IMG/VR virus record: IMGVR_UViG_3300019757_000164
Location: 1 to 64,000 of that record
Strand: one strand, 5' to 3'
Length of the DNA stretch: 64,000 nucleotides
DNA from: a virus
The translations under genes and the position numbers were made by a program. Below are positions 1 through 64,000 of the stretch, piece after piece (the first letter of the stretch is position 1; every line of letters begins with the position of its first letter). The notes below the pieces were generated by a model. That model did no database searches, had not been told where the DNA came from, and saw only the letters and a list, made by a program, of their open reading frames with translations.

Positions 1-585
1 CTATTCATTCAACACCAACTCTCTAAAGAAAGGTAAATTTTCTACCCAGTCGCAGTAGTCTTTCCAAAATGACATTCTATGACCTTTTCTCTGATGATAA
101 ATCGATTTAAGTTGTAGATAATTACTTGTAACTCTCATAGTCAACTCTAATCCCATCGGAAGATTTGACATAACTACTTCATATTGTTTTTTTATATCAC
201 ATTGATCTTCCTTATTTAATTTCATGCTTAAATATTTATCTATTTCTTCTTGTGCGATTTCAATAACATCTGGTCTAACATATTGATCACATGAATTATG
301 CAAGTCCATTTTGGATATTCTATGCATCTTTGATTGACTACTTACAATATCGTGAAAATGATATCGCATGAATTGAGGTAACATGACGTGATTACAAGTT
401 AAATCATACTGGATAACAATTCCCTTTAAGAAACTATCATGAGCTGTTCCACTATCACAAGATCCCAACCCCTTTACAGTCTTTGTTATTTTATTAGTTG
501 CATTATTCGTATCTACAAGCATCGGATATTTACTTGCTTTTACCGCTGATTCTAGCCCCATCATTTCTACATTTTCTATTTTCAT
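1..585 (-). CDS. ThyX-like (flavin-dependent thymidylate synthase-like) phage protein
   Basis: QFMRYHFHDIVSSQSKMHR resembles a divergent ThyX RHRxxSxxxxSxR motif; C-terminal NYLQLKSIYHQRKGHR; lies with dUTPase and FolD-like genes; start moved to the ATG after GGAGG. Confidence 0.55.
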   Translation of the reverse strand: MKIENVEMMGLESAVKASKYPMLVDTNNATNKITKTVKGLGSCDSGTAHDSFLKGIVIQYDLTCNHVMLPQFMRYHFHDIVSSQSKMHRISKMDLHNSCDQYVRPDVIEIAQEEIDKYLSMKLNKEDQCDIKKQYEVVMSNLPMGLELTMRVTSNYLQLKSIYHQRKGHRMSFWKDYCDWVENLPFFRELVLNE

Positions 586-882
586 ATATTCCTCCATTTC
601 TATATTTAAACGCTATATAAGCGATTTTATTACCTTTGAATACTATCGCATACCTAAGTGTAATTAAATTGAATTACAACAGTATAAACCCCATTCTGTG
701 CCGTAAAATGGATGAATACCACAACCTAAGTATCTAGATTATGATATTCTTTAACTTTATCTAAAATCTCTCCCCAATTTAAGACTAGTGAACCATTTTC
801 AGTTATTTCAAATGTGTAATCATTACAATGTAACTCAATTGGATTACAATTATCTTTATCTTTCAATATTATAGTTTGCATA

Positions 883-1542
883 CTAGAATCCATTCTCAAT
901 TACATCTTGTAACATTAGATCGGCAGTTAGTTTACCGATTTCACCTCTTGTGACAATTTGAGGATGTGGTTCTTGTGTATATTCTATGTTTTTATCATCC
1001 CAGTGTTTCTTAGATAGCGGCTTGAAATTACCAGCAGTATCAATTACATTGTTCGAGTAAAACATTTTTACTTCAGCGTCATATCTAGTCGAGTTAACAA
1101 TTAGATTGAAGTGAGACAAAAATTCATCATCTAAATATTGCCTATCTTGATGTGCGCACGTAGCGATTATTCTGCCCTTATATCTAAGCCTATCATCTAA
1201 TGCTTCATTAACATTTCCACTCCCATATAATAATACCTTTGAACACCTAAAGTTTTCTGGAATATTTGAAATAATAGCAGTAACAACTTGATCATTTTCA
1301 ATGTTTCTCGTTTTGTCTCTTCCATATAATTTTAGATTAGTGGGATGTAACAATAGCACACTTCCACTATTTCTCTCTAGATAATTGTTTAGTTGTTCCT
1401 GAGTTTCAAATGGTTTATCTGGTATATCTAAATTGATCTCATCATCATAATAATCTTTCCAACATGATTTAATACGCTTTAGATAAGATTCTGAGTTCTT
1501 ATCATTCTGTGGCGATTTAACCACGATTAATGTAGGTTTCAT
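883..1542 (-). CDS. Divergent FolD-like methylenetetrahydrofolate dehydrogenase/cyclohydrolase
   Basis: N-terminal KPTLIVV...SESYLKRI, VLLLHP, Rossmann-like VLLYGSGNV, C-terminal GEIGKLTADLMLQDVI (cf. FolD GGVGPMTVAMLLQN); GGAGG RBS before ATG 1542. Confidence 0.6.
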   Translation of the reverse strand: MKPTLIVVKSPQNDKNSESYLKRIKSCWKDYYDDEINLDIPDKPFETQEQLNNYLERNSGSVLLLHPTNLKLYGRDKTRNIENDQVVTAIISNIPENFRCSKVLLYGSGNVNEALDDRLRYKGRIIATCAHQDRQYLDDEFLSHFNLIVNSTRYDAEVKMFYSNNVIDTAGNFKPLSKKHWDDKNIEYTQEPHPQIVTRGEIGKLTADLMLQDVIENGF

Positions 1543-1552
1543 ATTTACCTCC

Positions 1553-2068
1553 TTAAATTCCAGTACTCCCGTATCCACCTCTGTCGGTTGACTCTAACTC
1601 ATTAACCTCATTAAATACTATTTCTGGCATAGCATCAATAATTTCGAACTGTAATATTCTATCACCTAGTTCCATAATACCATCATCTAATGCATAAAAC
1701 TCAGCTCTCCAAATATCATTAGTTCCGTTATAAGGTTTGATTGTATAGTCTAGGCAACCAACATGATTGGTCAACATTACGTTGAAGTTTTTACGAGTAC
1801 TACTTCTCATATATGCTCTTGCAGATTTTCCTTTTGGAATATTCATTGAAACACCGAGTGAAACCCTAAAGATATCGCCTTTTTGATATTTTAATTCACC
1901 AGTGTTTTCAAATACCCCAGTACCTTTCGAAAACTTTGGATTCCCTTTGAATACTTTATCCAATCCGCAAAATTGAAGATCGATTAAATCACCATTTCTC
2001 TGCAAGTCCACTACTGGTGAGTGTTTTACAATATCTACTTTAATTGCTTGTTGTTTACATTTACACAT
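1553..2068 (-). CDS. dut: Trimeric dUTPase
   Basis: RSS motif, GCLDY, GDRILQ, C-terminal RGGYGSTG. Confidence 0.9.
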   Translation of the reverse strand: MCKCKQQAIKVDIVKHSPVVDLQRNGDLIDLQFCGLDKVFKGNPKFSKGTGVFENTGELKYQKGDIFRVSLGVSMNIPKGKSARAYMRSSTRKNFNVMLTNHVGCLDYTIKPYNGTNDIWRAEFYALDDGIMELGDRILQFEIIDAMPEIVFNEVNELESTDRGGYGSTGI

Positions 2069-2078
2069 TTTACTCCTC

Positions 2079-2318
2079 CTATTTCAATTTCTTTCTAATA
2101 TTATTCTTTGATCTTTCTGTCATATTATATTCTGGCGTTTCATCTAATATTTCTTCTATTTCTTGTGGCGAAATGTATTCTTCATCTGAATGAGATAGTT
2201 TAGAACACTCGACTAAATACTCCATTTCAGATTTAAACCACTTACGATACTCTTTGCATTTATCTGATATTGCAATATTAATCACCTCCAAATAAGAGAG
2301 GGAAAGTAATCCCCTCAC
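2079..2318 (-). CDS. Hypothetical protein
   Basis: ORF packed in the minus-strand operon. Confidence 0.5.
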   Translation of the reverse strand: MRGLLSLSYLEVINIAISDKCKEYRKWFKSEMEYLVECSKLSHSDEEYISPQEIEEILDETPEYNMTERSKNNIRKKLK

Positions 2319-2320
2319 AA

Positions 2321-4267
2321 TTATCTCTCAGAATTCGAATAAAATTGTCGTTCTCCGAGTTCTCTCTTCCTTTCACTCTTGTATGAATCCTGCTTTACAA
2401 GATAGCCAACTATTTTAATGCCTTTTGATACGCTTTTGGTATTACAAATAGGACATAAATCTCCGAAAAAGCTATGATCATTCTTGCAAATATCTATCAA
2501 AGAAATATACGAAAAATACTTTACACCCGCTCTAGCAAGTCCTAGGGTGAACTCTTTTGCATCTTCGAATGTCTGGAAATTTTCTCCATTATTTATATGA
2601 AGTATTACACCTCCACCACAGGCATCGTCTAACTGGCTTGCTTCTATTCTGTTAAATACAGATGTAGATTCTTTTAATGGAATCCATTGATTTCCGTATA
2701 AATAACAATCTTTGCCTAAATGTCTATTAATAAATTCATTTCCAAAAAATAGTCTGTCTTTTTTATTGAGCTTTACAGCCCCGCTCTCCATAGGAGCTTG
2801 TTCCACGTTTGAAATGAATCCATATTTATGCTCAGTCTGTTCATTTACTTCTTTGATTGACTTAAACATATTCTGTACAAATTCGATACCCTCTTCAGTA
2901 TACTTAGCACCCATAGATCTGTCTATTCCACCGAAGATATCAGTTGCTTCAAATACTCCATTAATTCCAGTTGTGGCAAACATATCCTTCATGTTAATCA
3001 AACCATGCGTAAACAGGGGTAGCAATCCTTTCTCTATTAATTTCTCTAGTATCTTTCTATGACAACAATGGAATTTATTGAGTAGTTCTACATTTTGTCT
3101 TACTAAATCATAAAACTTATCCTTATTGCCATCACTTAGTAATGCCATCCTAACTAAATTCAGCGTAACCACTTTTGTAGAGCCTACGTTTAACTCAGAA
3201 CCACCAATTGAATTAAATATTTTCTCTCTATTTAAATCTTTGGTATTATTAACCATTCTGCAACAACTAGCAACCGAGGTCACTTCTGGTACAGTCATGA
3301 TATTGATGTCATTAAAACCAAACTTCCAATTATGTCTAACTACATTATCAAAGGTTTCCTCATCAACATACTTTCCATCTTCGTATAATAAGGTTGCAGA
3401 TATTACTGGAAATGTGTGCCACTTTTCTTTTCTAAGTTCTCCAATGTAATCCATAAAATCGTTTTGAAATTGTAATATCCCATCCATATGTTCTATGATG
3501 CCAGATCCATCAGGGTATGTTTCTTCCATAAAGAACTTTGCGATATGTGCATAATCAAGAATAGATACATTTGTATAAGCCGATTGGATTCCTCCTTTTA
3601 AATATGGTTGGTTTAAATTGAAAATAAATTCTTGAAACTTTTGGTTTCTGTATTTTTCAGCCATGTCTTTATTCATATTTTTAGTATCTTGCAAGAAAAA
3701 ATAGTATGCGTATACAAAATAGTCTGGGAGACCACACGCACCAGATTGCATATTTGTAGCATAACTAATAAACTCCAAAATGTGATGGTTAAAAGTATCC
3801 CAGTGTTTTGGTGGTTTTGCTTTCATTTCACCTATGAAAAATAACCCTTTTTCAACAATTGGCTTAACCGAATACGCAAAACAGTATGGCATAAAACTAG
3901 AACTATGCGAATCGTGTTCATACAATGTTCCAGAAACACAAGCCTCTAAATATTCATCAGCTACTTCTTTACCAAATTCCTCCTTCATTTCAATATATAT
4001 TTTGTTCTTAGACAATAGTTTCGTAAAAGGTTTTGTTGATTCATTGATCATTGTGTTGATGTTTTTGCTTCCAACATTTGCATTATCATCTATGCTTGCA
4101 TCTGCTACTGTTTTAGTCTCCATGAAAGCCTTAAAGAAATTGCACGTATCCAATTGGTGAGGAGCTAGTCCCTCGATTGTCATCATTTGTGTTCCAAATT
4201 TATCATGAAGTTCTTCTAATTTGTTTTTAAATTGTCTATCTAATGTCATTGGGAAATTATATCTCAT
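2321..4267 (-). CDS. nrdD: Anaerobic (class III) ribonucleoside-triphosphate reductase
   Basis: QSGA motif, TFPV, SCCR finger loop, C-terminal Zn-binding CxxH...CxxC and glycyl-radical loop IVGYL. Confidence 0.93.
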   Translation of the reverse strand: MRYNFPMTLDRQFKNKLEELHDKFGTQMMTIEGLAPHQLDTCNFFKAFMETKTVADASIDDNANVGSKNINTMINESTKPFTKLLSKNKIYIEMKEEFGKEVADEYLEACVSGTLYEHDSHSSSFMPYCFAYSVKPIVEKGLFFIGEMKAKPPKHWDTFNHHILEFISYATNMQSGACGLPDYFVYAYYFFLQDTKNMNKDMAEKYRNQKFQEFIFNLNQPYLKGGIQSAYTNVSILDYAHIAKFFMEETYPDGSGIIEHMDGILQFQNDFMDYIGELRKEKWHTFPVISATLLYEDGKYVDEETFDNVVRHNWKFGFNDINIMTVPEVTSVASCCRMVNNTKDLNREKIFNSIGGSELNVGSTKVVTLNLVRMALLSDGNKDKFYDLVRQNVELLNKFHCCHRKILEKLIEKGLLPLFTHGLINMKDMFATTGINGVFEATDIFGGIDRSMGAKYTEEGIEFVQNMFKSIKEVNEQTEHKYGFISNVEQAPMESGAVKLNKKDRLFFGNEFINRHLGKDCYLYGNQWIPLKESTSVFNRIEASQLDDACGGGVILHINNGENFQTFEDAKEFTLGLARAGVKYFSYISLIDICKNDHSFFGDLCPICNTKSVSKGIKIVGYLVKQDSYKSERKRELGERQFYSNSER

Positions 4268-4776
4268 TTATTCTCCTTTTCTATGTTTAAATTTATATTG
4301 TCCATAATTTCATGATTTTTAAAATCATAAATTATCTGATTACTACTTGATGGTATATAATTATCTACGTGTAGTTCGCTAATATATTCTCCCAAAACTC
4401 CGTAATCTATATGCTTAAAATTGTTAATCGACCACCCATCCAACCGCTTCCAGCTATATAACACAATCAAGCTGTCTACATACTTAGACTTTACAGTTCC
4501 ACTCAACCTGTTGAGACGTTCTTTATTATGATCAGCCGTCGGCTCTCCACCAACAAAAGATATTATAACTTGCTTATGGAATTTAGAGAAGTTTGATATT
4601 TCTCTCAATAAATGTTCTTCGATTTGTTTAATCGGTGTGAATTCACTTGGTGTTTCTAACAACTCTTTGTTGTGGCAACCATTACATTTAATAGGTTTGT
4701 CGCATCCATATAAATACACCTCTAATGCAGGTTTCCCAAGTCCACTCTTTGTAGAATATTGTATACTATAATCCAA
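4264..4776 (-). CDS. nrdG: Anaerobic RNR activating protein (radical SAM)
   Basis: GCDKPIKCNGCHN, GGEP, SSSNQ; overlaps the nrdD start. Confidence 0.85.
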   Translation of the reverse strand: MDYSIQYSTKSGLGKPALEVYLYGCDKPIKCNGCHNKELLETPSEFTPIKQIEEHLLREISNFSKFHKQVIISFVGGEPTADHNKERLNRLSGTVKSKYVDSLIVLYSWKRLDGWSINNFKHIDYGVLGEYISELHVDNYIPSSSNQIIYDFKNHEIMDNINLNIEKENK

Positions 4777-4864
4777 TCTCTCACCTCCTTATTTCTTATA
4801 TGCTTTCCTTAGCTTCTTTTATATAATAACACACTTGGTGTCATATTACAACACCTAAATGTAA

Positions 4865-5245
4865 TTATTTTTCATCATCATATTTAATTGTACTTTCTGT
4901 AAATCCCATGGCTTTCATTTCTTTTCTAAGATCGCCGTCATTTGGTATAAATCCAACTAATCTGTCCTGATAGTCCTCAAGACTCCAATTATTCCACATA
5001 CAGTCTTGAATAATATGCAAATTGTCATTGTCAATCTCGTCACTTAATTCAAGCTCAGACATAATTCCATATGCAGTATAATCAATCATATATCCTAAAC
5101 TATCCATTACTTGCTGTTTTAGCTCATCTTCAGTAAACCCAAATCTATCTCCTAGCATCTTTCTGCACATATTAATTGCACAGTGAGTTTGAAAAATCGC
5201 TCTGTCTGCAAATGTTAATTCTCTGTCAAAATCCTTGTTAGTCAT
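4865..5245 (-). CDS. Hypothetical protein
   Basis: ORF with GAGGAGG RBS. Confidence 0.6.
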   Translation of the reverse strand: MTNKDFDRELTFADRAIFQTHCAINMCRKMLGDRFGFTEDELKQQVMDSLGYMIDYTAYGIMSELELSDEIDNDNLHIIQDCMWNNWSLEDYQDRLVGFIPNDGDLRKEMKAMGFTESTIKYDDEK

Positions 5246-5685
5246 TATACCTCCTCAATTTTAAATAGTTTACCCTTTTCACTTTCTGGTAAATCTGTTT
5301 CAATGTTATCTTCATCAATAATTCTATACCACTTTTCGCCGTTTAATTCGTACTCATCAAATTCATAAGTTTTACTGATCTTCACACTCGGTGGGAATTC
5401 CCAATTCTTCATCTCGATCAGAATCTGTGGTAGAAATCTCATTACTTTCATCTTCATCCTCCTTATTTATAATTATAACATCTTTACCATCATCATTCAA
5501 CTCAAATATAGAATTAATATCATTTTCACTTAATTCAGTCACATAATCATTATATGTAGCAATGAATCTATAGTATTTTTTACCATTTCTGATTTCAATA
5601 GAATCAACGTTATATACTTGGTTGACTGGTATAACGGTTAAGTTTTGATTGCCTAACCATAATTGCTTTAATATTTTTAGTTGCA

Positions 5686-6435
5686 TTAATCCTCCTTTTT
5701 CAATAACGCTTCAACTTTTGAAATTTCATCGCTTGTATGTGCAACATTTCCTTTGTTGATTTGTAAGTACCACTCAAGAACCTTTTTTCTTGTAGGCAAA
5801 TCATTAATCACAAATATTAAGTCTGCACCAAAATGATTGAATTCTCTTGCGTAATAACCAATACCACCTTCGTCCAGTTCTTTAAAAACAGTAATTTCGT
5901 TGTTTAAAAACATCAGTATAGCAGTCAGTCTTTGTTTCCCATCTACGATGACCATATTACCCTCCCATCCCTTCATCCAACCGGGGTGATTGAAGTAAAT
6001 GGGATTGGTCTTGCCGCCTTGGAGTATAAACTCAACAAATGCAACTCTCTGATCTGTATTCCAAACGTGTGCTCTCTGGAAGTCTGGATTCAAATCTAAA
6101 CCATCTTCTTCTATATACAACTCTATCTTTTTCTTTAGCATATCGAGAGGTATATTGACTCTATAGTTTCCAACCGGTATTAGCTCTGGGATTTCATTAC
6201 ATCTAATAATCTTACCGAGATATTCTTTAATTTTATCTGCTGTTTCTGTCTCGCCAGCCTCTCTCAAAAATATCTCGGTATAAGACAAATGTCTTCTCGA
6301 ATAGTCATTCAATGGTCTCTCTGAGCCGAAATTAATATTCTTGCTTTGTGTATTATTATCTCTAACCACAAAGGTGCCATCGTCTAACTTATCTAATTTA
6401 TTTAAATACGTTTTATAAGTTTTAATAATTTTCAT
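5686..6435 (-). CDS. DUF262/ParB-like (GmrS-type) domain protein
   Basis: LNPDFQRAHVW and VIVDGKQRLTA motifs, QINKG. Confidence 0.8.
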   Translation of the reverse strand: MKIIKTYKTYLNKLDKLDDGTFVVRDNNTQSKNINFGSERPLNDYSRRHLSYTEIFLREAGETETADKIKEYLGKIIRCNEIPELIPVGNYRVNIPLDMLKKKIELYIEEDGLDLNPDFQRAHVWNTDQRVAFVEFILQGGKTNPIYFNHPGWMKGWEGNMVIVDGKQRLTAILMFLNNEITVFKELDEGGIGYYAREFNHFGADLIFVINDLPTRKKVLEWYLQINKGNVAHTSDEISKVEALLKKED

Positions 6436-6463
6436 AATTCCTCCTTTAATCATTTTCACTATC

Positions 6464-6533
6464 TAGTATTTCCAACCACTCAACCCAATTGTGTTTATAA
6501 CATACACTTATGCATTAAATAGGCTCAAAGTGG
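6464..6533. repeat. Dispersed dif-like palindromic repeat, site A
   Basis: tagtatttccaac...attgtgtttataa-CATACAC-ttatgcattaaat...tcaaagtgg. Confidence 0.8.
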
Positions 6534-6535
6534 CA

Positions 6536-6817
6536 TTATAGGTCAAATGAACTCAATCTCCCCATAACCCTCTTGCCGTTTCTAACATCATTAATTGACA
6601 CTCCATTTCTATGAACCTCAACTCCTAGTTCTTCTAATTTTTTAAAAACATCATGACTATCATCAAGATCATGCTCGTACAATGCAATTCCTATTCCACA
6701 CATTGGACAAAATTTCCAATCTTCATTTTCGATATAATAATCACAATCTGGGCAATAGCACTCAGCATCATCTTTTGCGTCATTTGTTGGTGGTGTCCAC
6801 CTTACTAGTTTTTTCAT
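6536..6817 (-). CDS. Small zinc-ribbon protein
   Basis: CPDC...FCPMCG. Confidence 0.6.
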   Translation of the reverse strand: MKKLVRWTPPTNDAKDDAECYCPDCDYYIENEDWKFCPMCGIGIALYEHDLDDSHDVFKKLEELGVEVHRNGVSINDVRNGKRVMGRLSSFDL

Positions 6818-6845
6818 ATTTTCTCCTTTCATAACTTTATAGTTA

Positions 6846-7685
6846 CTACAAGTATTCACTCAAATATTTGCTCCTACTTGGATTTTTTAATTTTCTTAAC
6901 GCCTTTGCTTCGATTTGTCTAACACGCTCTCTAGATATGTATATATCACAATCACAACTCAGCATTCTTGACATTTCTTCCAGCGTTCTAGATTTACCGT
7001 CTTGCAATCCAAATCTATATTTTATTGTTTTCTGTTCTCTAGGAGTTAGTGTGCCTAATGCCTTGGCTATGTCCCTTTGTAGAAAATAATGCTGAACTAT
7101 TTCGTGTTGAGTTTTCAGAGAATCATCTGGAATAAAGTCTCCTAAAAATGAATCTTCTTCTTCACCAATAGGTGTTTCAAGTGAAACAGGTTCTTGGGCA
7201 ATCTTTAGTATTTCTCTAACCTTTTCTACTGGTATATCCATTTCATCCGCAATCTCTAATGGTTTTGGGTCTCTGCTCAATTCTTGAATTAACTGACGCT
7301 TAACTCTGATTAGCTTGTTAATTGTCTCAACCATATGAATTGGAATACGAATTGCTCTAGCTTGATCTGAAATTGCTCTAGTGATTGCTTGTCTGATCCA
7401 CCATGTTGCATAAGTCGAGAACTTGTAACCTTTTCTCCAGTCAAACTTTTCAACAGCCTTAATTAGACCTAAGTTACCCTCTTGAATTAAGTCAAGGAAC
7501 AACATACCTCTACCAACGTATCTCTTAGCAATACTTACTACAAGTCTAAGATGACCTTCTATTAACTTATTTTTAGAATGTTCACATCCATCCTCCATCT
7601 TTTTAGCTAATTCTATTTCTTCTAAGCCAGATAACAGTGGCGTCATTCCAGTTTCTTTTAAATACATTCTTACTGGGTCATCCAT
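6846..7685 (-). CDS. RNA polymerase sigma-70 factor, RpoD/SigA-like, lacking region 1.1
   Basis: [72 protein letters not shown]. Confidence 0.95.
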
Positions 7686-7726
7686 ATAATCTCTCCTTTC
7701 ATAAGAAACTCCCTTAACTTATCTTT

Positions 7727-7755
7727 AGTATATCAGAGTCAAGAGAGAATTGCAA
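7727..7755 (-). promoter_or_regulatory. SigA-type promoter for the sigma factor gene
   Basis: TTGCAA-17 nt-TATACT with TG extension. Confidence 0.65.
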
Positions 7756-7760
7756 GCGTT

Positions 7761-8345
7761 TTATTTAGATTTATTTCTTTTTTCTCGTTCTTTTTTAGTG
7801 TACTTCTTATTCATCTTATAGAATAATCCATCATGTATTTCCCAATCAAAATACTCATCTATTTGATCATGTCTTAACTGTGGGGATGTAGCTGTAGCTC
7901 TTTTTATAGTTGGATGTAGTTCTTTGTAGTATAAACCTCTCAGCTTCTTCTCAAAATTATTTCCAACCGTTGTTTCAACCCAACATCCACCTAAAAATTT
8001 AGGAACTTCTGACGCATAGTAATATGGAATGTTTGGATTTTGATATAACCACATTTTCCTTTTTAAAATGGCATCTTTTTCGTGATGAGATCCACCTTTA
8101 GTGTCTATTATATACTGACTGCCATCCAATCTTGTAATTAAGAAATCAGGGTAATGATCAATGGACTCCTCTTTCTTTCCCCTGAAATTAATAAACTCTG
8201 GCTGTAACTCATACTTAACAGCTACGTCAAAATCATTTATAAAACCATTTTCTTTTGCTTTCTTTATATCTTTGTAGAACTCAGCTTCTGATGGAGATAG
8301 AAATTTATATCCATCTAATTCAACTATATTATTTCCTTTAGCCAT
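7761..8345 (-). CDS. DUF1064-like PD-(D/E)xK nuclease
   Basis: FLSPSEAEFY, YELQP, YPDF...IIDTKG. Confidence 0.7.
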   Translation of the reverse strand: MAKGNNIVELDGYKFLSPSEAEFYKDIKKAKENGFINDFDVAVKYELQPEFINFRGKKEESIDHYPDFLITRLDGSQYIIDTKGGSHHEKDAILKRKMWLYQNPNIPYYYASEVPKFLGGCWVETTVGNNFEKKLRGLYYKELHPTIKRATATSPQLRHDQIDEYFDWEIHDGLFYKMNKKYTKKEREKRNKSK

Positions 8346-8354
8346 TGTCACCTC

Positions 8355-9993
8355 CTAATTACATACTATTAAGTCAGATATTATTTGTTTACTTTCGTAT
8401 ACTTTATTATATCCATTATACCTATTCATTGCAACAGATCCTATGACGGAAATAGTTGTTGCTCTTAGATATTTCATAGTTTTTTCTTCTGTGTTAAATT
8501 TCATGATGTTTAAAGGTATATCACCATTTTGAGTTAGTTTGGTATGATTTTTGTTCTCTCCTATTTTCTCAGCTTTTGTTATTCTTATATTTTCAACTAA
8601 AAACTTAGGTTTCTCAAATCCAACTCCTGTTATTTTGCTCAATGAATCTATCTCATCTAGCATCTCAATTGTCATACTTGATTTTGGTAATTTCATATCA
8701 TAATAGTAAAACTTATCAATAAAATTATTCTTATACTTTTCATTAAAGAAGTCAAATATTTTCTGCTTGTTATTTATATCAAAACTCGATCCAAATGCCA
8801 AAGAGTGACCGAAATTTCCTTTAAATAATCCACTATTGTTCAAATCTGCTCTAAAATTAATTCCTTCACTTGGACATCTAGCACTTCCTCTGAAAATCCC
8901 ATCATATACTGCGCCAAACAAACAAGGTTTGTTATACTCTTTCATAACTTTATTGGCAACTAAACCGTAGATATTTCTATCATAACCAGAATCTGTCATG
9001 TCTATAACTATTATCTTATTTGATAAATCAATCATATCGTTTGATTGCATATATTTAAATATATCATCACTTACTGATTTTCTTTTTTCGTTAATATCGA
9101 TTACTTTATCTATTATTTCATTTGCATCATCTTCATATTCACAAATCAACAGTTCAAATATTAAATAGATATTATCTAATCTTATAACAGAGTTTATGCA
9201 AGGAGATATATAGAAGCTTATTGATTCAGATGTTGGCTCAGCTTGTTTTAATAGTTTATCGAATAATAATCTGATTCCTAAGTTTCCTTGTCTTTGTTTT
9301 ATTAATTCTAATCCTTTTTCTACAATATATCTGTTTTCTAATTGATCTAATCTCATCATGTCCCCAATTAATCCGATAGATGCTAGATCAAGATAGTCAT
9401 CTGCAATATCGCAATCCATTTTTTCATCCATAGCCTTACAGAATTTATATGCAATTGCAGACCCACTTAGATGTTTATTTGGATATCCATGAGTTGTTGA
9501 ATTTACTATTGTAGCATATGGATTTTCAAACTCTTGACTATGATGATCCAACACTATCACATCACATCTTTCTTTGAGCTCTTTACATTCTTCTACTGAA
9601 TTTGTACTACTATCAACTATTATAAGTAAATCACAGTCAAATGGTACATTATCTGGAATAACTCCATGACCATCATTTCTTTGATGAAATACATACTTTA
9701 TATTTGTTGTAAAGTTTCTTAGATACAAGTATAGGACTCCATTGGCTGTAACTCCATCATTGTCAAACATCACCATAGACACATATTGTCTTACCTTTCT
9801 CAATCGCATCTAATGTCTTGAATACTACTATATCCATAGCATATAGATCAAATGGTGAATACATATTATCTTTAGTTGGGAAAAAGAAGGCATCATAATC
9901 AACCTTCTTGATACCTCTCATATTACAAAACCACTCTTTAACACTGTTCGGTTTACTCGATATAATTGGTTTTCTTTGAATTATATTCATCAT
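8355..9993 (-). CDS. recJ: RecJ-like ssDNA exonuclease (DHH/DHHA1), split by a +1 frameshift at 9762-9768
   Basis: ORF 9763-9993 ends ICVYGDV*; the next frame continues DNDGVTA (motif I YGDxDxDG); IIVD, LDHH, GLIGD, RGSAR, GH present; joined product about 545 aa. Confidence 0.85.
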
Positions 9994-10514
9994 TTCAACC
10001 TTTCTCTAAGATAGTAGTATAGATAAACAAATATCTGCTTACCCATCCTTTCTTTTGGTATTGACTTAAACACTACTCCATACCTATGTTCAAACGTGTA
10101 TAAGCTTGCAAGAAATGCATTTGGAGAATACTTACTTCTGTAATTCCCGTCATATAGATCATCCCATGATTGTTCTACATATATTGGCATCTTTACTTTA
10201 CACATAGCAAGTTCTTGACAAAATCTAGCTCTATTGGTAACTATATTACCATAAAGTTCATTCCATCCTGATTTTCGCTCAATTAACACACTGTCTCTAA
10301 AGTCTAGTGCGTGTGTAATTCCGTATTCTTGCATTGGATCAACGCACACACTATAGTCTCCATAGTCAAGTTTATCTACTTTATATTTTATTTTGTGCTT
10401 ATCGAAATATTCCAGAATGTGACCGTTAGCCTTTTCTCTGGAATCCACTACGACAGTTAGATTCTTGCATATTTTATCTATTTCCTTCTTATCGAACTTT
10501 CTATTATTTAACAT
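9990..10514 (-). CDS. ERCC4-domain nuclease
   Basis: VVDSREK, LDYGDY, IERKS. Confidence 0.85.
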   Translation of the reverse strand: MLNNRKFDKKEIDKICKNLTVVVDSREKANGHILEYFDKHKIKYKVDKLDYGDYSVCVDPMQEYGITHALDFRDSVLIERKSGWNELYGNIVTNRARFCQELAMCKVKMPIYVEQSWDDLYDGNYRSKYSPNAFLASLYTFEHRYGVVFKSIPKERMGKQIFVYLYYYLRERLK

Positions 10515-10521
10515 AGTCCTC

Positions 10522-13500
10522 CTACAACATATTCTCTGGTATTCTCGAGAAGTTAGTTACCCAATATTGTCTTTTACCCTCAACCACTTTCCATTCTCCG
10601 GTTTCATCATCCTTGTATTTTATCGGTTTGTGACAACCACTGCCGATTTTTATAATCGATCCCTCTGTAGCCTCCGATAAATCTAAATATCTATTATTTA
10701 CCTTTGCTTCAAATCTTTTACCTGTTCCCAATGATATTAAATCCAATTTAGGATGTGCTTTAGGATATTTTTTATTTTTAATCACATTAAGTATAACGCA
10801 ATTGTCGGGATCTGTGTCTAATATAAGATTTATATATCCAAGATATTCCTTTTGAAATTCTATCTTATCACAAATGGAAAAATCTTCATCTTCCATACTT
10901 GTAAAGTATTCAAATAGTATTGGTTTAAAATCTATTTTACTAAACTGCTTATCTGTCTCTTTTGAATTTTCTTTTATTAGATTTATATCAAATGGAACCT
11001 CAGATAACTTGTCTTTTTTTATAGTTTTTTTATTTATCCACTTTCTATATACCTCATAGAAGATCATTAACTTTTTAGATTTACCAAACTCACAAAAGTA
11101 ATCTATTCTTATTAACGCCTCTGTCTGTGTTTTGTTTAATGGAGACACCTCTAAGAATTCAAAGAAGTTATTTAACTCCATATGCCTCATTTCGTATAAT
11201 TTGTCGCCTATATCAGAATTTAAACTCTTAACCGATCCAACGCCTTTGTATATTACATTACTTTCTTTGTCTGACATATATCCACCTTTAGATTTCCTAA
11301 ATCTAGCAGGGGAAATAGATATGTCAGTATGATTCTTCATATAATTCAAAACACTAGATGTTTTATCTAATTTACTTTCATTTATTTCCAACACAGATGT
11401 TATAAACTCTAATGGGTAATATGTTCTAAGATATGCGGTTGCATAACCAATCATACTATATGGCTGAGAATGATTTTCGCTAAATCCATAATCCGAGCTA
11501 TCTCTTATTATCTGTATATAATCTTCTATTAATTTCTCTGCCAATTCAACCGATGACTCATATTTGTTGACCATAGTGTCTATAAATCCACTCTTTATAT
11601 CTGGTATAAACTGCTCTGTACCTAACTTTTTAGAAAATCCCCTTCTAACCATATCAGCTTTACCTAAACTGTATCCACAAAATTCATTTAAGAACGAGAG
11701 GATTTGTTCTTGATAAACCATTTGACCTAGCGTTTTTTCAAATAGCTTATCTAACTTTTCGTGACCACAATCCTTAAAATTTCCAGCCATTAAATCATTT
11801 CTGAAACTTGCACCGCTTGGTCTGATTGCACCATTAGCCATACTCATCAATGATAGCTTATCAACGTCTCCTGTCACCTCTTGTATTTTCTTTAGAGTTG
11901 ATTCGCTCAATATTTGCTTTAGTACATTGTGAGATGAATTTGATTCAAATTGGAATATAGAAGTGGGATCTTTTATCATATTATCCCAGACCTTATCGTC
12001 TGTAAAATCCATATTATCCGGTGACAATCTATCTATTCCAGCTTTTTTACACGCATTATTTATTATACCTACATTATCAAGCCCTAATATATCCAGCTTA
12101 ACATAATTTAAACTATCAACTTCTTTCATGTTTAGTTGAGATATAGGGTATTCATTTGTTGTCAACGTAAATGTTCCCATGTTTTCATTGATTGAATCTG
12201 GAGAAACTATAGTTGCACTAGGATGAGAACCTACTGATACAATTACACCTCTCAACATATCCACATATTTAAATGTCTCTGGATACTTCTCTCTATAGTG
12301 CTGTTCTCTATCTTCTATATTTTTAGATATTGAGTCAGCCTCTTCTAAGCTTATAACCTCTGACTTTGGGAAGTTTATTGTGTCTAACTTACCTTTTTCA
12401 TTTAAAGATCTTATACCACCAGTCACATCTTTTACAGCACCTTTTAGAGCTATTGTGTTAAATGTAACTATTTCAGATGTGTGCAATTTTGGAAATTGAA
12501 CTTTTATATCTTTATACAAATACTCCTTAACTCTACCTCTGTCCATAGGAGACCAATCGCTATCAATGTCGCCAAGTGAATATTTTTCTAAATGAGAAAA
12601 ACGCTCAAAGTATAAATTATATTCAACACTGTCAATGTCTGTTATTCCTAGTAAATATGCTATCAAAGATCCGCTTACTGAACCCCTTGAGTATCCGCAA
12701 TACCTACCTTCATTTCTCATATTTCTCTTTATATTCTCCTCTAATAAAAGAAAATCAAACATTCCTTGTTTTTCATATACATACAACTCTTTTTTTATTC
12801 TATCGTTATACTCTTTTGAATTATGCTTCTCTCCTATTTTCTTTTCTATATAACCCTTTGTTATTTTGTCCTTAAGCTCTTTATCTGAGTTATCGCTTAA
12901 TTTTGGATATTTGAAACTTCTATCTACATCAAATTCCTCTATCATATTTGAAAATGTATTTGTGTTGTTTATAGCTTCTAAATAATAACACTCATTCATT
13001 GAGTTTTGATTCTTGTACAACTCCACCAACTCTTCGTATGATTTAAATGTTATATCCCAACCATCCTCATTATCGAAATGTATGTTTTTTCTTGCCTGTA
13101 GTATCTCTCTTCCTATTGTGTAATCATAATTCAGAGAATGGGTATCCGTACCAGCTATCAGAGGTATTGAGTGTTTTTGATTTAGATTTAATAAGTATTT
13201 ATTATACTCTATCTGCTCATTAACATCATGATGTTGTATTTCTAAAAAACATCTATGCTTATTCTTTATTAAAAAATCAATAAATTTATCCTTTAATTCT
13301 TCAGATCCTTTATATAAAATTCCACCAATACAAGCGGTTGTTACTATTATGTTATCTGATGTATTTATTAACTCATCAAATGTTATTCTTGGATTATAGC
13401 GATAATGCCCATCAGATCTATTAAACGCAACTTTGTGAGACATTAAATTATTTATCTCCTTGACGCCATCGAAATTCATAGCATATAACCCAACATGATA

Positions 13501-13755
13501 ATTATCTCTTATCTTTTCTTGTATAGATTCTGTTACATAAGCCTCTACCCCGTGTATGTACTTCATACCATTCTTTTCTACATATTCTTTTTTATGCAAC
13601 CACTCCATAACATTTCCATGCTCAGAAAACGCTATTGACTTCATGCCAAGTTGAACCGCCCTATCTACATAATGTTTGTACTTATTTACAGAATCCATAG
13701 AAGTAAATGCGTTTGATAGGTCTGTGTGTAAGTGAAAAACAGTGTAATTATTCAT
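10522..13755 (-). CDS. dnaE: DNA polymerase III alpha subunit (family C)
   Basis: PHP domain HLHTD/SEHG/GVEAY/TDTH, SRGSVSGSL, DIDSD, KLDILGL, YGFSENHS. Confidence 0.95.
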   Translation of the reverse strand: MNNYTVFHLHTDLSNAFTSMDSVNKYKHYVDRAVQLGMKSIAFSEHGNVMEWLHKKEYVEKNGMKYIHGVEAYVTESIQEKIRDNYHVGLYAMNFDGVKEINNLMSHKVAFNRSDGHYRYNPRITFDELINTSDNIIVTTACIGGILYKGSEELKDKFIDFLIKNKHRCFLEIQHHDVNEQIEYNKYLLNLNQKHSIPLIAGTDTHSLNYDYTIGREILQARKNIHFDNEDGWDITFKSYEELVELYKNQNSMNECYYLEAINNTNTFSNMIEEFDVDRSFKYPKLSDNSDKELKDKITKGYIEKKIGEKHNSKEYNDRIKKELYVYEKQGMFDFLLLEENIKRNMRNEGRYCGYSRGSVSGSLIAYLLGITDIDSVEYNLYFERFSHLEKYSLGDIDSDWSPMDRGRVKEYLYKDIKVQFPKLHTSEIVTFNTIALKGAVKDVTGGIRSLNEKGKLDTINFPKSEVISLEEADSISKNIEDREQHYREKYPETFKYVDMLRGVIVSVGSHPSATIVSPDSINENMGTFTLTTNEYPISQLNMKEVDSLNYVKLDILGLDNVGIINNACKKAGIDRLSPDNMDFTDDKVWDNMIKDPTSIFQFESNSSHNVLKQILSESTLKKIQEVTGDVDKLSLMSMANGAIRPSGASFRNDLMAGNFKDCGHEKLDKLFEKTLGQMVYQEQILSFLNEFCGYSLGKADMVRRGFSKKLGTEQFIPDIKSGFIDTMVNKYESSVELAEKLIEDYIQIIRDSSDYGFSENHSQPYSMIGYATAYLRTYYPLEFITSVLEINESKLDKTSSVLNYMKNHTDISISPARFRKSKGGYMSDKESNVIYKGVGSVKSLNSDIGDKLYEMRHMELNNFFEFLEVSPLNKTQTEALIRIDYFCEFGKSKKLMIFYEVYRKWINKKTIKKDKLSEVPFDINLIKENSKETDKQFSKIDFKPILFEYFTSMEDEDFSICDKIEFQKEYLGYINLILDTDPDNCVILNVIKNKKYPKAHPKLDLISLGTGKRFEAKVNNRYLDLSEATEGSIIKIGSGCHKPIKYKDDETGEWKVVEGKRQYWVTNFSRIPENML

Positions 13756-14779
13756 TAAACCACTCCTTAAATTGTTCTATTGTCATCCTACTTTCGTATA
13801 AATTATACCATACATCTCTTCCAACATCGAGAGGAGATTGCGTACCTGTTAATAAATCATTAAAATCATAAACTATTTCAACTGGTAAATACCCTTCAAA
13901 TTTATTCGCCTCTATTATTATATCATATGGATCAACATCTTTATCAAAAGCTAAAACTACTTTACATTGAAGAGATATTATTTTATTAACTTGATTTACT
14001 GATATTTTCTTCTTTGATGTTGCAATACAATTATCTACATTAATGCTATCTCCTTGTTGAACACCCTTTTCAGATTCAATGACTATAGCTTCATGTTTAT
14101 CATATATATTAAACTGATTTTCATATAATCCATACAATATATCTACCGCTTTGTACGGATAATATGCAACAAACTTTGGTATATCTAATTCTTTATAATT
14201 ACTATGTAAAGTTCTACCTTTTATTGTTACTATGTCTCCATCTTCATCTCTAATTGGAGTTAATAATCTATTATCTCCAATATCATATCCGGTTTGAAAT
14301 TTAATTTGAGTGTCTACAGATACACCTTGTTCTGTTAATCTATAATGTGGATTTATAAAGAATTGATTTAATACATCATCATGAAGCTTTATATTCTCTT
14401 CAATTTCAGGTTCTTTTCTTGATCCAAATAAAGTATCCAATATTCCGAATAATTTTTTCTTTGGCTTATACTCATAGGTATTTTCTACTCCAATAGTTGA
14501 ACATATATAATCAATTGCTTCTAAAAACTCAATTTCTTTTATATGCTCAACTAATGATATAATGTCCCCGCCTTTAAACGAGGCATCTGTATGAAATACA
14601 GCACCTAGATTTTTATCTTTTGTTATTATCTGTATACTTGTGGCATTATCACCACCTTCTCTGGCACCTTGTATTCTACTATCTAATTTCTTTATAGAAT
14701 GTACTCCACATGATTCTAAAACGTTGATGATGTGAGATTGATCATCATATAAAATTCCTTTTAAAACTTCTGCTTGCAT
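13748..14779 (-). CDS. DNA primase (DnaG-like, TOPRIM)
   Basis: PIRDEDGDIVTIKGR, LYGL, VIESEKG, LAFDKD; lies between the helicase and polymerase genes. Confidence 0.8.
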   Translation of the reverse strand: MQAEVLKGILYDDQSHIINVLESCGVHSIKKLDSRIQGAREGGDNATSIQIITKDKNLGAVFHTDASFKGGDIISLVEHIKEIEFLEAIDYICSTIGVENTYEYKPKKKLFGILDTLFGSRKEPEIEENIKLHDDVLNQFFINPHYRLTEQGVSVDTQIKFQTGYDIGDNRLLTPIRDEDGDIVTIKGRTLHSNYKELDIPKFVAYYPYKAVDILYGLYENQFNIYDKHEAIVIESEKGVQQGDSINVDNCIATSKKKISVNQVNKIISLQCKVVLAFDKDVDPYDIIIEANKFEGYLPVEIVYDFNDLLTGTQSPLDVGRDVWYNLYESRMTIEQFKEWFNE

Positions 14780-14796
14780 ATCTCACACCTCCAATT

Positions 14797-16185
14797 TTAT
14801 TCGTATGGTTTATTTCCTTCTAAGTTAGTTTGTATTTTACTTTGTTTAATAGACATTCTATCTAGATCTGCTACCATATTTATATATTCAGAACCTTTAT
14901 CCATCTGTCTTCCTAATCTATTGTAGTCTATAAATATCTTATGAGTTCCACACTCTTTACCGTCGGCAATAACCTCTTCCATATCTTTCTTAATCCAATA
15001 TGCTATAACACTAGCATATCTAGCAATTTTCGCACTGTCTGCCATTCTATCCTCATTGTCATTCATTTGACCAGATGCTAAAATTGGAATATTTAGTCTG
15101 CCAGCTATGTCGTTCTTTAAATAGTTTGTAAGATCTCCTAAGTATTGATGCTCTTGCATTTGAATTCCAGAAACTTTGTTTGCCTTAATATAATCAAACG
15201 CAAGCAATCCTAAATTTCCCATCTTCTGCTGATATGCTTTTGTGATCATAAACAAATCTTCAAATTTATAGTCTGGATATTTCTCTGGTAAGTATATATG
15301 AGCTAATTGACCACTTTTTATTTTTGCCCTAACGTCCATAATTAAATCTCGTTCTTCTTGTGTCCTTTTCCCAGACTTAATTCTAGCTACAGTCATTCCA
15401 GTTACGTGTGCTAATAATCTTTCTACCCATTGTCTTGTTGGGAGCTCTGTATCTAATACTAATACACCTATACCATTGCTTATCTTATGCCAAACCTCGT
15501 TTAAAATAATTACAGATTTTCCCGACTTTGGTCTTCCCGCTATGAGAATAAGTTCTCCGTTTTCATAACTGAAGAAGTTATTTAATATAGGATATTTGGA
15601 TGGAAGTCCAGCTGTACCATCATTATTAGCTCTACTATCTATCTCCTCTAAGTATTTATCAATATCATCACCTAGTAGTCTGAATTCACCAGTTGATAGA
15701 TAATTACTAGACATATCCATTATCTCAGAGTGCATTTTGCCATTTAACTCATTGACGGAACTTGAGTCATCAGATCTTATATTTTCCGCAATCATTTCTA
15801 GTCTATTTGGAGCAGTTCTCCTAAAATCAAAAGTAATCAATCTTTCTAATCTTTTATTAAATTCCGCAACATCGTCAGTGCCTAACAATTTTAATTTATG
15901 GATTCTGTCTGAAAACTCTCTGTTCTCTATGGCTTCCTTATATGTGCTGTATACATATGGACTTTCTCTTAGTTTGTTAATAATAGTAAAATCATCTAGA
16001 GATTCAACACCTTCATCTGCTAAATCTTTTAAAGCCCAAAAAAGACCTTGGTATTCATCATGGTAAAACATATTTGGTTGTATTGATTCAGCATAATATG
16101 ACATCTCTATTTTTTTTAGTAGTGTCCCCACAATTCCAGCTTCTATATATTCATCTTCTAGTTTTAAATGTGAATATGTTTCCAT
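14797..16185 (-). CDS. dnaB: Replicative DNA helicase, DnaB-like
   Basis: Walker A GRPKSGKS, LDTE, FDYIK, GQMN. Confidence 0.9.
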   Translation of the reverse strand: METYSHLKLEDEYIEAGIVGTLLKKIEMSYYAESIQPNMFYHDEYQGLFWALKDLADEGVESLDDFTIINKLRESPYVYSTYKEAIENREFSDRIHKLKLLGTDDVAEFNKRLERLITFDFRRTAPNRLEMIAENIRSDDSSSVNELNGKMHSEIMDMSSNYLSTGEFRLLGDDIDKYLEEIDSRANNDGTAGLPSKYPILNNFFSYENGELILIAGRPKSGKSVIILNEVWHKISNGIGVLVLDTELPTRQWVERLLAHVTGMTVARIKSGKRTQEERDLIMDVRAKIKSGQLAHIYLPEKYPDYKFEDLFMITKAYQQKMGNLGLLAFDYIKANKVSGIQMQEHQYLGDLTNYLKNDIAGRLNIPILASGQMNDNEDRMADSAKIARYASVIAYWIKKDMEEVIADGKECGTHKIFIDYNRLGRQMDKGSEYINMVADLDRMSIKQSKIQTNLEGNKPYE

Positions 16186-16612
16186 ATGATGCCTCCTTAA
16201 TCTTCTTTGATATGTTGGTATCTTGTTCTACTTCTATATCAACTTTCTTATTTTTTAAAAGTTTATACTCTAACTCAATTTGTTCTTTTTTAAATTTATT
16301 ATAATTATGACCATTTGATAAATAATGCTCTAGACCAAATGGTGTATTCAATGTCAAATCATCTCTTTTTATTTTTTTTATCATCCACAGAACATAATTA
16401 CTATCTATCTGCTTATCGTCTATTAGTTTTTTTAAAATCATGTTTACTTGTTTTGTCATAAATTTAAGATCTTCTGACATTATTTTTCTAGAATCTGCCT
16501 TATTGATCTGTTTAATATAACACTCTTCATGGTAATATTTTTTATCAATATAGATAGCTTCATCTTTTTTTACTTCACCACCCAATTTACAATTCGAATA
16601 TCTACATTTCAT
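16151..16612 (-). CDS. Hypothetical replication-cluster protein with N-terminal Cys/His motif
   Basis: CRYSNC...YHEEC; directly upstream of the helicase. Confidence 0.55.
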   Translation of the reverse strand: MKCRYSNCKLGGEVKKDEAIYIDKKYYHEECYIKQINKADSRKIMSEDLKFMTKQVNMILKKLIDDKQIDSNYVLWMIKKIKRDDLTLNTPFGLEHYLSNGHNYNKFKKEQIELEYKLLKNKKVDIEVEQDTNISKKIKEASYGNIFTFKTRR

Positions 16613-16631
16613 ATTTCCTCCTAAAAGATTT

Positions 16632-16657
16632 AAAAGGAGTGGGTATTTCCCACCCCT
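16632..16657 (-). terminator. Rho-independent terminator
   Basis: AGGGGTGGG-AAATA-CCCACTCCT followed by TTT on the minus strand, after the ATPase gene. Confidence 0.7.
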
Positions 16658-16663
16658 AAAATA

Positions 16664-17713
16664 TTATAACAAACTTTTTAGATCTTGTATAGCTTTTTCT
16701 GTTAATTTGTAGTCTGTAAATTCTTTTGGATTTTTAATTCCGTACTCTTTATACACACCCATAATTACCTTGTTCGAAACGCCAGAGTCAGCAACTTTCT
16801 TAGAGACTTCTAAAAGATCATCTATTCTTGCAATTTTTTCTTCTGAGTTATTTTCTGCCTCACTTGCATCCTCTACTTCTAAATATTCTTCTACAACTTC
16901 TTTTTTTCTATCCTTTTGCTTTCCAATACTACCGTGTTCTTCAAATTCTCTCTTCATAGCGTCTAGAATTGCATTACAGTAATTCTCTGCACTATACTCT
17001 GATTTCTCAACAATGTACTCTAATCTACCTCCTGCTTCTACTGATGTATCACCTCTAAAGTACATGATTCTCTCTTTATCTTTTAATAGGTTTTCTTCTA
17101 CTTGAACTTCATTTGTGATATTGCAGAAACTCAAAGCTCTATATGAAAATGCATGAAAGTTGTCAAAAGAAAGGTTCGTTGAAAGTATAGTGTATTCATC
17201 TTCTCCTAATTTAGACTTTATATTTCTTGGTTTACTATGAGACACTAGTATAGTCATTGCTTCAATCAGTTGGACTTTTGTTACAAATTCATCGATTAAT
17301 TTATTTAATCTCTTTCTAGGTTCTCCATATCCTCCAAAACAAGAATTAAAACTCTTTGGTTTTTGTTTAGTCTCTACCGTATGCTGTCTCATAATTTCTT
17401 CTTCGCCTAAAGGTATAATCCAATCCATAACATCAAACGATACGACATCATATCCTTCTGTGTCCTTTAGTAAAGAATTGATAATATTCATTAGTTCTTT
17501 CCATGTTTGAGGCTCTTCATACATAATGCCACTTTTACCTTCGTATGCACGTTCATTTTTGATTGAAATCATAAGTAATTTTTCTCTTGATCCATAAGCG
17601 TGTTCTGCTATCTTAACTGTCAAATCAGTCTTTCCGATTTTTTGAATTCCAGAAATGATATGTAATCCATTTTTTAAATCTGGTTTAATCTCGTGTTTTT
17701 TTCCTAATCCCAT
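16664..17713 (-). CDS. AAA_24/Sak4-like ATPase (recombination/annealing)
   Basis: Walker A GIQKIGKT, Walker B VSFD, GGYG, VSH. Confidence 0.75.
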   Translation of the reverse strand: MGLGKKHEIKPDLKNGLHIISGIQKIGKTDLTVKIAEHAYGSREKLLMISIKNERAYEGKSGIMYEEPQTWKELMNIINSLLKDTEGYDVVSFDVMDWIIPLGEEEIMRQHTVETKQKPKSFNSCFGGYGEPRKRLNKLIDEFVTKVQLIEAMTILVSHSKPRNIKSKLGEDEYTILSTNLSFDNFHAFSYRALSFCNITNEVQVEENLLKDKERIMYFRGDTSVEAGGRLEYIVEKSEYSAENYCNAILDAMKREFEEHGSIGKQKDRKKEVVEEYLEVEDASEAENNSEEKIARIDDLLEVSKKVADSGVSNKVIMGVYKEYGIKNPKEFTDYKLTEKAIQDLKSLL

Positions 17714-17722
17714 AAATCCTCC

Positions 17723-18478
17723 TTAATCATCTATACTTACTCTATATTCATACATAGCATCATACAAATTTTTAGGTATGCTATGTTTATATAAATCCGC
17801 TACTCTTTTTATCTCATTCTCTTTACCTATTTTGTACGCATTAAACGCCTCTTCTAATGTATCATAAGTTCCAAGGTATGTTTGTTTCTTTTTTCTCAAT
17901 ACTTTTGATTGAAATCTTTTTCCAACTTTTATTACGCCAATAGGAAACTCTCCCCTTTTACCGTTGCTTCTAGTAAACAATGAGTTGATATGATGATTTA
18001 CGAACACACACGTATCCGGAGAATATATTCTATTTCCCTTCACCAGTATATCTTTATCTATTTGAGATTTCTCACCATTAATTTCATAGTAGTTATTTTC
18101 GTACCAATTTGCAAAAGTTTGAAAGCACATCCATTCTTTACAAACCCTACATCCAATGTATGAAGGTTCTTTATCGTGCAACTTGCTTGAATAGCATCTT
18201 TTTATCATCTTGTTCCATATAGAATAAACCCTAGTATCTCTTCCGTTTAAATGTGCAATATGATTTCCTTCGCCTAAGAAACCAACCCCATATACGGATT
18301 TTGAATATGGGGTTTTGAATGTTCCATCCTTAAAAGATTTGTATTGTGTTCTTTTGTGATGAGTTCCATCAACTAACAATATCACATCTTTGCAACTGTT
18401 GTACTTTACTATTGTTGAATGTTGTCCATAGTTATTAATTGAAGACTCACCGACTCTTGGGTGTTTTATTGCATCCAA
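17723..18478 (-). CDS. Putative free-standing homing endonuclease (HNH-like with AP2-like C-terminus)
   Basis: WNKMIKRCY, VCKEW, IDKDIL..GNRIYSPDTCVFV, YLGTYDTLEEAFNAY. Confidence 0.75.
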   Translation of the reverse strand: MDAIKHPRVGESSINNYGQHSTIVKYNSCKDVILLVDGTHHKRTQYKSFKDGTFKTPYSKSVYGVGFLGEGNHIAHLNGRDTRVYSIWNKMIKRCYSSKLHDKEPSYIGCRVCKEWMCFQTFANWYENNYYEINGEKSQIDKDILVKGNRIYSPDTCVFVNHHINSLFTRSNGKRGEFPIGVIKVGKRFQSKVLRKKKQTYLGTYDTLEEAFNAYKIGKENEIKRVADLYKHSIPKNLYDAMYEYRVSIDD

Positions 18479-19455
18479 GGTGGAACCTCTTCATTTAGTT
18501 CACTCGGCTCTTCTTCATATGCTCCTTCTAGTACATCTGTAATTGCACAAATTTCATCATATTTCTTTTCAGACACAATCTCTCTTGTAGCTGAATTATT
18601 TTGGTAAGATTTTGGTCTTTTACCGATTACATTAGATCCTTGTTCTGGTTCATCATCGGATTGTTTTTCGGCATACACTACTCTATTGTGTGCAACGCCT
18701 TCCACTGTTAACTGAGCACCGTAAGATAGTTCTTTTAGGTACGCTACAATATCTTCATCTAATGTTACGAAATCAACATCTACAAATTCACCTCTCCAAT
18801 CTAGCCATTTACCGGTTACTAAATGTTCGTTATCTTCCAATTCAATGATCTCATCAAATACTAGCGTATCTTGAAAGTCAGATACTTCTTCAAAATCTTC
18901 TGCATCAAAGTCAACTGGTTCTGTAGTCGAAAAGATTCTATTGATTTCATTTGATTTATATTTTTTATCTCCTTTTTGACTATGACTTCTTTGAGTGCCA
19001 ACAAAAACACTGTCTCCTTCTTTGAATTTAGCTAAAATGTATTCAATAGCATCTAACGGCAATAGATTTACAGATTCTTCTTCACCAGATCTAGCTCTTA
19101 CGCCAATAACTTCAAATCCATGCTTGCCATTCTTCTTATCTTCATCACTGACTTTGTATTTGTATCTATCTGCATACTTAACTTTCTTTTGATTCTTGTT
19201 ACCTTTTTCTGTATTGAATAAAATAACATCTTTACCTACTTTAGATAAAAATTCCATTAAATCTAAGAAGATCATATTGTCATGATTTGTCTTAAGTCTT
19301 AATTGAATCTTAGCAATAGCACCAGACTTATAAACACTTTTACCGTTATAATCTTTTTTATCTTTTGCTTCAGCCCACTCTTTTCTAGCAACATCAATAC
19401 CAGATAAAATACCTTTGTAGTTGCCATAACCTTTAAATTGTTTTACTTTAGCCAT
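18466..19455 (-). CDS. Putative single-stranded DNA-binding protein
   Basis: Located in the replication cluster next to the Sak4-like ATPase; acidic C-terminal tail ending EEVPPWMQ. Confidence 0.55.
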   Translation of the reverse strand: MAKVKQFKGYGNYKGILSGIDVARKEWAEAKDKKDYNGKSVYKSGAIAKIQLRLKTNHDNMIFLDLMEFLSKVGKDVILFNTEKGNKNQKKVKYADRYKYKVSDEDKKNGKHGFEVIGVRARSGEEESVNLLPLDAIEYILAKFKEGDSVFVGTQRSHSQKGDKKYKSNEINRIFSTTEPVDFDAEDFEEVSDFQDTLVFDEIIELEDNEHLVTGKWLDWRGEFVDVDFVTLDEDIVAYLKELSYGAQLTVEGVAHNRVVYAEKQSDDEPEQGSNVIGKRPKSYQNNSATREIVSEKKYDEICAITDVLEGAYEEEPSELNEEVPPWMQ

Positions 19456-19594
19456 AAATTTTCCTCCTTGTTTTGTTTGTTTCATCCTTCATCTTTATAT
19501 TATCACATCTTGTGCAATAATGCAATACTTTTTTAAAACTTTTTTCAGTTGGTGCTCTTACTCCTACCATATATTCTCTCCCTCCAACTTCTTA

Positions 19595-19623
19595 AGTATA
19601 TAACATCTAATTATTAATGTCAA
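19595..19623 (-). promoter_or_regulatory. SigA-type promoter upstream of the replication operon
   Basis: TTGACA-17 nt-TATACT. Confidence 0.7.
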
Positions 19624-19790
19624 CTACTTTTTATATTTTTCTTTATTAAATTGTAAATTAATTTCAGTTAAATCATTCAACAATTGCTCAAGACTATCTT
19701 TTGGTATATTTACAAATCTACCGTAATCACCATCTGAGATATGAATAGTTACACCTGATTTAGTTTTAGTAGTTATGATCATATTTATAC

Positions 19791-20975
19791 CTATACTTTC
19801 GTCGTGTCTATATATTTTGGTTTAATAGACATTCTTAATTCTTCTAATTTATCATAAAAATCATACCAACTGGTTACTTTGATGCAGTGATCTGTTTTTT
19901 TATTGAAGTCTCTATATCCTTTATCAAACATCAAGAAGTTAAATGCACCCATATTTTGCAAGTTATCCTCATGGTCATCAAATACAACTCTATCCAATGA
20001 AATATTATTCTTAGAAAAAAGATTCCCATCTGATAATATTGTCTCTTTTACCATATATAGATTATCTTTGATATATTTGGCTTTCTTTGATTTATTCCCA
20101 TTATCTCCGAAACTACATATCATGACATTATATTTCTTATCATAGCATAGTTTATTTATAATTTCAACAGCATTTTCTTTTAATCGTATATTTCTCCAAA
20201 AGAAATCTGAGGAAAACATACCATATAAATCCTCCATTGTTAGTAATGGACATTGATCACCCGCATCATAATAATAAATATCATCCCCATCTGCTGGTTT
20301 GAATCCAATCTCATTATGGTAGTACTCATTATAGAAATCCGCCATAGCCCAGTCTGTATCTACTATTACATTATCAAAGTCAATTATTACCTCTAGCACA
20401 TTTGGCTTTAATCCATATGCGTTTATAAATTCTACAACTTGATCTGATAACCTTCGTAAATAATTGTTCTCACTACCGTCATTAGCAATACGCCAATTAA
20501 AATCAAAACTATCCATATCAGTCTCAGACACATGACTCTTCAATTTTTCAGACCCCAAGGCATCAAAATTTGGTCTTTCTACTCTAATAGTAATTAGATC
20601 GTCTATAAGTCCGATTTGTTTTAATCGATTGAAAAAGTCATAATTACACTTCTCTCTTAGGCTTTCTACAATGATGAGATTGTCTTTCTTATCATTGAGA
20701 TTCGGCTCAATATCATTTAAATACACTCTTTTAGCCATATGGTATGGATATAATTTTGTACCTAACCTGTAAGTTTCTTGCATAAACTCTCTAGAATCTT
20801 CGTTATCAACTCCGTCCCAAAAGAAGTCATCTTTAGCAATCTTTCTTATATATGTAGATAAGCTGGTTTTAATTTTATTATACTCGTTAGAAGTTTCTTT
20901 TAACAATAACTCGGCTACCGTTCCTTTTCCATTGTTGGATTTGCCATTGACCATAATTACAATGTTTTTACCCAT
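19791..20975 (-). CDS. Fusion of a P-loop nucleotide kinase-like domain and a HAD 5'(3')-deoxyribonucleotidase
   Basis: N-terminal NGKSNNGKGT and HVSET; C-terminal IDFDNVIVD and VFDD. Confidence 0.75.
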   Translation of the reverse strand: MGKNIVIMVNGKSNNGKGTVAELLLKETSNEYNKIKTSLSTYIRKIAKDDFFWDGVDNEDSREFMQETYRLGTKLYPYHMAKRVYLNDIEPNLNDKKDNLIIVESLREKCNYDFFNRLKQIGLIDDLITIRVERPNFDALGSEKLKSHVSETDMDSFDFNWRIANDGSENNYLRRLSDQVVEFINAYGLKPNVLEVIIDFDNVIVDTDWAMADFYNEYYHNEIGFKPADGDDIYYYDAGDQCPLLTMEDLYGMFSSDFFWRNIRLKENAVEIINKLCYDKKYNVMICSFGDNGNKSKKAKYIKDNLYMVKETILSDGNLFSKNNISLDRVVFDDHEDNLQNMGAFNFLMFDKGYRDFNKKTDHCIKVTSWYDFYDKLEELRMSIKPKYIDTTKV

Positions 20976-20984
20976 TAGTCCTCC

Positions 20985-21452
20985 TTAATCTTCTTGACAT
21001 AAAATCCATTCGATATTATCAGCACATTCATTTTTATCAGTCCAATCTTCTAATGCATACTGATCACATTCTTCTCCTTCGCAAATTCCACCATTCAATT
21101 TACAATATCCGTATTTCTTAGCTCGGTCTTCTTCTTCATTTCTTTCTTTTTCAAATTTACAAACTTGTGGATACGTAAAATCTGTATTTCTGATGATATA
21201 ATCTTTCATTAGATAATGTGGTATTTTACACTGCCTAATCTCATAAAAATCAGCTTCCGTAAGGTACAATTTACTTATATCGACCATTACTTCATCATCA
21301 TGTCTGTTATCGCCCTCATCAAATAAATAAGCGTGTCTAATATCACTTGTATATCCACCTTTTGATGTTCCGTAATCACTTCCTTCAAATAATGCAACTG
21401 AATCGCCATGTATTGATAAGTGCCAATTGCATAATGATAAATATTTTGTCAT
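20985..21452 (-). CDS. Hypothetical protein
   Basis: ORF coupled to the upstream gene, with RBS. Confidence 0.6.
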   Translation of the reverse strand: MTKYLSLCNWHLSIHGDSVALFEGSDYGTSKGGYTSDIRHAYLFDEGDNRHDDEVMVDISKLYLTEADFYEIRQCKIPHYLMKDYIIRNTDFTYPQVCKFEKERNEEEDRAKKYGYCKLNGGICEGEECDQYALEDWTDKNECADNIEWILCQED

Positions 21453-21829
21453 TAATCCTCCTTGTTCATATCCTCAATAGCCCAATCAATAGCTTCGTCA
21501 AAGCAACATCCACCATTGTAATACATAACATGGTAATCAATTGTTCCATCATTATTTTCAACTGCATCAAATATATTATGATCATCTGATAAATTTTTCT
21601 TCGAGATAATCTCATACAAAAATCCTTTTACAATAACAAATCTATCTTCTAGTTCATCAAACCATGAAATAAACTCATAATTATTATCAAACACATCCGT
21701 ATCGTTCATTAACTCTGTATATCTCTTCTTTCCTTCATCACTTAGAGAAGTATGTAAATATGCCTCAACCTTTCTTGGTGCAATATCAATCTTTTTAATT
21801 TTGCCTTTATATCTTACCACTTCACTCAT
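21452..21829 (-). CDS. Hypothetical protein (YYNGG motif)
   Basis: ORF with GGAGG RBS. Confidence 0.6.
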   Translation of the reverse strand: MSEVVRYKGKIKKIDIAPRKVEAYLHTSLSDEGKKRYTELMNDTDVFDNNYEFISWFDELEDRFVIVKGFLYEIISKKNLSDDHNIFDAVENNDGTIDYHVMYYNGGCCFDEAIDWAIEDMNKED

Positions 21830-22107
21830 TTTAACCCTCCTTTATACGCTATATCCATGTAAATCAAACCAAAACTTAATATGCTTGTACACTCTTCGTT
21901 TTGTCACGGAAGAGTATGAAATTTTCCTAGCCCACTCTGGCTTTCTTTTCAACTCTATGTACTTTAATCTTCTAATTATTTGTTGACTTTCTTTTCTTGT
22001 ATAGTTATCAGAGAAGGTTTTCTCATCAACCAGTGTTTCTAGTAATTTGTCTTTAAAATCAAACCATTGTTGTCCACTTAGCTCTTCGATATAGTTCATA
22101 TTTCCTC

Positions 22108-22878
22108 CTATCTGATATTTTCTAAGTTGTTGTATACTAATTTAGCATATCTCCAACTATCCCACGAATTTCCGTTTTCAATATACTTGCTAAATCCGCT
22201 TATCCCTAAATTATATGAATTTAATGTGCGAATATTTAACTCGTATCCAGTATATCCTTTATCGTTCCAATAATCTTGGTAACTTTTATATATCCTCAAT
22301 GCGCATTCGATGTTGTCGTAAACATCATTTACTACATCAACTTCTCGTCCAGCCAACTCATTACACCAATTAAGATTTCCAGAATTGATTTGACATAACC
22401 CATAATCAGTTGAAGTAATTTGTCCTTGATCATTTTTATTGTATCCTCTTGCATTTACATCAAACCTACTTTCTAATTGTATTTTAGCTAATGCGATATC
22501 ATAATCTAATTGTAACTTTTTACACCATTCATAGATGTATATTTGATATTCATCATCCAAATCAATATCCCTATACCATAGCTCACGATATTTATACTCA
22601 GCTAATTCATTTTTAACCACTTGAACTTCATCTTCCATAATCTTGATACCTAGTTCCAGTTTAGCTAACTCATTATTCATAGTGATTCTCTGCTGTTTAA
22701 GTACTGTTACGTCTTGCTCTGACAGATTTAATTGTTCTTGAATGTTATTGCACTCCTCAATTACTAAATCCCTATCAGCCTTTAAATTACGCACGCTATT
22801 GCTTAAAATAAAGTATGCTACGACCATAACTAAAGCAACCATAATACAAACCTCTTGTAACCTAATTCTTAGTTTCAT
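22108..22878 (-). CDS. Membrane-anchored lytic transglycosylase (SLT domain) with coiled coil
   Basis: N-terminal hydrophobic helix; catalytic LESRF, DYGLCQIN, SYNLG. Confidence 0.85.
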   Translation of the reverse strand: MKLRIRLQEVCIMVALVMVVAYFILSNSVRNLKADRDLVIEECNNIQEQLNLSEQDVTVLKQQRITMNNELAKLELGIKIMEDEVQVVKNELAEYKYRELWYRDIDLDDEYQIYIYEWCKKLQLDYDIALAKIQLESRFDVNARGYNKNDQGQITSTDYGLCQINSGNLNWCNELAGREVDVVNDVYDNIECALRIYKSYQDYWNDKGYTGYELNIRTLNSYNLGISGFSKYIENGNSWDSWRYAKLVYNNLENIR

Positions 22879-22912
22879 TTTTTTATCTCCTCCTATATCT
22901 TAATTCTACTTT

Positions 22913-22941
22913 AGTATAGCAGAGTAAAACATAAGAGTCAA
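22913..22941 (-). promoter_or_regulatory. SigA-type promoter
   Basis: TTGACT-17 nt-TATACT with TG extension. Confidence 0.7.
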
Positions 22942-23110
22942 TAGCGATCTGAAACTTTTTCATTATTTATTGGAATGAATGCATCACACATACCATTGTC
23001 ATAAAATTTACTGTATGGTTGATACGGCTTTGGTGTCATTTTATAGCGCAAACATTTTAGTTTTCTTGAACATTTATCTCCATCTTGACATAGTGATATG
23101 TGTGACATAA

Positions 23111-23467
23111 TTACACCTCGATATCTAAATACATTTTAATCAACTTGCTCATCACTTCTACGTCTGGACTTCCAAAGTTCGTATATTGTTGATAACAAGA
23201 GTAAAGCTCTTTCACAACGTCTTCTTTACTGTGGAAATTTGAAAACATTTCAATTCTTTGCTGTATTATATGTTTTTCTAGCCACGATAGAGCCTCTGAT
23301 TTTGAATCGAATATTCTGTCTGATTCCACACCTTGCGAGCCGGATGAGTCCAAGCATTTTATCCAGTATCCATAATGTTCTTCGTTTAAAACATTGCATC
23401 TTTCAATACACTTATCATTGTTTGTTATAAACCAATAAGTTTTATCATGTTTAAATTCTTTAATCAT
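23111..23467 (-). CDS. Hypothetical protein
   Basis: ORF with RBS. Confidence 0.6.
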   Translation of the reverse strand: MIKEFKHDKTYWFITNNDKCIERCNVLNEEHYGYWIKCLDSSGSQGVESDRIFDSKSEALSWLEKHIIQQRIEMFSNFHSKEDVVKELYSCYQQYTNFGSPDVEVMSKLIKMYLDIEV

Positions 23468-23482
23468 TTTTTCCTCCTAACC

Positions 23483-24220
23483 TTAATATGGTTCTGGATA
23501 AGCGTCAAACCCATCTAAAATATTTCCATCTACTTCTAAGTAAATCCTTCTATTCCCACAACTGCATCTTCTTTCACCAACAATCCATGTAGAGCACTCA
23601 TAACAAGCGTGCTTCAAGTACAGTTCTGTACCGTCTGGATAGTTTTCTTCAGTCCATTTCTCTTTAGCGTGATCGTTTACGTATCTAATAATAGATTGGT
23701 CATCTAAATCATCCGTGTTAATATTGTTTTCTATAGCATAGACAATAGATGCTTTGAAAAGCTTATTCTTTTGCAATTCCTTGATCTTTGCTCTTTCGTA
23801 GTCGGCAGATAATCTTTTGTGACCTTCTACTATAGAAAATGGAGATCCATTTATATTTAACTTTATTCCGTCTTTCTCATAAGAGCCAACATCCATAGTT
23901 GGAATACTGTTAGGATATGTATTATATTTATTTGATATTGGTGTGTAAATATTCTTCTTAAACCAAGCGGTATAACCAAGTGATTTAAATATATTGGCTT
24001 TACTGTATTTTTCAATTGTTATATTATATTTAGTTAAAACATCTTTAATTTCTTTTAAAGCATTGTTTTTAAGCTCTATATTTTCCATTCTTAATTTTTC
24101 ATTTTCTTTTTTTACAGATTCCCATTCCTCTTGTATTCTTAAAACTTCTTCTTTGGACATAGTGGCTAGCTTATGCCAGTTCACTTTTCTTGTTAGCTCT
24201 CTATTTTTATAAGCTTTCAT
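23483..24220 (-). CDS. Hypothetical protein with C-terminal Cys cluster
   Basis: CYECSTW...RRCSCGNRR. Confidence 0.6.
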   Translation of the reverse strand: MKAYKNRELTRKVNWHKLATMSKEEVLRIQEEWESVKKENEKLRMENIELKNNALKEIKDVLTKYNITIEKYSKANIFKSLGYTAWFKKNIYTPISNKYNTYPNSIPTMDVGSYEKDGIKLNINGSPFSIVEGHKRLSADYERAKIKELQKNKLFKASIVYAIENNINTDDLDDQSIIRYVNDHAKEKWTEENYPDGTELYLKHACYECSTWIVGERRCSCGNRRIYLEVDGNILDGFDAYPEPY

Positions 24221-24740
24221 AACTTCCTCCTAATCCTTATAAAACATTCCGCACAGGGTGCATATTTTTCCGAACACTCGACCTTCATCCGTAACTTCAT
24301 GGGTATCTATTCGCTTATCTTCTGGACAGTCACATACGTATTCCTCCATAGTTTTTTCAATATACCCTTGATCAAATCCGTTTTTATATAGCTCCATTCT
24401 TAAGTCTTTAAACAGCTTTGATCGGAATATTTTTCTTCTTAATTTCATTATTACCTCCTATTTTTATTCATGAATGATAATTGCTTGGATATTACAAATA
24501 CGAATTCATCAAATTCATCCCATTCCATTTTCTTTTCTGATTCTATAAAATCTTCTCTATTATTTTCAAAACAATGCTTTTCAAAAACACACCAACCTTC
24601 CCTAGTTGCTAGTTGTTGCGCATCTAACCATTCAGTTAATGTAGAGTTGCCGTCATATTGAACGCGTACATATTTTTCAAGCTTATCAAGCAAATCATAT
24701 AGAAATTTGTATTCGAATTCATACTTCATAAATCCTCCTT

Positions 24741-25241
24741 TTATTTTAAATTCTCTTGAGTAAGCGAAATTAATCTTACGATATCACTCGGTTTATGCCC
24801 ATCCCATTCCGGTGCCTTATCAAGTTCTTTAACCTTAAACATAGACCAGTTCTGCATATGGTAGTGATATGTATATTGTCCTTGAATAGTTTCAATTCCA
24901 ACGATAAAATAGTCATCATACATAGTCCCATCATCATGCAGTTTTGACTTCCAAGCTCTGTCTTTATTTTGATTACATACGACAGAAAACAGCATCATTC
25001 TATGAAAATATAGTTCATCAAAAGTATGATATCCGTCTGAAATATCACCTTTATCAATTATTCTTTTGTTGATTTCATGGTTGATGTCTTCATTTGATCT
25101 TGTAGAGTGAATTATCTCCTTCCCACATTCTATACATTTCCAGATGCTTCTACCACCAAAACGTTCAATTGAATCTCCACCCAAGTCTGTAATATGCTTA
25201 ATTTTTGGATGTTTGCACTTCTTTTTAAATAATGTTAACAT
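24741..25241 (-). CDS. Conserved phage protein (SDGYHTFDELY...WDGH motifs) with N-terminal Zn-finger-like part
   Basis: Motifs recognised from common phage hypothetical proteins. Confidence 0.6.
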   Translation of the reverse strand: MLTLFKKKCKHPKIKHITDLGGDSIERFGGRSIWKCIECGKEIIHSTRSNEDINHEINKRIIDKGDISDGYHTFDELYFHRMMLFSVVCNQNKDRAWKSKLHDDGTMYDDYFIVGIETIQGQYTYHYHMQNWSMFKVKELDKAPEWDGHKPSDIVRLISLTQENLK

Positions 25242-25255
25242 AACTCCTCCTTTGT

Positions 25256-25651
25256 CTATTTACTATCTTCTTTAAATGTGCACTCATATTCTCTATCAAA
25301 CTCAAATTTAGATATAGTATTCTTAAATCTCTCATTACAGATATACGAAGATGTTCTCTTTGGAAAATTGTCATATTCTTTTACAACTTCGCACTTTGTA
25401 GAATCGTCTACAATCTTAGCTTTATGAATCACAGTCTTATCTATAAAATCATGATAGAATTCTACAGTTATTGATTCATCATCTTCCTTAACTGACTGAA
25501 TTCTTCTTAGCCTAGGCAATGATAAAGTTGAACTATAACTAGTATTCGAATAAAATTGTTTTACATATTCATCCCAATCAGTTGTGTAAATAACACGTTC
25601 TTGCCAATCGGTAAGATCATTAATTACATATTGTTTTTCATGTATTTTCAT
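25256..25651 (-). CDS. Hypothetical protein
   Basis: ORF with AAAGGAG RBS. Confidence 0.6.
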   Translation of the reverse strand: MKIHEKQYVINDLTDWQERVIYTTDWDEYVKQFYSNTSYSSTLSLPRLRRIQSVKEDDESITVEFYHDFIDKTVIHKAKIVDDSTKCEVVKEYDNFPKRTSSYICNERFKNTISKFEFDREYECTFKEDSK

Positions 25652-25868
25652 ATATCTCCTTTCATCACTTAGTTAACAAATTAAACCCTGCGACCATCAT
25701 TATAGAAGTCACCATTGATAATCCAAACACCATTAAGAATTTGCAAAGACCCATAACATATACCATAGCACAAATTATTCCGACCATTGGAATTCCAACT
25801 AAAAGCCCTCCGATTATCAATATTTTTGTTTTATTCATTCTACCTCCTCTTTTTCTAAATTACACACC

Positions 25869-25940
25869 TAGTATTTTCAACCCTTTAACCCCACAGTGTG
25901 TATAATCGTTTATTATGCATACAATGTCATCAAACACTGA
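25869..25940. repeat. Dispersed dif-like repeat, site B
   Basis: tagtattttcaac...cagtgtgtataa-TCGTTTA-ttatgcatacaat...tcaaacactg. Confidence 0.85.
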
Positions 25941-26391
25941 TTAACTCGTCAGCCTCTTTTATTCTTTTGCTTGCTTTAAAATATGTTTCACCAATCCATT
26001 CGCCACAATTTACACAACGCTGTCTAACGCTATAGCCCGGAAAATTATCATCATGATATGAAATTGGAAATAATGCTAGTCTATGTGCGCCACTAGCAAA
26101 ACTAGATTCTTTGCATTTGCCAATTGGTGCAGTAAACCCAAATGGTGTGAAGTATTTTTGTCTTTTGTCCATATTTCCCTCCTTATTCCCAAATGGATTA
26201 GCCTCTCCATACACTTTGATCATATATTCGTCTGACCAATAATCACTATGTTCTCTATTAAGTTTTTCTAATTCTTCAATCGTCTTCAATACAGTTCCTG
26301 CATCATGAGATTCTTCGCACATGAACTCACCATACCAACAACTAGCCTTTAGGCACTTATCACAAACTTCTACTAATTTATTTTTATTCAT
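25930..26391 (-). CDS. Hypothetical protein, apparent two-ORF fusion
   Basis: In-frame internal AAGGAGG-ATG; stop codon lies in the arm of site B. Confidence 0.6.
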   Translation of the reverse strand: MNKNKLVEVCDKCLKASCWYGEFMCEESHDAGTVLKTIEELEKLNREHSDYWSDEYMIKVYGEANPFGNKEGNMDKRQKYFTPFGFTAPIGKCKESSFASGAHRLALFPISYHDDNFPGYSVRQRCVNCGEWIGETYFKASKRIKEADELISV

Positions 26392-26898
26392 ATTTCCTCC
26401 TTATTTAATAATCTTCACATAATACCCACTGTAATGTTGATATTTGTGAATCAAATTGTGATCTTATTGTTTGATAAAACCGGTCGTTTCCATTTTCATA
26501 TATTTTTCTTTGTTTCCTTAAAAAATCAATCTCTTTTTTAATATCCTCTTTAGTTCTCATCTACCCATCCTTATATGTGGATACTGGTTTTAATAATCTG
26601 TGTAGTTCAGTAGCAATATCAAATAATTCATCAGTTTGTATAACCACACAACATTCATGATTTACATCATTGATTATTTCTAAATATAAAACGCCATTAT
26701 CATTTTGAGTAAATGTAAATGAAAGGACTGTATCTCCTCCATCATCCATATTATAAAGCTGTGACTGATCTAAATTAAAGTGTTTCAGATGAGTCGATTT
26801 TGTCATTTGAGCAATTACATTGAAAATGTCATCCTCATTAATCATAAAACTAAAAGTGCATTCCATTATTTATCCTCCTTTTATTATATCTTAACCTA

Positions 26899-26927
26899 AT
26901 AATACACCCAAAACATATCATTGTCAA
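26899..26927 (-). promoter_or_regulatory. SigA-type promoter
   Basis: TTGACA-17 nt-TATTAT. Confidence 0.65.
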
Positions 26928-26979
26928 GAGTGTATTTAATTTTTATTCAGTTTATTTAGCATAGAAAAACAATATAAGA

Positions 26980-27465
26980 TTAATCTCCTTTTATAGTTAT
27001 ATGATACCATGGATCATCATCTGCAATTGTCATAAAAATAATTTGAACCCAACCTCTAGCATCTGATTCTTCATAATATTTTGTTACGGTAGTTACATCC
27101 GTATATTCAACAACATCATTATTTTCTAATTTTATTGATATGATATCCCCGTCATCATCTCTGAAATTTAATTCGTTTTCATATTTGCTTTCACCCACAT
27201 ATTCATAATTACAATAGGTAATACTATCTATATATGATTCATTTTCAAATGAAACTCTACCAAACCACAGTGATAATGGGATGAAAACCATTAATAGGCA
27301 AATCAACAGCCAGTATATATTTTCTTTTAAAGAACCTTTTTTAAATGTCATTATACCAAAAACAAAACCGACCAGTCCAAATATCAATACAAATGGACTA
27401 ATTATCCAAAAAACAACACTTGTAGCTAATAGAAGCATAGCTCCTAGTATAAATAATACAATCAT
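26980..27465 (-). CDS. Hypothetical membrane protein
   Basis: Two to three N-terminal hydrophobic segments. Confidence 0.65.
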   Translation of the reverse strand: MIVLFILGAMLLLATSVVFWIISPFVLIFGLVGFVFGIMTFKKGSLKENIYWLLICLLMVFIPLSLWFGRVSFENESYIDSITYCNYEYVGESKYENELNFRDDDGDIISIKLENNDVVEYTDVTTVTKYYEESDARGWVQIIFMTIADDDPWYHITIKGD

Positions 27466-27474
27466 TTTATTTCT

Positions 27475-27513
27475 CCTTTCACTTTATAGTAATTTCAATA
27501 CTTTCAAATGCTG
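27475..27513. repeat. Core-deleted copy of the dif-like repeat
   Basis: cactttatagtaatttcaatactt joined directly to tcaaatgctg; both outer arms match site C but the central core is missing. Confidence 0.6.
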
Positions 27514-27534
27514 TTTATTTCGTCAAATGTTGTT

Positions 27535-28107
27535 TCAACTACCCCACACTATATCTTTTAAAAATTTTTTATTTAGCTCGATATCTTTCGATGGTATTGG
27601 GTTTGCTATTTTTTCATATGAATCTAAATAGAACGCATATAGATCATTATTACACTCTACAAACAATAAGTTTTCTGAAAAGTGCATCTTTTCAGGTAAT
27701 GATTTAAAATATGTTGGTAGTTTAGTTTCAATATTTTTATTCACATATGCAACGTTAACATATGTATCATCTTGTTCTAATACTGATTCTACATCAATAA
27801 AACAGGATGGTGTATAAAATACTCCTTCAATCCAAATTCTATCTAGTTTAAATATGCCATTTGGATTCTTTAAATCAAATAGGTCTTGTTCTAAAGTAGA
27901 CGTCTTTTGTCTCAGATCAAATATTTCATCGCTTAGTTTTTCATATCTAGGTACCATCTCCACAATCGGCTTTTTATCGAGTCCATTGAATTCAATCATT
28001 CCAAGTTCTTCTTCTATATATATTTGGTCATTCAAGTTTTTTATAGCCCTATCTAGCCTTTCTATGTCTTTAGCTACTCTTTTTAATATCTTAAAAAATT
28101 TAAACAT
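27535..28107 (-). CDS. Hypothetical coiled-coil protein
   Basis: 190-aa ORF. Confidence 0.6.
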   Translation of the reverse strand: MFKFFKILKRVAKDIERLDRAIKNLNDQIYIEEELGMIEFNGLDKKPIVEMVPRYEKLSDEIFDLRQKTSTLEQDLFDLKNPNGIFKLDRIWIEGVFYTPSCFIDVESVLEQDDTYVNVAYVNKNIETKLPTYFKSLPEKMHFSENLLFVECNNDLYAFYLDSYEKIANPIPSKDIELNKKFLKDIVWGS

Positions 28108-28303
28108 TCCATCCCCCCTTATTTAGTATGCGACACATCGTACTGTATGCCTTATCTATGCGCGCACATAGTTCTAAGCTTTCCATTATTTCTTTGAATT
28201 CTTCTTCTGTTATTGTATTGTTTTGATACGAATGATTAACTAGCATCAATACCATTTCCCTAACTTTCAATATATCAGACATTTACTTCCTCCTTTCACT
28301 TTA

Positions 28304-28375
28304 TAGCAATTTCAATACTTTAATAGCCATGTGTGTGTAATTGCATCTTATGCACACAATATACTCAAACGCTGA
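28304..28375. repeat. Dispersed dif-like repeat, site C
   Basis: tagcaatttcaatacttt...atgtgtgtgtaa-TTGCATC-ttatgcacacaat...tcaaacgctg. Confidence 0.85.
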
Positions 28376-28391
28376 TTATATTGGATCAATC

Positions 28392-29333
28392 TTATTTCTT
28401 CCAATCATCTGGTAAGAAACTAAAAATATGTTTTATGACAGGAACAGTCCAACCGTCGCCAAGCATATTGTATCTATTTGTTACCGATACTCCATCTGTA
28501 TAATTGTCATAAAATCCCTGTAATCTTTCGTATTCGATTGGTGTTAATTTTCTACACTTTTGATCTTGGTATACCTTCTTTTGTAAATTTCCACCCCTGC
28601 AAGAAGTTAGGGTTGCACACTTATTATTTAAATTATAAACTCTTTTTAGGATATCATGACCTTTTATCTCCAATGTTGCTTGAACTTTTTTGTCGTCTCC
28701 ATTATAAGTGAATGGCTTGTCATACCAATATGAATATTTATGTTTAATCTCCAGATCATTGACTTCTTGTTTGCTCATGATTATATCATTTAAAATAATT
28801 CCTTGATCGTTAGGCTTTGGTATCTCTCCGTTGTTTATATTAGTCCAATAATATCTTTTTCTGTCTTGGGCAGTCAAAAGTGAACTATCTATCATAATTG
28901 GTTCTACTCCTAGGCACTCTGTTATGATATCTTTATCTTCTTTTTTCATGCTTTCTACATTTTCACATAAAAATAAAACATTTGGATTTTCTTCTTTGCA
29001 TTTTTTTAAAATTTCCAATGCAGTGTAAAACAAACTTGATTTTTCACCCTTTAATCCTTGATTATGGTCATAATTGTTAATTACGGCTCTGCTTAAATTC
29101 CGACATGGAAACCCGAACATAACTATATCAATTTTTTTAAAGTCGATATTCCAATTTTTATATTCGTTTACATCCCCTAATTGAATTGTGTTTGGAAAAT
29201 TCTTATTCGTAACATCAATTGCTTTTTTGTATATTTCACTTGCATAGTATTCTCCAATATCTAGCCCTAACTCTTCTGCTGAATACTGACCTCCACTCAT
29301 TCCATCGAATAAACTTAAAAAATTCTTTTTCAT
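28392..29333 (-). CDS. DNA (cytosine-5) methyltransferase
   Basis: Motif I LSLFDGMSG, motif IV GFPC, motif VI ENV, motif VIII QDRKRYYW, motifs IX-X ERLQGF and LGDGW. Confidence 0.93.
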   Translation of the reverse strand: MKKNFLSLFDGMSGGQYSAEELGLDIGEYYASEIYKKAIDVTNKNFPNTIQLGDVNEYKNWNIDFKKIDIVMFGFPCRNLSRAVINNYDHNQGLKGEKSSLFYTALEILKKCKEENPNVLFLCENVESMKKEDKDIITECLGVEPIMIDSSLLTAQDRKRYYWTNINNGEIPKPNDQGIILNDIIMSKQEVNDLEIKHKYSYWYDKPFTYNGDDKKVQATLEIKGHDILKRVYNLNNKCATLTSCRGGNLQKKVYQDQKCRKLTPIEYERLQGFYDNYTDGVSVTNRYNMLGDGWTVPVIKHIFSFLPDDWKK

Positions 29334-29351
29334 ATATTCCTCCTAATCTTT

Positions 29352-29684
29352 TTATATGATTTCTTGATTGCCTTTGTACATATCAAGACAATATCTCATA
29401 TCATCCATGTCGTTCTCATCGCACACCAAACCTTGCACTCTACCTTTTGAATTTTTCCATATGAACATCAGTACATGATATCTGCCGCCATGTTCAGATT
29501 CTAATATTACCGAGTGATAAAACTTATCATTCTTATGTTTTGTATTATATATCTTGTTATACAAATAAATACTATCTGTCCTAAGTAAATCATATCCTAG
29601 TTCAGTTTGTAGTGATCCATGAAGATAAATATAGCTCAATTGTAAGGTATCATCATGTGAAATTTCATTGTCTAAAAATAACAT
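29352..29684 (-). CDS. Hypothetical protein
   Basis: ORF with RBS. Confidence 0.55.
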   Translation of the reverse strand: MLFLDNEISHDDTLQLSYIYLHGSLQTELGYDLLRTDSIYLYNKIYNTKHKNDKFYHSVILESEHGGRYHVLMFIWKNSKGRVQGLVCDENDMDDMRYCLDMYKGNQEII

Positions 29685-29711
29685 TTATTTCCTCCTTTTT
29701 ATTAATATTTG

Positions 29712-30047
29712 TTATTGTTTGTTGTAGTCCCTCAGTTGAATTAGTCCAAATTCACCGTCTTTACACTCTCTAACTTCAAGTTCTTTTAAATAATATCCAT
29801 TATGTTCTTCGATCTCATATGATTTATCAAAATATCTTTCACAGATCTCACACTCTTCGTAATCGTCATGTTCGGTTTCAAATACATGATTCTGTAATGA
29901 ATTAATTTCATCTCTTAATAGTTTAAATTCTTGTTTTAGCTGGCTTAATCTATTTACTGCTTCTTCTTTATTAACATATGCATCAACGATATCTCTTCTA
30001 TAGTCCTCGTAAGACCCGCTAGAATGCTCTATTAAATATACTTTCAT
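29712..30047 (-). CDS. Hypothetical phage protein
   Basis: MKVYLI...GSYEDY N-terminus; RBS. Confidence 0.6.
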   Translation of the reverse strand: MKVYLIEHSSGSYEDYRRDIVDAYVNKEEAVNRLSQLKQEFKLLRDEINSLQNHVFETEHDDYEECEICERYFDKSYEIEEHNGYYLKELEVRECKDGEFGLIQLRDYNKQ

Positions 30048-30068
30048 TTATTTCCTCCTTTTTATAAA

Positions 30069-30097
30069 ATAATAACATAGTATCTATATTATGTCAA
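30069..30097 (-). promoter_or_regulatory. SigA-type promoter
   Basis: TTGACA-17 nt-TATTAT; 30055-30083 is identical over 29 nt to 34207-34235. Confidence 0.7.
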
Positions 30098-30124
30098 GTA
30101 CACAATAATTTTAAACGATATTTA

Positions 30125-30466
30125 CTACTTATTATCAACACTTGTTAATTTATTAATCTCAAACTTTCTTTCGCCTACATCTTCTAGTATTTCAATTACA
30201 ACACCTTCAATGGAATCTTCCATTACTTGTAATTCGTTTCCATACATGGCACCATATTTTTCAAAATCCTTATCCTTGTATCCAATGTCAATTGTAATAA
30301 TTGTAAAATCGCCGTTATCAGTAATTATTGTATCTCCTACTTCAACGTCTTCTATCTTTTGTCTTAGTCTAATCTCATCAGCCAATCGCTTACCTCCGAA
30401 TTGATTAACCTGATAAAGATTCATTATATCCATTGCTTTTGTTAATTCTTTTAGTGTGTATTTCAT
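30125..30466 (-). CDS. Hypothetical protein
   Basis: ORF with GGAGG RBS. Confidence 0.6.
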   Translation of the reverse strand: MKYTLKELTKAMDIMNLYQVNQFGGKRLADEIRLRQKIEDVEVGDTIITDNGDFTIITIDIGYKDKDFEKYGAMYGNELQVMEDSIEGVVIEILEDVGERKFEINKLTSVDNK

Positions 30467-31938
30467 TTTCAGCCTCCTTCATATCAAATATTTACTTAAT
30501 TGCAATAAATCCAGAAACTAATATTGCCCCGCATTCACAACTAGTATCTTCTTTACATCCTATATCATATGTATACACGCTTTGTTTCTTATCGCAATAT
30601 GGGCAAACTACATTTATCATAGTTAAACCACTTTTATCTCTAGTTTCGCCTGTAATTCTCAGTCTTTTCATCAAATCCCCCATTTTCTATTAATCTCGCT
30701 ACGCATATTTCCTACTCTCTCTTCTTCAGTAATTAATCTACATTCAAAATGAGCATAAGGTTCATCACTCTCGTATCTATCCATATATTCCTCAGCATCC
30801 TCTTCTGTTAGGCTACAAGTATACAGTACGCCATTTTTAAAAATAGCATATTCACACACTCCCCATTCATATTCTAGACTTTTCATAGACTCTCCTTTCT
30901 TTATTGTCCATTAATTAATTTTACTACAATATTCATACTCCGTACAGTGACTTCCACACTGATCTGTATCCCATAAATTACATTGTTCTGACCATCCACA
31001 ATAATAACAATGAAACGGAGGATATACATATCCAACGCCGTTATTAATTCCTTCAGACTCTGCTTTTTTACAACAATTAGGACAATCTTCGTATATTATT
31101 TTATCCATATTAAAACTCCTATCCATATAAAATCATTCCAACTTATTCGTCATCAACTATCTCGAACATCTTATCTTTTTCTGACATTTTCAAATAACAC
31201 CACCTATTAAAATTATCATAATAATTTATTTCGTTTTCATCATGTGAATATACTTTTACAGTGTCTCCTTCATCATTACCAAAGGTATTTTTTAAAAACT
31301 TCACCTTCATCAAAACCCATCCTTTCTCTATAAAATTATCCCAACTTCTTCACCTTCATCAACTTTAATTATTTGAGAATAAAATTGTCTACACTCAGTC
31401 CTGCTCAGATTGTCTTTTTCATGCTCAATCTTACAACTCTTATCAGCCATTGATACAATATATCCCACCTCAAGATCTCTGTATTTTAATTTCATAAAAA
31501 CAACCTTATCACCTACGCTCAATTCATTCCCTAAGAAATCTTTCTTCATAATATTTTCCTCCTTATTGAAATATATTCCATACATAAAACATATTCCACA
31601 GTATTATACCCAATCCACAACTTACAAATAGCAGTATTAAAGTTTTAACCCACCAATTATTTTCTATAAAATCATCAATCTTTTTAATATTCATACTATT
31701 CTCCTTTGTATTCTAGTTTAATACTTTTTATATCTTTATATTCCACATCTTCCTCTAGGTCGTCTACTCTACTTGATATATCCATGCCTTCTTCTCCTAT
31801 ATAGTAAACATCTACTCCTAGAAATCTAGACCCATCATTTAATTCTATGGTTACACTATCTCCTTCTTGTATGTTTTCAGCACTGTCGATCAAACTTAAT
31901 GTGCGTTGAATATAATAATTTTCCATAAGTCCCTCCTT

Positions 31939-32331
31939 TTACTTTTCGTCAAAGTTTTTCAAAACATAATCTGTTATTTCTTGTCTATTATTGTTTAAAT
32001 ATTGTAAATCTGAATCTGTCATACAACAATCGTTTAGTTCAATTTGTTCTGGTTTTAGCGGGTTTAGCATTCTATTTCCAACAAACTCACAGCACTTATA
32101 AAATCTATCATTTATCTCTATCTTGTCTTTAATTTTATTTTGTCTACTATAGATAATATCAACCAAATCACATACGTTATAGGTTTCTCCCGACCATTCT
32201 ACGGCATATATACCTAGGGGACATTCGGCACACTTAAAACCTGATTCAAAAGTGCATCGAAATGACTGCATCTCTTCAATAGTTGACAGCAAATCATTTG
32301 ATAATTTTATAATTTTCTCTTTGTTTCCCAC
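31939..32331 (-). CDS. Hypothetical protein with Cys motif
   Basis: CAECPL; GTG start with RBS. Confidence 0.55.
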   Translation of the reverse strand: MGNKEKIIKLSNDLLSTIEEMQSFRCTFESGFKCAECPLGIYAVEWSGETYNVCDLVDIIYSRQNKIKDKIEINDRFYKCCEFVGNRMLNPLKPEQIELNDCCMTDSDLQYLNNNRQEITDYVLKNFDEK

Positions 32332-32754
32332 GATTAACTCCTTTCACATCATTACTACAACCATTTAAATTCAGTTTCAATCCAATTAACAAAGTCTTCT
32401 AAATTTTTACAATCTGCATAAACTTGTTTTATCTCACAGTTTCTCTTATATAGCTTCCACAAGTTATCTATTTGATAGAGATTAAATATATTACAGCTTG
32501 AATCATAATTTACTAAATACTCTTTTATGTTGTTTAGTTTCTCAATATCATTACTCAATTGGGTGTCTTTGTTTACGATCATGTTTGCTTTAGTATACAG
32601 ATTCACAACTACCTCCATTCATAACCAAATGTATTGCCTTTTACACATAGTCTAAATTCAGATCCACCTCTATTATTTACAAGATGGATTGCTAGCCTCC
32701 TTCTTGCCTCTGATGGGGTAGCGGACATTACAAAATTCCATTTTCTACATAGTT

Positions 32755-33180
32755 TCATTTTAATTTATCCTCCTTTATGATTATATCTATTTTACCAAAG
32801 ATCTCTTCCTTATACAGTGTAGAGATATTACCACTTGTTTTCTTGCAATACTCACCGTCCCTATATCCAACTCCTGTTGAAATTAAACTTAAATTCTTAT
32901 CATATCTTACAATTTTTGTTTCATAACTGCCATTAACGTAGTATTCCTCATATAGATACTTATCAAATAAATCTAGCTCTTCTTCTTTTCTTTTTACAAA
33001 CAGCACCTTTTCATCATTGTAAGCTTTTAGTAATTCAGACTCTCTTTTGGACATTGTAGAGTATATAAAGTTCATTACCTCCTCTTTGTTGTTGTTTTTG
33101 AATCTAATATTTACAGTATCATTTGCGTAAGTTATCTCATTACTGGTTATTTCTAGTATCTTTTCTATAAAATCACTCAT
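32755..33180 (-). CDS. Hypothetical protein
   Basis: 141-aa ORF. Confidence 0.55.
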   Translation of the reverse strand: MSDFIEKILEITSNEITYANDTVNIRFKNNNKEEVMNFIYSTMSKRESELLKAYNDEKVLFVKRKEEELDLFDKYLYEEYYVNGSYETKIVRYDKNLSLISTGVGYRDGEYCKKTSGNISTLYKEEIFGKIDIIIKEDKLK

Positions 33181-33727
33181 AGTTATTCACCCAATAATCC
33201 TTTCTTTAATATTTCTTCTCTATCAGCCGATAATCTATTTAAACTAATCATCTTTTTAGCTATTATATCATCAATATTACAATCTGGTTCACCATATATA
33301 AACATCGACCTGTCGGATAGCGTGCATCTGAAATAGCTTTTCTTGAATGAATCTTGCTTAAAATATTTACATTTATTTTTTATACATTTCATAATTTGCC
33401 ATCCTTAACCTTTCTTAATCTTTTTTGTGCTAAACAACATAATTGGCAATGCTCTCATTTTTTCTGAAAATGTGTATGTTCTTTGAGGTATCCTATATGG
33501 TCTTCGTATGCTATTTATAATAATTTTTAATAAATTCATAAATTCTCCTTTAATTTGACATATTTAGATATGGTCAGGGGCTTAGGGCAATTTTCTACTG
33601 GACTCCATTGAATCGCAAACATTTGGTATCTTTTTGTTATTTCAATGTTGTAACCAAGTTGGCAGATTTTATTCATTTCATCAAAAGCCTTGCAATTATT
33701 GCAACTTTTTTTCATTTCATACCTCCT

Positions 33728-34198
33728 TTAAACTCTTAGTATAGTACACGTTCCACTCCAACAATCAAAGCAAACTTCTTTGAGATTTCCACAGTACAGC
33801 TTATGCTTTGGCTTCCCATCTATAACTCTACCGCATTCTGTACATACTTTAATTTTTGATTCTTCAGCAATCTTCTTTAGCTCATTTGCGATTTTCTTCA
33901 TCTCCTCAATATCAAGCAAAGACTGTTTTTCTGCTAATCTAGTTGTGTCGTGAAACACATATGGTATTGTGTGTAGACTTGAAACCTTTGTATGCCAAAT
34001 CTTTTGTATATTTTTTAAAATTAGTAATGAAGATTCATAAGATTTCCCATATTGTTCCATCAATATCTTAATAAAATCTTCAATAAGTAAGCATTTGTCG
34101 TATTCTTCCAAAACCATACATAATTCCTCGATGCCCATACCACAACAATCATCAAATGTTGCTAATTTTAACCTCAATCCTCTTGCATTTTCGATCAT
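33728..34198 (-). CDS. Hypothetical protein with C-terminal Zn finger
   Basis: CTECG...CFDC. Confidence 0.6.
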   Translation of the reverse strand: MIENARGLRLKLATFDDCCGMGIEELCMVLEEYDKCLLIEDFIKILMEQYGKSYESSLLILKNIQKIWHTKVSSLHTIPYVFHDTTRLAEKQSLLDIEEMKKIANELKKIAEESKIKVCTECGRVIDGKPKHKLYCGNLKEVCFDCWSGTCTILRV

Positions 34199-34229
34199 AA
34201 TTAATACTCCTTTTTATAAAATAATAACA

Positions 34230-34301
34230 TAGTATTTCCAATAAGTCAAGTGCATAGTGTCCATATTGCCCAATTATGCATACATGATGCTCAACCGTTG
34301 A
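34230..34301. repeat. Dispersed dif-like repeat, site D, overlapping a promoter
   Basis: tagtatttccaat...tagtgtccatat-TGCCCAA-ttatgcatacat...tcaaccgttg; minus-strand TTGACT-17-TATTAT at 34221-34249. Confidence 0.8.
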
Positions 34302-34710
34302 TTATTCGTTTTAAATTATCAATCTCTTTTTCAGACTCATCTATCATTTTTATCAATTCATCGCCACTATAAATGTAGGTCGAAGTGTAGTCATCTGTAT
34401 CACAAATATTTACCATAAACCAATTTGGGAATTTTGGATTTTTATCCCATAGATGCACTGAACCAAGGTGTCTAAAATTTGAGTTTAAAAAATTCATCAT
34501 GTTTTCTTTGGAGTCAAAATAACCAATATTATATTCGTCTCCGTCATATGACACATCTTGCCATTTATATTTTTCTTGGTTGATTAAAAGATCATCTCTG
34601 CACGTAGCTAAATACTCGCTATCCCACTCAGTTCCGTCATTAGCCACATACTTGGTTATTTCTTGCTCGACTGGAACCATCTTCTTTATTGTGATTGTTC
34701 TTGTTTTCAT
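34291..34710 (-). CDS. Hypothetical protein
   Basis: YVANDGTEW motif; stop codon lies in the arm of site D. Confidence 0.6.
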   Translation of the reverse strand: MKTRTITIKKMVPVEQEITKYVANDGTEWDSEYLATCRDDLLINQEKYKWQDVSYDGDEYNIGYFDSKENMMNFLNSNFRHLGSVHLWDKNPKFPNWFMVNICDTDDYTSTYIYSGDELIKMIDESEKEIDNLKRIING

Positions 34711-34722
34711 ATTTCCCTCCTT

Positions 34723-35709
34723 TTAAAATATCTCTCTAATATCCTGCATTTTACTATTTTCCTTCATTTGTAAATAGAATTTTCTAGTTGTTGATATATC
34801 AGAGTGTCCTAATATCTTAGAAGCCATTTCTAATTCAACACCTGCATCCATGAGTCTCTCTACCAATAACTTGCGAAAGCAATGTGGAATTATTTCATTA
34901 AAACCAGTCTCTTCTCTTGCATCATTTATTAGCCTTCTGATATATGCTACACTTCTAAAGTCTCCAGAAGCCTTATATCTATCGGTTGTAAATAAATATT
35001 CGCTATTTCCTCTTCTTTCTCCTGACTCCAAGTAGTCATCTATTGCTTTTTCAACATCTTTGAATAGTGTGACTATTCTTTGCTTAGAGTCACCACGACC
35101 TTTCCCCAAAACTTTTATCAAACCCTGATCTTTATACTCTAGATAATTCTTAATTTTGAATGTAGACACTTCGTTAATCCTCAAACCTTCATAAAAAATC
35201 AACATAGCAATGGCTTTGTTTTGCTTTGGCGTGCCTCTGTCTGAGTTTTGAATTGCATCGATGACCGCTTTCCCCTCTTCTTGTGAGTAATACACTTTAT
35301 GCTTTTGTTCAAATGGATAGTCTACATTTCCACTAATTGGGTTCGTATCGATATGTCCATATTTAACTAAATATTTCATAAATGAGCCAATATTAGCAAC
35401 ATATTTTCTTAATGAAGCATTCTTATATCCATTAGGTGCTCCATCATGACCCGGTGAACTTAACCAATCAACATATTGCTGTGCAACTAGACCTTTCATT
35501 GATCTTATATTCGACACTTTCATCATTTTAATTCTATTTTTAGTCATATACCAGTTGAAAAATCTATTTATAGACTTGTTTTCTTCTTTAATAGTCGTGA
35601 TTTTACATCTTTTCTTTACTTGGTTCATTTCATAGTCTAGCATTAATTCTGCTAATTGATCACTAACTCCATCAAACTTTAATAATTCCTTCAATTCTTG
35701 CTTTTTCAT
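34723..35709 (-). CDS. Tyrosine recombinase, XerC/D-like
   Basis: Catalytic residues intact: GLRINE (R), LGKG (K), PHCFR (HxxR), LGHSDISTTRKFY (H, Y); N-terminal core-binding domain with NPI. Confidence 0.93.
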   Translation of the reverse strand: MKKQELKELLKFDGVSDQLAELMLDYEMNQVKKRCKITTIKEENKSINRFFNWYMTKNRIKMMKVSNIRSMKGLVAQQYVDWLSSPGHDGAPNGYKNASLRKYVANIGSFMKYLVKYGHIDTNPISGNVDYPFEQKHKVYYSQEEGKAVIDAIQNSDRGTPKQNKAIAMLIFYEGLRINEVSTFKIKNYLEYKDQGLIKVLGKGRGDSKQRIVTLFKDVEKAIDDYLESGERRGNSEYLFTTDRYKASGDFRSVAYIRRLINDAREETGFNEIIPHCFRKLLVERLMDAGVELEMASKILGHSDISTTRKFYLQMKENSKMQDIREIF

Positions 35710-35743
35710 TGCTGTATCTCCTTTCGTATCTCTTATTAAGTTA

Positions 35744-35772
35744 ATTATAACAAAAAGAAAAGAGCATTACAA
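35744..35772 (-). promoter_or_regulatory. SigA-type promoter for the recombinase
   Basis: TTGTAA-17 nt-TATAAT with TG extension. Confidence 0.65.
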
Positions 35773-36644
35773 CCCTTTTCTCAAAGTTTTTTTATTTATT
35801 TTCCCTATTTCTATTTTCCATATTCATTGCCCATCCAAACAGTATCATTGCCGGAATAAGTAGTGGGTTTATGATCCACAATAAAACCAATGAAATAGCA
35901 TACACTATAAATACCAAAGTTTCTCTTCTCATATTTATTCCTCCTTTGTAATATCTATCATTCTTTCTTCGTTGTTTAAATCAAATAATTCATTAACATA
36001 GAATTCAGACTCAAAATAATCATATCCATATCCTTCTACATCGGCAATCATTGCTCTTGCCCTAGTCTTATTTATAGCTTTTACTACCCACTGTTTATTG
36101 CTAATTAAACATTCTACGAGATAAACTTTATTCCTCATATAGCACCCTATTCCTCCAATCTGTTTAATCCATATGAATTTATAACTTTGCTACAACTTTC
36201 AAACTTTTCGATTATATTCGTGAGTTCATGCCTCAAATGATTTAGTAACTGTGATTCATTCTCATAACTATCGCATTCTGAATCCCACAAGAAAATATTA
36301 CTGCCAAAAATATGCAATCCTATGTACTGTACTGCTGTGCTATCGGTTAAATAGAAGCAGATTTCATCAGTTATTTCCCATAATTCATAATTCAATTGAT
36401 CTACAATATTTTGAATTTCCATTTTAAATCCTCCTTTTACTTTTATATATTTTCAATATCCAATTACTTTCTGTACAGTTCAGATTCCCACTCTGCACCA
36501 CATTCATAACAGACATACGTGTCTCCAAATGTGAAATTAACAGTTTCGCAAAATGGACAAGTTCCATCTAATTCGGCTATTTTTCGCTCTTTACTTGCTT
36601 GTTGTGGTGTCTTTAAAATTTTCATTTTACCTCCTTTTACTTTT

Positions 36645-36718
36645 ATATATTCTCAAAATTTCAACCTTATCTAGTTCATAATAACCCAATATGCATACAA
36701 TACGGTGAAAGTGTTTGA
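36645..36718. repeat. Dispersed dif-like repeat, site E
   Basis: ctagttcataa-TAACCCA-atatgcatacaat...tgaaagtgtttg. Confidence 0.7.
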
Positions 36719-36719
36719 A

Positions 36720-37064
36720 TTAAACAATATGTATTTTGTATCCTAGTTCTTTCTCTATTTCTATTTTTGTCATCTTTCTTGGTATATCCTTTGCATCAAC
36801 ATATTCTATAAAGCTTGAATACCTTATATCTAGAATGTCTATGACACAGTCCACATGAACTCCATTTTCTAGCATTGCAAACGTTCTATTCATCTGTGGA
36901 TTGCACCAATAATATAAAACCTTTACCCATCTAGAACTTGTATCACCTATTCTTCCTTGTTCAAGTCTGAAGTTTTTACCACCATTTTTTGGCGTCAACT
37001 TCTTTCCTTCTTTTAATGCTTTTATGATTTCATCGTGTGTCACATACGTCTTTAATTGTTCCAT
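36720..37064 (-). CDS. Hypothetical protein; single-gene cassette between sites E and F
   Basis: C-terminal KMTKIEIEKELGYKIHIV tail common in phage proteins. Confidence 0.65.
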   Translation of the reverse strand: MEQLKTYVTHDEIIKALKEGKKLTPKNGGKNFRLEQGRIGDTSSRWVKVLYYWCNPQMNRTFAMLENGVHVDCVIDILDIRYSSFIEYVDAKDIPRKMTKIEIEKELGYKIHIV

Positions 37065-37115
37065 AATTCCTCCTTTGTATATTTATACATCCTATTTTAC
37101 CCTACTTTTTACTAT

Positions 37116-37190
37116 TCTCTATTTCCAATGTATACAACTCATTGTGTGTATAATTGTATGTTATACATACATGACACTCAAACACGCATG
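37116..37190. repeat. Dispersed dif-like repeat, site F
   Basis: ctatttccaat...attgtgtgtataa-TTGTATG-ttatacatacat...tcaaacac. Confidence 0.85.
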
Positions 37191-37196
37191 GGTTCG

Positions 37197-37505
37197 TTAA
37201 TCCAATTTTCTCATCTTGTGTCTACTGATATAATTTTTCCAAGACTTGTACGTCATTTCTCCATAATATACGTAAGGAAATGTATTTCCATCATTAGCCA
37301 AAACTTCTTGTATTGTATCCTTCTTCTTGTATTCACATACTCTCTTATCAAATGCTTTTTCGTCTGACACCTGCCAAGAGATCATACTCATTTCTTCGTC
37401 AATTGAGTCTGAGTCCCACACTAAACACTCATCTACAAATGTAATAACTTTACTTCTCCATGGCTCACTTTCGCAAACATAGACTTCATCTTTATTATAT
37501 TTCAT
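37197..37505 (-). CDS. Hypothetical protein
   Basis: ORF with RBS. Confidence 0.6.
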   Translation of the reverse strand: MKYNKDEVYVCESEPWRSKVITFVDECLVWDSDSIDEEMSMISWQVSDEKAFDKRVCEYKKKDTIQEVLANDGNTFPYVYYGEMTYKSWKNYISRHKMRKLD

Positions 37506-37746
37506 AAAACCTCCTTCTTAAAATAACTCTTCGTTTAATGATAAAACCTCGTTTGGCGATAGTAAAACGTCTCCATCTTCCTCATATGAGTCTAGCCACC
37601 GATACTTTCCGTCCGACATTTTAACTAATCTTAACGGATATCCCATACAATCATATTGAATTTTATTAGTTCTTTCAACTACTGTTGGGTCTTGTTTTTT
37701 CATCTTAAACAGATTAAAAATATTCATTTTACCTCCTTTTGTTAAT

Positions 37747-37797
37747 TAGTGTTTTCAATATATAATTCAATCCTATGCATAAATGACGATATAGCGT
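37747..37797. repeat. Degenerate dif-like repeat, site G
   Basis: tagtgttttcaatatataa-TTCAATC-ctatgcataaat; left arm shortened. Confidence 0.55.
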
Positions 37798-38484
37798 CTA
37801 TTTTTCTTTAACTCTCCAATATATACAAATGCAATTATCTACCGTAGTATCTCTAGTTTCGTATTCATATTCACCATCTTCGTTTTTAAACGGGGAGTAG
37901 TATCCATTGATTAATATATCATGCCACTTAGACATCTTTTCGTCACTTGATATACATTCATGGAATTCATCTATTGTATCACCATAATATATTCCATAAT
38001 CTCCACTTGTCATTCCAATTTCTACTGAATATTTGTACATATCCTTAACAGTATTTACTAATATTCTTTTTAGATCGTGGCTATAATTGAATCTTTTAGA
38101 GTTGTATTCAATACTTCTTCCAATATTTCCATCGTCATGTCTTTCGCTTGCACATATCCAATCAACCAGCATTTCGGTTACATCAACTAACCCCATACCT
38201 TTAATGCCGTTCTTGTGATATTCTGGATGATGTCTGTTTTCTAAGTAGTGATGCTTAAGTGCAATATTCATTTCTTTTAAATATCCTTTATATTCTTCAC
38301 TACCATATGTACAGTCTTTGAGCTTTGGTGTAAACTCATCAAATGCTTCTTTTTCTGGTGAATATAATTTGCTTTGATCATGTGTTGCGAACCTTTTACT
38401 TAATTCTTTTATTATTTTACTTCCTTTTTCTATAACGTTTTTAATGTGTTCTATTGTATCTTTTGAGCTCTCGTAATTATCCAT
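37798..38484 (-). CDS. DUF5662-like HD-type protein
   Basis: HDQSKL, HHYLENRHHPEY, EMLVDW. Confidence 0.75.
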   Translation of the reverse strand: MDNYESSKDTIEHIKNVIEKGSKIIKELSKRFATHDQSKLYSPEKEAFDEFTPKLKDCTYGSEEYKGYLKEMNIALKHHYLENRHHPEYHKNGIKGMGLVDVTEMLVDWICASERHDDGNIGRSIEYNSKRFNYSHDLKRILVNTVKDMYKYSVEIGMTSGDYGIYYGDTIDEFHECISSDEKMSKWHDILINGYYSPFKNEDGEYEYETRDTTVDNCICIYWRVKEK

Positions 38485-38494
38485 TTATTCCTCC

Positions 38495-38878
38495 TTAATA
38501 TAGCTTTCTTCTCATCATTGATAACTTAATTTTATCATAGAAATTCTCAGTTGTAAATGTCATCTTTAAAAATACCTTTTGATAATTCATCAACTTTACC
38601 CCAAAATAATCTTCTACAAGTGCAACGGGGTTATCTTTGTAGTAATCAATTGGTTTGTATTCTTTTAACTTATTTAACATATCAAACCAAGACTCCTTAG
38701 TGTCTAAAACATAATCTTGATCTACATATTTATCATCAATTTTAATTAACTGATAATTTGCATATTTATTTTGAGATTTCAGAAAGCTAATAACTCGTCT
38801 ACCCTCTCCACCAGCCAAAACCCGTTTAAGATATATTTCGTGCTTTACTGATAATTGTATTGCTACATATAGTTTCAT
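38495..38878 (-). CDS. Hypothetical protein
   Basis: C-terminal NPVALVEDYFGVKLMNYQK. Confidence 0.55.
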   Translation of the reverse strand: MKLYVAIQLSVKHEIYLKRVLAGGEGRRVISFLKSQNKYANYQLIKIDDKYVDQDYVLDTKESWFDMLNKLKEYKPIDYYKDNPVALVEDYFGVKLMNYQKVFLKMTFTTENFYDKIKLSMMRRKLY

Positions 38879-38888
38879 ATATCACTCC

Positions 38889-39305
38889 TTAATCTAAATA
38901 TTTTATATCAAATTTAATCATATCTATTTTTTCGCCACAACCCATCTCCTCAAACTCTGGGTATTTTCTGGAAATAAACATACTCCTATTACAATCACAA
39001 GAGTGGTTATTCTCAAAAAATGCAAACCTCGCTGACTCTTCGGGGTATTCATAGCCAAAATCATACTCAATGGAGTAGACCTCACTATTATATTTAAAAT
39101 CAATAAAAGCAACGGTTCTTTTGTGCTTTAAAACCCCTTCCACCATATCTCTCATTAGTCCATACTTTTCATATTTCTTCAAAGATGCAGAAAAATGTTT
39201 TATTTCACACTCTGTATCAAAATAGTAATAATGGTCTTTGCCGTGTAGAGGGTTTCCTTCATTGAATGCTCCACCCCATATATGTAACATATATTCCTTC
39301 TTCAT
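38889..39305 (-). CDS. Hypothetical protein (NxSCDCNR motif)
   Basis: ENNHSCDCNRS. Confidence 0.6.
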   Translation of the reverse strand: MKKEYMLHIWGGAFNEGNPLHGKDHYYYFDTECEIKHFSASLKKYEKYGLMRDMVEGVLKHKRTVAFIDFKYNSEVYSIEYDFGYEYPEESARFAFFENNHSCDCNRSMFISRKYPEFEEMGCGEKIDMIKFDIKYLD

Positions 39306-39325
39306 TTTACCTCCTTTTTACTATT

Positions 39326-39396
39326 GTGTATTACCAACATTTTAACTCTACTCTGTTTATAATTCAGTATTATACATTAATAGCGATCAAACGGCT
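39326..39396. repeat. Dispersed dif-like repeat, site H
   Basis: gtattaccaac...ctctgtttataa-TTCAGTA-ttatacattaat...tcaaacggc. Confidence 0.8.
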
Positions 39397-40360
39397 ATTC
39401 TTCGTCAAACTCATCGTATCTACACTTTCTATAGTTGGCTAATTTTATATTTATATAACTACCATCAACCCAATCTTGCTGATCATTGTATATAGAAAAC
39501 CACGGCTGGTCTTGTATGTGCATTCCATCGAATAGTTTTCCTTGACAAATATCTGAACACATCATATTCAACCCTTTACCCTTAATAAAAGTTTTTAACT
39601 CATCTATTACATATTGATCAAGCCAATATATTGTAAAAGAAGTGTAATCATGGTTTGCCACTAAGTGCATTTTAGAATAGTCTAAATTATATTCTTTATG
39701 ATACTCAAACATTTCTCCGTTAATCCAGTAGCTTCCATTCACCACAATATGTACATCGTTTTCATCGAATGTTCTAATTATATCACTCAACATTTCTTCG
39801 CTATTTAAAAACCAATGCCATCTATCGTCATTTACGTATTCATCATACCACTCCCAATATCTATCATCATTATATCTATTTTCATAATCATATAACTTGC
39901 TATCACAAGTGCCTATCTTTAACCTGTCAGAGTGTTTCCAGTTTCTTTGTTTGTATTTGATCTTTTGACTGCCAAAATATCTCTTACCTTTTGGATTGGT
40001 TTTAGGAGTACATAGTGAGCAACTACAGAAGTTCTTTCCTTTATTTAAAGACTGTAGGGGTTTGTCATGTAAGTGCATATATCCATGTTTTCTTTTATAG
40101 ATGGCTTTAGACCAATTCTTCTTTCTTCTCTTGGCTCTAGTCATATCTTTTGAATAATCAACAACTTCATATCTGTCTCTATAGTTATCAAACCCGCTCA
40201 ATAGATAGTCCCACTCATTGTATTCTAAAGCCATTTCATAATAAGCTTCTTCTCCTCCATTATCAGGAACAATCAAACCAGTACCAAAATCAAATGGCTC
40301 ATTTTGTAGTTCTCTGTATATCTCTATTTCTTTTCTAGTGCATCCTTCATATATATACAA
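39395..40360 (-). CDS. Hypothetical protein; single-gene cassette between sites H and I
   Basis: 321 aa with a basic segment and CSCSLC. Confidence 0.65.
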   Translation of the reverse strand: MYIYEGCTRKEIEIYRELQNEPFDFGTGLIVPDNGGEEAYYEMALEYNEWDYLLSGFDNYRDRYEVVDYSKDMTRAKRRKKNWSKAIYKRKHGYMHLHDKPLQSLNKGKNFCSCSLCTPKTNPKGKRYFGSQKIKYKQRNWKHSDRLKIGTCDSKLYDYENRYNDDRYWEWYDEYVNDDRWHWFLNSEEMLSDIIRTFDENDVHIVVNGSYWINGEMFEYHKEYNLDYSKMHLVANHDYTSFTIYWLDQYVIDELKTFIKGKGLNMMCSDICQGKLFDGMHIQDQPWFSIYNDQQDWVDGSYINIKLANYRKCRYDEFDEE

Positions 40361-40389
40361 AATTTCACCTCTTTTCTTGTTTTTACTTT

Positions 40390-40461
40390 ATACTGTTTCC
40401 AACGCTTATACGTCATTGTGCGCATAATCACCTATTACACACACATTAGCTTAAAACGGCT
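40390..40461. repeat. Dispersed dif-like repeat, site I
   Basis: ctgtttccaac...attgtgcgcataa-TCACCTA-ttacacacacat...taaaacggc; GTGCGCATAA matches 10 of 11 nt of the E. coli dif XerC arm. Confidence 0.85.
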
Positions 40462-40703
40462 ATTTCTCAACATTGTCGTACCAACCTCCTATTATTAAAA
40501 AAAATTTAAGAAGGCTCAATCTTATATAATATATTGGCTTTAGATCGTATTTATATGTGCTAATAACCATCTTTGATCCTGAGTGAGTATTCGTTGTTTT
40601 TTGTGACACCATGCTTTCAATTGGCAATAGCATTTTAGAAAAGCATATGCCTAAATTTTTCTCATTATCACTATACTTTTGTATAAAGACTCCTTTTTTT
40701 ATT

Positions 40704-41060
40704 TTAATCACGTTGTACCTCCTCAATCTCATCCGCTTCCATATACCAATAGTAAGGATTATCAAATTCACACTCCCCACTTAGATCATTTTCACAGTAC
40801 TCACCATTTCGATCATTTTTAATTTCTGCTACTTCACAAATATCTGAATATCTAAACATTTCAGTTTCTTCGTAAATGTCATCGTCTTCGTATTTCCTAC
40901 ACTCTTGGCACTTTTTATATTTTGAATACTCTTCATCATATGGTTTGTTCTTTTCTGCTATGTATGACTTGGCACTTTCCTCATCTTTCACAAATCCAAT
41001 CAACGTAGATCTAGTGTCATACATATATCCATCTTCTTCATAAATTAAAAATACTTTCAT
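40704..41060 (-). CDS. Hypothetical phage protein
   Basis: ORF with RBS, CQEC. Confidence 0.6.
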   Translation of the reverse strand: MKVFLIYEEDGYMYDTRSTLIGFVKDEESAKSYIAEKNKPYDEEYSKYKKCQECRKYEDDDIYEETEMFRYSDICEVAEIKNDRNGEYCENDLSGECEFDNPYYWYMEADEIEEVQRD

Positions 41061-41107
41061 TATACCTCCTTTATAATCTAAATAATTTCTTGACCAACTT
41101 CTGAGCC

Positions 41108-41548
41108 CTATTTAATCTCTTCTCTGGCAGATTCATTGTTGTAGTCTTCAATCCTATTCCATCTTAAACAATTCTCCATTCTTCCACCATATGATGCATA
41201 GGTAAACACTAACATACATGGAAACTCGTCGTCATCTGGTCTTATTCTTATTTTACCAAAGTAATCTTTTGGATGTGGCAACGCAAGCTCTTCGTAAATC
41301 TCATCAACGTCATAAGGCTCTATACAATCGGTCTCAAAATAAGTATGCCAAGACTCATAATCATCTCTAAAATAGCATTCTTCTGTTCCTACCATTCCAC
41401 TAACATTCATGTACCAATTGTCATGAACTAGCCTTTTTCCAAATAGTGATTTGACCAATATATCGTATTCATGTTGATTATTAGCTTGTGCCCATGATGT
41501 CATTGTCCATCTTTGGTCTAATTTCCAATTGTTTACATCGTATTTCAT
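41108..41548 (-). CDS. Hypothetical protein
   Basis: ORF with RBS. Confidence 0.6.
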   Translation of the reverse strand: MKYDVNNWKLDQRWTMTSWAQANNQHEYDILVKSLFGKRLVHDNWYMNVSGMVGTEECYFRDDYESWHTYFETDCIEPYDVDEIYEELALPHPKDYFGKIRIRPDDDEFPCMLVFTYASYGGRMENCLRWNRIEDYNNESAREEIK

Positions 41549-41563
41549 TTTAATCCTCCTTAC

Positions 41564-41977
41564 CTATAGTTTAGGCTTGTTTTCTTCAGTAAGAATATCA
41601 CCGAATAATTCCTTCATTACTCTAACATTATAACATCTATCTTTTTCATTGTTTTTATGAAAATATGTTTGCTTCTTGATATTCTTATATGCTTTACTGG
41701 TATTACTTGCTTGATTTAATACTAACAATAATGGATTAAGCTCCTCCATTTCATCTTTGTAAGATCTTCTCTCTCTAAGAATTTCTTTTCTCATTATTGT
41801 AAGTTTGCACATCTGAGATGCGTTAAAGTCATATATCTCAGTTACATGATTTAGATCGAGTTCTTTCTTTCTAATAACTTCAATCTTATGTTTTAAGTAC
41901 GTGCATCTCTCTTGAATCTGATTTCTTTTATTTATCAGCTCATCCATTATCTCAACAGCATTTAATTTTTCCATCAT
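41564..41977 (-). CDS. Hypothetical coiled-coil phage protein
   Basis: DLNHVTE...RRSYKD...YNVRV; own promoter at about 42016-42043. Confidence 0.6.
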   Translation of the reverse strand: MMEKLNAVEIMDELINKRNQIQERCTYLKHKIEVIRKKELDLNHVTEIYDFNASQMCKLTIMRKEILRERRSYKDEMEELNPLLLVLNQASNTSKAYKNIKKQTYFHKNNEKDRCYNVRVMKELFGDILTEENKPKL

Positions 41978-42069
41978 AACCTCCTCAAGTTATATTTCCC
42001 TTATCTGTTAATTAAATTATACCATAACCAAAACCAATGTCAACACCTTTTTAAATAAAAATATAAAAA

Positions 42070-42345
42070 TACCCAGAAAATCTGGGTTGGTCTAAGCATA
42101 TTATTAAATTAAATGTTTTTAGAGTTTATAGTACTATCGACTTTGGCTATACGACTCATCTAGCTAGTGGCTCAGTTTAATATTTTTATTTCCACGCTAG
42201 TGACAAGTCAACCTATTTGTTTCACCTTCTTATTTATATTTAACTAACCCAACCGTGTGTGGTGATCAGCCACGATTATTACAGACAAACTACATATTAT
42301 CTTCTAATTATTTTATTATTTACATCCTATGTTGGGTAGTTATTG
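42070..42345 (-). ncRNA. Candidate structured non-coding RNA
   Basis: ORF-free interval with several long stems, including G-U pairs on the minus strand, ending in a terminator hairpin ACCCAGA-TTT-TCTGGGT. Confidence 0.45.
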
Positions 42346-42878
42346 ATAAATTAAATGAACATATGTACAATCCAAGCCTCTAACCATAATACTGGTGGAA
42401 ATAAGACTTGATACATTGCCTTTTTGTCTTTTTCTTCTTCCGTTTTATCGTCGTCGTCAATTCTAAATCCTACACATGATTTCAAGAACAACCCAATACC
42501 TAATACATGAGCCATATTAATTTCTGGCATACCAATCGTAACCATAAACCAGATTGATTAATTGAATTCATACGATTCCTCCATTTCATTTTCAAATAAT
42601 TTTTCGTTAACTATACTTATGCCTCCATTCTTAAAATATACTTAAATTCTGACGGATGTTCATTTATTTTTTCTGACACTTCATGGATAAATTTGGATTC
42701 AGAATAGTCAATATTTTCACCTTGAACCCAGTTGTCATAATTTGATGTACAATCATTGCACATCTGCCAATCTTTTTCATCTACTTTATAAGTACAGTTG
42801 CTACAGTCAATGACTGATAAGATTTTTTCTTGTTTTTCTTTAATATTCATAAGCTCCTCCTTTTCTAATTTTAACTTT

Positions 42879-42950
42879 GTGCTATTACCAACGGTTTAAC
42901 GATAATGTGTGTATATTCTATTATTACACATACAATGCCATCAAACACTG
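42879..42950. repeat. Dispersed dif-like repeat, site J
   Basis: gctattaccaac...aatgtgtgtatat-TCTATTA-ttacacatacaat...tcaaacactg. Confidence 0.85.
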
Positions 42951-43219
42951 TAACTTCCGTCATAATGTCTACATTTATCTAACTCGAGCCCTATCTCAGA
43001 CCATGCTTTTTCTGAAGCTTTCATATCTTCATCATTCATATAGCCATGGTCAGTAAAATCCCAGTGTTTATCTTTTATAATTATTACCTGTCTGCCAAAA
43101 GCCCAATGGTCAACAAATTTTCCGCATTCTTCACATCTAGTGCATTGTTCTTCCAATCCATACTCATCATAGTAGCTTTTGTTATACATATTCTCATTCC
43201 CACAAATTGGACAAATCAT
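42941..43219 (-). CDS. Small Zn-ribbon protein
   Basis: CPICG...CEECG; stop codon lies in the arm of site J. Confidence 0.6.
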   Translation of the reverse strand: MICPICGNENMYNKSYYDEYGLEEQCTRCEECGKFVDHWAFGRQVIIIKDKHWDFTDHGYMNDEDMKASEKAWSEIGLELDKCRHYDGSYSV

Positions 43220-43680
43220 ATGCTCTCCCTTCTTCTTAGGTAAACATCAAAGCCTTCGAACTCTTTCTCTAAATCAACCCAATAGATTAAATCATAATTT
43301 ATAGTCATTGCATCTTCTAAATTGTTAGTGAAGCCAATTTCTCCATCCTTCTTGTACTTAAGGTACATCTTGTTTCCGTCACCTCTGCTATTCATTCGCT
43401 TAACTGCAACATACTCTATGCTTTTACCAAAGATGTAATTTTCGTATATATATGTTTTAATTAGATTGTCAATTATTTCAAAGCTAAAAGTACCATTTTT
43501 ATTTTCCGATATATTGCTGATTTCAGATATTTGTAAATCTAAATCTTCTCCGTTGATTTTGCACCACGCAGTAATATCTTCTATTAAATCTATTGATCTA
43601 TACTTTTTGTATTGTTTGTCATATATTGAATCGTGTATATCTAATGATATATCACCAATTGCGTAACAGCTCCATCCCAT
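43216..43680 (-). CDS. Hypothetical protein
   Basis: ORF with RBS. Confidence 0.6.
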   Translation of the reverse strand: MGWSCYAIGDISLDIHDSIYDKQYKKYRSIDLIEDITAWCKINGEDLDLQISEISNISENKNGTFSFEIIDNLIKTYIYENYIFGKSIEYVAVKRMNSRGDGNKMYLKYKKDGEIGFTNNLEDAMTINYDLIYWVDLEKEFEGFDVYLRRRESI

Positions 43681-43959
43681 ATTAATCCCTCCTTTATCTA
43701 GCCATGGTAAGTCATTTCAGCTACGGCATCTAGTAAATTTTCATATTCTTCAATAGTAATAGTAACAAATCTGTCACTACTGTAACCTAAAACCTTGCCA
43801 TTACCATTACTTAAATGAAGCTCTTCACTCCAGTAGTATAAATATTCAATAACCTCATCCATCGTTAGTGTATCGATTTTCAATGAATCTCTTTTTAAAA
43901 TAGAGCGTCTTATTTCTAGTGCTTTCTGTATATTCATGCTTAACTACTCCTTTTCCTTT

Positions 43960-44032
43960 CCACTATTTCCAACACTTACGGTACTATGTATGCATAATTG
44001 TAAATTATACACACAATAGACTCAAAGCGTTG
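43960..44032. repeat. Dispersed dif-like repeat, site K
   Basis: ctatttccaacactt...tatgtatgcataa-TTGTAAA-ttatacacacaat...tcaaagcgttg. Confidence 0.88.
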
Positions 44033-44033
44033 A

Positions 44034-44636
44034 TTACTTCTCAATAATGATAAATTCACCATCAAGTGTATTTGAAACAATAATTGGGTAATTTACGTGT
44101 AATTCACTTTTGCAAGCCGATCTTACTGCATTGATGATAGCCTCTCTTTTATCGTCACAGTCATCATTATATTGATTCATGTATCCAATTGAATACTCCT
44201 CACCACTTCCAATACACGCAAAATCATCAACTTCTGTAACAGAACCATCAAAACACACATTGAATAGTTTGTCTTTATGTGCAAATAATACATTACTATC
44301 TAGCATATACCCATCCTGATCTTTGATTTTATTTGATGTTTGATATTCCTTTGCTACGCTGAATAGCTTTGGAACTACATTTTTCACCATATCTTTAAAG
44401 TCAAACTTTCCTTTTAATCTAGTTAACTCATTTATAAAACTATCTTGAACCTTTAAAGCATTCTGGTATTTTAGACTGCCAACGATACCGACAAGTGTAT
44501 TTGGCTCATCTTTTGGTTTCATTATTTTATAATTATTCATATTGGTTAGCGTGCTTTTATTCCACCCTCTACTTACTTGGCTATCACACGCCATCCACAC
44601 TCTATCTTCATCTTTAATTGCTACTACTACACTCAT
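44034..44636 (-). CDS. Proteasome-beta/HslV-like Ntn hydrolase
   Basis: M-S-VVVAIK...MACDSQ, GIVGS, CIGSG. Confidence 0.75.
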   Translation of the reverse strand: MSVVVAIKDEDRVWMACDSQVSRGWNKSTLTNMNNYKIMKPKDEPNTLVGIVGSLKYQNALKVQDSFINELTRLKGKFDFKDMVKNVVPKLFSVAKEYQTSNKIKDQDGYMLDSNVLFAHKDKLFNVCFDGSVTEVDDFACIGSGEEYSIGYMNQYNDDCDDKREAIINAVRSACKSELHVNYPIIVSNTLDGEFIIIEK

Positions 44637-44666
44637 ATATTCCTCCTTTTATTGATTTTGAGTTTA

Positions 44667-44737
44667 TAGTATTTCAAACCCTTACATCCCAATGTATGCA
44701 TATGACATAATTATGCATACATTTAGGTCAAATGGTG
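44667..44737. repeat. Dispersed dif-like repeat, site L
   Basis: tagtatttcaaac...aatgtatgcatat-GACATAA-ttatgcatacatt...tcaaatggtg. Confidence 0.88.
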
Positions 44738-45141
44738 ATTTTTAATCTACGAATCTAACGTCGGCTGGGTACAAAGTATTGATTTCTCCATTATCAATCT
44801 CTACTATAGCAACTGACACCGCAAACCCATTTTCAAGATCTCCCGAGTCTTCCAATCCCCACTGATGGAACGTGGCTTTCACATACTTATCCTTGTAATG
44901 TGAATTAACACCCGTTTCTTTGTTGTATGGTACATATTCTCTAATGTTGACTTCTACTGCTCTCATTTTAAATCCTCCTTATTCAACCTCTTCGATTTCT
45001 ACGGTTCTGGCAAATTCCACCACATCTGTAAACAGCGCATTTAGATTCCCTTCAATATCATCCAAATATTCCTCATTAACATCCTCAAAAGTGATTACGT
45101 ATTTCTTTTCCATTTCTTCCTCCTTTCGTCAATTTAACTAT

Positions 45142-45210
45142 ATATTATTTCTAACACTTTAACAGTCATGTAATCATAATTACCTCTTATGCACACAGTA
45201 GCCTCTAATC
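45142..45210. repeat. Dispersed dif-like repeat, site M
   Basis: ttatttctaacacttt...catgtaatcataa-TTACCTC-ttatgcacacagt. Confidence 0.8.
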
Positions 45211-45738
45211 TAGTAAATCGACCAGATCACTGTGGTATATTTCAAACCACTCCATCAAATCTTGTATCTCCAAAGCTATACAATTGTGTTGTAAATTGAC
45301 ATCCTCTCCTCCTTCAGAGAAGTAATCATATCCAAGAATGTTTGTAAACTCTGATAGTTTGTAGAATGGAATCCACAATATAACCGATTGGCTTTCTTTT
45401 TCGATCCTGTATTCACAATTTGATATAAATTTAATCATTTTATATCCGCTTAAATCCATTTCACTCATGTTTACCTCCCTATAAAATTAATCTAAGTTGA
45501 TTTGATATAATTGACCCTTATAGTGATATGGTTCATATCCCAATTCTACAAGTTTTTCAAACGTGGTTTGACTTGTAATTCCAATTCTAAGATTGTTGCC
45601 TCGTGCATTTGATTTTTTTATGCAAGAAATGACATACTTTAATTCAAACCAATTATATAATTTAGAACATTTTTTTAATTTGGTTAAGTCTTCTTTTTTC
45701 ATTTTACTCTCCTTTCGTTTCCTTCATCCTTTGATATA

Positions 45739-45767
45739 ATAATACCACCTATCAACATAGAAGTCAA
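45739..45767 (-). promoter_or_regulatory. SigA-type promoter
   Basis: TTGACT-17 nt-TATTAT with TG extension. Confidence 0.65.
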
Positions 45768-46401
45768 TAGGCGATTGAAAGTTTTTATTTATTCGGAAAT
45801 TTCTTTAAACAACAAGTACATAGCATAAAAGATCCATAGGATTATAATTTTCATACTGTCAAATATAACTTTGATTATTCCAAGTTCTTGATGTAATGCA
45901 TTCGGTAATCTAAAAAACACCAAAGCTACGAAATAAATAAGACCTATCATAAAATATCCAATTAAAAATAACATATTCACTCCTTTCTAATAGTTTGTTA
46001 TATTACGTGTATAGGTTATTAATAGATAAAATAACCATCTTTCATATCATTCCTCCATCTCTACTATATCAAAATACTCGTCAAACTTACTATCCTCTAC
46101 GCTTAAATCACCTTTTGGCAACTTAACATGGCTTTCATATTTACTTACACTGACGATGGGATAAGCATTGTCAAATTTTGATCCATACTTGGTATAACTT
46201 CTTTTGCAAACTGCTAAATATTTCATTTTTAATCCTCCTTTATGATTGTTTCCATTCAGTTAATTCAGTATACTCAGAATAATCAGATTTACATAGTTCA
46301 ACAGAGTAACCAACCATAGAAGATGTAGTTACGTCCAAAATCATATTATTGTCTTTTAATAGTTGATTAATTTCTTCCTTTACTTGATTTAATGTTTTCA
46401 T

Positions 46402-46839
46402 TTAATCCTCCTTAATAACCTCTAATACATCAATGTAATCTCCTTCACCATTGAATGCATTGTACAACTCGTACAAGGATAAGAAATTATCATTAAAGCA
46501 TCCGTTATACTTATTTCCACAACACCAATCAGTCTCATCCATTTTTGCTTGAATCAAGTTATAATCAATACCATCTTTGAATCCAATTCCAAATGAACCA
46601 CATTCAAAACAGATGTTACCATTCATTCCAAATAAGTCTACTTTGTCTCCTAGATATATTTCATCACAGTTCTTATCGTACATATTGGTGAATTGTGCGA
46701 TTGAATCTTCTTCAACTAAGTAATCATTCCAATGGTATTTAGTATACTCTCTGATTCTGTATGTGTCTTGAATCTTTATTATATCACCGTATACATATTT
46801 ATTAAAGTTCGTTGGTTTTGCTCTATATTTTCTGATCAT
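46402..46839 (-). CDS. YopX family protein
   Basis: KYRAK...YVYG, AQFTNMYDKNCDEIYLGD. Confidence 0.8.
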   Translation of the reverse strand: MIRKYRAKPTNFNKYVYGDIIKIQDTYRIREYTKYHWNDYLVEEDSIAQFTNMYDKNCDEIYLGDKVDLFGMNGNICFECGSFGIGFKDGIDYNLIQAKMDETDWCCGNKYNGCFNDNFLSLYELYNAFNGEGDYIDVLEVIKED

Positions 46840-47047
46840 TTTTAATCCTCCTTTATCCTTTTTAAGCAGTTATTTCCCTATCAAAACTTTTATTACATTT
46901 ATTAAGTCTATAGTTTTTAATCTGATCATGCCTTCTTTATCACCATTTGGCATCACCCAATTATTATTTTTAATTTCTTCCATTGATTCTAATTTTTTTA
47001 TTTTTACACCGGCCTTTTTAAACCTTTCTTCTATTTTACCCATGTTA

Positions 47048-47428
47048 TTATTTTACCTCGTTTCTTCTTTTAAATTTAGTTGGTTCGGAATCTGTTTGTG
47101 CAAAACAACTATCTAATGTATCGCATTTTCTATAGTTTTTGTATGGTTCTGAATTATGTACACATACAGAACAATATGTCTTTATGAAGTTTTTAGCACG
47201 TTCAATTGCTTCTATTTGTTCTTTAGAATATTTGATAGCATACTCTAATGCTATTTTTTCTGTTTTCCCAAAGCAATACGCTGTTCCACTACCATTTGGT
47301 TTGTCTATGATTGCATACACACCCGTTAGTGGATCATGTGTAAATTTGTCATATGTTCTTACATTATACTCAAAACCTTTGAATATTGTCAGTTTTTCTA
47401 ATTGTTTAATTAAATTTCTATTTCCCAT
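47048..47428 (-). CDS. Hypothetical protein
   Basis: ORF with RBS. Confidence 0.6.
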   Translation of the reverse strand: MGNRNLIKQLEKLTIFKGFEYNVRTYDKFTHDPLTGVYAIIDKPNGSGTAYCFGKTEKIALEYAIKYSKEQIEAIERAKNFIKTYCSVCVHNSEPYKNYRKCDTLDSCFAQTDSEPTKFKRRNEVK

Positions 47429-47444
47429 AAATTCCTCCTTTTTA

Positions 47445-47516
47445 AATTCCCAATGGTTTCATCCTATTTAATGCATAAGGATATATTATAGTTACATTAG
47501 GTTCAAAGTATTGCAA
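47445..47516. repeat. Dispersed dif-like repeat, site N
   Basis: attcccaat...atttaatgcataa-GGATATA-ttatagttacatt...tcaaagtattg. Confidence 0.8.
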
Positions 47517-47521
47517 CTACA

Positions 47522-47878
47522 TTATTCCACAATCGGCGTTACAGTCACTTCCATTTCTAACCCAACAATTGTGTCATGGTTACATTCGAATACTAAATCT
47601 ATTTTTCTTTCTATTTTACCACATTCACCGTATCCAACACAGCTAAAATATTCATTTCTTATTGTGAACTCTTTAGATATGATTAAATCTTGGTCATTTG
47701 AATAAATATAATGTTTATCTTCGTAGTCATCCCAATTATATTTAACATTTACATTCCATTTTCTGACTTTTTCTTTATCAGATTTTGTTAATTTGTCTAA
47801 CACGTATGCATACACTCTTGATGCTTCACCGTCTGAGATAGTTACATATGTACCACACAACCCTCTCACATCTATCAT
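47522..47878 (-). CDS. Hypothetical protein
   Basis: ORF with RBS. Confidence 0.6.
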   Translation of the reverse strand: MIDVRGLCGTYVTISDGEASRVYAYVLDKLTKSDKEKVRKWNVNVKYNWDDYEDKHYIYSNDQDLIISKEFTIRNEYFSCVGYGECGKIERKIDLVFECNHDTIVGLEMEVTVTPIVE

Positions 47879-48069
47879 TATCTATTCTCCTTTCGATTTA
47901 TCATTATCCTTTATCTCTTTTAAGATATCAGACAAGTATGTAATTATTCCAAATCCAGTTACACTAATCATCATAATAGTCCAAAATTCTCCAGTTGTAA
48001 ATCTATCACAACCGAAGTATCCGATTCCAATAAATACCATGTAAAATAAAATCATTCCTCTAAACATAT

Positions 48070-48486
48070 CTATTCTCCTTTCAATTCTAATCCTAAGTAC
48101 TCTCTACCTTCATTCAACTCTATTCTAAATCTATCTTTCTTATAAACCTGCAATGTGTTCATCTCAGATATTAAGAATTTCACAACTCTAAGATCAAAAC
48201 TAATATCTTCTACATTTCTAAAGAAATCATATCGATTAGTCATAAAATCTCTCACCGCATTCCTTCTTTTAAAGTTTGTTTCATCGATATCCATAAGCTT
48301 CTCGTACAATCTATATAGCCAGTATGATATAGTATTATCATTTATATCATCAATATTACAGCCAATAATACGTGCTACAATCACATAAATTGATTCTACG
48401 GTAGTTTCATATTTGTAACTTCTAAAGTGTCCCTTACAAGCCAAAATCAGTGCTTGCTCGTAGTCTTTTAATTTATATACATTCAT
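48070..48486 (-). CDS. Hypothetical protein
   Basis: ORF with RBS. Confidence 0.6.
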   Translation of the reverse strand: MNVYKLKDYEQALILACKGHFRSYKYETTVESIYVIVARIIGCNIDDINDNTISYWLYRLYEKLMDIDETNFKRRNAVRDFMTNRYDFFRNVEDISFDLRVVKFLISEMNTLQVYKKDRFRIELNEGREYLGLELKGE

Positions 48487-48488
48487 AT

Positions 48489-48857
48489 CTATTCTCCTCT
48501 CAATAATTTACTCAATAATTTTGGTGATCTTTTAAAATACATGATCAAATCTTCGTTAAATTTAACATCATTGTCTGTTTTCTGATCCCATAGCTCGATA
48601 TAATAAACATTATTATTTTCATCATTGTTACTTACTTTGAATAAAAACTCTGGAATAGTATGATGCTCTTTACAAATGGTATAGCATTGATAAGATATTT
48701 CTCCATCATATTCATATGGAGGGTTAGTAGACAGCATCGCAATTTCTCCACTATCCTTTAAAAATACAACCAATTTGTTTGGGTATGTTGTAAACTTTTG
48801 TAAATCCTTATTTAATCTTATACTTGTAAACGTATGCAATGTATTGTTATCTTTCAT
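48489..48857 (-). CDS. Hypothetical protein
   Basis: Start moved to the ATG after GAGGAGG; TTGCAA-17-TATTAT promoter upstream. Confidence 0.6.
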   Translation of the reverse strand: MKDNNTLHTFTSIRLNKDLQKFTTYPNKLVVFLKDSGEIAMLSTNPPYEYDGEISYQCYTICKEHHTIPEFLFKVSNNDENNNVYYIELWDQKTDNDVKFNEDLIMYFKRSPKLLSKLLRGE

Positions 48858-49181
48858 CTTTAACCTCCTCAAGTCGTTTTGTTTATTTCTAATACAATAA
48901 TAACAGAAAAAACCGCCCATTGCAAGCGATTTTTAAAAGTTTTTTATTTAATTATAAAGTAAACTCATCAGAATCGATTTGTACTGCAATAAATTTCTTT
49001 TCAATGATCCATAAATAACCTTCAGATGTTTTCAATCTATGAGTCGTATTGCTATTATAGAAGTGTGTCACCCCATTAATAGTCAATTTTGATCCATCTG
49101 AGTAATGATATACTCTTGATCTCTCAATGTGTTTAAGTTTTTGTAGTTCCATAAATACCTCTCTTTCTTATTTTCACTTTA

Positions 49182-49262
49182 TAGTAATACCAACACCTTA
49201 TCTCTAGTGTGTGCATATTTATTAGTTATCAACACAATCACCTCTAACCCTTGCAAATGCTA
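49182..49262. repeat. Dispersed dif-like repeat, site O, downstream of tnpB
   Basis: tagtaataccaac...agtgtgtgcatat-TTATTAG-ttatcaacacaat-cacc-tctaa-cc-cttgcaaatgcta. Confidence 0.8.
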
Positions 49263-49340
49263 GATGGTGATATTTCTTAGGTAGTGCCCTCTAATGAGAA
49301 CAAGTTTACTAAGCTAGCCCCGCAGTCCCTACGGTTAATA
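49237..49340 (-). ncRNA. Putative TnpB omegaRNA scaffold, 3' part
   Basis: Overlaps the tnpB 3' end: GTAGGGACTGCGGGGCTAGCTTAGTAAA...CTAAGAA, then terminal hairpin ATCACC(A)TCTAGC...GTTAGAGGTGAT. Confidence 0.55.
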
Positions 49341-50412
49341 TATTCATACTTGCGTTTAGGTCACGGTCTATAGATAGACCACATTCTTCGCAATTATAAA
49401 CCCTTTCATTTAATGTTAATTTTTCTTTTACGTTTCCACACTTACTACAGGTTTTAGATGATGGATACCACCTATCAATTATAACTAACTCTTTCTCATA
49501 CCACAAACACTTGTACTCAAGTTGTCTTCTGAACTCTCCAAAGCTTGCATCACTTATAGATTTTGCCAAACAGTGGTTCTTTTTCATGCCATCTGCGTTC
49601 AAGTCTTCTATAACAATTGCATCATAATTATTTACTAAGTAATCAGTCACTGAATGTATATATGAAAACCTACAATTAGCAATCTTTTCATGAATTCTAG
49701 CAACTTTTACACGTTGTTTCTCTCTGTTTTTTGAGCCTTTTTTCATTTTAGAGAATTTACGCTGTGCTTTAGATAATTTTTCTTCGTATTTTCTATAATA
49801 TTTTGGATTTTCAAATATAACTCCATCACTCAAAGTGGCAAATTCTTTTATTCCTAAATCTACGCCAACCTTTTTATTAGTCTTAGGCTTGGGTTTCACC
49901 TCGACCTCACAACACAGGTTGGCAAAATATTTACCACTTCTTGTCTTGACGACTGTTACATTATTTATTTTCATGTTATTAGAAAACACAAATGATTGTC
50001 TAAACTTTACATATCCCATTTTAGGCAACTGAACTCTATTATTGTTGAATTTTACTGATCTGCCACTCACCCTATAAGACCACTTTGCTCTGTGTTTTGA
50101 TTTAAACTTCGGAAATCCTCGACTGTGCTTGAAAAAGTTTTTATAAGCAATATCTAAGTCCTTCAGTGCATTTTGACATACAGCAGAATCTATGTCGTAC
50201 AACCAATTATTTTCTTTCTTGAAGTCAACCAACTCAGATGAGTCTCTGTAATAATTACTGTTCTGACCATAGTATTCATATTCTTTGATTCTTATATCTA
50301 GGAAATTATTAAATACAAATCGGCTTGCTCCAATTGATCTATTTATATTCAATTCTTGTGTCTTATTTGGGTATATTCTTAATTTATAAGTTTTGTTTAC
50401 TATGCATACCAC
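49309..50412 (-). CDS. tnpB: IS200/IS605-family RNA-guided endonuclease TnpB
   Basis: YKLRIYP N-terminus, GFPKFK, RuvC-I GVDLG, RuvC-II IEDL, Zn finger CSKC...CEEC, RuvC-III DRDLNA; no adjacent tnpA. Confidence 0.95.
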   Translation of the reverse strand: MVCIVNKTYKLRIYPNKTQELNINRSIGASRFVFNNFLDIRIKEYEYYGQNSNYYRDSSELVDFKKENNWLYDIDSAVCQNALKDLDIAYKNFFKHSRGFPKFKSKHRAKWSYRVSGRSVKFNNNRVQLPKMGYVKFRQSFVFSNNMKINNVTVVKTRSGKYFANLCCEVEVKPKPKTNKKVGVDLGIKEFATLSDGVIFENPKYYRKYEEKLSKAQRKFSKMKKGSKNREKQRVKVARIHEKIANCRFSYIHSVTDYLVNNYDAIVIEDLNADGMKKNHCLAKSISDASFGEFRRQLEYKCLWYEKELVIIDRWYPSSKTCSKCGNVKEKLTLNERVYNCEECGLSIDRDLNASMNILTVGTAGLA

Positions 50413-50419
50413 CTCCTTT

Positions 50420-50478
50420 GTGTTATTTCATTTCACATTGTAATCATAATGTTCTATTATACATACAATAGCTTAAAC
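50420..50478. repeat. Dispersed dif-like repeat, site P, upstream of tnpB
   Basis: attgtaatcataa-TGTTCTA-ttatacatacaat-agc-ttaaac. Confidence 0.8.
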
Positions 50479-50804
50479 TATTCACCACCGTTATATAAGA
50501 AACATTCTTGATCTTTAAAAGATTCTAGCATATTGCAAAACGCATCTAGTAACTTTGTAGTATAGCTAGATATTAAATTGTCTGCACAGCACAGTTCTTC
50601 AACTTCATCTATTCCAGCAGTTAAAGTCCCCCATATGACACTACATTCTTCCTCATCGACATTAAATCCTTGACCTCCATTTGACCTAAGTAACTGTGTC
50701 TCAGATAGAAGCTCAGACTTTAGCTCTCCTAAACTCCATCCTTCTTGATTCCTAATAAAATTTACGATCACATCAATTGTATCATTGTTCATTTTTACAT
50801 CCAT
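50478..50804 (-). CDS. Hypothetical acidic protein; cassette between sites P and Q
   Basis: ORF with RBS. Confidence 0.6.
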   Translation of the reverse strand: MDVKMNNDTIDVIVNFIRNQEGWSLGELKSELLSETQLLRSNGGQGFNVDEEECSVIWGTLTAGIDEVEELCCADNLISSYTTKLLDAFCNMLESFKDQECFLYNGGE

Positions 50805-50827
50805 AAATATCCTCCTTTCCTATTTTA

Positions 50828-50885
50828 GCCATTTATAGGCATTTTTTGATAATCACTAATTATCGTTACAATTACTGTGTATTTT
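50828..50885. repeat. Degenerate dif-like repeat, site Q
   Basis: attttttgataa-TCACTAA-ttatcgttacaat. Confidence 0.55.
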
Positions 50886-51517
50886 TAAAAATTATTCTTC
50901 CAATATTTAGAGATCATCCACATTATTACGTAGAAATGATATTTATTATTTACGCCAAAAGTAAAATGTGTTTTAGATTCATTATAAGATTTGAATACTC
51001 TTTCATCTTTGAATCCATACAAGAAATTCGGCACAGCCTCAATATCAAATAAATCTTTGAAATCTAGTACTATTGGTAATTTACTCTCTACAGATACATA
51101 ATACCCATAAAAGTTATTTCCAATTGTTAGAACTAGATCATCTTTCCCATCAGCATAGATTCTATACACTGGAAGATTAATGGATTTTGAACGATGGTTT
51201 CCATCAACAACACAAACTTTTCTAAATACATTTTTATATCTTTCATAATCTTCATACAAGTCACAGTTAATATTGTAGAACAAGCCTTTTGCGATATCAT
51301 CTCTAATGTAGCACACTTGATTAGAAAACGCATCTTTGTAATGCATAGTATCGTTTACATCATTAAGCCTAACCCACGTTGTTACATCTAGGATTATATT
51401 ATTTTTCTCATAATATTCTAAGAAATCTGATGTGTTCTTATTTTCCCAATATTCTTTTTTATACTCTGGATTGTAAAACTCCATATCTTTTAATTCTGCA
51501 TAGCTTATTTTATTCAT
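50885..51517 (-). CDS. Hypothetical phage protein
   Basis: HRSKSINLPVY motif. Confidence 0.65.
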   Translation of the reverse strand: MNKISYAELKDMEFYNPEYKKEYWENKNTSDFLEYYEKNNIILDVTTWVRLNDVNDTMHYKDAFSNQVCYIRDDIAKGLFYNINCDLYEDYERYKNVFRKVCVVDGNHRSKSINLPVYRIYADGKDDLVLTIGNNFYGYYVSVESKLPIVLDFKDLFDIEAVPNFLYGFKDERVFKSYNESKTHFTFGVNNKYHFYVIMWMISKYWKNNF

Positions 51518-51533
51518 AATTCCTCCTTAACCA

Positions 51534-51935
51534 TCAAAACCCAATTACAAAATCCCACGTTGAAATGATATCGTCTAACTCGCACTTTGTAATACATTCT
51601 TCTAAAATTCTTCCAGCTTTATCAACAGCTGTCATTTCATCATGAATTAACAAAATGGTCTTCCCGTGATGATAAATTGTACCACATGGCATCTTCTTTT
51701 TTAACAACTCAATAAATTCATTGAATGGTTCATATTCTCTTACAAGTGGTTTGATGTTATTATACCCACTTAAAACACCCTTTGCATCTAGGTCACACAC
51801 CCAGTCAGACTCTTTGTCAAATGTTAGTAATGCTGGTGTTCCGTTGTATGTATCAAGTACCAATAAGTCGCCTTCATGCACTCCACCTTTATTTATCGTA
51901 TCCTTGCATCTAAATTGTACCTCATATAGTTTCAT
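51534..51935 (-). CDS. Hypothetical protein
   Basis: Start moved to the ATG after GGAGG. Confidence 0.6.
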   Translation of the reverse strand: MKLYEVQFRCKDTINKGGVHEGDLLVLDTYNGTPALLTFDKESDWVCDLDAKGVLSGYNNIKPLVREYEPFNEFIELLKKKMPCGTIYHHGKTILLIHDEMTAVDKAGRILEECITKCELDDIISTWDFVIGF

Positions 51936-51943
51936 AAAGCCTC

Positions 51944-52016
51944 CTTTCAATTTTCAACGTTTATCCACACTGTATGTATAATAAAGTATTATACATTAAT
52001 GGTGCTTAAAGCGTTG
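51944..52016. repeat. Dispersed dif-like repeat, site R
   Basis: attttcaacgttt...actgtatgtataa-TAAAGTA-ttatacattaat...ttaaagcgttg. Confidence 0.85.
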
Positions 52017-52019
52017 CGA

Positions 52020-52688
52020 TTACTTGTTTAATATTTTTCTACACTCTTCATTTGCTTGATCGATTTTTTGCTGTGTTAAAATCTTATATGGAACCTCTTT
52101 ACTATCTTCGTCTAATTTTAAGAACCACAAGAATCTATCCGACCAATCTGCTTCTACAAATTCTCCATCTGATTCTAGTGTATATAATTTCGTGAACAGT
52201 CCTTCTCTAACATCTATGTCAAAATAATAAACTTGTGTCTCTTGATTATACCCATGAGAACACCTTACGCCGTTAAATGCTTCGTATCCATTTAATTCAG
52301 TTTTGTAGTGTCCATACAGTGATCCGGAATTAATACTTGTCATATTTGAATAACTTTGACTCCAAATAACCAAATTCTTTTCTGGATGATAATATAGTAT
52401 AACTTCTTCAGTTGATCCTTCATATTTGTTATATTCGTATACTTCTGAGTATCCTTCTTTGAATCCATGGATTTCTAGTAATGACTTAAACTGATTCCAG
52501 TCCATACCCCAATGTGTATCGCCTGTTTCTTTTAGTGCGTATCTTTTTCTTTCGTTCATCATAATTTGAAGACCAATTGATTTCATGTTTTCGTCATGAT
52601 CAAATTCAGACCAATGTTTATTTGAAATTTTCTCAACCTCATGAATAACATCTGTGTTCAATATATCTAATACTTGTTTATTTTTCAT
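52020..52688 (-). CDS. Hypothetical protein; cassette between sites R and S
   Basis: DVREGL motif; RBS. Confidence 0.65.
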   Translation of the reverse strand: MKNKQVLDILNTDVIHEVEKISNKHWSEFDHDENMKSIGLQIMMNERKRYALKETGDTHWGMDWNQFKSLLEIHGFKEGYSEVYEYNKYEGSTEEVILYYHPEKNLVIWSQSYSNMTSINSGSLYGHYKTELNGYEAFNGVRCSHGYNQETQVYYFDIDVREGLFTKLYTLESDGEFVEADWSDRFLWFLKLDEDSKEVPYKILTQQKIDQANEECRKILNK

Positions 52689-52702
52689 ATCAATTCTCCT
52701 TT

Positions 52703-52735
52703 CATTAATTGCGGTCAAAGTGTTGGAAATACTAC
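52703..52735. repeat. Half-site of the repeat (right arm only), site S
   Basis: cattaat-tgcgg-tcaaagtgttggaaatacta, the reverse complement of the consensus left outer arm. Confidence 0.7.
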
Positions 52736-52736
52736 A

Positions 52737-53264
52737 TTACTTACTTTCCCACATCAGATGCTCACACCAATTATATTCATCTTCTTTTCCACCAACTGAC
52801 CAACTTGGATATGTATACATATCACTGAAACATTCATTTTTGTTTGTGATCAATACCTCTTTGTTATATGAGCTGATTTTTATAAGTGCATCTTCAATGA
52901 TAATCCTGTCTGACAGTCTACATATAAAATTCATAAATTCCTTAAATGTTTCTTCAAATTCTCTGTCACGTAATGAGCCGTCTACAACTAGTATATACTG
53001 GTCTTGAGTTCTCAACCATCCACCTCTTCTATTGTTGTTGCCATACCAATCTAATAGGTTGTCTGTTCTCCATCCATACTCATCGAATGATGAACTACTA
53101 TTGAATCCATCCTTCTGTATTACATATTTACTCATGTCTTTCTCACTTCCAGTAACTAGAGGTAAGTGATTTAACACAGTATCTAAGATATATCTTTTTT
53201 CAGCCTGTGTTCTGCCCATTGGCGATAATGTTATTGTTCCGTTTACATAAGTCCAAGCACTCAT
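52737..53264 (-). CDS. Conserved hypothetical phage protein
   Basis: MSAWTYVNG, HLPLVTGSE, GSLRDR. Confidence 0.65.
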   Translation of the reverse strand: MSAWTYVNGTITLSPMGRTQAEKRYILDTVLNHLPLVTGSEKDMSKYVIQKDGFNSSSSFDEYGWRTDNLLDWYGNNNRRGGWLRTQDQYILVVDGSLRDREFEETFKEFMNFICRLSDRIIIEDALIKISSYNKEVLITNKNECFSDMYTYPSWSVGGKEDEYNWCEHLMWESK

Positions 53265-53363
53265 TTCAATTCTCCTTTCATAGTTAACTTTCTATCTAAG
53301 ACAAGTATATACTAAAATAGAGCCAATGTAAAGCCCTATTTAAAAGTTTTTTATTTAATTATA

Positions 53364-53768
53364 TTAATTGTCATTTTTCATAACTTCTCTCCAAGTATCT
53401 CTATTTGAAAAGTATTCTTTTAAGAATTCCATGAATTCTTCTTTGTCAATTTTATCTCCATATCCTTCTACAAAATCTTCGATATCTTCAAAGAACATAG
53501 TCTCATAACTTTGCTGTTGAGCACTATTGATTTCAGATATATACACATTTTTATCATATGTGCTCTTACTTAGTTTACCATTTGTACACTCATATGCAAT
53601 GCTTGAAATTGTGTCGTGACAATTGTATAAGAAGAACGCAAGCATTAATTGTTGCTCATCTTTATCATATACCCCATAAAATTCTTCCATGTGCTCAATT
53701 TGATCGCTCAGATACTCTTTCATATCCTCTTTTGATTCTAAAAACTTATCAATTCCTTTTTTATACAC
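53364..53768 (-). CDS. Hypothetical acidic protein
   Basis: TNGKLSK motif. Confidence 0.6.
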   Translation of the reverse strand: MYKKGIDKFLESKEDMKEYLSDQIEHMEEFYGVYDKDEQQLMLAFFLYNCHDTISSIAYECTNGKLSKSTYDKNVYISEINSAQQQSYETMFFEDIEDFVEGYGDKIDKEEFMEFLKEYFSNRDTWREVMKNDN

Positions 53769-54780
53769 GGCTTACTCCTTTCGCATACTCGCAGTATTCA
53801 TCCCATGTCATATCTAAATATTCATTAATAGGTAGACATGAATCAGATTTATGCCATTCTTCAATTTTCTTTTCGATTTCTTCATCTCTGCTGTTCAATA
53901 CTTCATTTTTATATTTTTCTAGTAAAAAACCGTTTGAAAAAGTATTCATATTTCCTCCTTTGTTTTGTATAGATTTACTTGCATAAAATTATATCCAATT
54001 TTACCATCTTGTCTTGGGCAAAGATTCTTTTTTCTAAAGTTGAAATGAATAAAATTAGTTGTAGCATCATCTATATCATGGTAATATGGACACCCTCTTG
54101 AATATATACAGAATGATAAATCACATCTAAATCTATCTTCTATATTATCAGACATCATATCTTGATAGTTTTTAGTTTCTTTCGTATAGTATTTTGGTTT
54201 AAACATATTGCCTCCATTTTTTTTATTTCAACAATCCCTCGTATCTAATCATTTAGCCCTACTTAATACAATATTAATTTAAATAACTTTGATCCTTCAA
54301 TATGTTTACTTGCCACATTTCTAATGCAATCCATTTCGATCCATCTTGTGATATAAGAATTGATTCCTCATCTTCAAACAAATGACAATCATTATCTCCA
54401 TCAATCCAAATTCCTTTTCCCTTAGAAATTGCAAATTCTACATTGTGTAGATCAATAAACTCAACAACCTCAGATGGTGTTTCATTATCTTTGTTTAAAT
54501 AACTCTCTAATTCCTCATAAGTAATAACTAAATATTTCATATAAACCTCCTTATATAATTCATTCACAATTTTCATGCCAAACTACTTGTCCACTCATAT
54601 GTGTAAAATATTCCTCTTCAGAGCCATCTTTGATCTCTTTTTGGCATCTATCACCTAGGAAAACGAATGTTTTAGTCAATACAATTTCTCCAGTTTTGTA
54701 TTCGTAGCAGTCATAAGATATGTGGTGATATATCCATTCTTTTATTTTAGAAATAAATTTAACCATATAATTCCTCCTTT

Positions 54781-54850
54781 CCAATTTTCAACGTTTCGTC
54801 TTATTGTGTGCATATTGAGGTAATCTACACACAATGACTTCAAGATGTCT
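54781..54850. repeat. Dispersed dif-like repeat, site T
   Basis: attttcaacgttt...attgtgtgcatat-TGAGGTA-atctacacacaat...tcaagatg. Confidence 0.8.
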
Positions 54851-55052
54851 ATTTTACATAGTTCTTATATCTGTCATCTTCATCATTAAAACACACAAAC
54901 GCCATGCCACAAAGATCACCGAGTGGACACACATCGCAATCTCCATCTTTCATTTCTTCACAAGCTTTATTTAATATATCTAGTGCTTCTTTGATATTAT
55001 CTCTATTCATTTAACCCTCCTTTTCTTGTTTAAAGAACCTATTATGTACATC

Positions 55053-55412
55053 TTACCACTTATTACAAAACTCTTCTTTCTTGAAAACTAATAGCACTTC
55101 TTGTTTTTTAACTCCAATCAATTTAATATCTTTTAATTTATTGTTTGAGTAATTTGATATCGTATTGCTTGCCTCAAGAGCACTAGTTCTACCGCTTTGT
55201 ACTATTACAAATACATATTTACCAATATATTCTTTTCTACAATAATAATATAAGCTCATGTCCAAACAAGTTGCGTTATTTAATTCTTTAATAAAACTAT
55301 TGTATGAATCATCATCACCTAAAACTAATGTATAGAAGTGTGATAATTGTGGATTTCTTAGATATTTATTGCTTATCCTTAAATTTAAATACTTTAATCC
55401 TTCTATTTTCAT
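55053..55412 (-). CDS. Hypothetical protein
   Basis: ORF with RBS. Confidence 0.55.
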   Translation of the reverse strand: MKIEGLKYLNLRISNKYLRNPQLSHFYTLVLGDDDSYNSFIKELNNATCLDMSLYYYCRKEYIGKYVFVIVQSGRTSALEASNTISNYSNNKLKDIKLIGVKKQEVLLVFKKEEFCNKW

Positions 55413-55668
55413 TTATTCCTCCTTTCAAACCAGCTCCTGAGTTTTTACATTAACTAATACTTCTTCAAACATATCAATATGAAAATTGATTAAGTTTAAA
55501 TTTACACTATCTCCGGTTTTTAAATCTTTAAAATCCGCAAAAATATAAACAATTATACGACCCGTATTTAAATTTTTAAAACCCGGTCTGATGTCATTAT
55601 AAATATCTTCTGATTCAATTAATTCTGCTATTCTATTTAACACGTCTCTTAATTTCATAATTGCCTCC

Positions 55669-56661
55669 TTATACATTATTATTTGACTTATTCTTATCAT
55701 AAACCTCAATTGATTTATTGATTCTATCTGGATTAGTATGTCTTTTGTCTAGAAACTGCTCAAATGTCAACTTTTTAAACATACTTGGTTGATTACAGTA
55801 AGCTGAGTAATCTTTAATAAAATGATCATACTCGCTTCCCCAACAATTCTTGTCTCTCATTATATATGGTAAAACTTTATTCTTTCTACACCATTCTACA
55901 CGATAAATCATGTCATGTAAAGTCATAAATTCAACATTATGGTAGACGTAAAATTTCATCTTCCAGTCCTTTGCGATATGTTTTTTCATCATTGGTAATT
56001 TCTTATTTAGCATCTTTTCATATTTAATATCATCAAATGCAAATATATACTCTCCCATGTAGTTCAACTTAGATAGCAACTCCATTTTACGGTCAGTAGC
56101 TAGTCTGAAGTCTAGTCCTTGATTAAAATCAACTCTAATATTCATTTCAATCAATTCTTCAAATACTTCTTCGCATTTATCATATGCAAATATGTTGTTA
56201 TCATAGAATTTAACTTTCTTGTGCTGAATAATATCTGACAATTCATTATACTTCTTAAGTTTACCTTCGAATTTAGGAACTTTACAGAACCAGCAATTTC
56301 TAATACAACCTCTGGTAATAAACCCATGACTTGTGTTTTCATCTTCGAAGTAAAATGGCTGTAGAGCTTCTATTTCTGGATCTAATTGTAACGCTGGATT
56401 AATTGATCCTATGCCACCAATAACCACATCCAAGCATCCTGTAATCTCAAATCTGGTTTGATTAATCTCAAATAAATTACTCACATACACTTTATCATAA
56501 GCACTAGCATCTATAGATTTAAATACTTTAGATGGAAATGCTGTCATGTTTAGATCAATCATTTTAACCTCGTGGTCTTCTTTGTTTAGATAATGCTTAT
56601 ATAGTTTTCTAATTGCTATATTAAATTTACTATCTACGTTTACTAATAATATTTTTTTCAT
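55669..56661 (-). CDS. Radical SAM protein of unknown function
   Basis: TRGCIRNCWFC (CxxxCxxC), DNN, FNQGLD, FAFD. Confidence 0.85.
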   Translation of the reverse strand: MKKILLVNVDSKFNIAIRKLYKHYLNKEDHEVKMIDLNMTAFPSKVFKSIDASAYDKVYVSNLFEINQTRFEITGCLDVVIGGIGSINPALQLDPEIEALQPFYFEDENTSHGFITRGCIRNCWFCKVPKFEGKLKKYNELSDIIQHKKVKFYDNNIFAYDKCEEVFEELIEMNIRVDFNQGLDFRLATDRKMELLSKLNYMGEYIFAFDDIKYEKMLNKKLPMMKKHIAKDWKMKFYVYHNVEFMTLHDMIYRVEWCRKNKVLPYIMRDKNCWGSEYDHFIKDYSAYCNQPSMFKKLTFEQFLDKRHTNPDRINKSIEVYDKNKSNNNV

Positions 56662-56685
56662 AATTACCTCCTTTACTATATAATA

Positions 56686-57846
56686 TCACTTATATGCACT
56701 ACTGTCAATACCTAATCTAACTTGAGTGTCTTTGCGTCTTTTGTCTCTTAAAAACTTATATTCTTCGAGATATTCAAAAAAGTCGTTCTCTGTATTTATT
56801 GTATCCGGTAGATCATACTCTATTAGTTGCTTGTTGTAATTTTTAAAAAATATCTTTTCGGCAATTAAGCGTATTTCTAATGCATCTACAAATTCTGAGT
56901 ACTGTCCCAAGTATATCGTTTTCCCGTCTTTTTTTATTCTAGATCTATACACCGTACTCCCCTTGCTTTTATGCACCGATACGCCTGGGTGCCCGCTAGA
57001 ATTATTAGATTGAATTCTTTTGTTCATTCCATTTTGCGAAGGGGTCACCTCTCTTAAATTACATCTCCTATTGTCGGATTTATCTCCATTAATGTGATCT
57101 ACATAATTACCTCCTTCTGTGGTCAATATTATTTTGTGCAATCTAAGATTCTTCACATTGCCATCAACTCTTCTAGTAGTGTGCAAATAACCATCGTCAC
57201 CCAAAACCCAAGTAAACCCTTTTGCTTTTACATAATCTACTTTATCTATGAAAAAAGTATCGGCGTTACTTGTGTATCCCATTATAAAATCACCTTTCTC
57301 CTCATACCTGTTACCTTTTATTTCAAATAGCCCTGTTCGGCACCCACACGTCTTTATATGACCATTTTTTATCTCTGTAAGCCTAATATCTTTTTCTTTC
57401 CCACAGTCACATATACATTTTGCTACTGTACACCTGTTGTCTATATCTTTATAAACGTCTAATATTTTAAGTGCGCCATACTTGTTACCTATTTCTTCGG
57501 ATGCCTTCTTTAAATATATATCTCTGTTTTTATCGGTTCTGATCTCATTTGTCCTATACTCATTATGCCAATCACTCAAGTTGCTCGATCTTTTTTTAAT
57601 ATTTTCTGGGTCTAGTCCTGCACACCTAAGTGAGCAATATTTAGTAAAACCAAGTGTTAAGTTTTTAAAGGTTTTATCTTTCCCACAAATTTTACACCTT
57701 CCGTCATCTTTGTGGTTGATAAATTCTATATAGTATTCTTTTTTCGAAATATATGGATGAGATTTTGTAATATGTAAGGACAAGCCTTGTATCTTAGTAA
57801 ATGATTTCCCGCATATTTTACATACATATGTTACTTTGTTATCCAT
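56686..57846 (-). CDS. HNH homing endonuclease with Zn fingers and AP2 domain
   Basis: C2H2 CKICG...HITKSH, CICDCG, VDHINGDKSDNRRCNLR, NNSSGHPGV...IYLG. Confidence 0.88.
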   Translation of the reverse strand: MDNKVTYVCKICGKSFTKIQGLSLHITKSHPYISKKEYYIEFINHKDDGRCKICGKDKTFKNLTLGFTKYCSLRCAGLDPENIKKRSSNLSDWHNEYRTNEIRTDKNRDIYLKKASEEIGNKYGALKILDVYKDIDNRCTVAKCICDCGKEKDIRLTEIKNGHIKTCGCRTGLFEIKGNRYEEKGDFIMGYTSNADTFFIDKVDYVKAKGFTWVLGDDGYLHTTRRVDGNVKNLRLHKIILTTEGGNYVDHINGDKSDNRRCNLREVTPSQNGMNKRIQSNNSSGHPGVSVHKSKGSTVYRSRIKKDGKTIYLGQYSEFVDALEIRLIAEKIFFKNYNKQLIEYDLPDTINTENDFFEYLEEYKFLRDKRRKDTQVRLGIDSSAYK

Positions 57847-58295
57847 TCTGGCTCCTTTCTTTTCTTCCAATTAAATAAATCTCTCTTATCATTGTTGTAA
57901 TACCTTCTATACGCCTCCACTGCACATTCTGATTTATACTCATCTGGCATAGCCTGTGCGTGTTTTGTTAATCCTCTAGCTGGTAAATCTGGCAATTGCA
58001 TATCAATTAATAATTCTCCAGATTTATGTTGTTTGCCATATCTATATGTATACTCATCGTATAAAGCCATAGCATGATTATATAGCCATATCCAATTATC
58101 TAATGAATACCTAGCCCATACTGTACAAGGATGGTTCTTGTGAGCTAATCTATATGTAGCTAAATGCTCTTGATCTGTATAGTAATATGCGGACTGAAGT
58201 ATTTGTACTTCTTCCAGTAGCTGTTTGACCACGTGCTTATCTACATGATATTCAGCACATTTTTTAAAATCATAGTCTAAAATAAATATATTCAT
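57831..58295 (-). CDS. Pyrimidine-dimer DNA glycosylase/endonuclease V (DenV-like)
   Basis: MNIFILD, HVDKHVVKQLLE, HKNHPCTVW, EYTYRYGKQH, QAMPD, AYRRYY. Confidence 0.8.
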   Translation of the reverse strand: MNIFILDYDFKKCAEYHVDKHVVKQLLEEVQILQSAYYYTDQEHLATYRLAHKNHPCTVWARYSLDNWIWLYNHAMALYDEYTYRYGKQHKSGELLIDMQLPDLPARGLTKHAQAMPDEYKSECAVEAYRRYYNNDKRDLFNWKKRKEPEWITK

Positions 58296-58365
58296 AATTC
58301 CTCCTAGTTGATATAAGTTATTAACTAACTACATATTACACGAAAAAAGATGGCTTGTCAACCAT

Positions 58366-58569
58366 CTAATTATTATTATCTTCATTAAATTGTAACATTG
58401 TGTAAATAAACATAACTAATGATGCTATAATAAGAATTGATGATCCTACTTTTGGAATCGAGCCACGAATATGAAAAACTTTTACTCCACACTCAGCCAA
58501 TGTTAATGTGATTAAGCACAAAATAATGTATTTTCTCCAGTTTTCTCTTACATTTTTATTAATCTTCAT
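58366..58569 (-). CDS. Small membrane protein
   Basis: Two hydrophobic helices; starts MKINKN. Confidence 0.55.
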   Translation of the reverse strand: MKINKNVRENWRKYIILCLITLTLAECGVKVFHIRGSIPKVGSSILIIASLVMFIYTMLQFNEDNNN

Positions 58570-58582
58570 TTAATCCTCCTTT

Positions 58583-58660
58583 TTATTTTCAACGTTTCAA
58601 CTTATTTAATGCATAACCTTCAATTATGTATACGATGCGTTTAAGGTGTTTAAACTACTA
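58583..58660. repeat. Dispersed dif-like repeat, site U
   Basis: attttcaacgttt...atttaatgcataa-CCTTCAA-ttatgtatacgat...ttaaggtgtt. Confidence 0.8.
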
Positions 58661-58684
58661 ACATTTATACGTCTATTCTATTTT

Positions 58685-58876
58685 CTACTTGTATTTAATT
58701 TGGTATACCAGATAAAATTGAATACATATGCATATTATTGAAATAACAGACAACATAAAAATAGATAGCACATATAGTTTTAAAAATGCATAGATTACTG
58801 CAAATGTAAAACACATACAACTTCCTATTAGAGAAAGCAGTTTAATTGTCCTAGGCGTGTTTTTATTAATCTTCAT
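58685..58876 (-). CDS. Small membrane protein
   Basis: Two hydrophobic helices; starts MKINKN. Confidence 0.55.
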   Translation of the reverse strand: MKINKNTPRTIKLLSLIGSCMCFTFAVIYAFLKLYVLSIFMLSVISIICICIQFYLVYQIKYK

Positions 58877-59449
58877 TTAATCCTCCTTTCCAAATAGCTT
58901 AAACAACACTTCTAATTCTACCTCTGAGCGTTCATATTCAGTTACTAGTGTATTAGATACCATTTCATCTAAGACTCCGTCATAGTCTACCATAGTAGAT
59001 TTTACTATTTTACCTTTATTTAATGTATATTTATAATACATTTAATTCACCTCCTTAGAAATATGATTTTGGTATAATTAATTCAGTTATATATCCTTCT
59101 TCTATTAATTCTTGTGTATCACCTATTCTAATCTTTCCAAACTTGATAATATTTGGTGATGGTTCGACTAATATAGTATTTTTATATAATCTGTTAATAC
59201 CATCATATGAAAACTCTTTAACAACTTTGAATACTTTTATATCATGCAATTTCACTACCTCCTGTTCAAGTATATGCTTATTTTATCATAGTTGAATATT
59301 CGTGTCAATAATTATTTTACTCTTTTTTAGTTGTTTTTCTATTAGTTTTATAGCTTTTTATGCTATTTATTGATTATTTTACTGTTTTTTATCTTTTTTC
59401 TATTATAAAGGAAGAAAGTTGATTTTTTAAATTATTTTCAGAAAAAGTG

Positions 59450-59477
59450 TTGACATTGATTTTGTATGTGATATACT
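59450..59477 (+). promoter_or_regulatory. SigA-type early promoter
   Basis: A/T tracts, then TTGACA-16 nt-TATACT with TG extension. Confidence 0.75.
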
Positions 59478-59510
59478 TGTATTAACAAATGGCAAACAGC
59501 CAAACAAGAT

Positions 59511-59705
59511 ATGACTTTAGGAGGTCTAATTATGACACCGTTTATGTATCAATGTTACATTTATAATGTTAGTGATGGAAGTGATAAGTGGTTAGCTGTA
59601 AATAAGGATACAATGAGAAAAGCTAACAGAGCTTATGAAGATTTAAAGAAAGTATTAAACCAAGGATATTATATTAGCAAACCAAAGAAAGTGGGAGTAT
59701 TATAA
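59511..59705 (+). CDS. Small early protein
   Basis: Follows the promoter; GGAGG RBS suggests the second Met is the true start. Confidence 0.6.
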   Translation: MTLGGLIMTPFMYQCYIYNVSDGSDKWLAVNKDTMRKANRAYEDLKKVLNQGYYISKPKKVGVL

Positions 59706-59993
59706 TGAAAATGAATTCAACTTACAACCAAGAAGAACAATTATTAAACAGCTATAACTATGATATGGCTCAGCTTCATCAAGATAAGAACAAGCATGAG
59801 AATCGTATTAGCAATAGAAAACGTGATCAAGTTAAAAGAGAGCTGAGAAAGAATAAGAAAAATAGAAATAAATGGAATTAATCTATAACCAAATTTAATA
59901 TGAAGGGTGGTGATATAAATGTTGATCTTATGTATTCTAGGCATAATTACATTCCCTGTGATATATGCTAGATTATATGTAATAAGATTAGAG

Positions 59994-60014
59994 AAGAGAG
60001 CTTAGGCTCTTTTT
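59994..60014 (+). terminator. Rho-independent terminator
   Basis: AGAGC-TTAG-GCTCT followed by TTTT. Confidence 0.6.
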
Positions 60015-60045
60015 AACTTTTTATAAAAAAGTTTACAAAAAAGTA

Positions 60046-60073
60046 TTGACTTATTATTTCGTTGTGATATACT
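60046..60073 (+). promoter_or_regulatory. SigA-type early promoter
   Basis: TTGACT-16 nt-TATACT with TG extension. Confidence 0.75.
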
Positions 60074-60118
60074 TATATTAAGTTAAAGGAAATTAATAAA
60101 TGATCTGAGGAGGTCAAT

Positions 60119-60397
60119 ATGTTGGATAATAGTATCAAGAATTTAGGGTTAGGCGTAAGACAAGAGAATATGTTAATCAGAAATAACATTTATAATTACA
60201 GTGACTTGGTGATTATGATTTGCGAAGATAGATTCAACGCTTCTTATCTTAAGTATTTTAGAGAAAGAGATATTGTATTCGTAAAGGCTTTGGTTGAAGC
60301 TAGAGAGGATGAAAGTTTTGACAGCGAGAGATGCAGATTGGCTTTTAACTTGGACGTAGCTGAGAAGTTTAATATTAGGTTCAGCGATTATCAATAA
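60119..60397 (+). CDS. Small early protein; N-terminus weakly resembles RNA polymerase alpha-CTD
   Basis: SIKNLGLGVRQENMLIRNNI (cf. alpha-CTD IEELDLSVRSYNCLKRAGI). Confidence 0.5.
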   Translation: MLDNSIKNLGLGVRQENMLIRNNIYNYSDLVIMICEDRFNASYLKYFRERDIVFVKALVEAREDESFDSERCRLAFNLDVAEKFNIRFSDYQ

Positions 60398-60406
60398 GGA
60401 GGATTT

Positions 60407-60643
60407 ATGTTTGAGAATATGATTAGAAATATCGAGTGTATGAATGATGATAGTATCAACAAAGCTATCGAAAATGACGTTAGCAATAGAGAACAGTATA
60501 GAGATCAATTGATTCAGCTATTATTAGATGATGGCGAATGCTTGAATGATTTCGATGTCGATTACACACTACGTAAAGTAGTTAAATATCTAAGCTGTAA
60601 CGATGGTGACTTTGAATCAGCTTATAATGACTATATGTATTAA
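60407..60643 (+). CDS. Small acidic early protein
   Basis: AGGAGG RBS. Confidence 0.6.
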   Translation: MFENMIRNIECMNDDSINKAIENDVSNREQYRDQLIQLLLDDGECLNDFDVDYTLRKVVKYLSCNDGDFESAYNDYMY

Positions 60644-60648
60644 ACCAA

Positions 60649-60672
60649 AGAAGCCTTAAGCTTCTTTTTTTT
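60649..60672 (+). terminator. Rho-independent terminator
   Basis: AAGAAGC-CTTAA-GCTTCTT followed by a T-tract. Confidence 0.75.
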
Positions 60673-60942
60673 ATTTAAATTTATTTTAAAAAGTGCTTGC
60701 AATTGGTTTTTAGGTGTGATAACTGCGTTGGCTAAAAGAAAAGAGAGGATAAAACCTCTCTAATTCTATGCATATTATCTAATTGATAATGGTTATCTAC
60801 AGTTATATCGGCTATTTCTGGCACTTTATGGCTGATATATCGGCTATTTTTTTTCTGAGCTTTCCATTGGTATTACTGGCTTTGACTGCATATTTAACCC
60901 TTCGATGTTTCTTATTCTTTATATACTATTATTAGTATTAAA

Positions 60943-61512
60943 CTAACTCTTATTATCTTTATCTAATACTTCCTGTCTATGGTCAAATATAATTTGTGTA
61001 TCATTCAATAAGTTTTGTCCATTAAAAGCATAGTATGGATTGAATAATATATTTCTATCTCTACGATTAGAAGTCCTATATATAATATTATTATCCTCTA
61101 ATTCCTTTAGAGATTTGGTCAAACTATCCCTATTTAATCCGCTCAATTTCATAAGGTCTTTATTAGTTGGCGGCTTACCTTTATATAATACTACATTCTG
61201 GGACTTCGTAAGAAGACACAGAAAGGTGAATAGCAAGGATTTTGCTTTATAAGATAATTGAATTAACCCACTACTCTTGACTTGGTACAATTTTGTGAAT
61301 CGGTGTTTGCTATTCCACTTATTATTGTACATTTCTTTCTTGGCTTGTATTTGTTCTGTAGATAACAGATCATAATATTCTTCTGCTAACTTCATATAAG
61401 ATAACACATCATCTATATTAGAAACAAGTTCGCCTGTTTCAATATGGAAAATATGTTTGTTTTCTATGAAGTACTCATGAAACGTCTGTTTCGTTATCCT
61501 GTTCTCTGTCAT
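60943..61512 (-). CDS. RepL-like winged-HTH protein
   Basis: HIETGEL, FTKLY, HTH TNKDLMKLSGLNRDSLTKSLKELED, FNPYYAFNG. Confidence 0.7.
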   Translation of the reverse strand: MTENRITKQTFHEYFIENKHIFHIETGELVSNIDDVLSYMKLAEEYYDLLSTEQIQAKKEMYNNKWNSKHRFTKLYQVKSSGLIQLSYKAKSLLFTFLCLLTKSQNVVLYKGKPPTNKDLMKLSGLNRDSLTKSLKELEDNNIIYRTSNRRDRNILFNPYYAFNGQNLLNDTQIIFDHRQEVLDKDNKS

Positions 61513-61693
61513 TATTAATAACCTCTTTTCTATGTTGTTTAAGATATGTTTGTAATGCTATGTTGTTTTCAAAGATAAATACGGTTCTCTCTTTGTTTAT
61601 GTTGTTAGGTTCTATATCTATCACTCTGAAGCCCTGTCTGATTAATTCTCTGGCTATCCTATATGATATAATCCTTTTCTTTTTAATAGTCAT
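61475..61693 (-). CDS. DUF5659-like small protein
   Basis: IARELIRQGF...PNNINKERTVFIFE. Confidence 0.65.
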   Translation of the reverse strand: MTIKKKRIISYRIARELIRQGFRVIDIEPNNINKERTVFIFENNIALQTYLKQHRKEVINNDREQDNETDVS

Positions 61694-61940
61694 TTTATTT
61701 CCTTTCTTATATAATAGTAATTGACGTAACTATATCTAATAGACTATGTTTGGTTTTCATGTTAATATATTTAGTTGTCATTTATATGTTGTCCCCCTTT
61801 CTGATGTAGCGTAGACATAGTACGTTCAACTTAATAATACCATATTTAAATAGTTATTGTCAAACATTTTACCATTCTAAATATTTATAGCTAGTATAGA
61901 ATTTATTTATGGTTGTTTTAAATTAATTAGTAAATTATGC

Positions 61941-61969
61941 TTGACATTATTCTATAAATAGTATATCAT
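61941..61969 (+). promoter_or_regulatory. SigA-type promoter
   Basis: TTGACA-17 nt-TATCAT. Confidence 0.65.
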
Positions 61970-62009
61970 TATAAATGTAAAGAGGAACTAACTATTAAAG
62001 GAGATTATT

Positions 62010-62207
62010 ATGAAGAAAATTATTAATAAAGACGGAACTATCACATTAAATTTAACTTCAAAAGAATTGGAAATGTTGGATATTGGATTAGGTAGCATGA
62101 TTGGTGATTTAGCTTATACTATTGATAGTCCGTATACTGAAGATTGTATTGCAGAAGATGCGGAGAAAGAAATGAATGATTATATCAAATTAAGAGAACA
62201 ATTATAA
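62010..62207 (+). CDS. Small early protein
   Basis: AAGGAG RBS. Confidence 0.6.
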   Translation: MKKIINKDGTITLNLTSKELEMLDIGLGSMIGDLAYTIDSPYTEDCIAEDAEKEMNDYIKLREQL

Positions 62208-62236
62208 GAAGTTAATAAAATACAAAAGGAGTAGAT

Positions 62237-62458
62237 ATGAATAAATGGTATGTACAAGTTACAGAAATCAAACATCAGAATAGATGGGCTAAATGTATTA
62301 TAGATTCAAATAATTCTATTGTACTAGAGATAGAATTTATGGATATAAAAATAGCAAATAGTATTGTTAATACTCACAATGATTCTGTAGAACTTTCTTA
62401 TGAGATAGGAATGAAGGAAGGCGTTAAAATAACAAAAGAAGTTTATGGAGATAAATAA
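62237..62458 (+). CDS. Small early protein
   Basis: AAAGGAG RBS. Confidence 0.6.
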   Translation: MNKWYVQVTEIKHQNRWAKCIIDSNNSIVLEIEFMDIKIANSIVNTHNDSVELSYEIGMKEGVKITKEVYGDK

Positions 62459-62487
62459 ATATTTTTTAAAAAAGTTTTGAAAAAGTG

Positions 62488-62516
62488 TTGACATTAATAT
62501 CATAGTATAGTATACT
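62488..62516 (+). promoter_or_regulatory. SigA-type early promoter
   Basis: A-tract, then TTGACA-17 nt-TATACT. Confidence 0.75.
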
Positions 62517-62562
62517 TAAGATAGTTAAAGGATAGCACTTAAAAAATGACTTGGAGGTCAAT

Positions 62563-62835
62563 ATGAAAAAGTATAATGATGAATATGGATTTATTAACAC
62601 AGAAGTATCAGAAGATTACAGAATTATTGCAAGTATGATGCTAGAAGAAGAATATAATACATACATGAGTAAATGGGGCTATTTACCTAAGAGATATAGA
62701 CTTGTAGTAGATAATGGCTGTGGATTAGCTTACACTGATAAATTTGAAACAATCGAAGAATTAAGAAAAGCAGTTAATAGGATTCAATTCATAACAGATG
62801 AAGAAAAAGAATTTTTGCTAAGATTAGAAGCCTAA
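62563..62835 (+). CDS. Small early protein
   Basis: GGAGGTCAAT-ATG, the same leader as the gene at 60119. Confidence 0.6.
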   Translation: MKKYNDEYGFINTEVSEDYRIIASMMLEEEYNTYMSKWGYLPKRYRLVVDNGCGLAYTDKFETIEELRKAVNRIQFITDEEKEFLLRLEA

Positions 62836-62851
62836 CAGCTTCTTTTTTTTT
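62826..62851 (+). terminator. Rho-independent terminator
   Basis: AGAAGC-CTAACA-GCTTCT followed by a T-tract. Confidence 0.75.
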
Positions 62852-63366
62852 ATTGTCTATTATACCTTTTGATTGATTCGTATGAGTAGTTATATAATAT
62901 CTGATGTATTAGTACTAGATATGATTATATGAGCTTACAGGGCTATATGATGGGATTAGGGTAAAGAACTTTATAAAAGTTTATATAAAAAAAGACTATT
63001 TAACGATAGTCTCTAATTGATCTAATATAGTTATAGTATCTGGATTGAATGAAGATATTATTTCTTTCTCATGACTAAAGTCTAGCAAAGTATCTATGTA
63101 TTCGTCTAATAATTCATAACCCATTGACTCGTACATCTCACCCTCTAACAATGAGTATCTATCCATATATAGTAATATAGATTGTGTTTATGATTATATT
63201 ATATATTAAGTTAGGTGTAATGTAAAGGATAAGTTTATATAATTTTATTTTAAATAAGTGTTGACATGGATATAATGAGTGTGATACAATAAGGTGATAG
63301 GTAAATTTGATAAACAGAAAGTGTTAAATGAAAAAAAAACAATGGATTTAAAGAAGGGAGTCACAC

Positions 63367-64000
63367 ATGAAGAGAGTACCACAGAACACAGATACATACA
63401 GAACTATAAATAAAGTATACAAGAGTCTAAAAGTAAATCAGGAAATTAAAAACTATAAAGAGTTTTGCAAGTTATTAGGTTTGAGTCCATCAAGTGGAAA
63501 TAGTAGAAATGGACATATAAGAACCTTTAACTATTTCTTTGAATATGAAAGAAAAGGACATGGCTATATAATAACAAAGATATATGACAAACCAATAGAG
63601 TACAATAGATACCATAAATCAGAGTATAAAAATGAAAGATATTGTTATGGTGATATAAATGATTACCTCGACACAAAAGGTATATATGCACTAATAAACA
63701 AAAGTGATATATACATAGGCAAAAGCTTTGATCTATATACTAGACTCTCTAATCACCTAGGAGAACACAGTAGTATACCTTATACTAGAGATATGCTTAT
63801 TAACGGCGGAATGTGTTATGTATTATTTGATTTGGGTATTGATGATGATTATCTGTTAAAAGAATGTGAGTCAATAGTAATAAACCATTATATAGATAAT
63901 ACCAATTTAAATGTAGTCAATAAAAGAAAGAACGTCAATAATAAGAAACAATCATTGAATAGATATATTACAGTATCCACAGAGGATTATGAGTTAGCTG
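63367..64000 (+). CDS. GIY-YIG endonuclease-domain protein, truncated by the window end
   Basis: Hand translation MKRVPQNT...KGIYALINKSDIYIGKSFDLYTRLSNHL; RBS AAGGGAG; promoter TTGACA-18-TACAAT at 63261-63290. Confidence 0.75.
   Translation, partial: MKRVPQNTDTYRTINKVYKSLKVNQEIKNYKEFCKLLGLSPSSGNSRNGHIRTFNYFFEYERKGHGYIITKIYDKPIEYNRYHKSEYKNERYCYGDINDYLDTKGIYALINKSDIYIGKSFDLYTRLSNHLGEHSSIPYTRDMLINGGMCYVLFDLGIDDDYLLKECESIVINHYIDNTNLNVVNKRKNVNNKKQSLNRYITVSTEDYELA

Follow-up and report, generated by a model that had tools for sequence, protein, structure and literature searches.

What function is served by a single 75-base palindromic element that occurs in some 20 copies, placed ahead of accessory genes, in an uncultured 125-kb phage? 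The initial annotation of our window (the whole stretch of 64,000 nucleotides analyzed) had listed 20 such sites and read them as recombination sites delimiting shuffled gene cassettes. That the copies constitute a genuine family is apparent from a 29-nt dyad pattern which, allowing at most three mismatches, has 10 matches in the window as against 0.01 expected from 100 shuffles; as a control, the same pattern read backwards has none. We then scored the entire record (124,854 bp) over 22 specified arm positions. All 18 positions scoring at least 18/22 are elements, and a score of 17/22 recovers two further elements (36671 and 37755) together with two non-elements (47136 and 73000). Thus, the record holds 20 elements, all in a single orientation that matches the minus-strand genes, with none found among the plus-strand structural genes in the same whole-record scan. 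Nineteen of the 20 originally listed sites are recovered in this manner, the one at 50841 being degenerate (below 16/22), and one further perfect copy emerges at 66325, outside the window. Solitary arms outside the elements number 19, and 20 shuffles gave 20.3 on average; this lack of enrichment indicates that the arms occur only in pairs.

At the core of the element is a 29–33-bp dyad, in which two arms of 11–13 bp flank seven unconstrained bases, and the constant 7-nt spacer recognized at the outset accommodates every one of the 20 sites with no gap needed. Farther out, about 25 bp to each side of the center, lie two more symmetric arms, which are weaker, and an asymmetric leader, purine-rich after the dyad, runs into the ribosome-binding site. 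The sites also lie, as described, with a stop codon upstream and the ribosome-binding site of the next gene downstream, the element filling the intergenic gap: the next start codon is 42–93 nt beyond the palindrome center in 18 of 20 cases (the exceptions being tnpB, whose weak ribosome-binding site was missed by the script, and the 66325 copy, which has no gene nearby), and the upstream stop is 21–48 nt before the center in 17 of 20, thrice being the TGA of a conserved TTTGA.

All copies in the window are on the minus strand and are given here by span, followed by palindrome and arm score in brackets, each supported by alignment. The copy at 6453..6535 (6490-6518; 19/22) is the sole one in the replication-gene block, where it comes after a sigma-factor gene and a 107-aa ORF and before a gene coding for a GmrSD_N domain. 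At 25858..25940 (25895-25923; 21/22) the upstream ORF terminates at the TGA of TTTGA. Further copies are found at 28293..28375 (28330-28358; 21/22), 34219..34301 (34256-34284; by arm scoring), 39315..39397 (39352-39380; 18/22), 40380..40462 (40417-40445; 20/22), 42869..42951 (42906-42934; 20/22), 44656..44738 (44693-44721; 21/22) and 45132..45214 (45169-45197; 20/22). Two have perfect arms, namely 37106..37188 (37143-37171; 22/22) and 43950..44032 (43987-44015; 22/22), and two have weak ones, 36634..36716 (36671-36699; 17/22) and the short form at 37730..37800 (37755-37783; 17/22). The tnpB gene (49309-50412) has a copy downstream of it, 49171..49253 (49208-49236; 19/22), and another immediately before it, 50415..50484 (50439-50467; 20/22). 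Short forms are also seen at 47440..47513 (47468-47496; 18/22), where the ribosome-binding site immediately follows GTTGGGAAT, at 51945..52016 (51971-51999; 20/22), at 54779..54850 (54805-54833; 19/22) and at 58580..58651 (58606-58634; 18/22), the first of the leftward gene block. The degenerate copy at 50815..50884 retains a remnant 6-bp inner dyad with a 5-nt gap. Sequence comparison additionally uncovered two minus-strand derivatives that lack the palindrome: 27466..27525 (repeat family D15), in which the outer left arm abuts the outer right arm and leader with 83% identity to the matching part of the 28330 copy, and 52700..52741, comprising an outer arm and an extension.

A dyad transcribed within the leaders of genes, and followed there by a purine-rich stretch, could act at the level of RNA, namely as a 5′-leader hairpin that serves as a processing site, a stabilizer or a translational operator recognized by an RNA-binding protein, and several copies indeed form long hairpins (−16 to −25 kcal/mol). 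However, the hairpins of six copies are no more stable than −10 kcal/mol, and cognate arms pair no better than non-cognate ones: in an extended 28-pair hairpin 62.2% of the cells pair, versus 60.5 ± 1.3% for arms re-paired at random across copies, and 43 of 500 such shuffles equalled or exceeded the observed figure. Among the 260 inner-arm pair cells, the coding strand has 175 Watson–Crick, 18 G:U and 67 unpaired cells, and the other strand 175, 15 and 70, respectively, such that neither strand is favored; nor is there covariation between the arms (the score was reached by 102 of 500 shuffles) or any match to an Rfam family in 84,000 bases. We accordingly regard an RNA-level role as improbable. 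The dyad symmetry is present at the level of the consensus only, which, along with the absence of covariation and of a G:U bias, suggests that a symmetric protein recognizes the element in the form of double-stranded DNA, in keeping with the original preference for protein-binding sites over RNA hairpins.

The position of the elements is also promoter-like. In the leftward block, which is headed by a canonical TTGACA-17-TAAAAT promoter (59280..59308, minus strand, from a promoter scan), there are about 10 canonical promoters, the others being at 19623, 22941, 26927, 30097, 34249, 42043, 45767, 53332 and 56708. Of the 48 gaps of at least 40 nt in this block, 19 hold an element and eight a canonical promoter, with one holding both and 22 neither. 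Since elements and canonical promoters thus occupy different gaps with a single exception, the upstream cassettes appear to fall into two classes. This might be explained if the element were a class of promoter specific to the phage, of the middle or delayed-early type, with the dyad read by an RNA polymerase bearing a phage-modified or phage-encoded specificity factor. Consistent with such a proposal, the end of the left arm forms a −10-like hexamer at −8..−3 (A 18/20, T 19/20, A 20/20, A 17/20, T 14/20), the end of the right arm yields another at +11..+16, TTGA is conserved at −24..−21 (T 20/20, A 20/20), and intergenic repeats of the halovirus HF2 are reported to carry promoters (PMC8707807). 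Against it, the other strand carries an equal mirror image of the −10-like hexamer, as in a dyad rather than a directional signal, and the best hexamer pairs with SigA spacing are scattered, with none at a consistent position in the elements. A strong promoter is found in only two, the 34256 copy (canonical TTGACT-17-TATTAT just downstream of the palindrome) and the 66325 copy, being downstream of the dyad both times. Moreover, the phage-borne SigA/RpoD-like sigma factor (6846..7685, minus strand; 279 aa; regions 1.2, 2, 3 and 4) has a six-residue insert before the region 4.2 helix, and its −10- and −35-reading residues match those of a solved SigA (7l7b_F, which is not from the host of this phage); hence, it does not account for a new promoter type. 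Finally, genes upstream have their 3′ ends within the element and lack a terminator there, so that read-through would be expected anyway. Taken together, these points leave a dedicated promoter class unlikely, albeit the most probable of the alternatives to an operator.

The cassette hypothesis takes the dyads for core sites of the phage tyrosine recombinase or the host Xer, with strand exchange in the spacers capturing, excising and reordering the enclosed genes in the manner of integron cassettes or pdif modules. Several observations speak for it. The recombinase (34723..35709, minus strand; 328 aa), described from the start as intact, XerC/D-like and equipped with its own promoter, is the sole PF00589 gene in the record, sits inside the array, and has a TTGTAA-17-TATAAT promoter at about 35750-35780. 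Its catalytic R, E, K, H, R, H and Y are invariant in five homologues of 35–100% identity. The noted dif-like geometry is likewise real, with 11–13-bp arms ending in ATAA and TTAT around a short spacer; published pdif sites share these junctions and have arms of 11 bp (PMC13141974). As for the six element pairs said to enclose exactly one gene, four are bounded by two good elements, whereas two are weak on one side, the boundary being the 50841 copy for 50478-50804 and the palindrome-less fragment for 52020-52718.

However, pdif sites that recombine with each other are reported to have spacers that are the same or almost the same, and the sites bounding a dif module to be inversely oriented (PMC13141974). 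In the phage all elements share one orientation, at a fixed distance from the next ribosome-binding site, and every spacer is different: none of the 190 pairs among the 20 elements is identical, and one pair matches at 6/7 positions against 4.2 expected. Unlike XerC/XerD sites, which pair two distinct arms, the phage arms are symmetric with no separate XerD-type arm. The recombinase is Xer-like with a complete set of catalytic residues in its sequence; it is not an integron integrase, as it lacks the characteristic signature of these enzymes and attains only 34.6 bits with their model (cut-off 265). Similarly, the 67 mismatched arm cells of 260 and the missing covariation make an attC-like folded strand unlikely. 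Among five relatives (37–45% polymerase identity), all five carry recombinases and none has the dyad.

Evidence on the breakpoints comes from comparison with one variant metagenome contig, L058. It begins with a recombinase 3′ end that is 97% identical to that of the phage, continues with a 92-aa gene where the phage has a different one of 139 aa, then has the orthologue of the 34256 element with an identical 7-nt spacer, and goes on to 2.1 kb of genes that match nothing in this phage. One element thus coincides precisely with a mosaic junction, as a cassette system might have it. However, the element is kept whole, spacer and both flanks included, with homology ending at −39 and +67, and the genes to its left and right are different, implying crossovers at the edges of the element and not in its core, where the cassette hypothesis had placed the breakpoints; one of the replaced genes also has no element on its far side. 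Some contigs have joints or loose ends in or beside elements (34242 to 43986; 40437 to 41974; 37126 and 37168), which would also suit site-specific shuffling. Cross-mapping between similar copies is another possible source of such joints. On balance, the spacer diversity, edge breakpoints, symmetric arms and uniform orientation render cassette recombination at the 7-nt spacers improbable, and operators for a dimeric regulator, which the initial annotation had listed as an alternative, provide a better fit.

Accordingly, we favor, at about even chances, the interpretation of these elements as dispersed, oriented regulatory cassettes of the operator type, which at the same time mark mosaic junctions. 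A symmetric DNA-binding protein, either a dimer or a pair of dimers, would bind the dyad on double-stranded DNA and control transcription into the accessory gene that starts 42–93 nt downstream. It could do so either as a repressor or roadblock acting on read-through from the few canonical promoters, or as a factor recruiting RNA polymerase where a SigA promoter is absent. The elements would then be conserved islands between fast-changing genes, and modules could be swapped among related phages by general recombination at or beside them, as opposed to strand exchange in the spacers. When the 40 window proteins were compared with Pfam, no DNA-binding regulator domain was found at the curated cut-off; what matched was three kinds of DNA enzyme (the recombinase, a cytosine methylase and TnpB), the sigma factor, and an HNH protein whose zinc-finger hits stayed below threshold. 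Because the geometry of the site is Xer-like, we tentatively put forward the phage's own recombinase as the binder, a minority prospect even if the operator interpretation is right. In counterpoint to that interpretation, the geometry of the site, with its ATAA-N7-TTAT junctions, is precisely that expected for use by a tyrosine recombinase dimer, and the recombinase family retains every catalytic residue, which leaves recombination at the sites some probability.

The binder could instead be a host protein, with the dyads read by host Xer as a dif-like site or by host DnaA, and serving as decoys or coupling accessory-gene expression to the state of the host. The phage arms presumably resemble the DnaA box, and we likewise take an arm to resemble that of XerC. 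In a scan of 185,579 species genomes, four genomes from four phyla have one perfect dyad each, with that in an Acidaminobacteraceae MAG agreeing with the consensus of the phage across arms of 14 bp; a G+C content of 59–66% in two of the four makes a chance match in these, by estimate, very unlikely. However, the four bacterial sites share no common neighboring gene family and have no recombinase gene near them, and half of the phage arms deviate from the DnaA-box consensus at one position, which is an important one. We therefore give a host reader the least credence of the explanations considered here.

An operator-type role for the elements has several parallels. A relative (G003; polymerase 43% identical) has a dyad family of its own, with 20 exact copies situated mostly 0–15 nt before ribosome-binding sites. 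PeSL cassettes, stoperators and SPBRE/MrpR sites provide precedents for operator-type cassettes that mark mosaic junctions, and the L5-type stoperators lie in short intergenic spaces oriented with transcription, the phage elements being likewise oriented and intergenic. The SPBRE repeats are described as bound by a repressor with a recombinase fold, MrpR/SroF, and offer a precedent for the operator interpretation proposed here.

The dyad pattern of the dispersed ~75-base palindromic element returned 10 matches in the window against 0.01 expected, and the reversed pattern, serving as the control, returned none. Scoring of the arms along the whole record yielded 18 positions with at least 18 of the 22 letters, every one of them an element, and two weaker elements at 17. 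The scan recovered 19 of the 20 sites listed in the initial annotation, the exception being 50841, a decayed copy, and added a perfect one at record position 66325 (22/22, the best dyad), which lies outside the window. The element is best read on the minus strand, since the genes are on that strand. Read in this way, a block TTTGA is conserved at −25 to −21 from the dyad centre (with T−24 and A−21 in all 20 copies) and is mirrored, more weakly, at +21 to +25; the core runs 5′ to 3′ as an 11–13-nt left arm, seven free bases and a mirrored right arm, the spacer being 7 nt long in 20/20 copies, as originally claimed. An asymmetric leader, GTTGGAAAT, runs into the ribosome-binding site, with ~15 further conserved bases in 14 copies. 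The mean column identity across the copies is 66%, and by their flanks all 20 point one way, along the direction of the genes. An upstream stop codon lies 21–48 nt before the centre in 17 of the 20 copies, in three cases being the TGA of the TTTGA block itself, and the next start codon follows the centre by 42–93 nt in 18 of the 20.

Two incomplete copies were also seen on the minus strand: at window 27466–27525 the outer arms are joined and the central dyad (~45 nt) is gone, and the copy at 52700–52741 consists of a fragment of an outer arm plus its extension. These copies mean either that the dyad can be cleanly lost or that an older unit of outer arms received it by insertion. The perfect copy at 66325 is held in a 1.3-kb stretch devoid of long ORFs (record 65467–66787; 1467–2787 of locus L005), where the dyad is directly followed by a TTGACC-18-TATATT promoter with no gene within 200 nt. 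Rfam has no match in record 65467–66787; the stretch may give a non-coding transcript or serve as a control region.

The genome that bears this array is an IMG/VR record of 124,854 bp classed as a provirus, with an estimated completeness of 96%, of which the window is the first 64 kb. From 1 to ~58.9 kb all genes are on the minus strand, and code for replication functions, an anaerobic ribonucleotide reductase, a RecJ-like protein and many small ORFs; divergent canonical promoters occupy 59–63 kb and plus-strand structural genes 78–124 kb. The terminase is at most 28% identical to that of any INPHARED phage, with distant matches including the Clostridium phage c-st, and all 16 listed sequencing runs with the stretch are microbial-mat metagenomes, none of them registered as RNA. 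The host is probably a member of the Clostridia. The phage also codes for two DUF5662 paralogues (window 37798–38484 and record 70590–71219, both on the minus strand), one of which lies between two elements.

The palindrome might be a protein-binding site on double-stranded DNA, as the initial annotation preferred, or an RNA hairpin. Mismatches between the arms occupy 67 of 260 cells, and G:U pairs number 18 and 15 on the two strands, with neither strand preferred. In a 28-pair extended hairpin, 62.2% of the positions are paired, against 60.5 ± 1.3% when the 3′ partners are shuffled among the copies, the observed value being reached in 43 of 500 shuffles; the covariation score, equalled in 102 of 500, likewise does not rise above them. 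As pairing is no better than in the shuffled sets and covariation is absent, the symmetry is a property of the consensus rather than of each copy. Judged from the aligned copies, such consensus-level symmetry would be expected of a site for a symmetric DNA-binding protein, but not of a folded RNA or of an attC strand in its folded form. Solitary arms are not enriched (19 against 20.3 expected), and an Rfam scan of 84,000 bases gave no matches. The RNA hairpin is accordingly set aside on the missing G:U bias, the missing covariation and the empty Rfam scan, the first two of which bear out the earlier choice of double-stranded sites.

We then considered whether the elements could be promoters or terminators. 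Among the 48 intergenic gaps of at least 40 nt, 19 contain an element and eight a canonical promoter, with both present in only one; some ten canonical promoters belong to the leftward block itself, one of them behind a terminator. The best SigA-type hexamer pairs within the elements do not share a consistent position, which rules out an internal canonical SigA promoter for most copies. A strong promoter is found only in the copies at 34256 and 66325 (2/20), downstream of the dyad in both, and this places the dyad centre ~50–56 bp upstream of the expected transcription start. At its inner end the left arm has a well-kept hexamer, but because this is mirrored equally in the right arm it is indistinguishable from the dyad itself. 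No element copy has a T-run after the dyad, and a terminator scan of 45000–64000 found none at the nine elements there. Several of the canonical promoters have the motif AAAAAGTG in common; this family of near-consensus promoters, with the motif upstream of TTGACA, occurs at window 59424–59460, 62462–62498, 63235–63271 and 42020–42050 and at record 68526 and 71935; it is concentrated in the divergent 59–63 kb control region, with one member inside the accessory block behind a terminator.

The phage codes for a 279-aa sigma factor (window 6846–7685, minus strand), a primary sigma of the SigA/RpoD type lacking region 1.1. It scores 470 bits against the Firmicute RpoD model and 402 bits against its best solved relative, chain 7l7b_F, which we take to be from a Clostridioides difficile RNA polymerase entry. 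The region 2.4, 3.0 and 4.2 residues of this aligned SigA, whose structure is not from the host of the phage, are all kept, and a 6-residue insert with two cysteines directly precedes the region 4.2 recognition helix. Since its −10- and −35-reading residues equal those of the solved SigA, the phage sigma is unlikely to be the reader of a new promoter class; most likely, going by these residues, it reads the canonical promoters. A sigma-70 region 2 match is present in one of five relatives identified by their polymerase. Searches of 71 proteins from 61 distinct ORFs with Pfam, PHROGs and NCBIfam detected no DNA-binding regulator domain above a curated cut-off, DNA enzymes, the sigma factor and one zinc-finger/HNH protein being set aside.

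The only PF00589 gene in the record encodes the Xer-like tyrosine recombinase (328 aa, window 34723–35709, minus strand), which has its own promoter and is situated inside the element array on the same strand as the genes. Its nearest solved relatives are XerA, an XerC-like protein and XerD, and it falls below every curated NCBIfam cut-off. All five members of its family (35–100% identity) share the invariant catalytic residues R, E, K, H, R, H and Y, so the protein is probably an active enzyme; hence, the description of an intact XerC/D-like recombinase with its own promoter in the accessory region holds. An identity as an integron integrase can be rejected, for the TIGR02249 model gives 34.6 bits against a cut-off of 265, with the match limited to the C-terminal 54 residues. 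The MrpR structure 8A0A is absent from the 28 PDB matches of the recombinase at E up to 1. Twelve contigs encode an identical recombinase, P0002 and P0003 are homologues of 63–66% identity, and IMG/VR searches with the window protein and with two further queries (P0004 and P0003) returned nothing; a family profile retrieved from IMG/VR only relatives of 24–25% identity, and the dyad is absent from two metagenomic relatives at 23%.

The initial annotation had proposed that this recombinase, or the Xer machinery of the host, captures, excises and reorders the accessory genes as cassettes. Among the 190 pairs of spacers none is identical and one agrees at six of seven positions, against 4.2 such pairs predicted from the column frequencies; in the excerpted text on pdif sites, every observed recombination is between identical or nearly identical spacers (PMC13141974). 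The breakpoints point the same way in the one readable variant contig, L058 (2,658 nt), which was found by a metagenome scan with the recombinase and matches its 3′ end at 97%. Next to the recombinase a different 92-aa gene replaces the 139-aa gene of the window, and beyond the element lie 2.1 kb of ORFs with no counterpart in this phage; the element itself matches the 34256 copy at 91% over −39 to +67, with the same spacer and four changed arm letters. Thus, both neighbours have been swapped and the element kept, which implies that it was inherited whole. The crossovers, as read from this alignment, lie at the element edges and a gene start and not in the core, contrary to the expectation that breakpoints would fall in the 7-nt spacers. 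Taking the all-different spacers, the edges in L058 and the missing integron-integrase signature together, cassette capture, excision and reordering is not supported.

A different role for an active recombinase would be that it reads the dyads and acts on them, with the unique spacers barring recombination within a genome, such that only the same-spacer site of a co-infecting relative could serve as partner and accessory modules would be swapped in register between phage genomes through an array of mutually incompatible sites. If an active enzyme does read the sites, the unique spacers would indeed keep them from recombining with each other, and the array would amount to a natural form of recombinase-mediated cassette exchange that guards the genome from internal deletions. 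The conservation of the spacer in L058 with different genes on either side is compatible with such an exchange; however, the homology there stops at the element edges, and one of the two replaced genes is bordered by an element on a single side. We therefore regard this scenario as very improbable.

Logan contigs from four of the 16 runs were compared over 34000–53999, with 24 of the 153 loose ends and 40 of the 158 differences in letters listed. There are joints from 37500 to 38874 (two start codons) and from 42344 to 42856 (a stop codon and a ribosome-binding site), and others that touch elements, from 34242 to 43986 and from 40437 to 41974. At 44017 the loose end is a product of cross-mapping and corresponds to the flank of the 66325 copy, and several joints have short sides of 21–30 letters. 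Because similar copies cross-map and sides are short, these joints are evidence neither for nor against recombination in the core. One contig matches only the 43-nt dyad of the 37143 copy, flanked by a foreign ribosome-binding site and a consensus-like left flank, which shows that variant phages in this habitat have further copies. In one of the four runs, X15, contigs are absent over the single-gene unit 39395–40360 (39336–40002) with its neighbours covered, and near it other runs show loose ends (39308) and a segment that is replaced between 39888 and 41334. The gene at 39395–40360 may be variable in the population, a contig hole in itself being no proof.

The dyad is absent from all five phages with 37–45% identical polymerases, though all five carry recombinases. 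A pattern scan of IMG/VR returned 29 stretches on 29 contigs, with one site each and no multi-copy contig, and of two large IMG/VR contigs searched, one has a single site with three mismatches and the other none. One phage relative from IMG/VR, G003 (polymerase 43% identical; loci L045–L051), has a dyad family of its own, ATAAAA-N6-TTTTAT, with 20 exact copies and 46 at no more than one mismatch, against an estimated ~0.6 expected. Most of these precede, by 0–15 nt, the ribosome-binding sites of genes on the minus strand (e.g., L045:6657, L047:7126 and L047:12818), and a second dyad, TATGA-N5-TCATA, occurs 15 times. A single perfect copy of the dyad is also present in each of four bacterial genomes: a Chloroflexota chromosome (66% G+C) and Acidaminobacteraceae, Betaproteobacteria and Faecousia MAGs (the loci being L061:1139–1167, L062:1424–1452, L063:7874–7902 and L064:251–279). 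Neither a common neighbouring gene family nor an adjacent recombinase gene was found at these four loci.

Hence, we favour the reading that the elements are operator-type sites, a network read by a single symmetric DNA-binding protein, because their anatomy, their placement and their behaviour as conserved islands fit it; going by these sequence features, we rate its chances as about even. In effect, the suggestion of operators for a dimeric regulator, offered in the initial annotation as an alternative, is now preferred over cassette recombination. The protein would bind the dyads and control the downstream accessory genes, whether by repression, by blocking read-through or by recruiting the polymerase. 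By analogy, the Xer-like protein itself is a fair candidate for the reader of the dyads: Xer sites have the same arm length, ATAA/TTAT junctions and short spacer; its nearest solved relative, XerA, is a single-recombinase Xer that works as a homodimer; and SPbeta-like phages use the recombinase fold as a master repressor on dispersed intergenic repeats. If the operator-type reading is true, one protein would switch about twenty accessory-gene units in an uncultured 125-kb microbial-mat phage, and the dyad would provide a handle for finding the regulator and for defining a temporal or lysogeny-linked class of genes without cultivation. It would also caution that perfect tyrosine-recombinase site geometry beside an intact recombinase need not mean recombination sites. 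Should the Xer-like protein be the reader, the precedent of the recombinase-fold repressors MrpR and SroF would be widened to include an enzyme whose catalytic residues are intact and a site that is symmetric.

Within the reach of the IMG/VR scans and of a single scan each of metagenomes and genomes, the element is a new sequence family, a judgement that rests on these scans and not on a literature search for the exact motif. Dispersed regulatory repeats at phage gene boundaries are already known, the excerpted literature describing PeSLs, stoperators, SPBRE and the HF2 intergenic repeats. Comparable in layout are the phage-plasmid P1, with its dispersed C1 operators and Lpa-dependent late promoters, and the IncP plasmids, with their KorA and KorB operators: in each, one regulator reads many scattered short sites, and P1 also encodes an unrelated tyrosine recombinase, Cre. 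The present phage resembles them in having many copies of a short site spread over a large mobile genome that also encodes a tyrosine recombinase; however, the sequences and hosts differ, in P1 and IncP the regulators are known, and no feature seen here marks the element as part of a plasmid-prophage. What is conserved in the attC sites of integrons, used by IntI, is the folded single strand rather than the sequence. Like them, the elements place one imperfect inverted repeat after each gene in one orientation, and more loosely, their outer boxes end in ...CAAC and GTTG..., reminiscent of the attC R boxes. Unlike them, the elements are conserved in sequence without covariation, and the recombinase lacks the IntI signature. 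An integron carries attI and a cassette promoter beside a divergent intI at one end of its array; the recombinase gene here is within the array and on the strand of the other genes.

The pdif sites of Acinetobacter plasmids, as presented in the excerpted source (PMC13141974), share the arrangement of many Xer-type sites between accessory genes and ~11-bp arms ending in ATAA/TTAT. However, in pdif the XerC and XerD arms differ from each other, the spacer is 6 bp, each module lies between sites in inverse orientation, and sites that recombine have identical or nearly identical spacers, whereas here both arms have the same consensus, position by position, once reverse-complemented, the spacer is 7 nt in every copy, all copies share one orientation and the 20 spacers are all different. 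The PeSL (promoter-early stem-loop) cassettes of T4-type phages (Arbiol et al. 2010, PMC2839356; Comeau et al. 2014, PMC4122927) are likewise small conserved cassettes between non-essential genes in the plastic regions of a large phage, and they sit where relatives differ by gene insertion, deletion or replacement. Mini-circles are also a PeSL feature, and no counterpart to them was seen in this phage. Here, the one replacement junction at an element, in L058, is compatible with such a placement. A PeSL is, however, a strong sigma70-like promoter plus a terminator stem-loop, whereas the elements lack a consistent SigA promoter (a strong one in 2/20), a U-tract terminator and RNA-level covariation.

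For Cluster A mycobacteriophages such as L5 and TipsytheTRex, the published account (PMC9283540) describes operators and stoperators as more than 20 copies of one site in promoter regions and short intergenic spaces, oriented with transcription. The same placement is found here, with 20 copies oriented with the genes, 19 of which fill 19 of the 48 gaps of at least 40 nt. In that system a known repressor binds, as a monomer, to asymmetric sites of 13 bp, in contrast to the 29–33-bp dyads with an outer arm pair in this phage. The SPBRE repeats of SPbeta-like phages are bound by a recombinase-fold master repressor, MrpR/YopR/SroF (PMC10516654; bioRxiv 10.1101/2025.11.27.690993). MrpR keeps three of the seven catalytic residues (PMC10516654), and the box of 26 bp to which the SroF monomer binds is asymmetric, whereas here all seven residues are invariant, so that the loss of catalysis does not extend to this protein, and the elements are symmetric. 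The two systems nevertheless share a large phage of the Firmicutes type, an element repeated in many intergenic regions and a recombinase-fold protein as reader, here a candidate one, and the cited work states that tyrosine recombinases may have been recruited widely to act as transcription factors.
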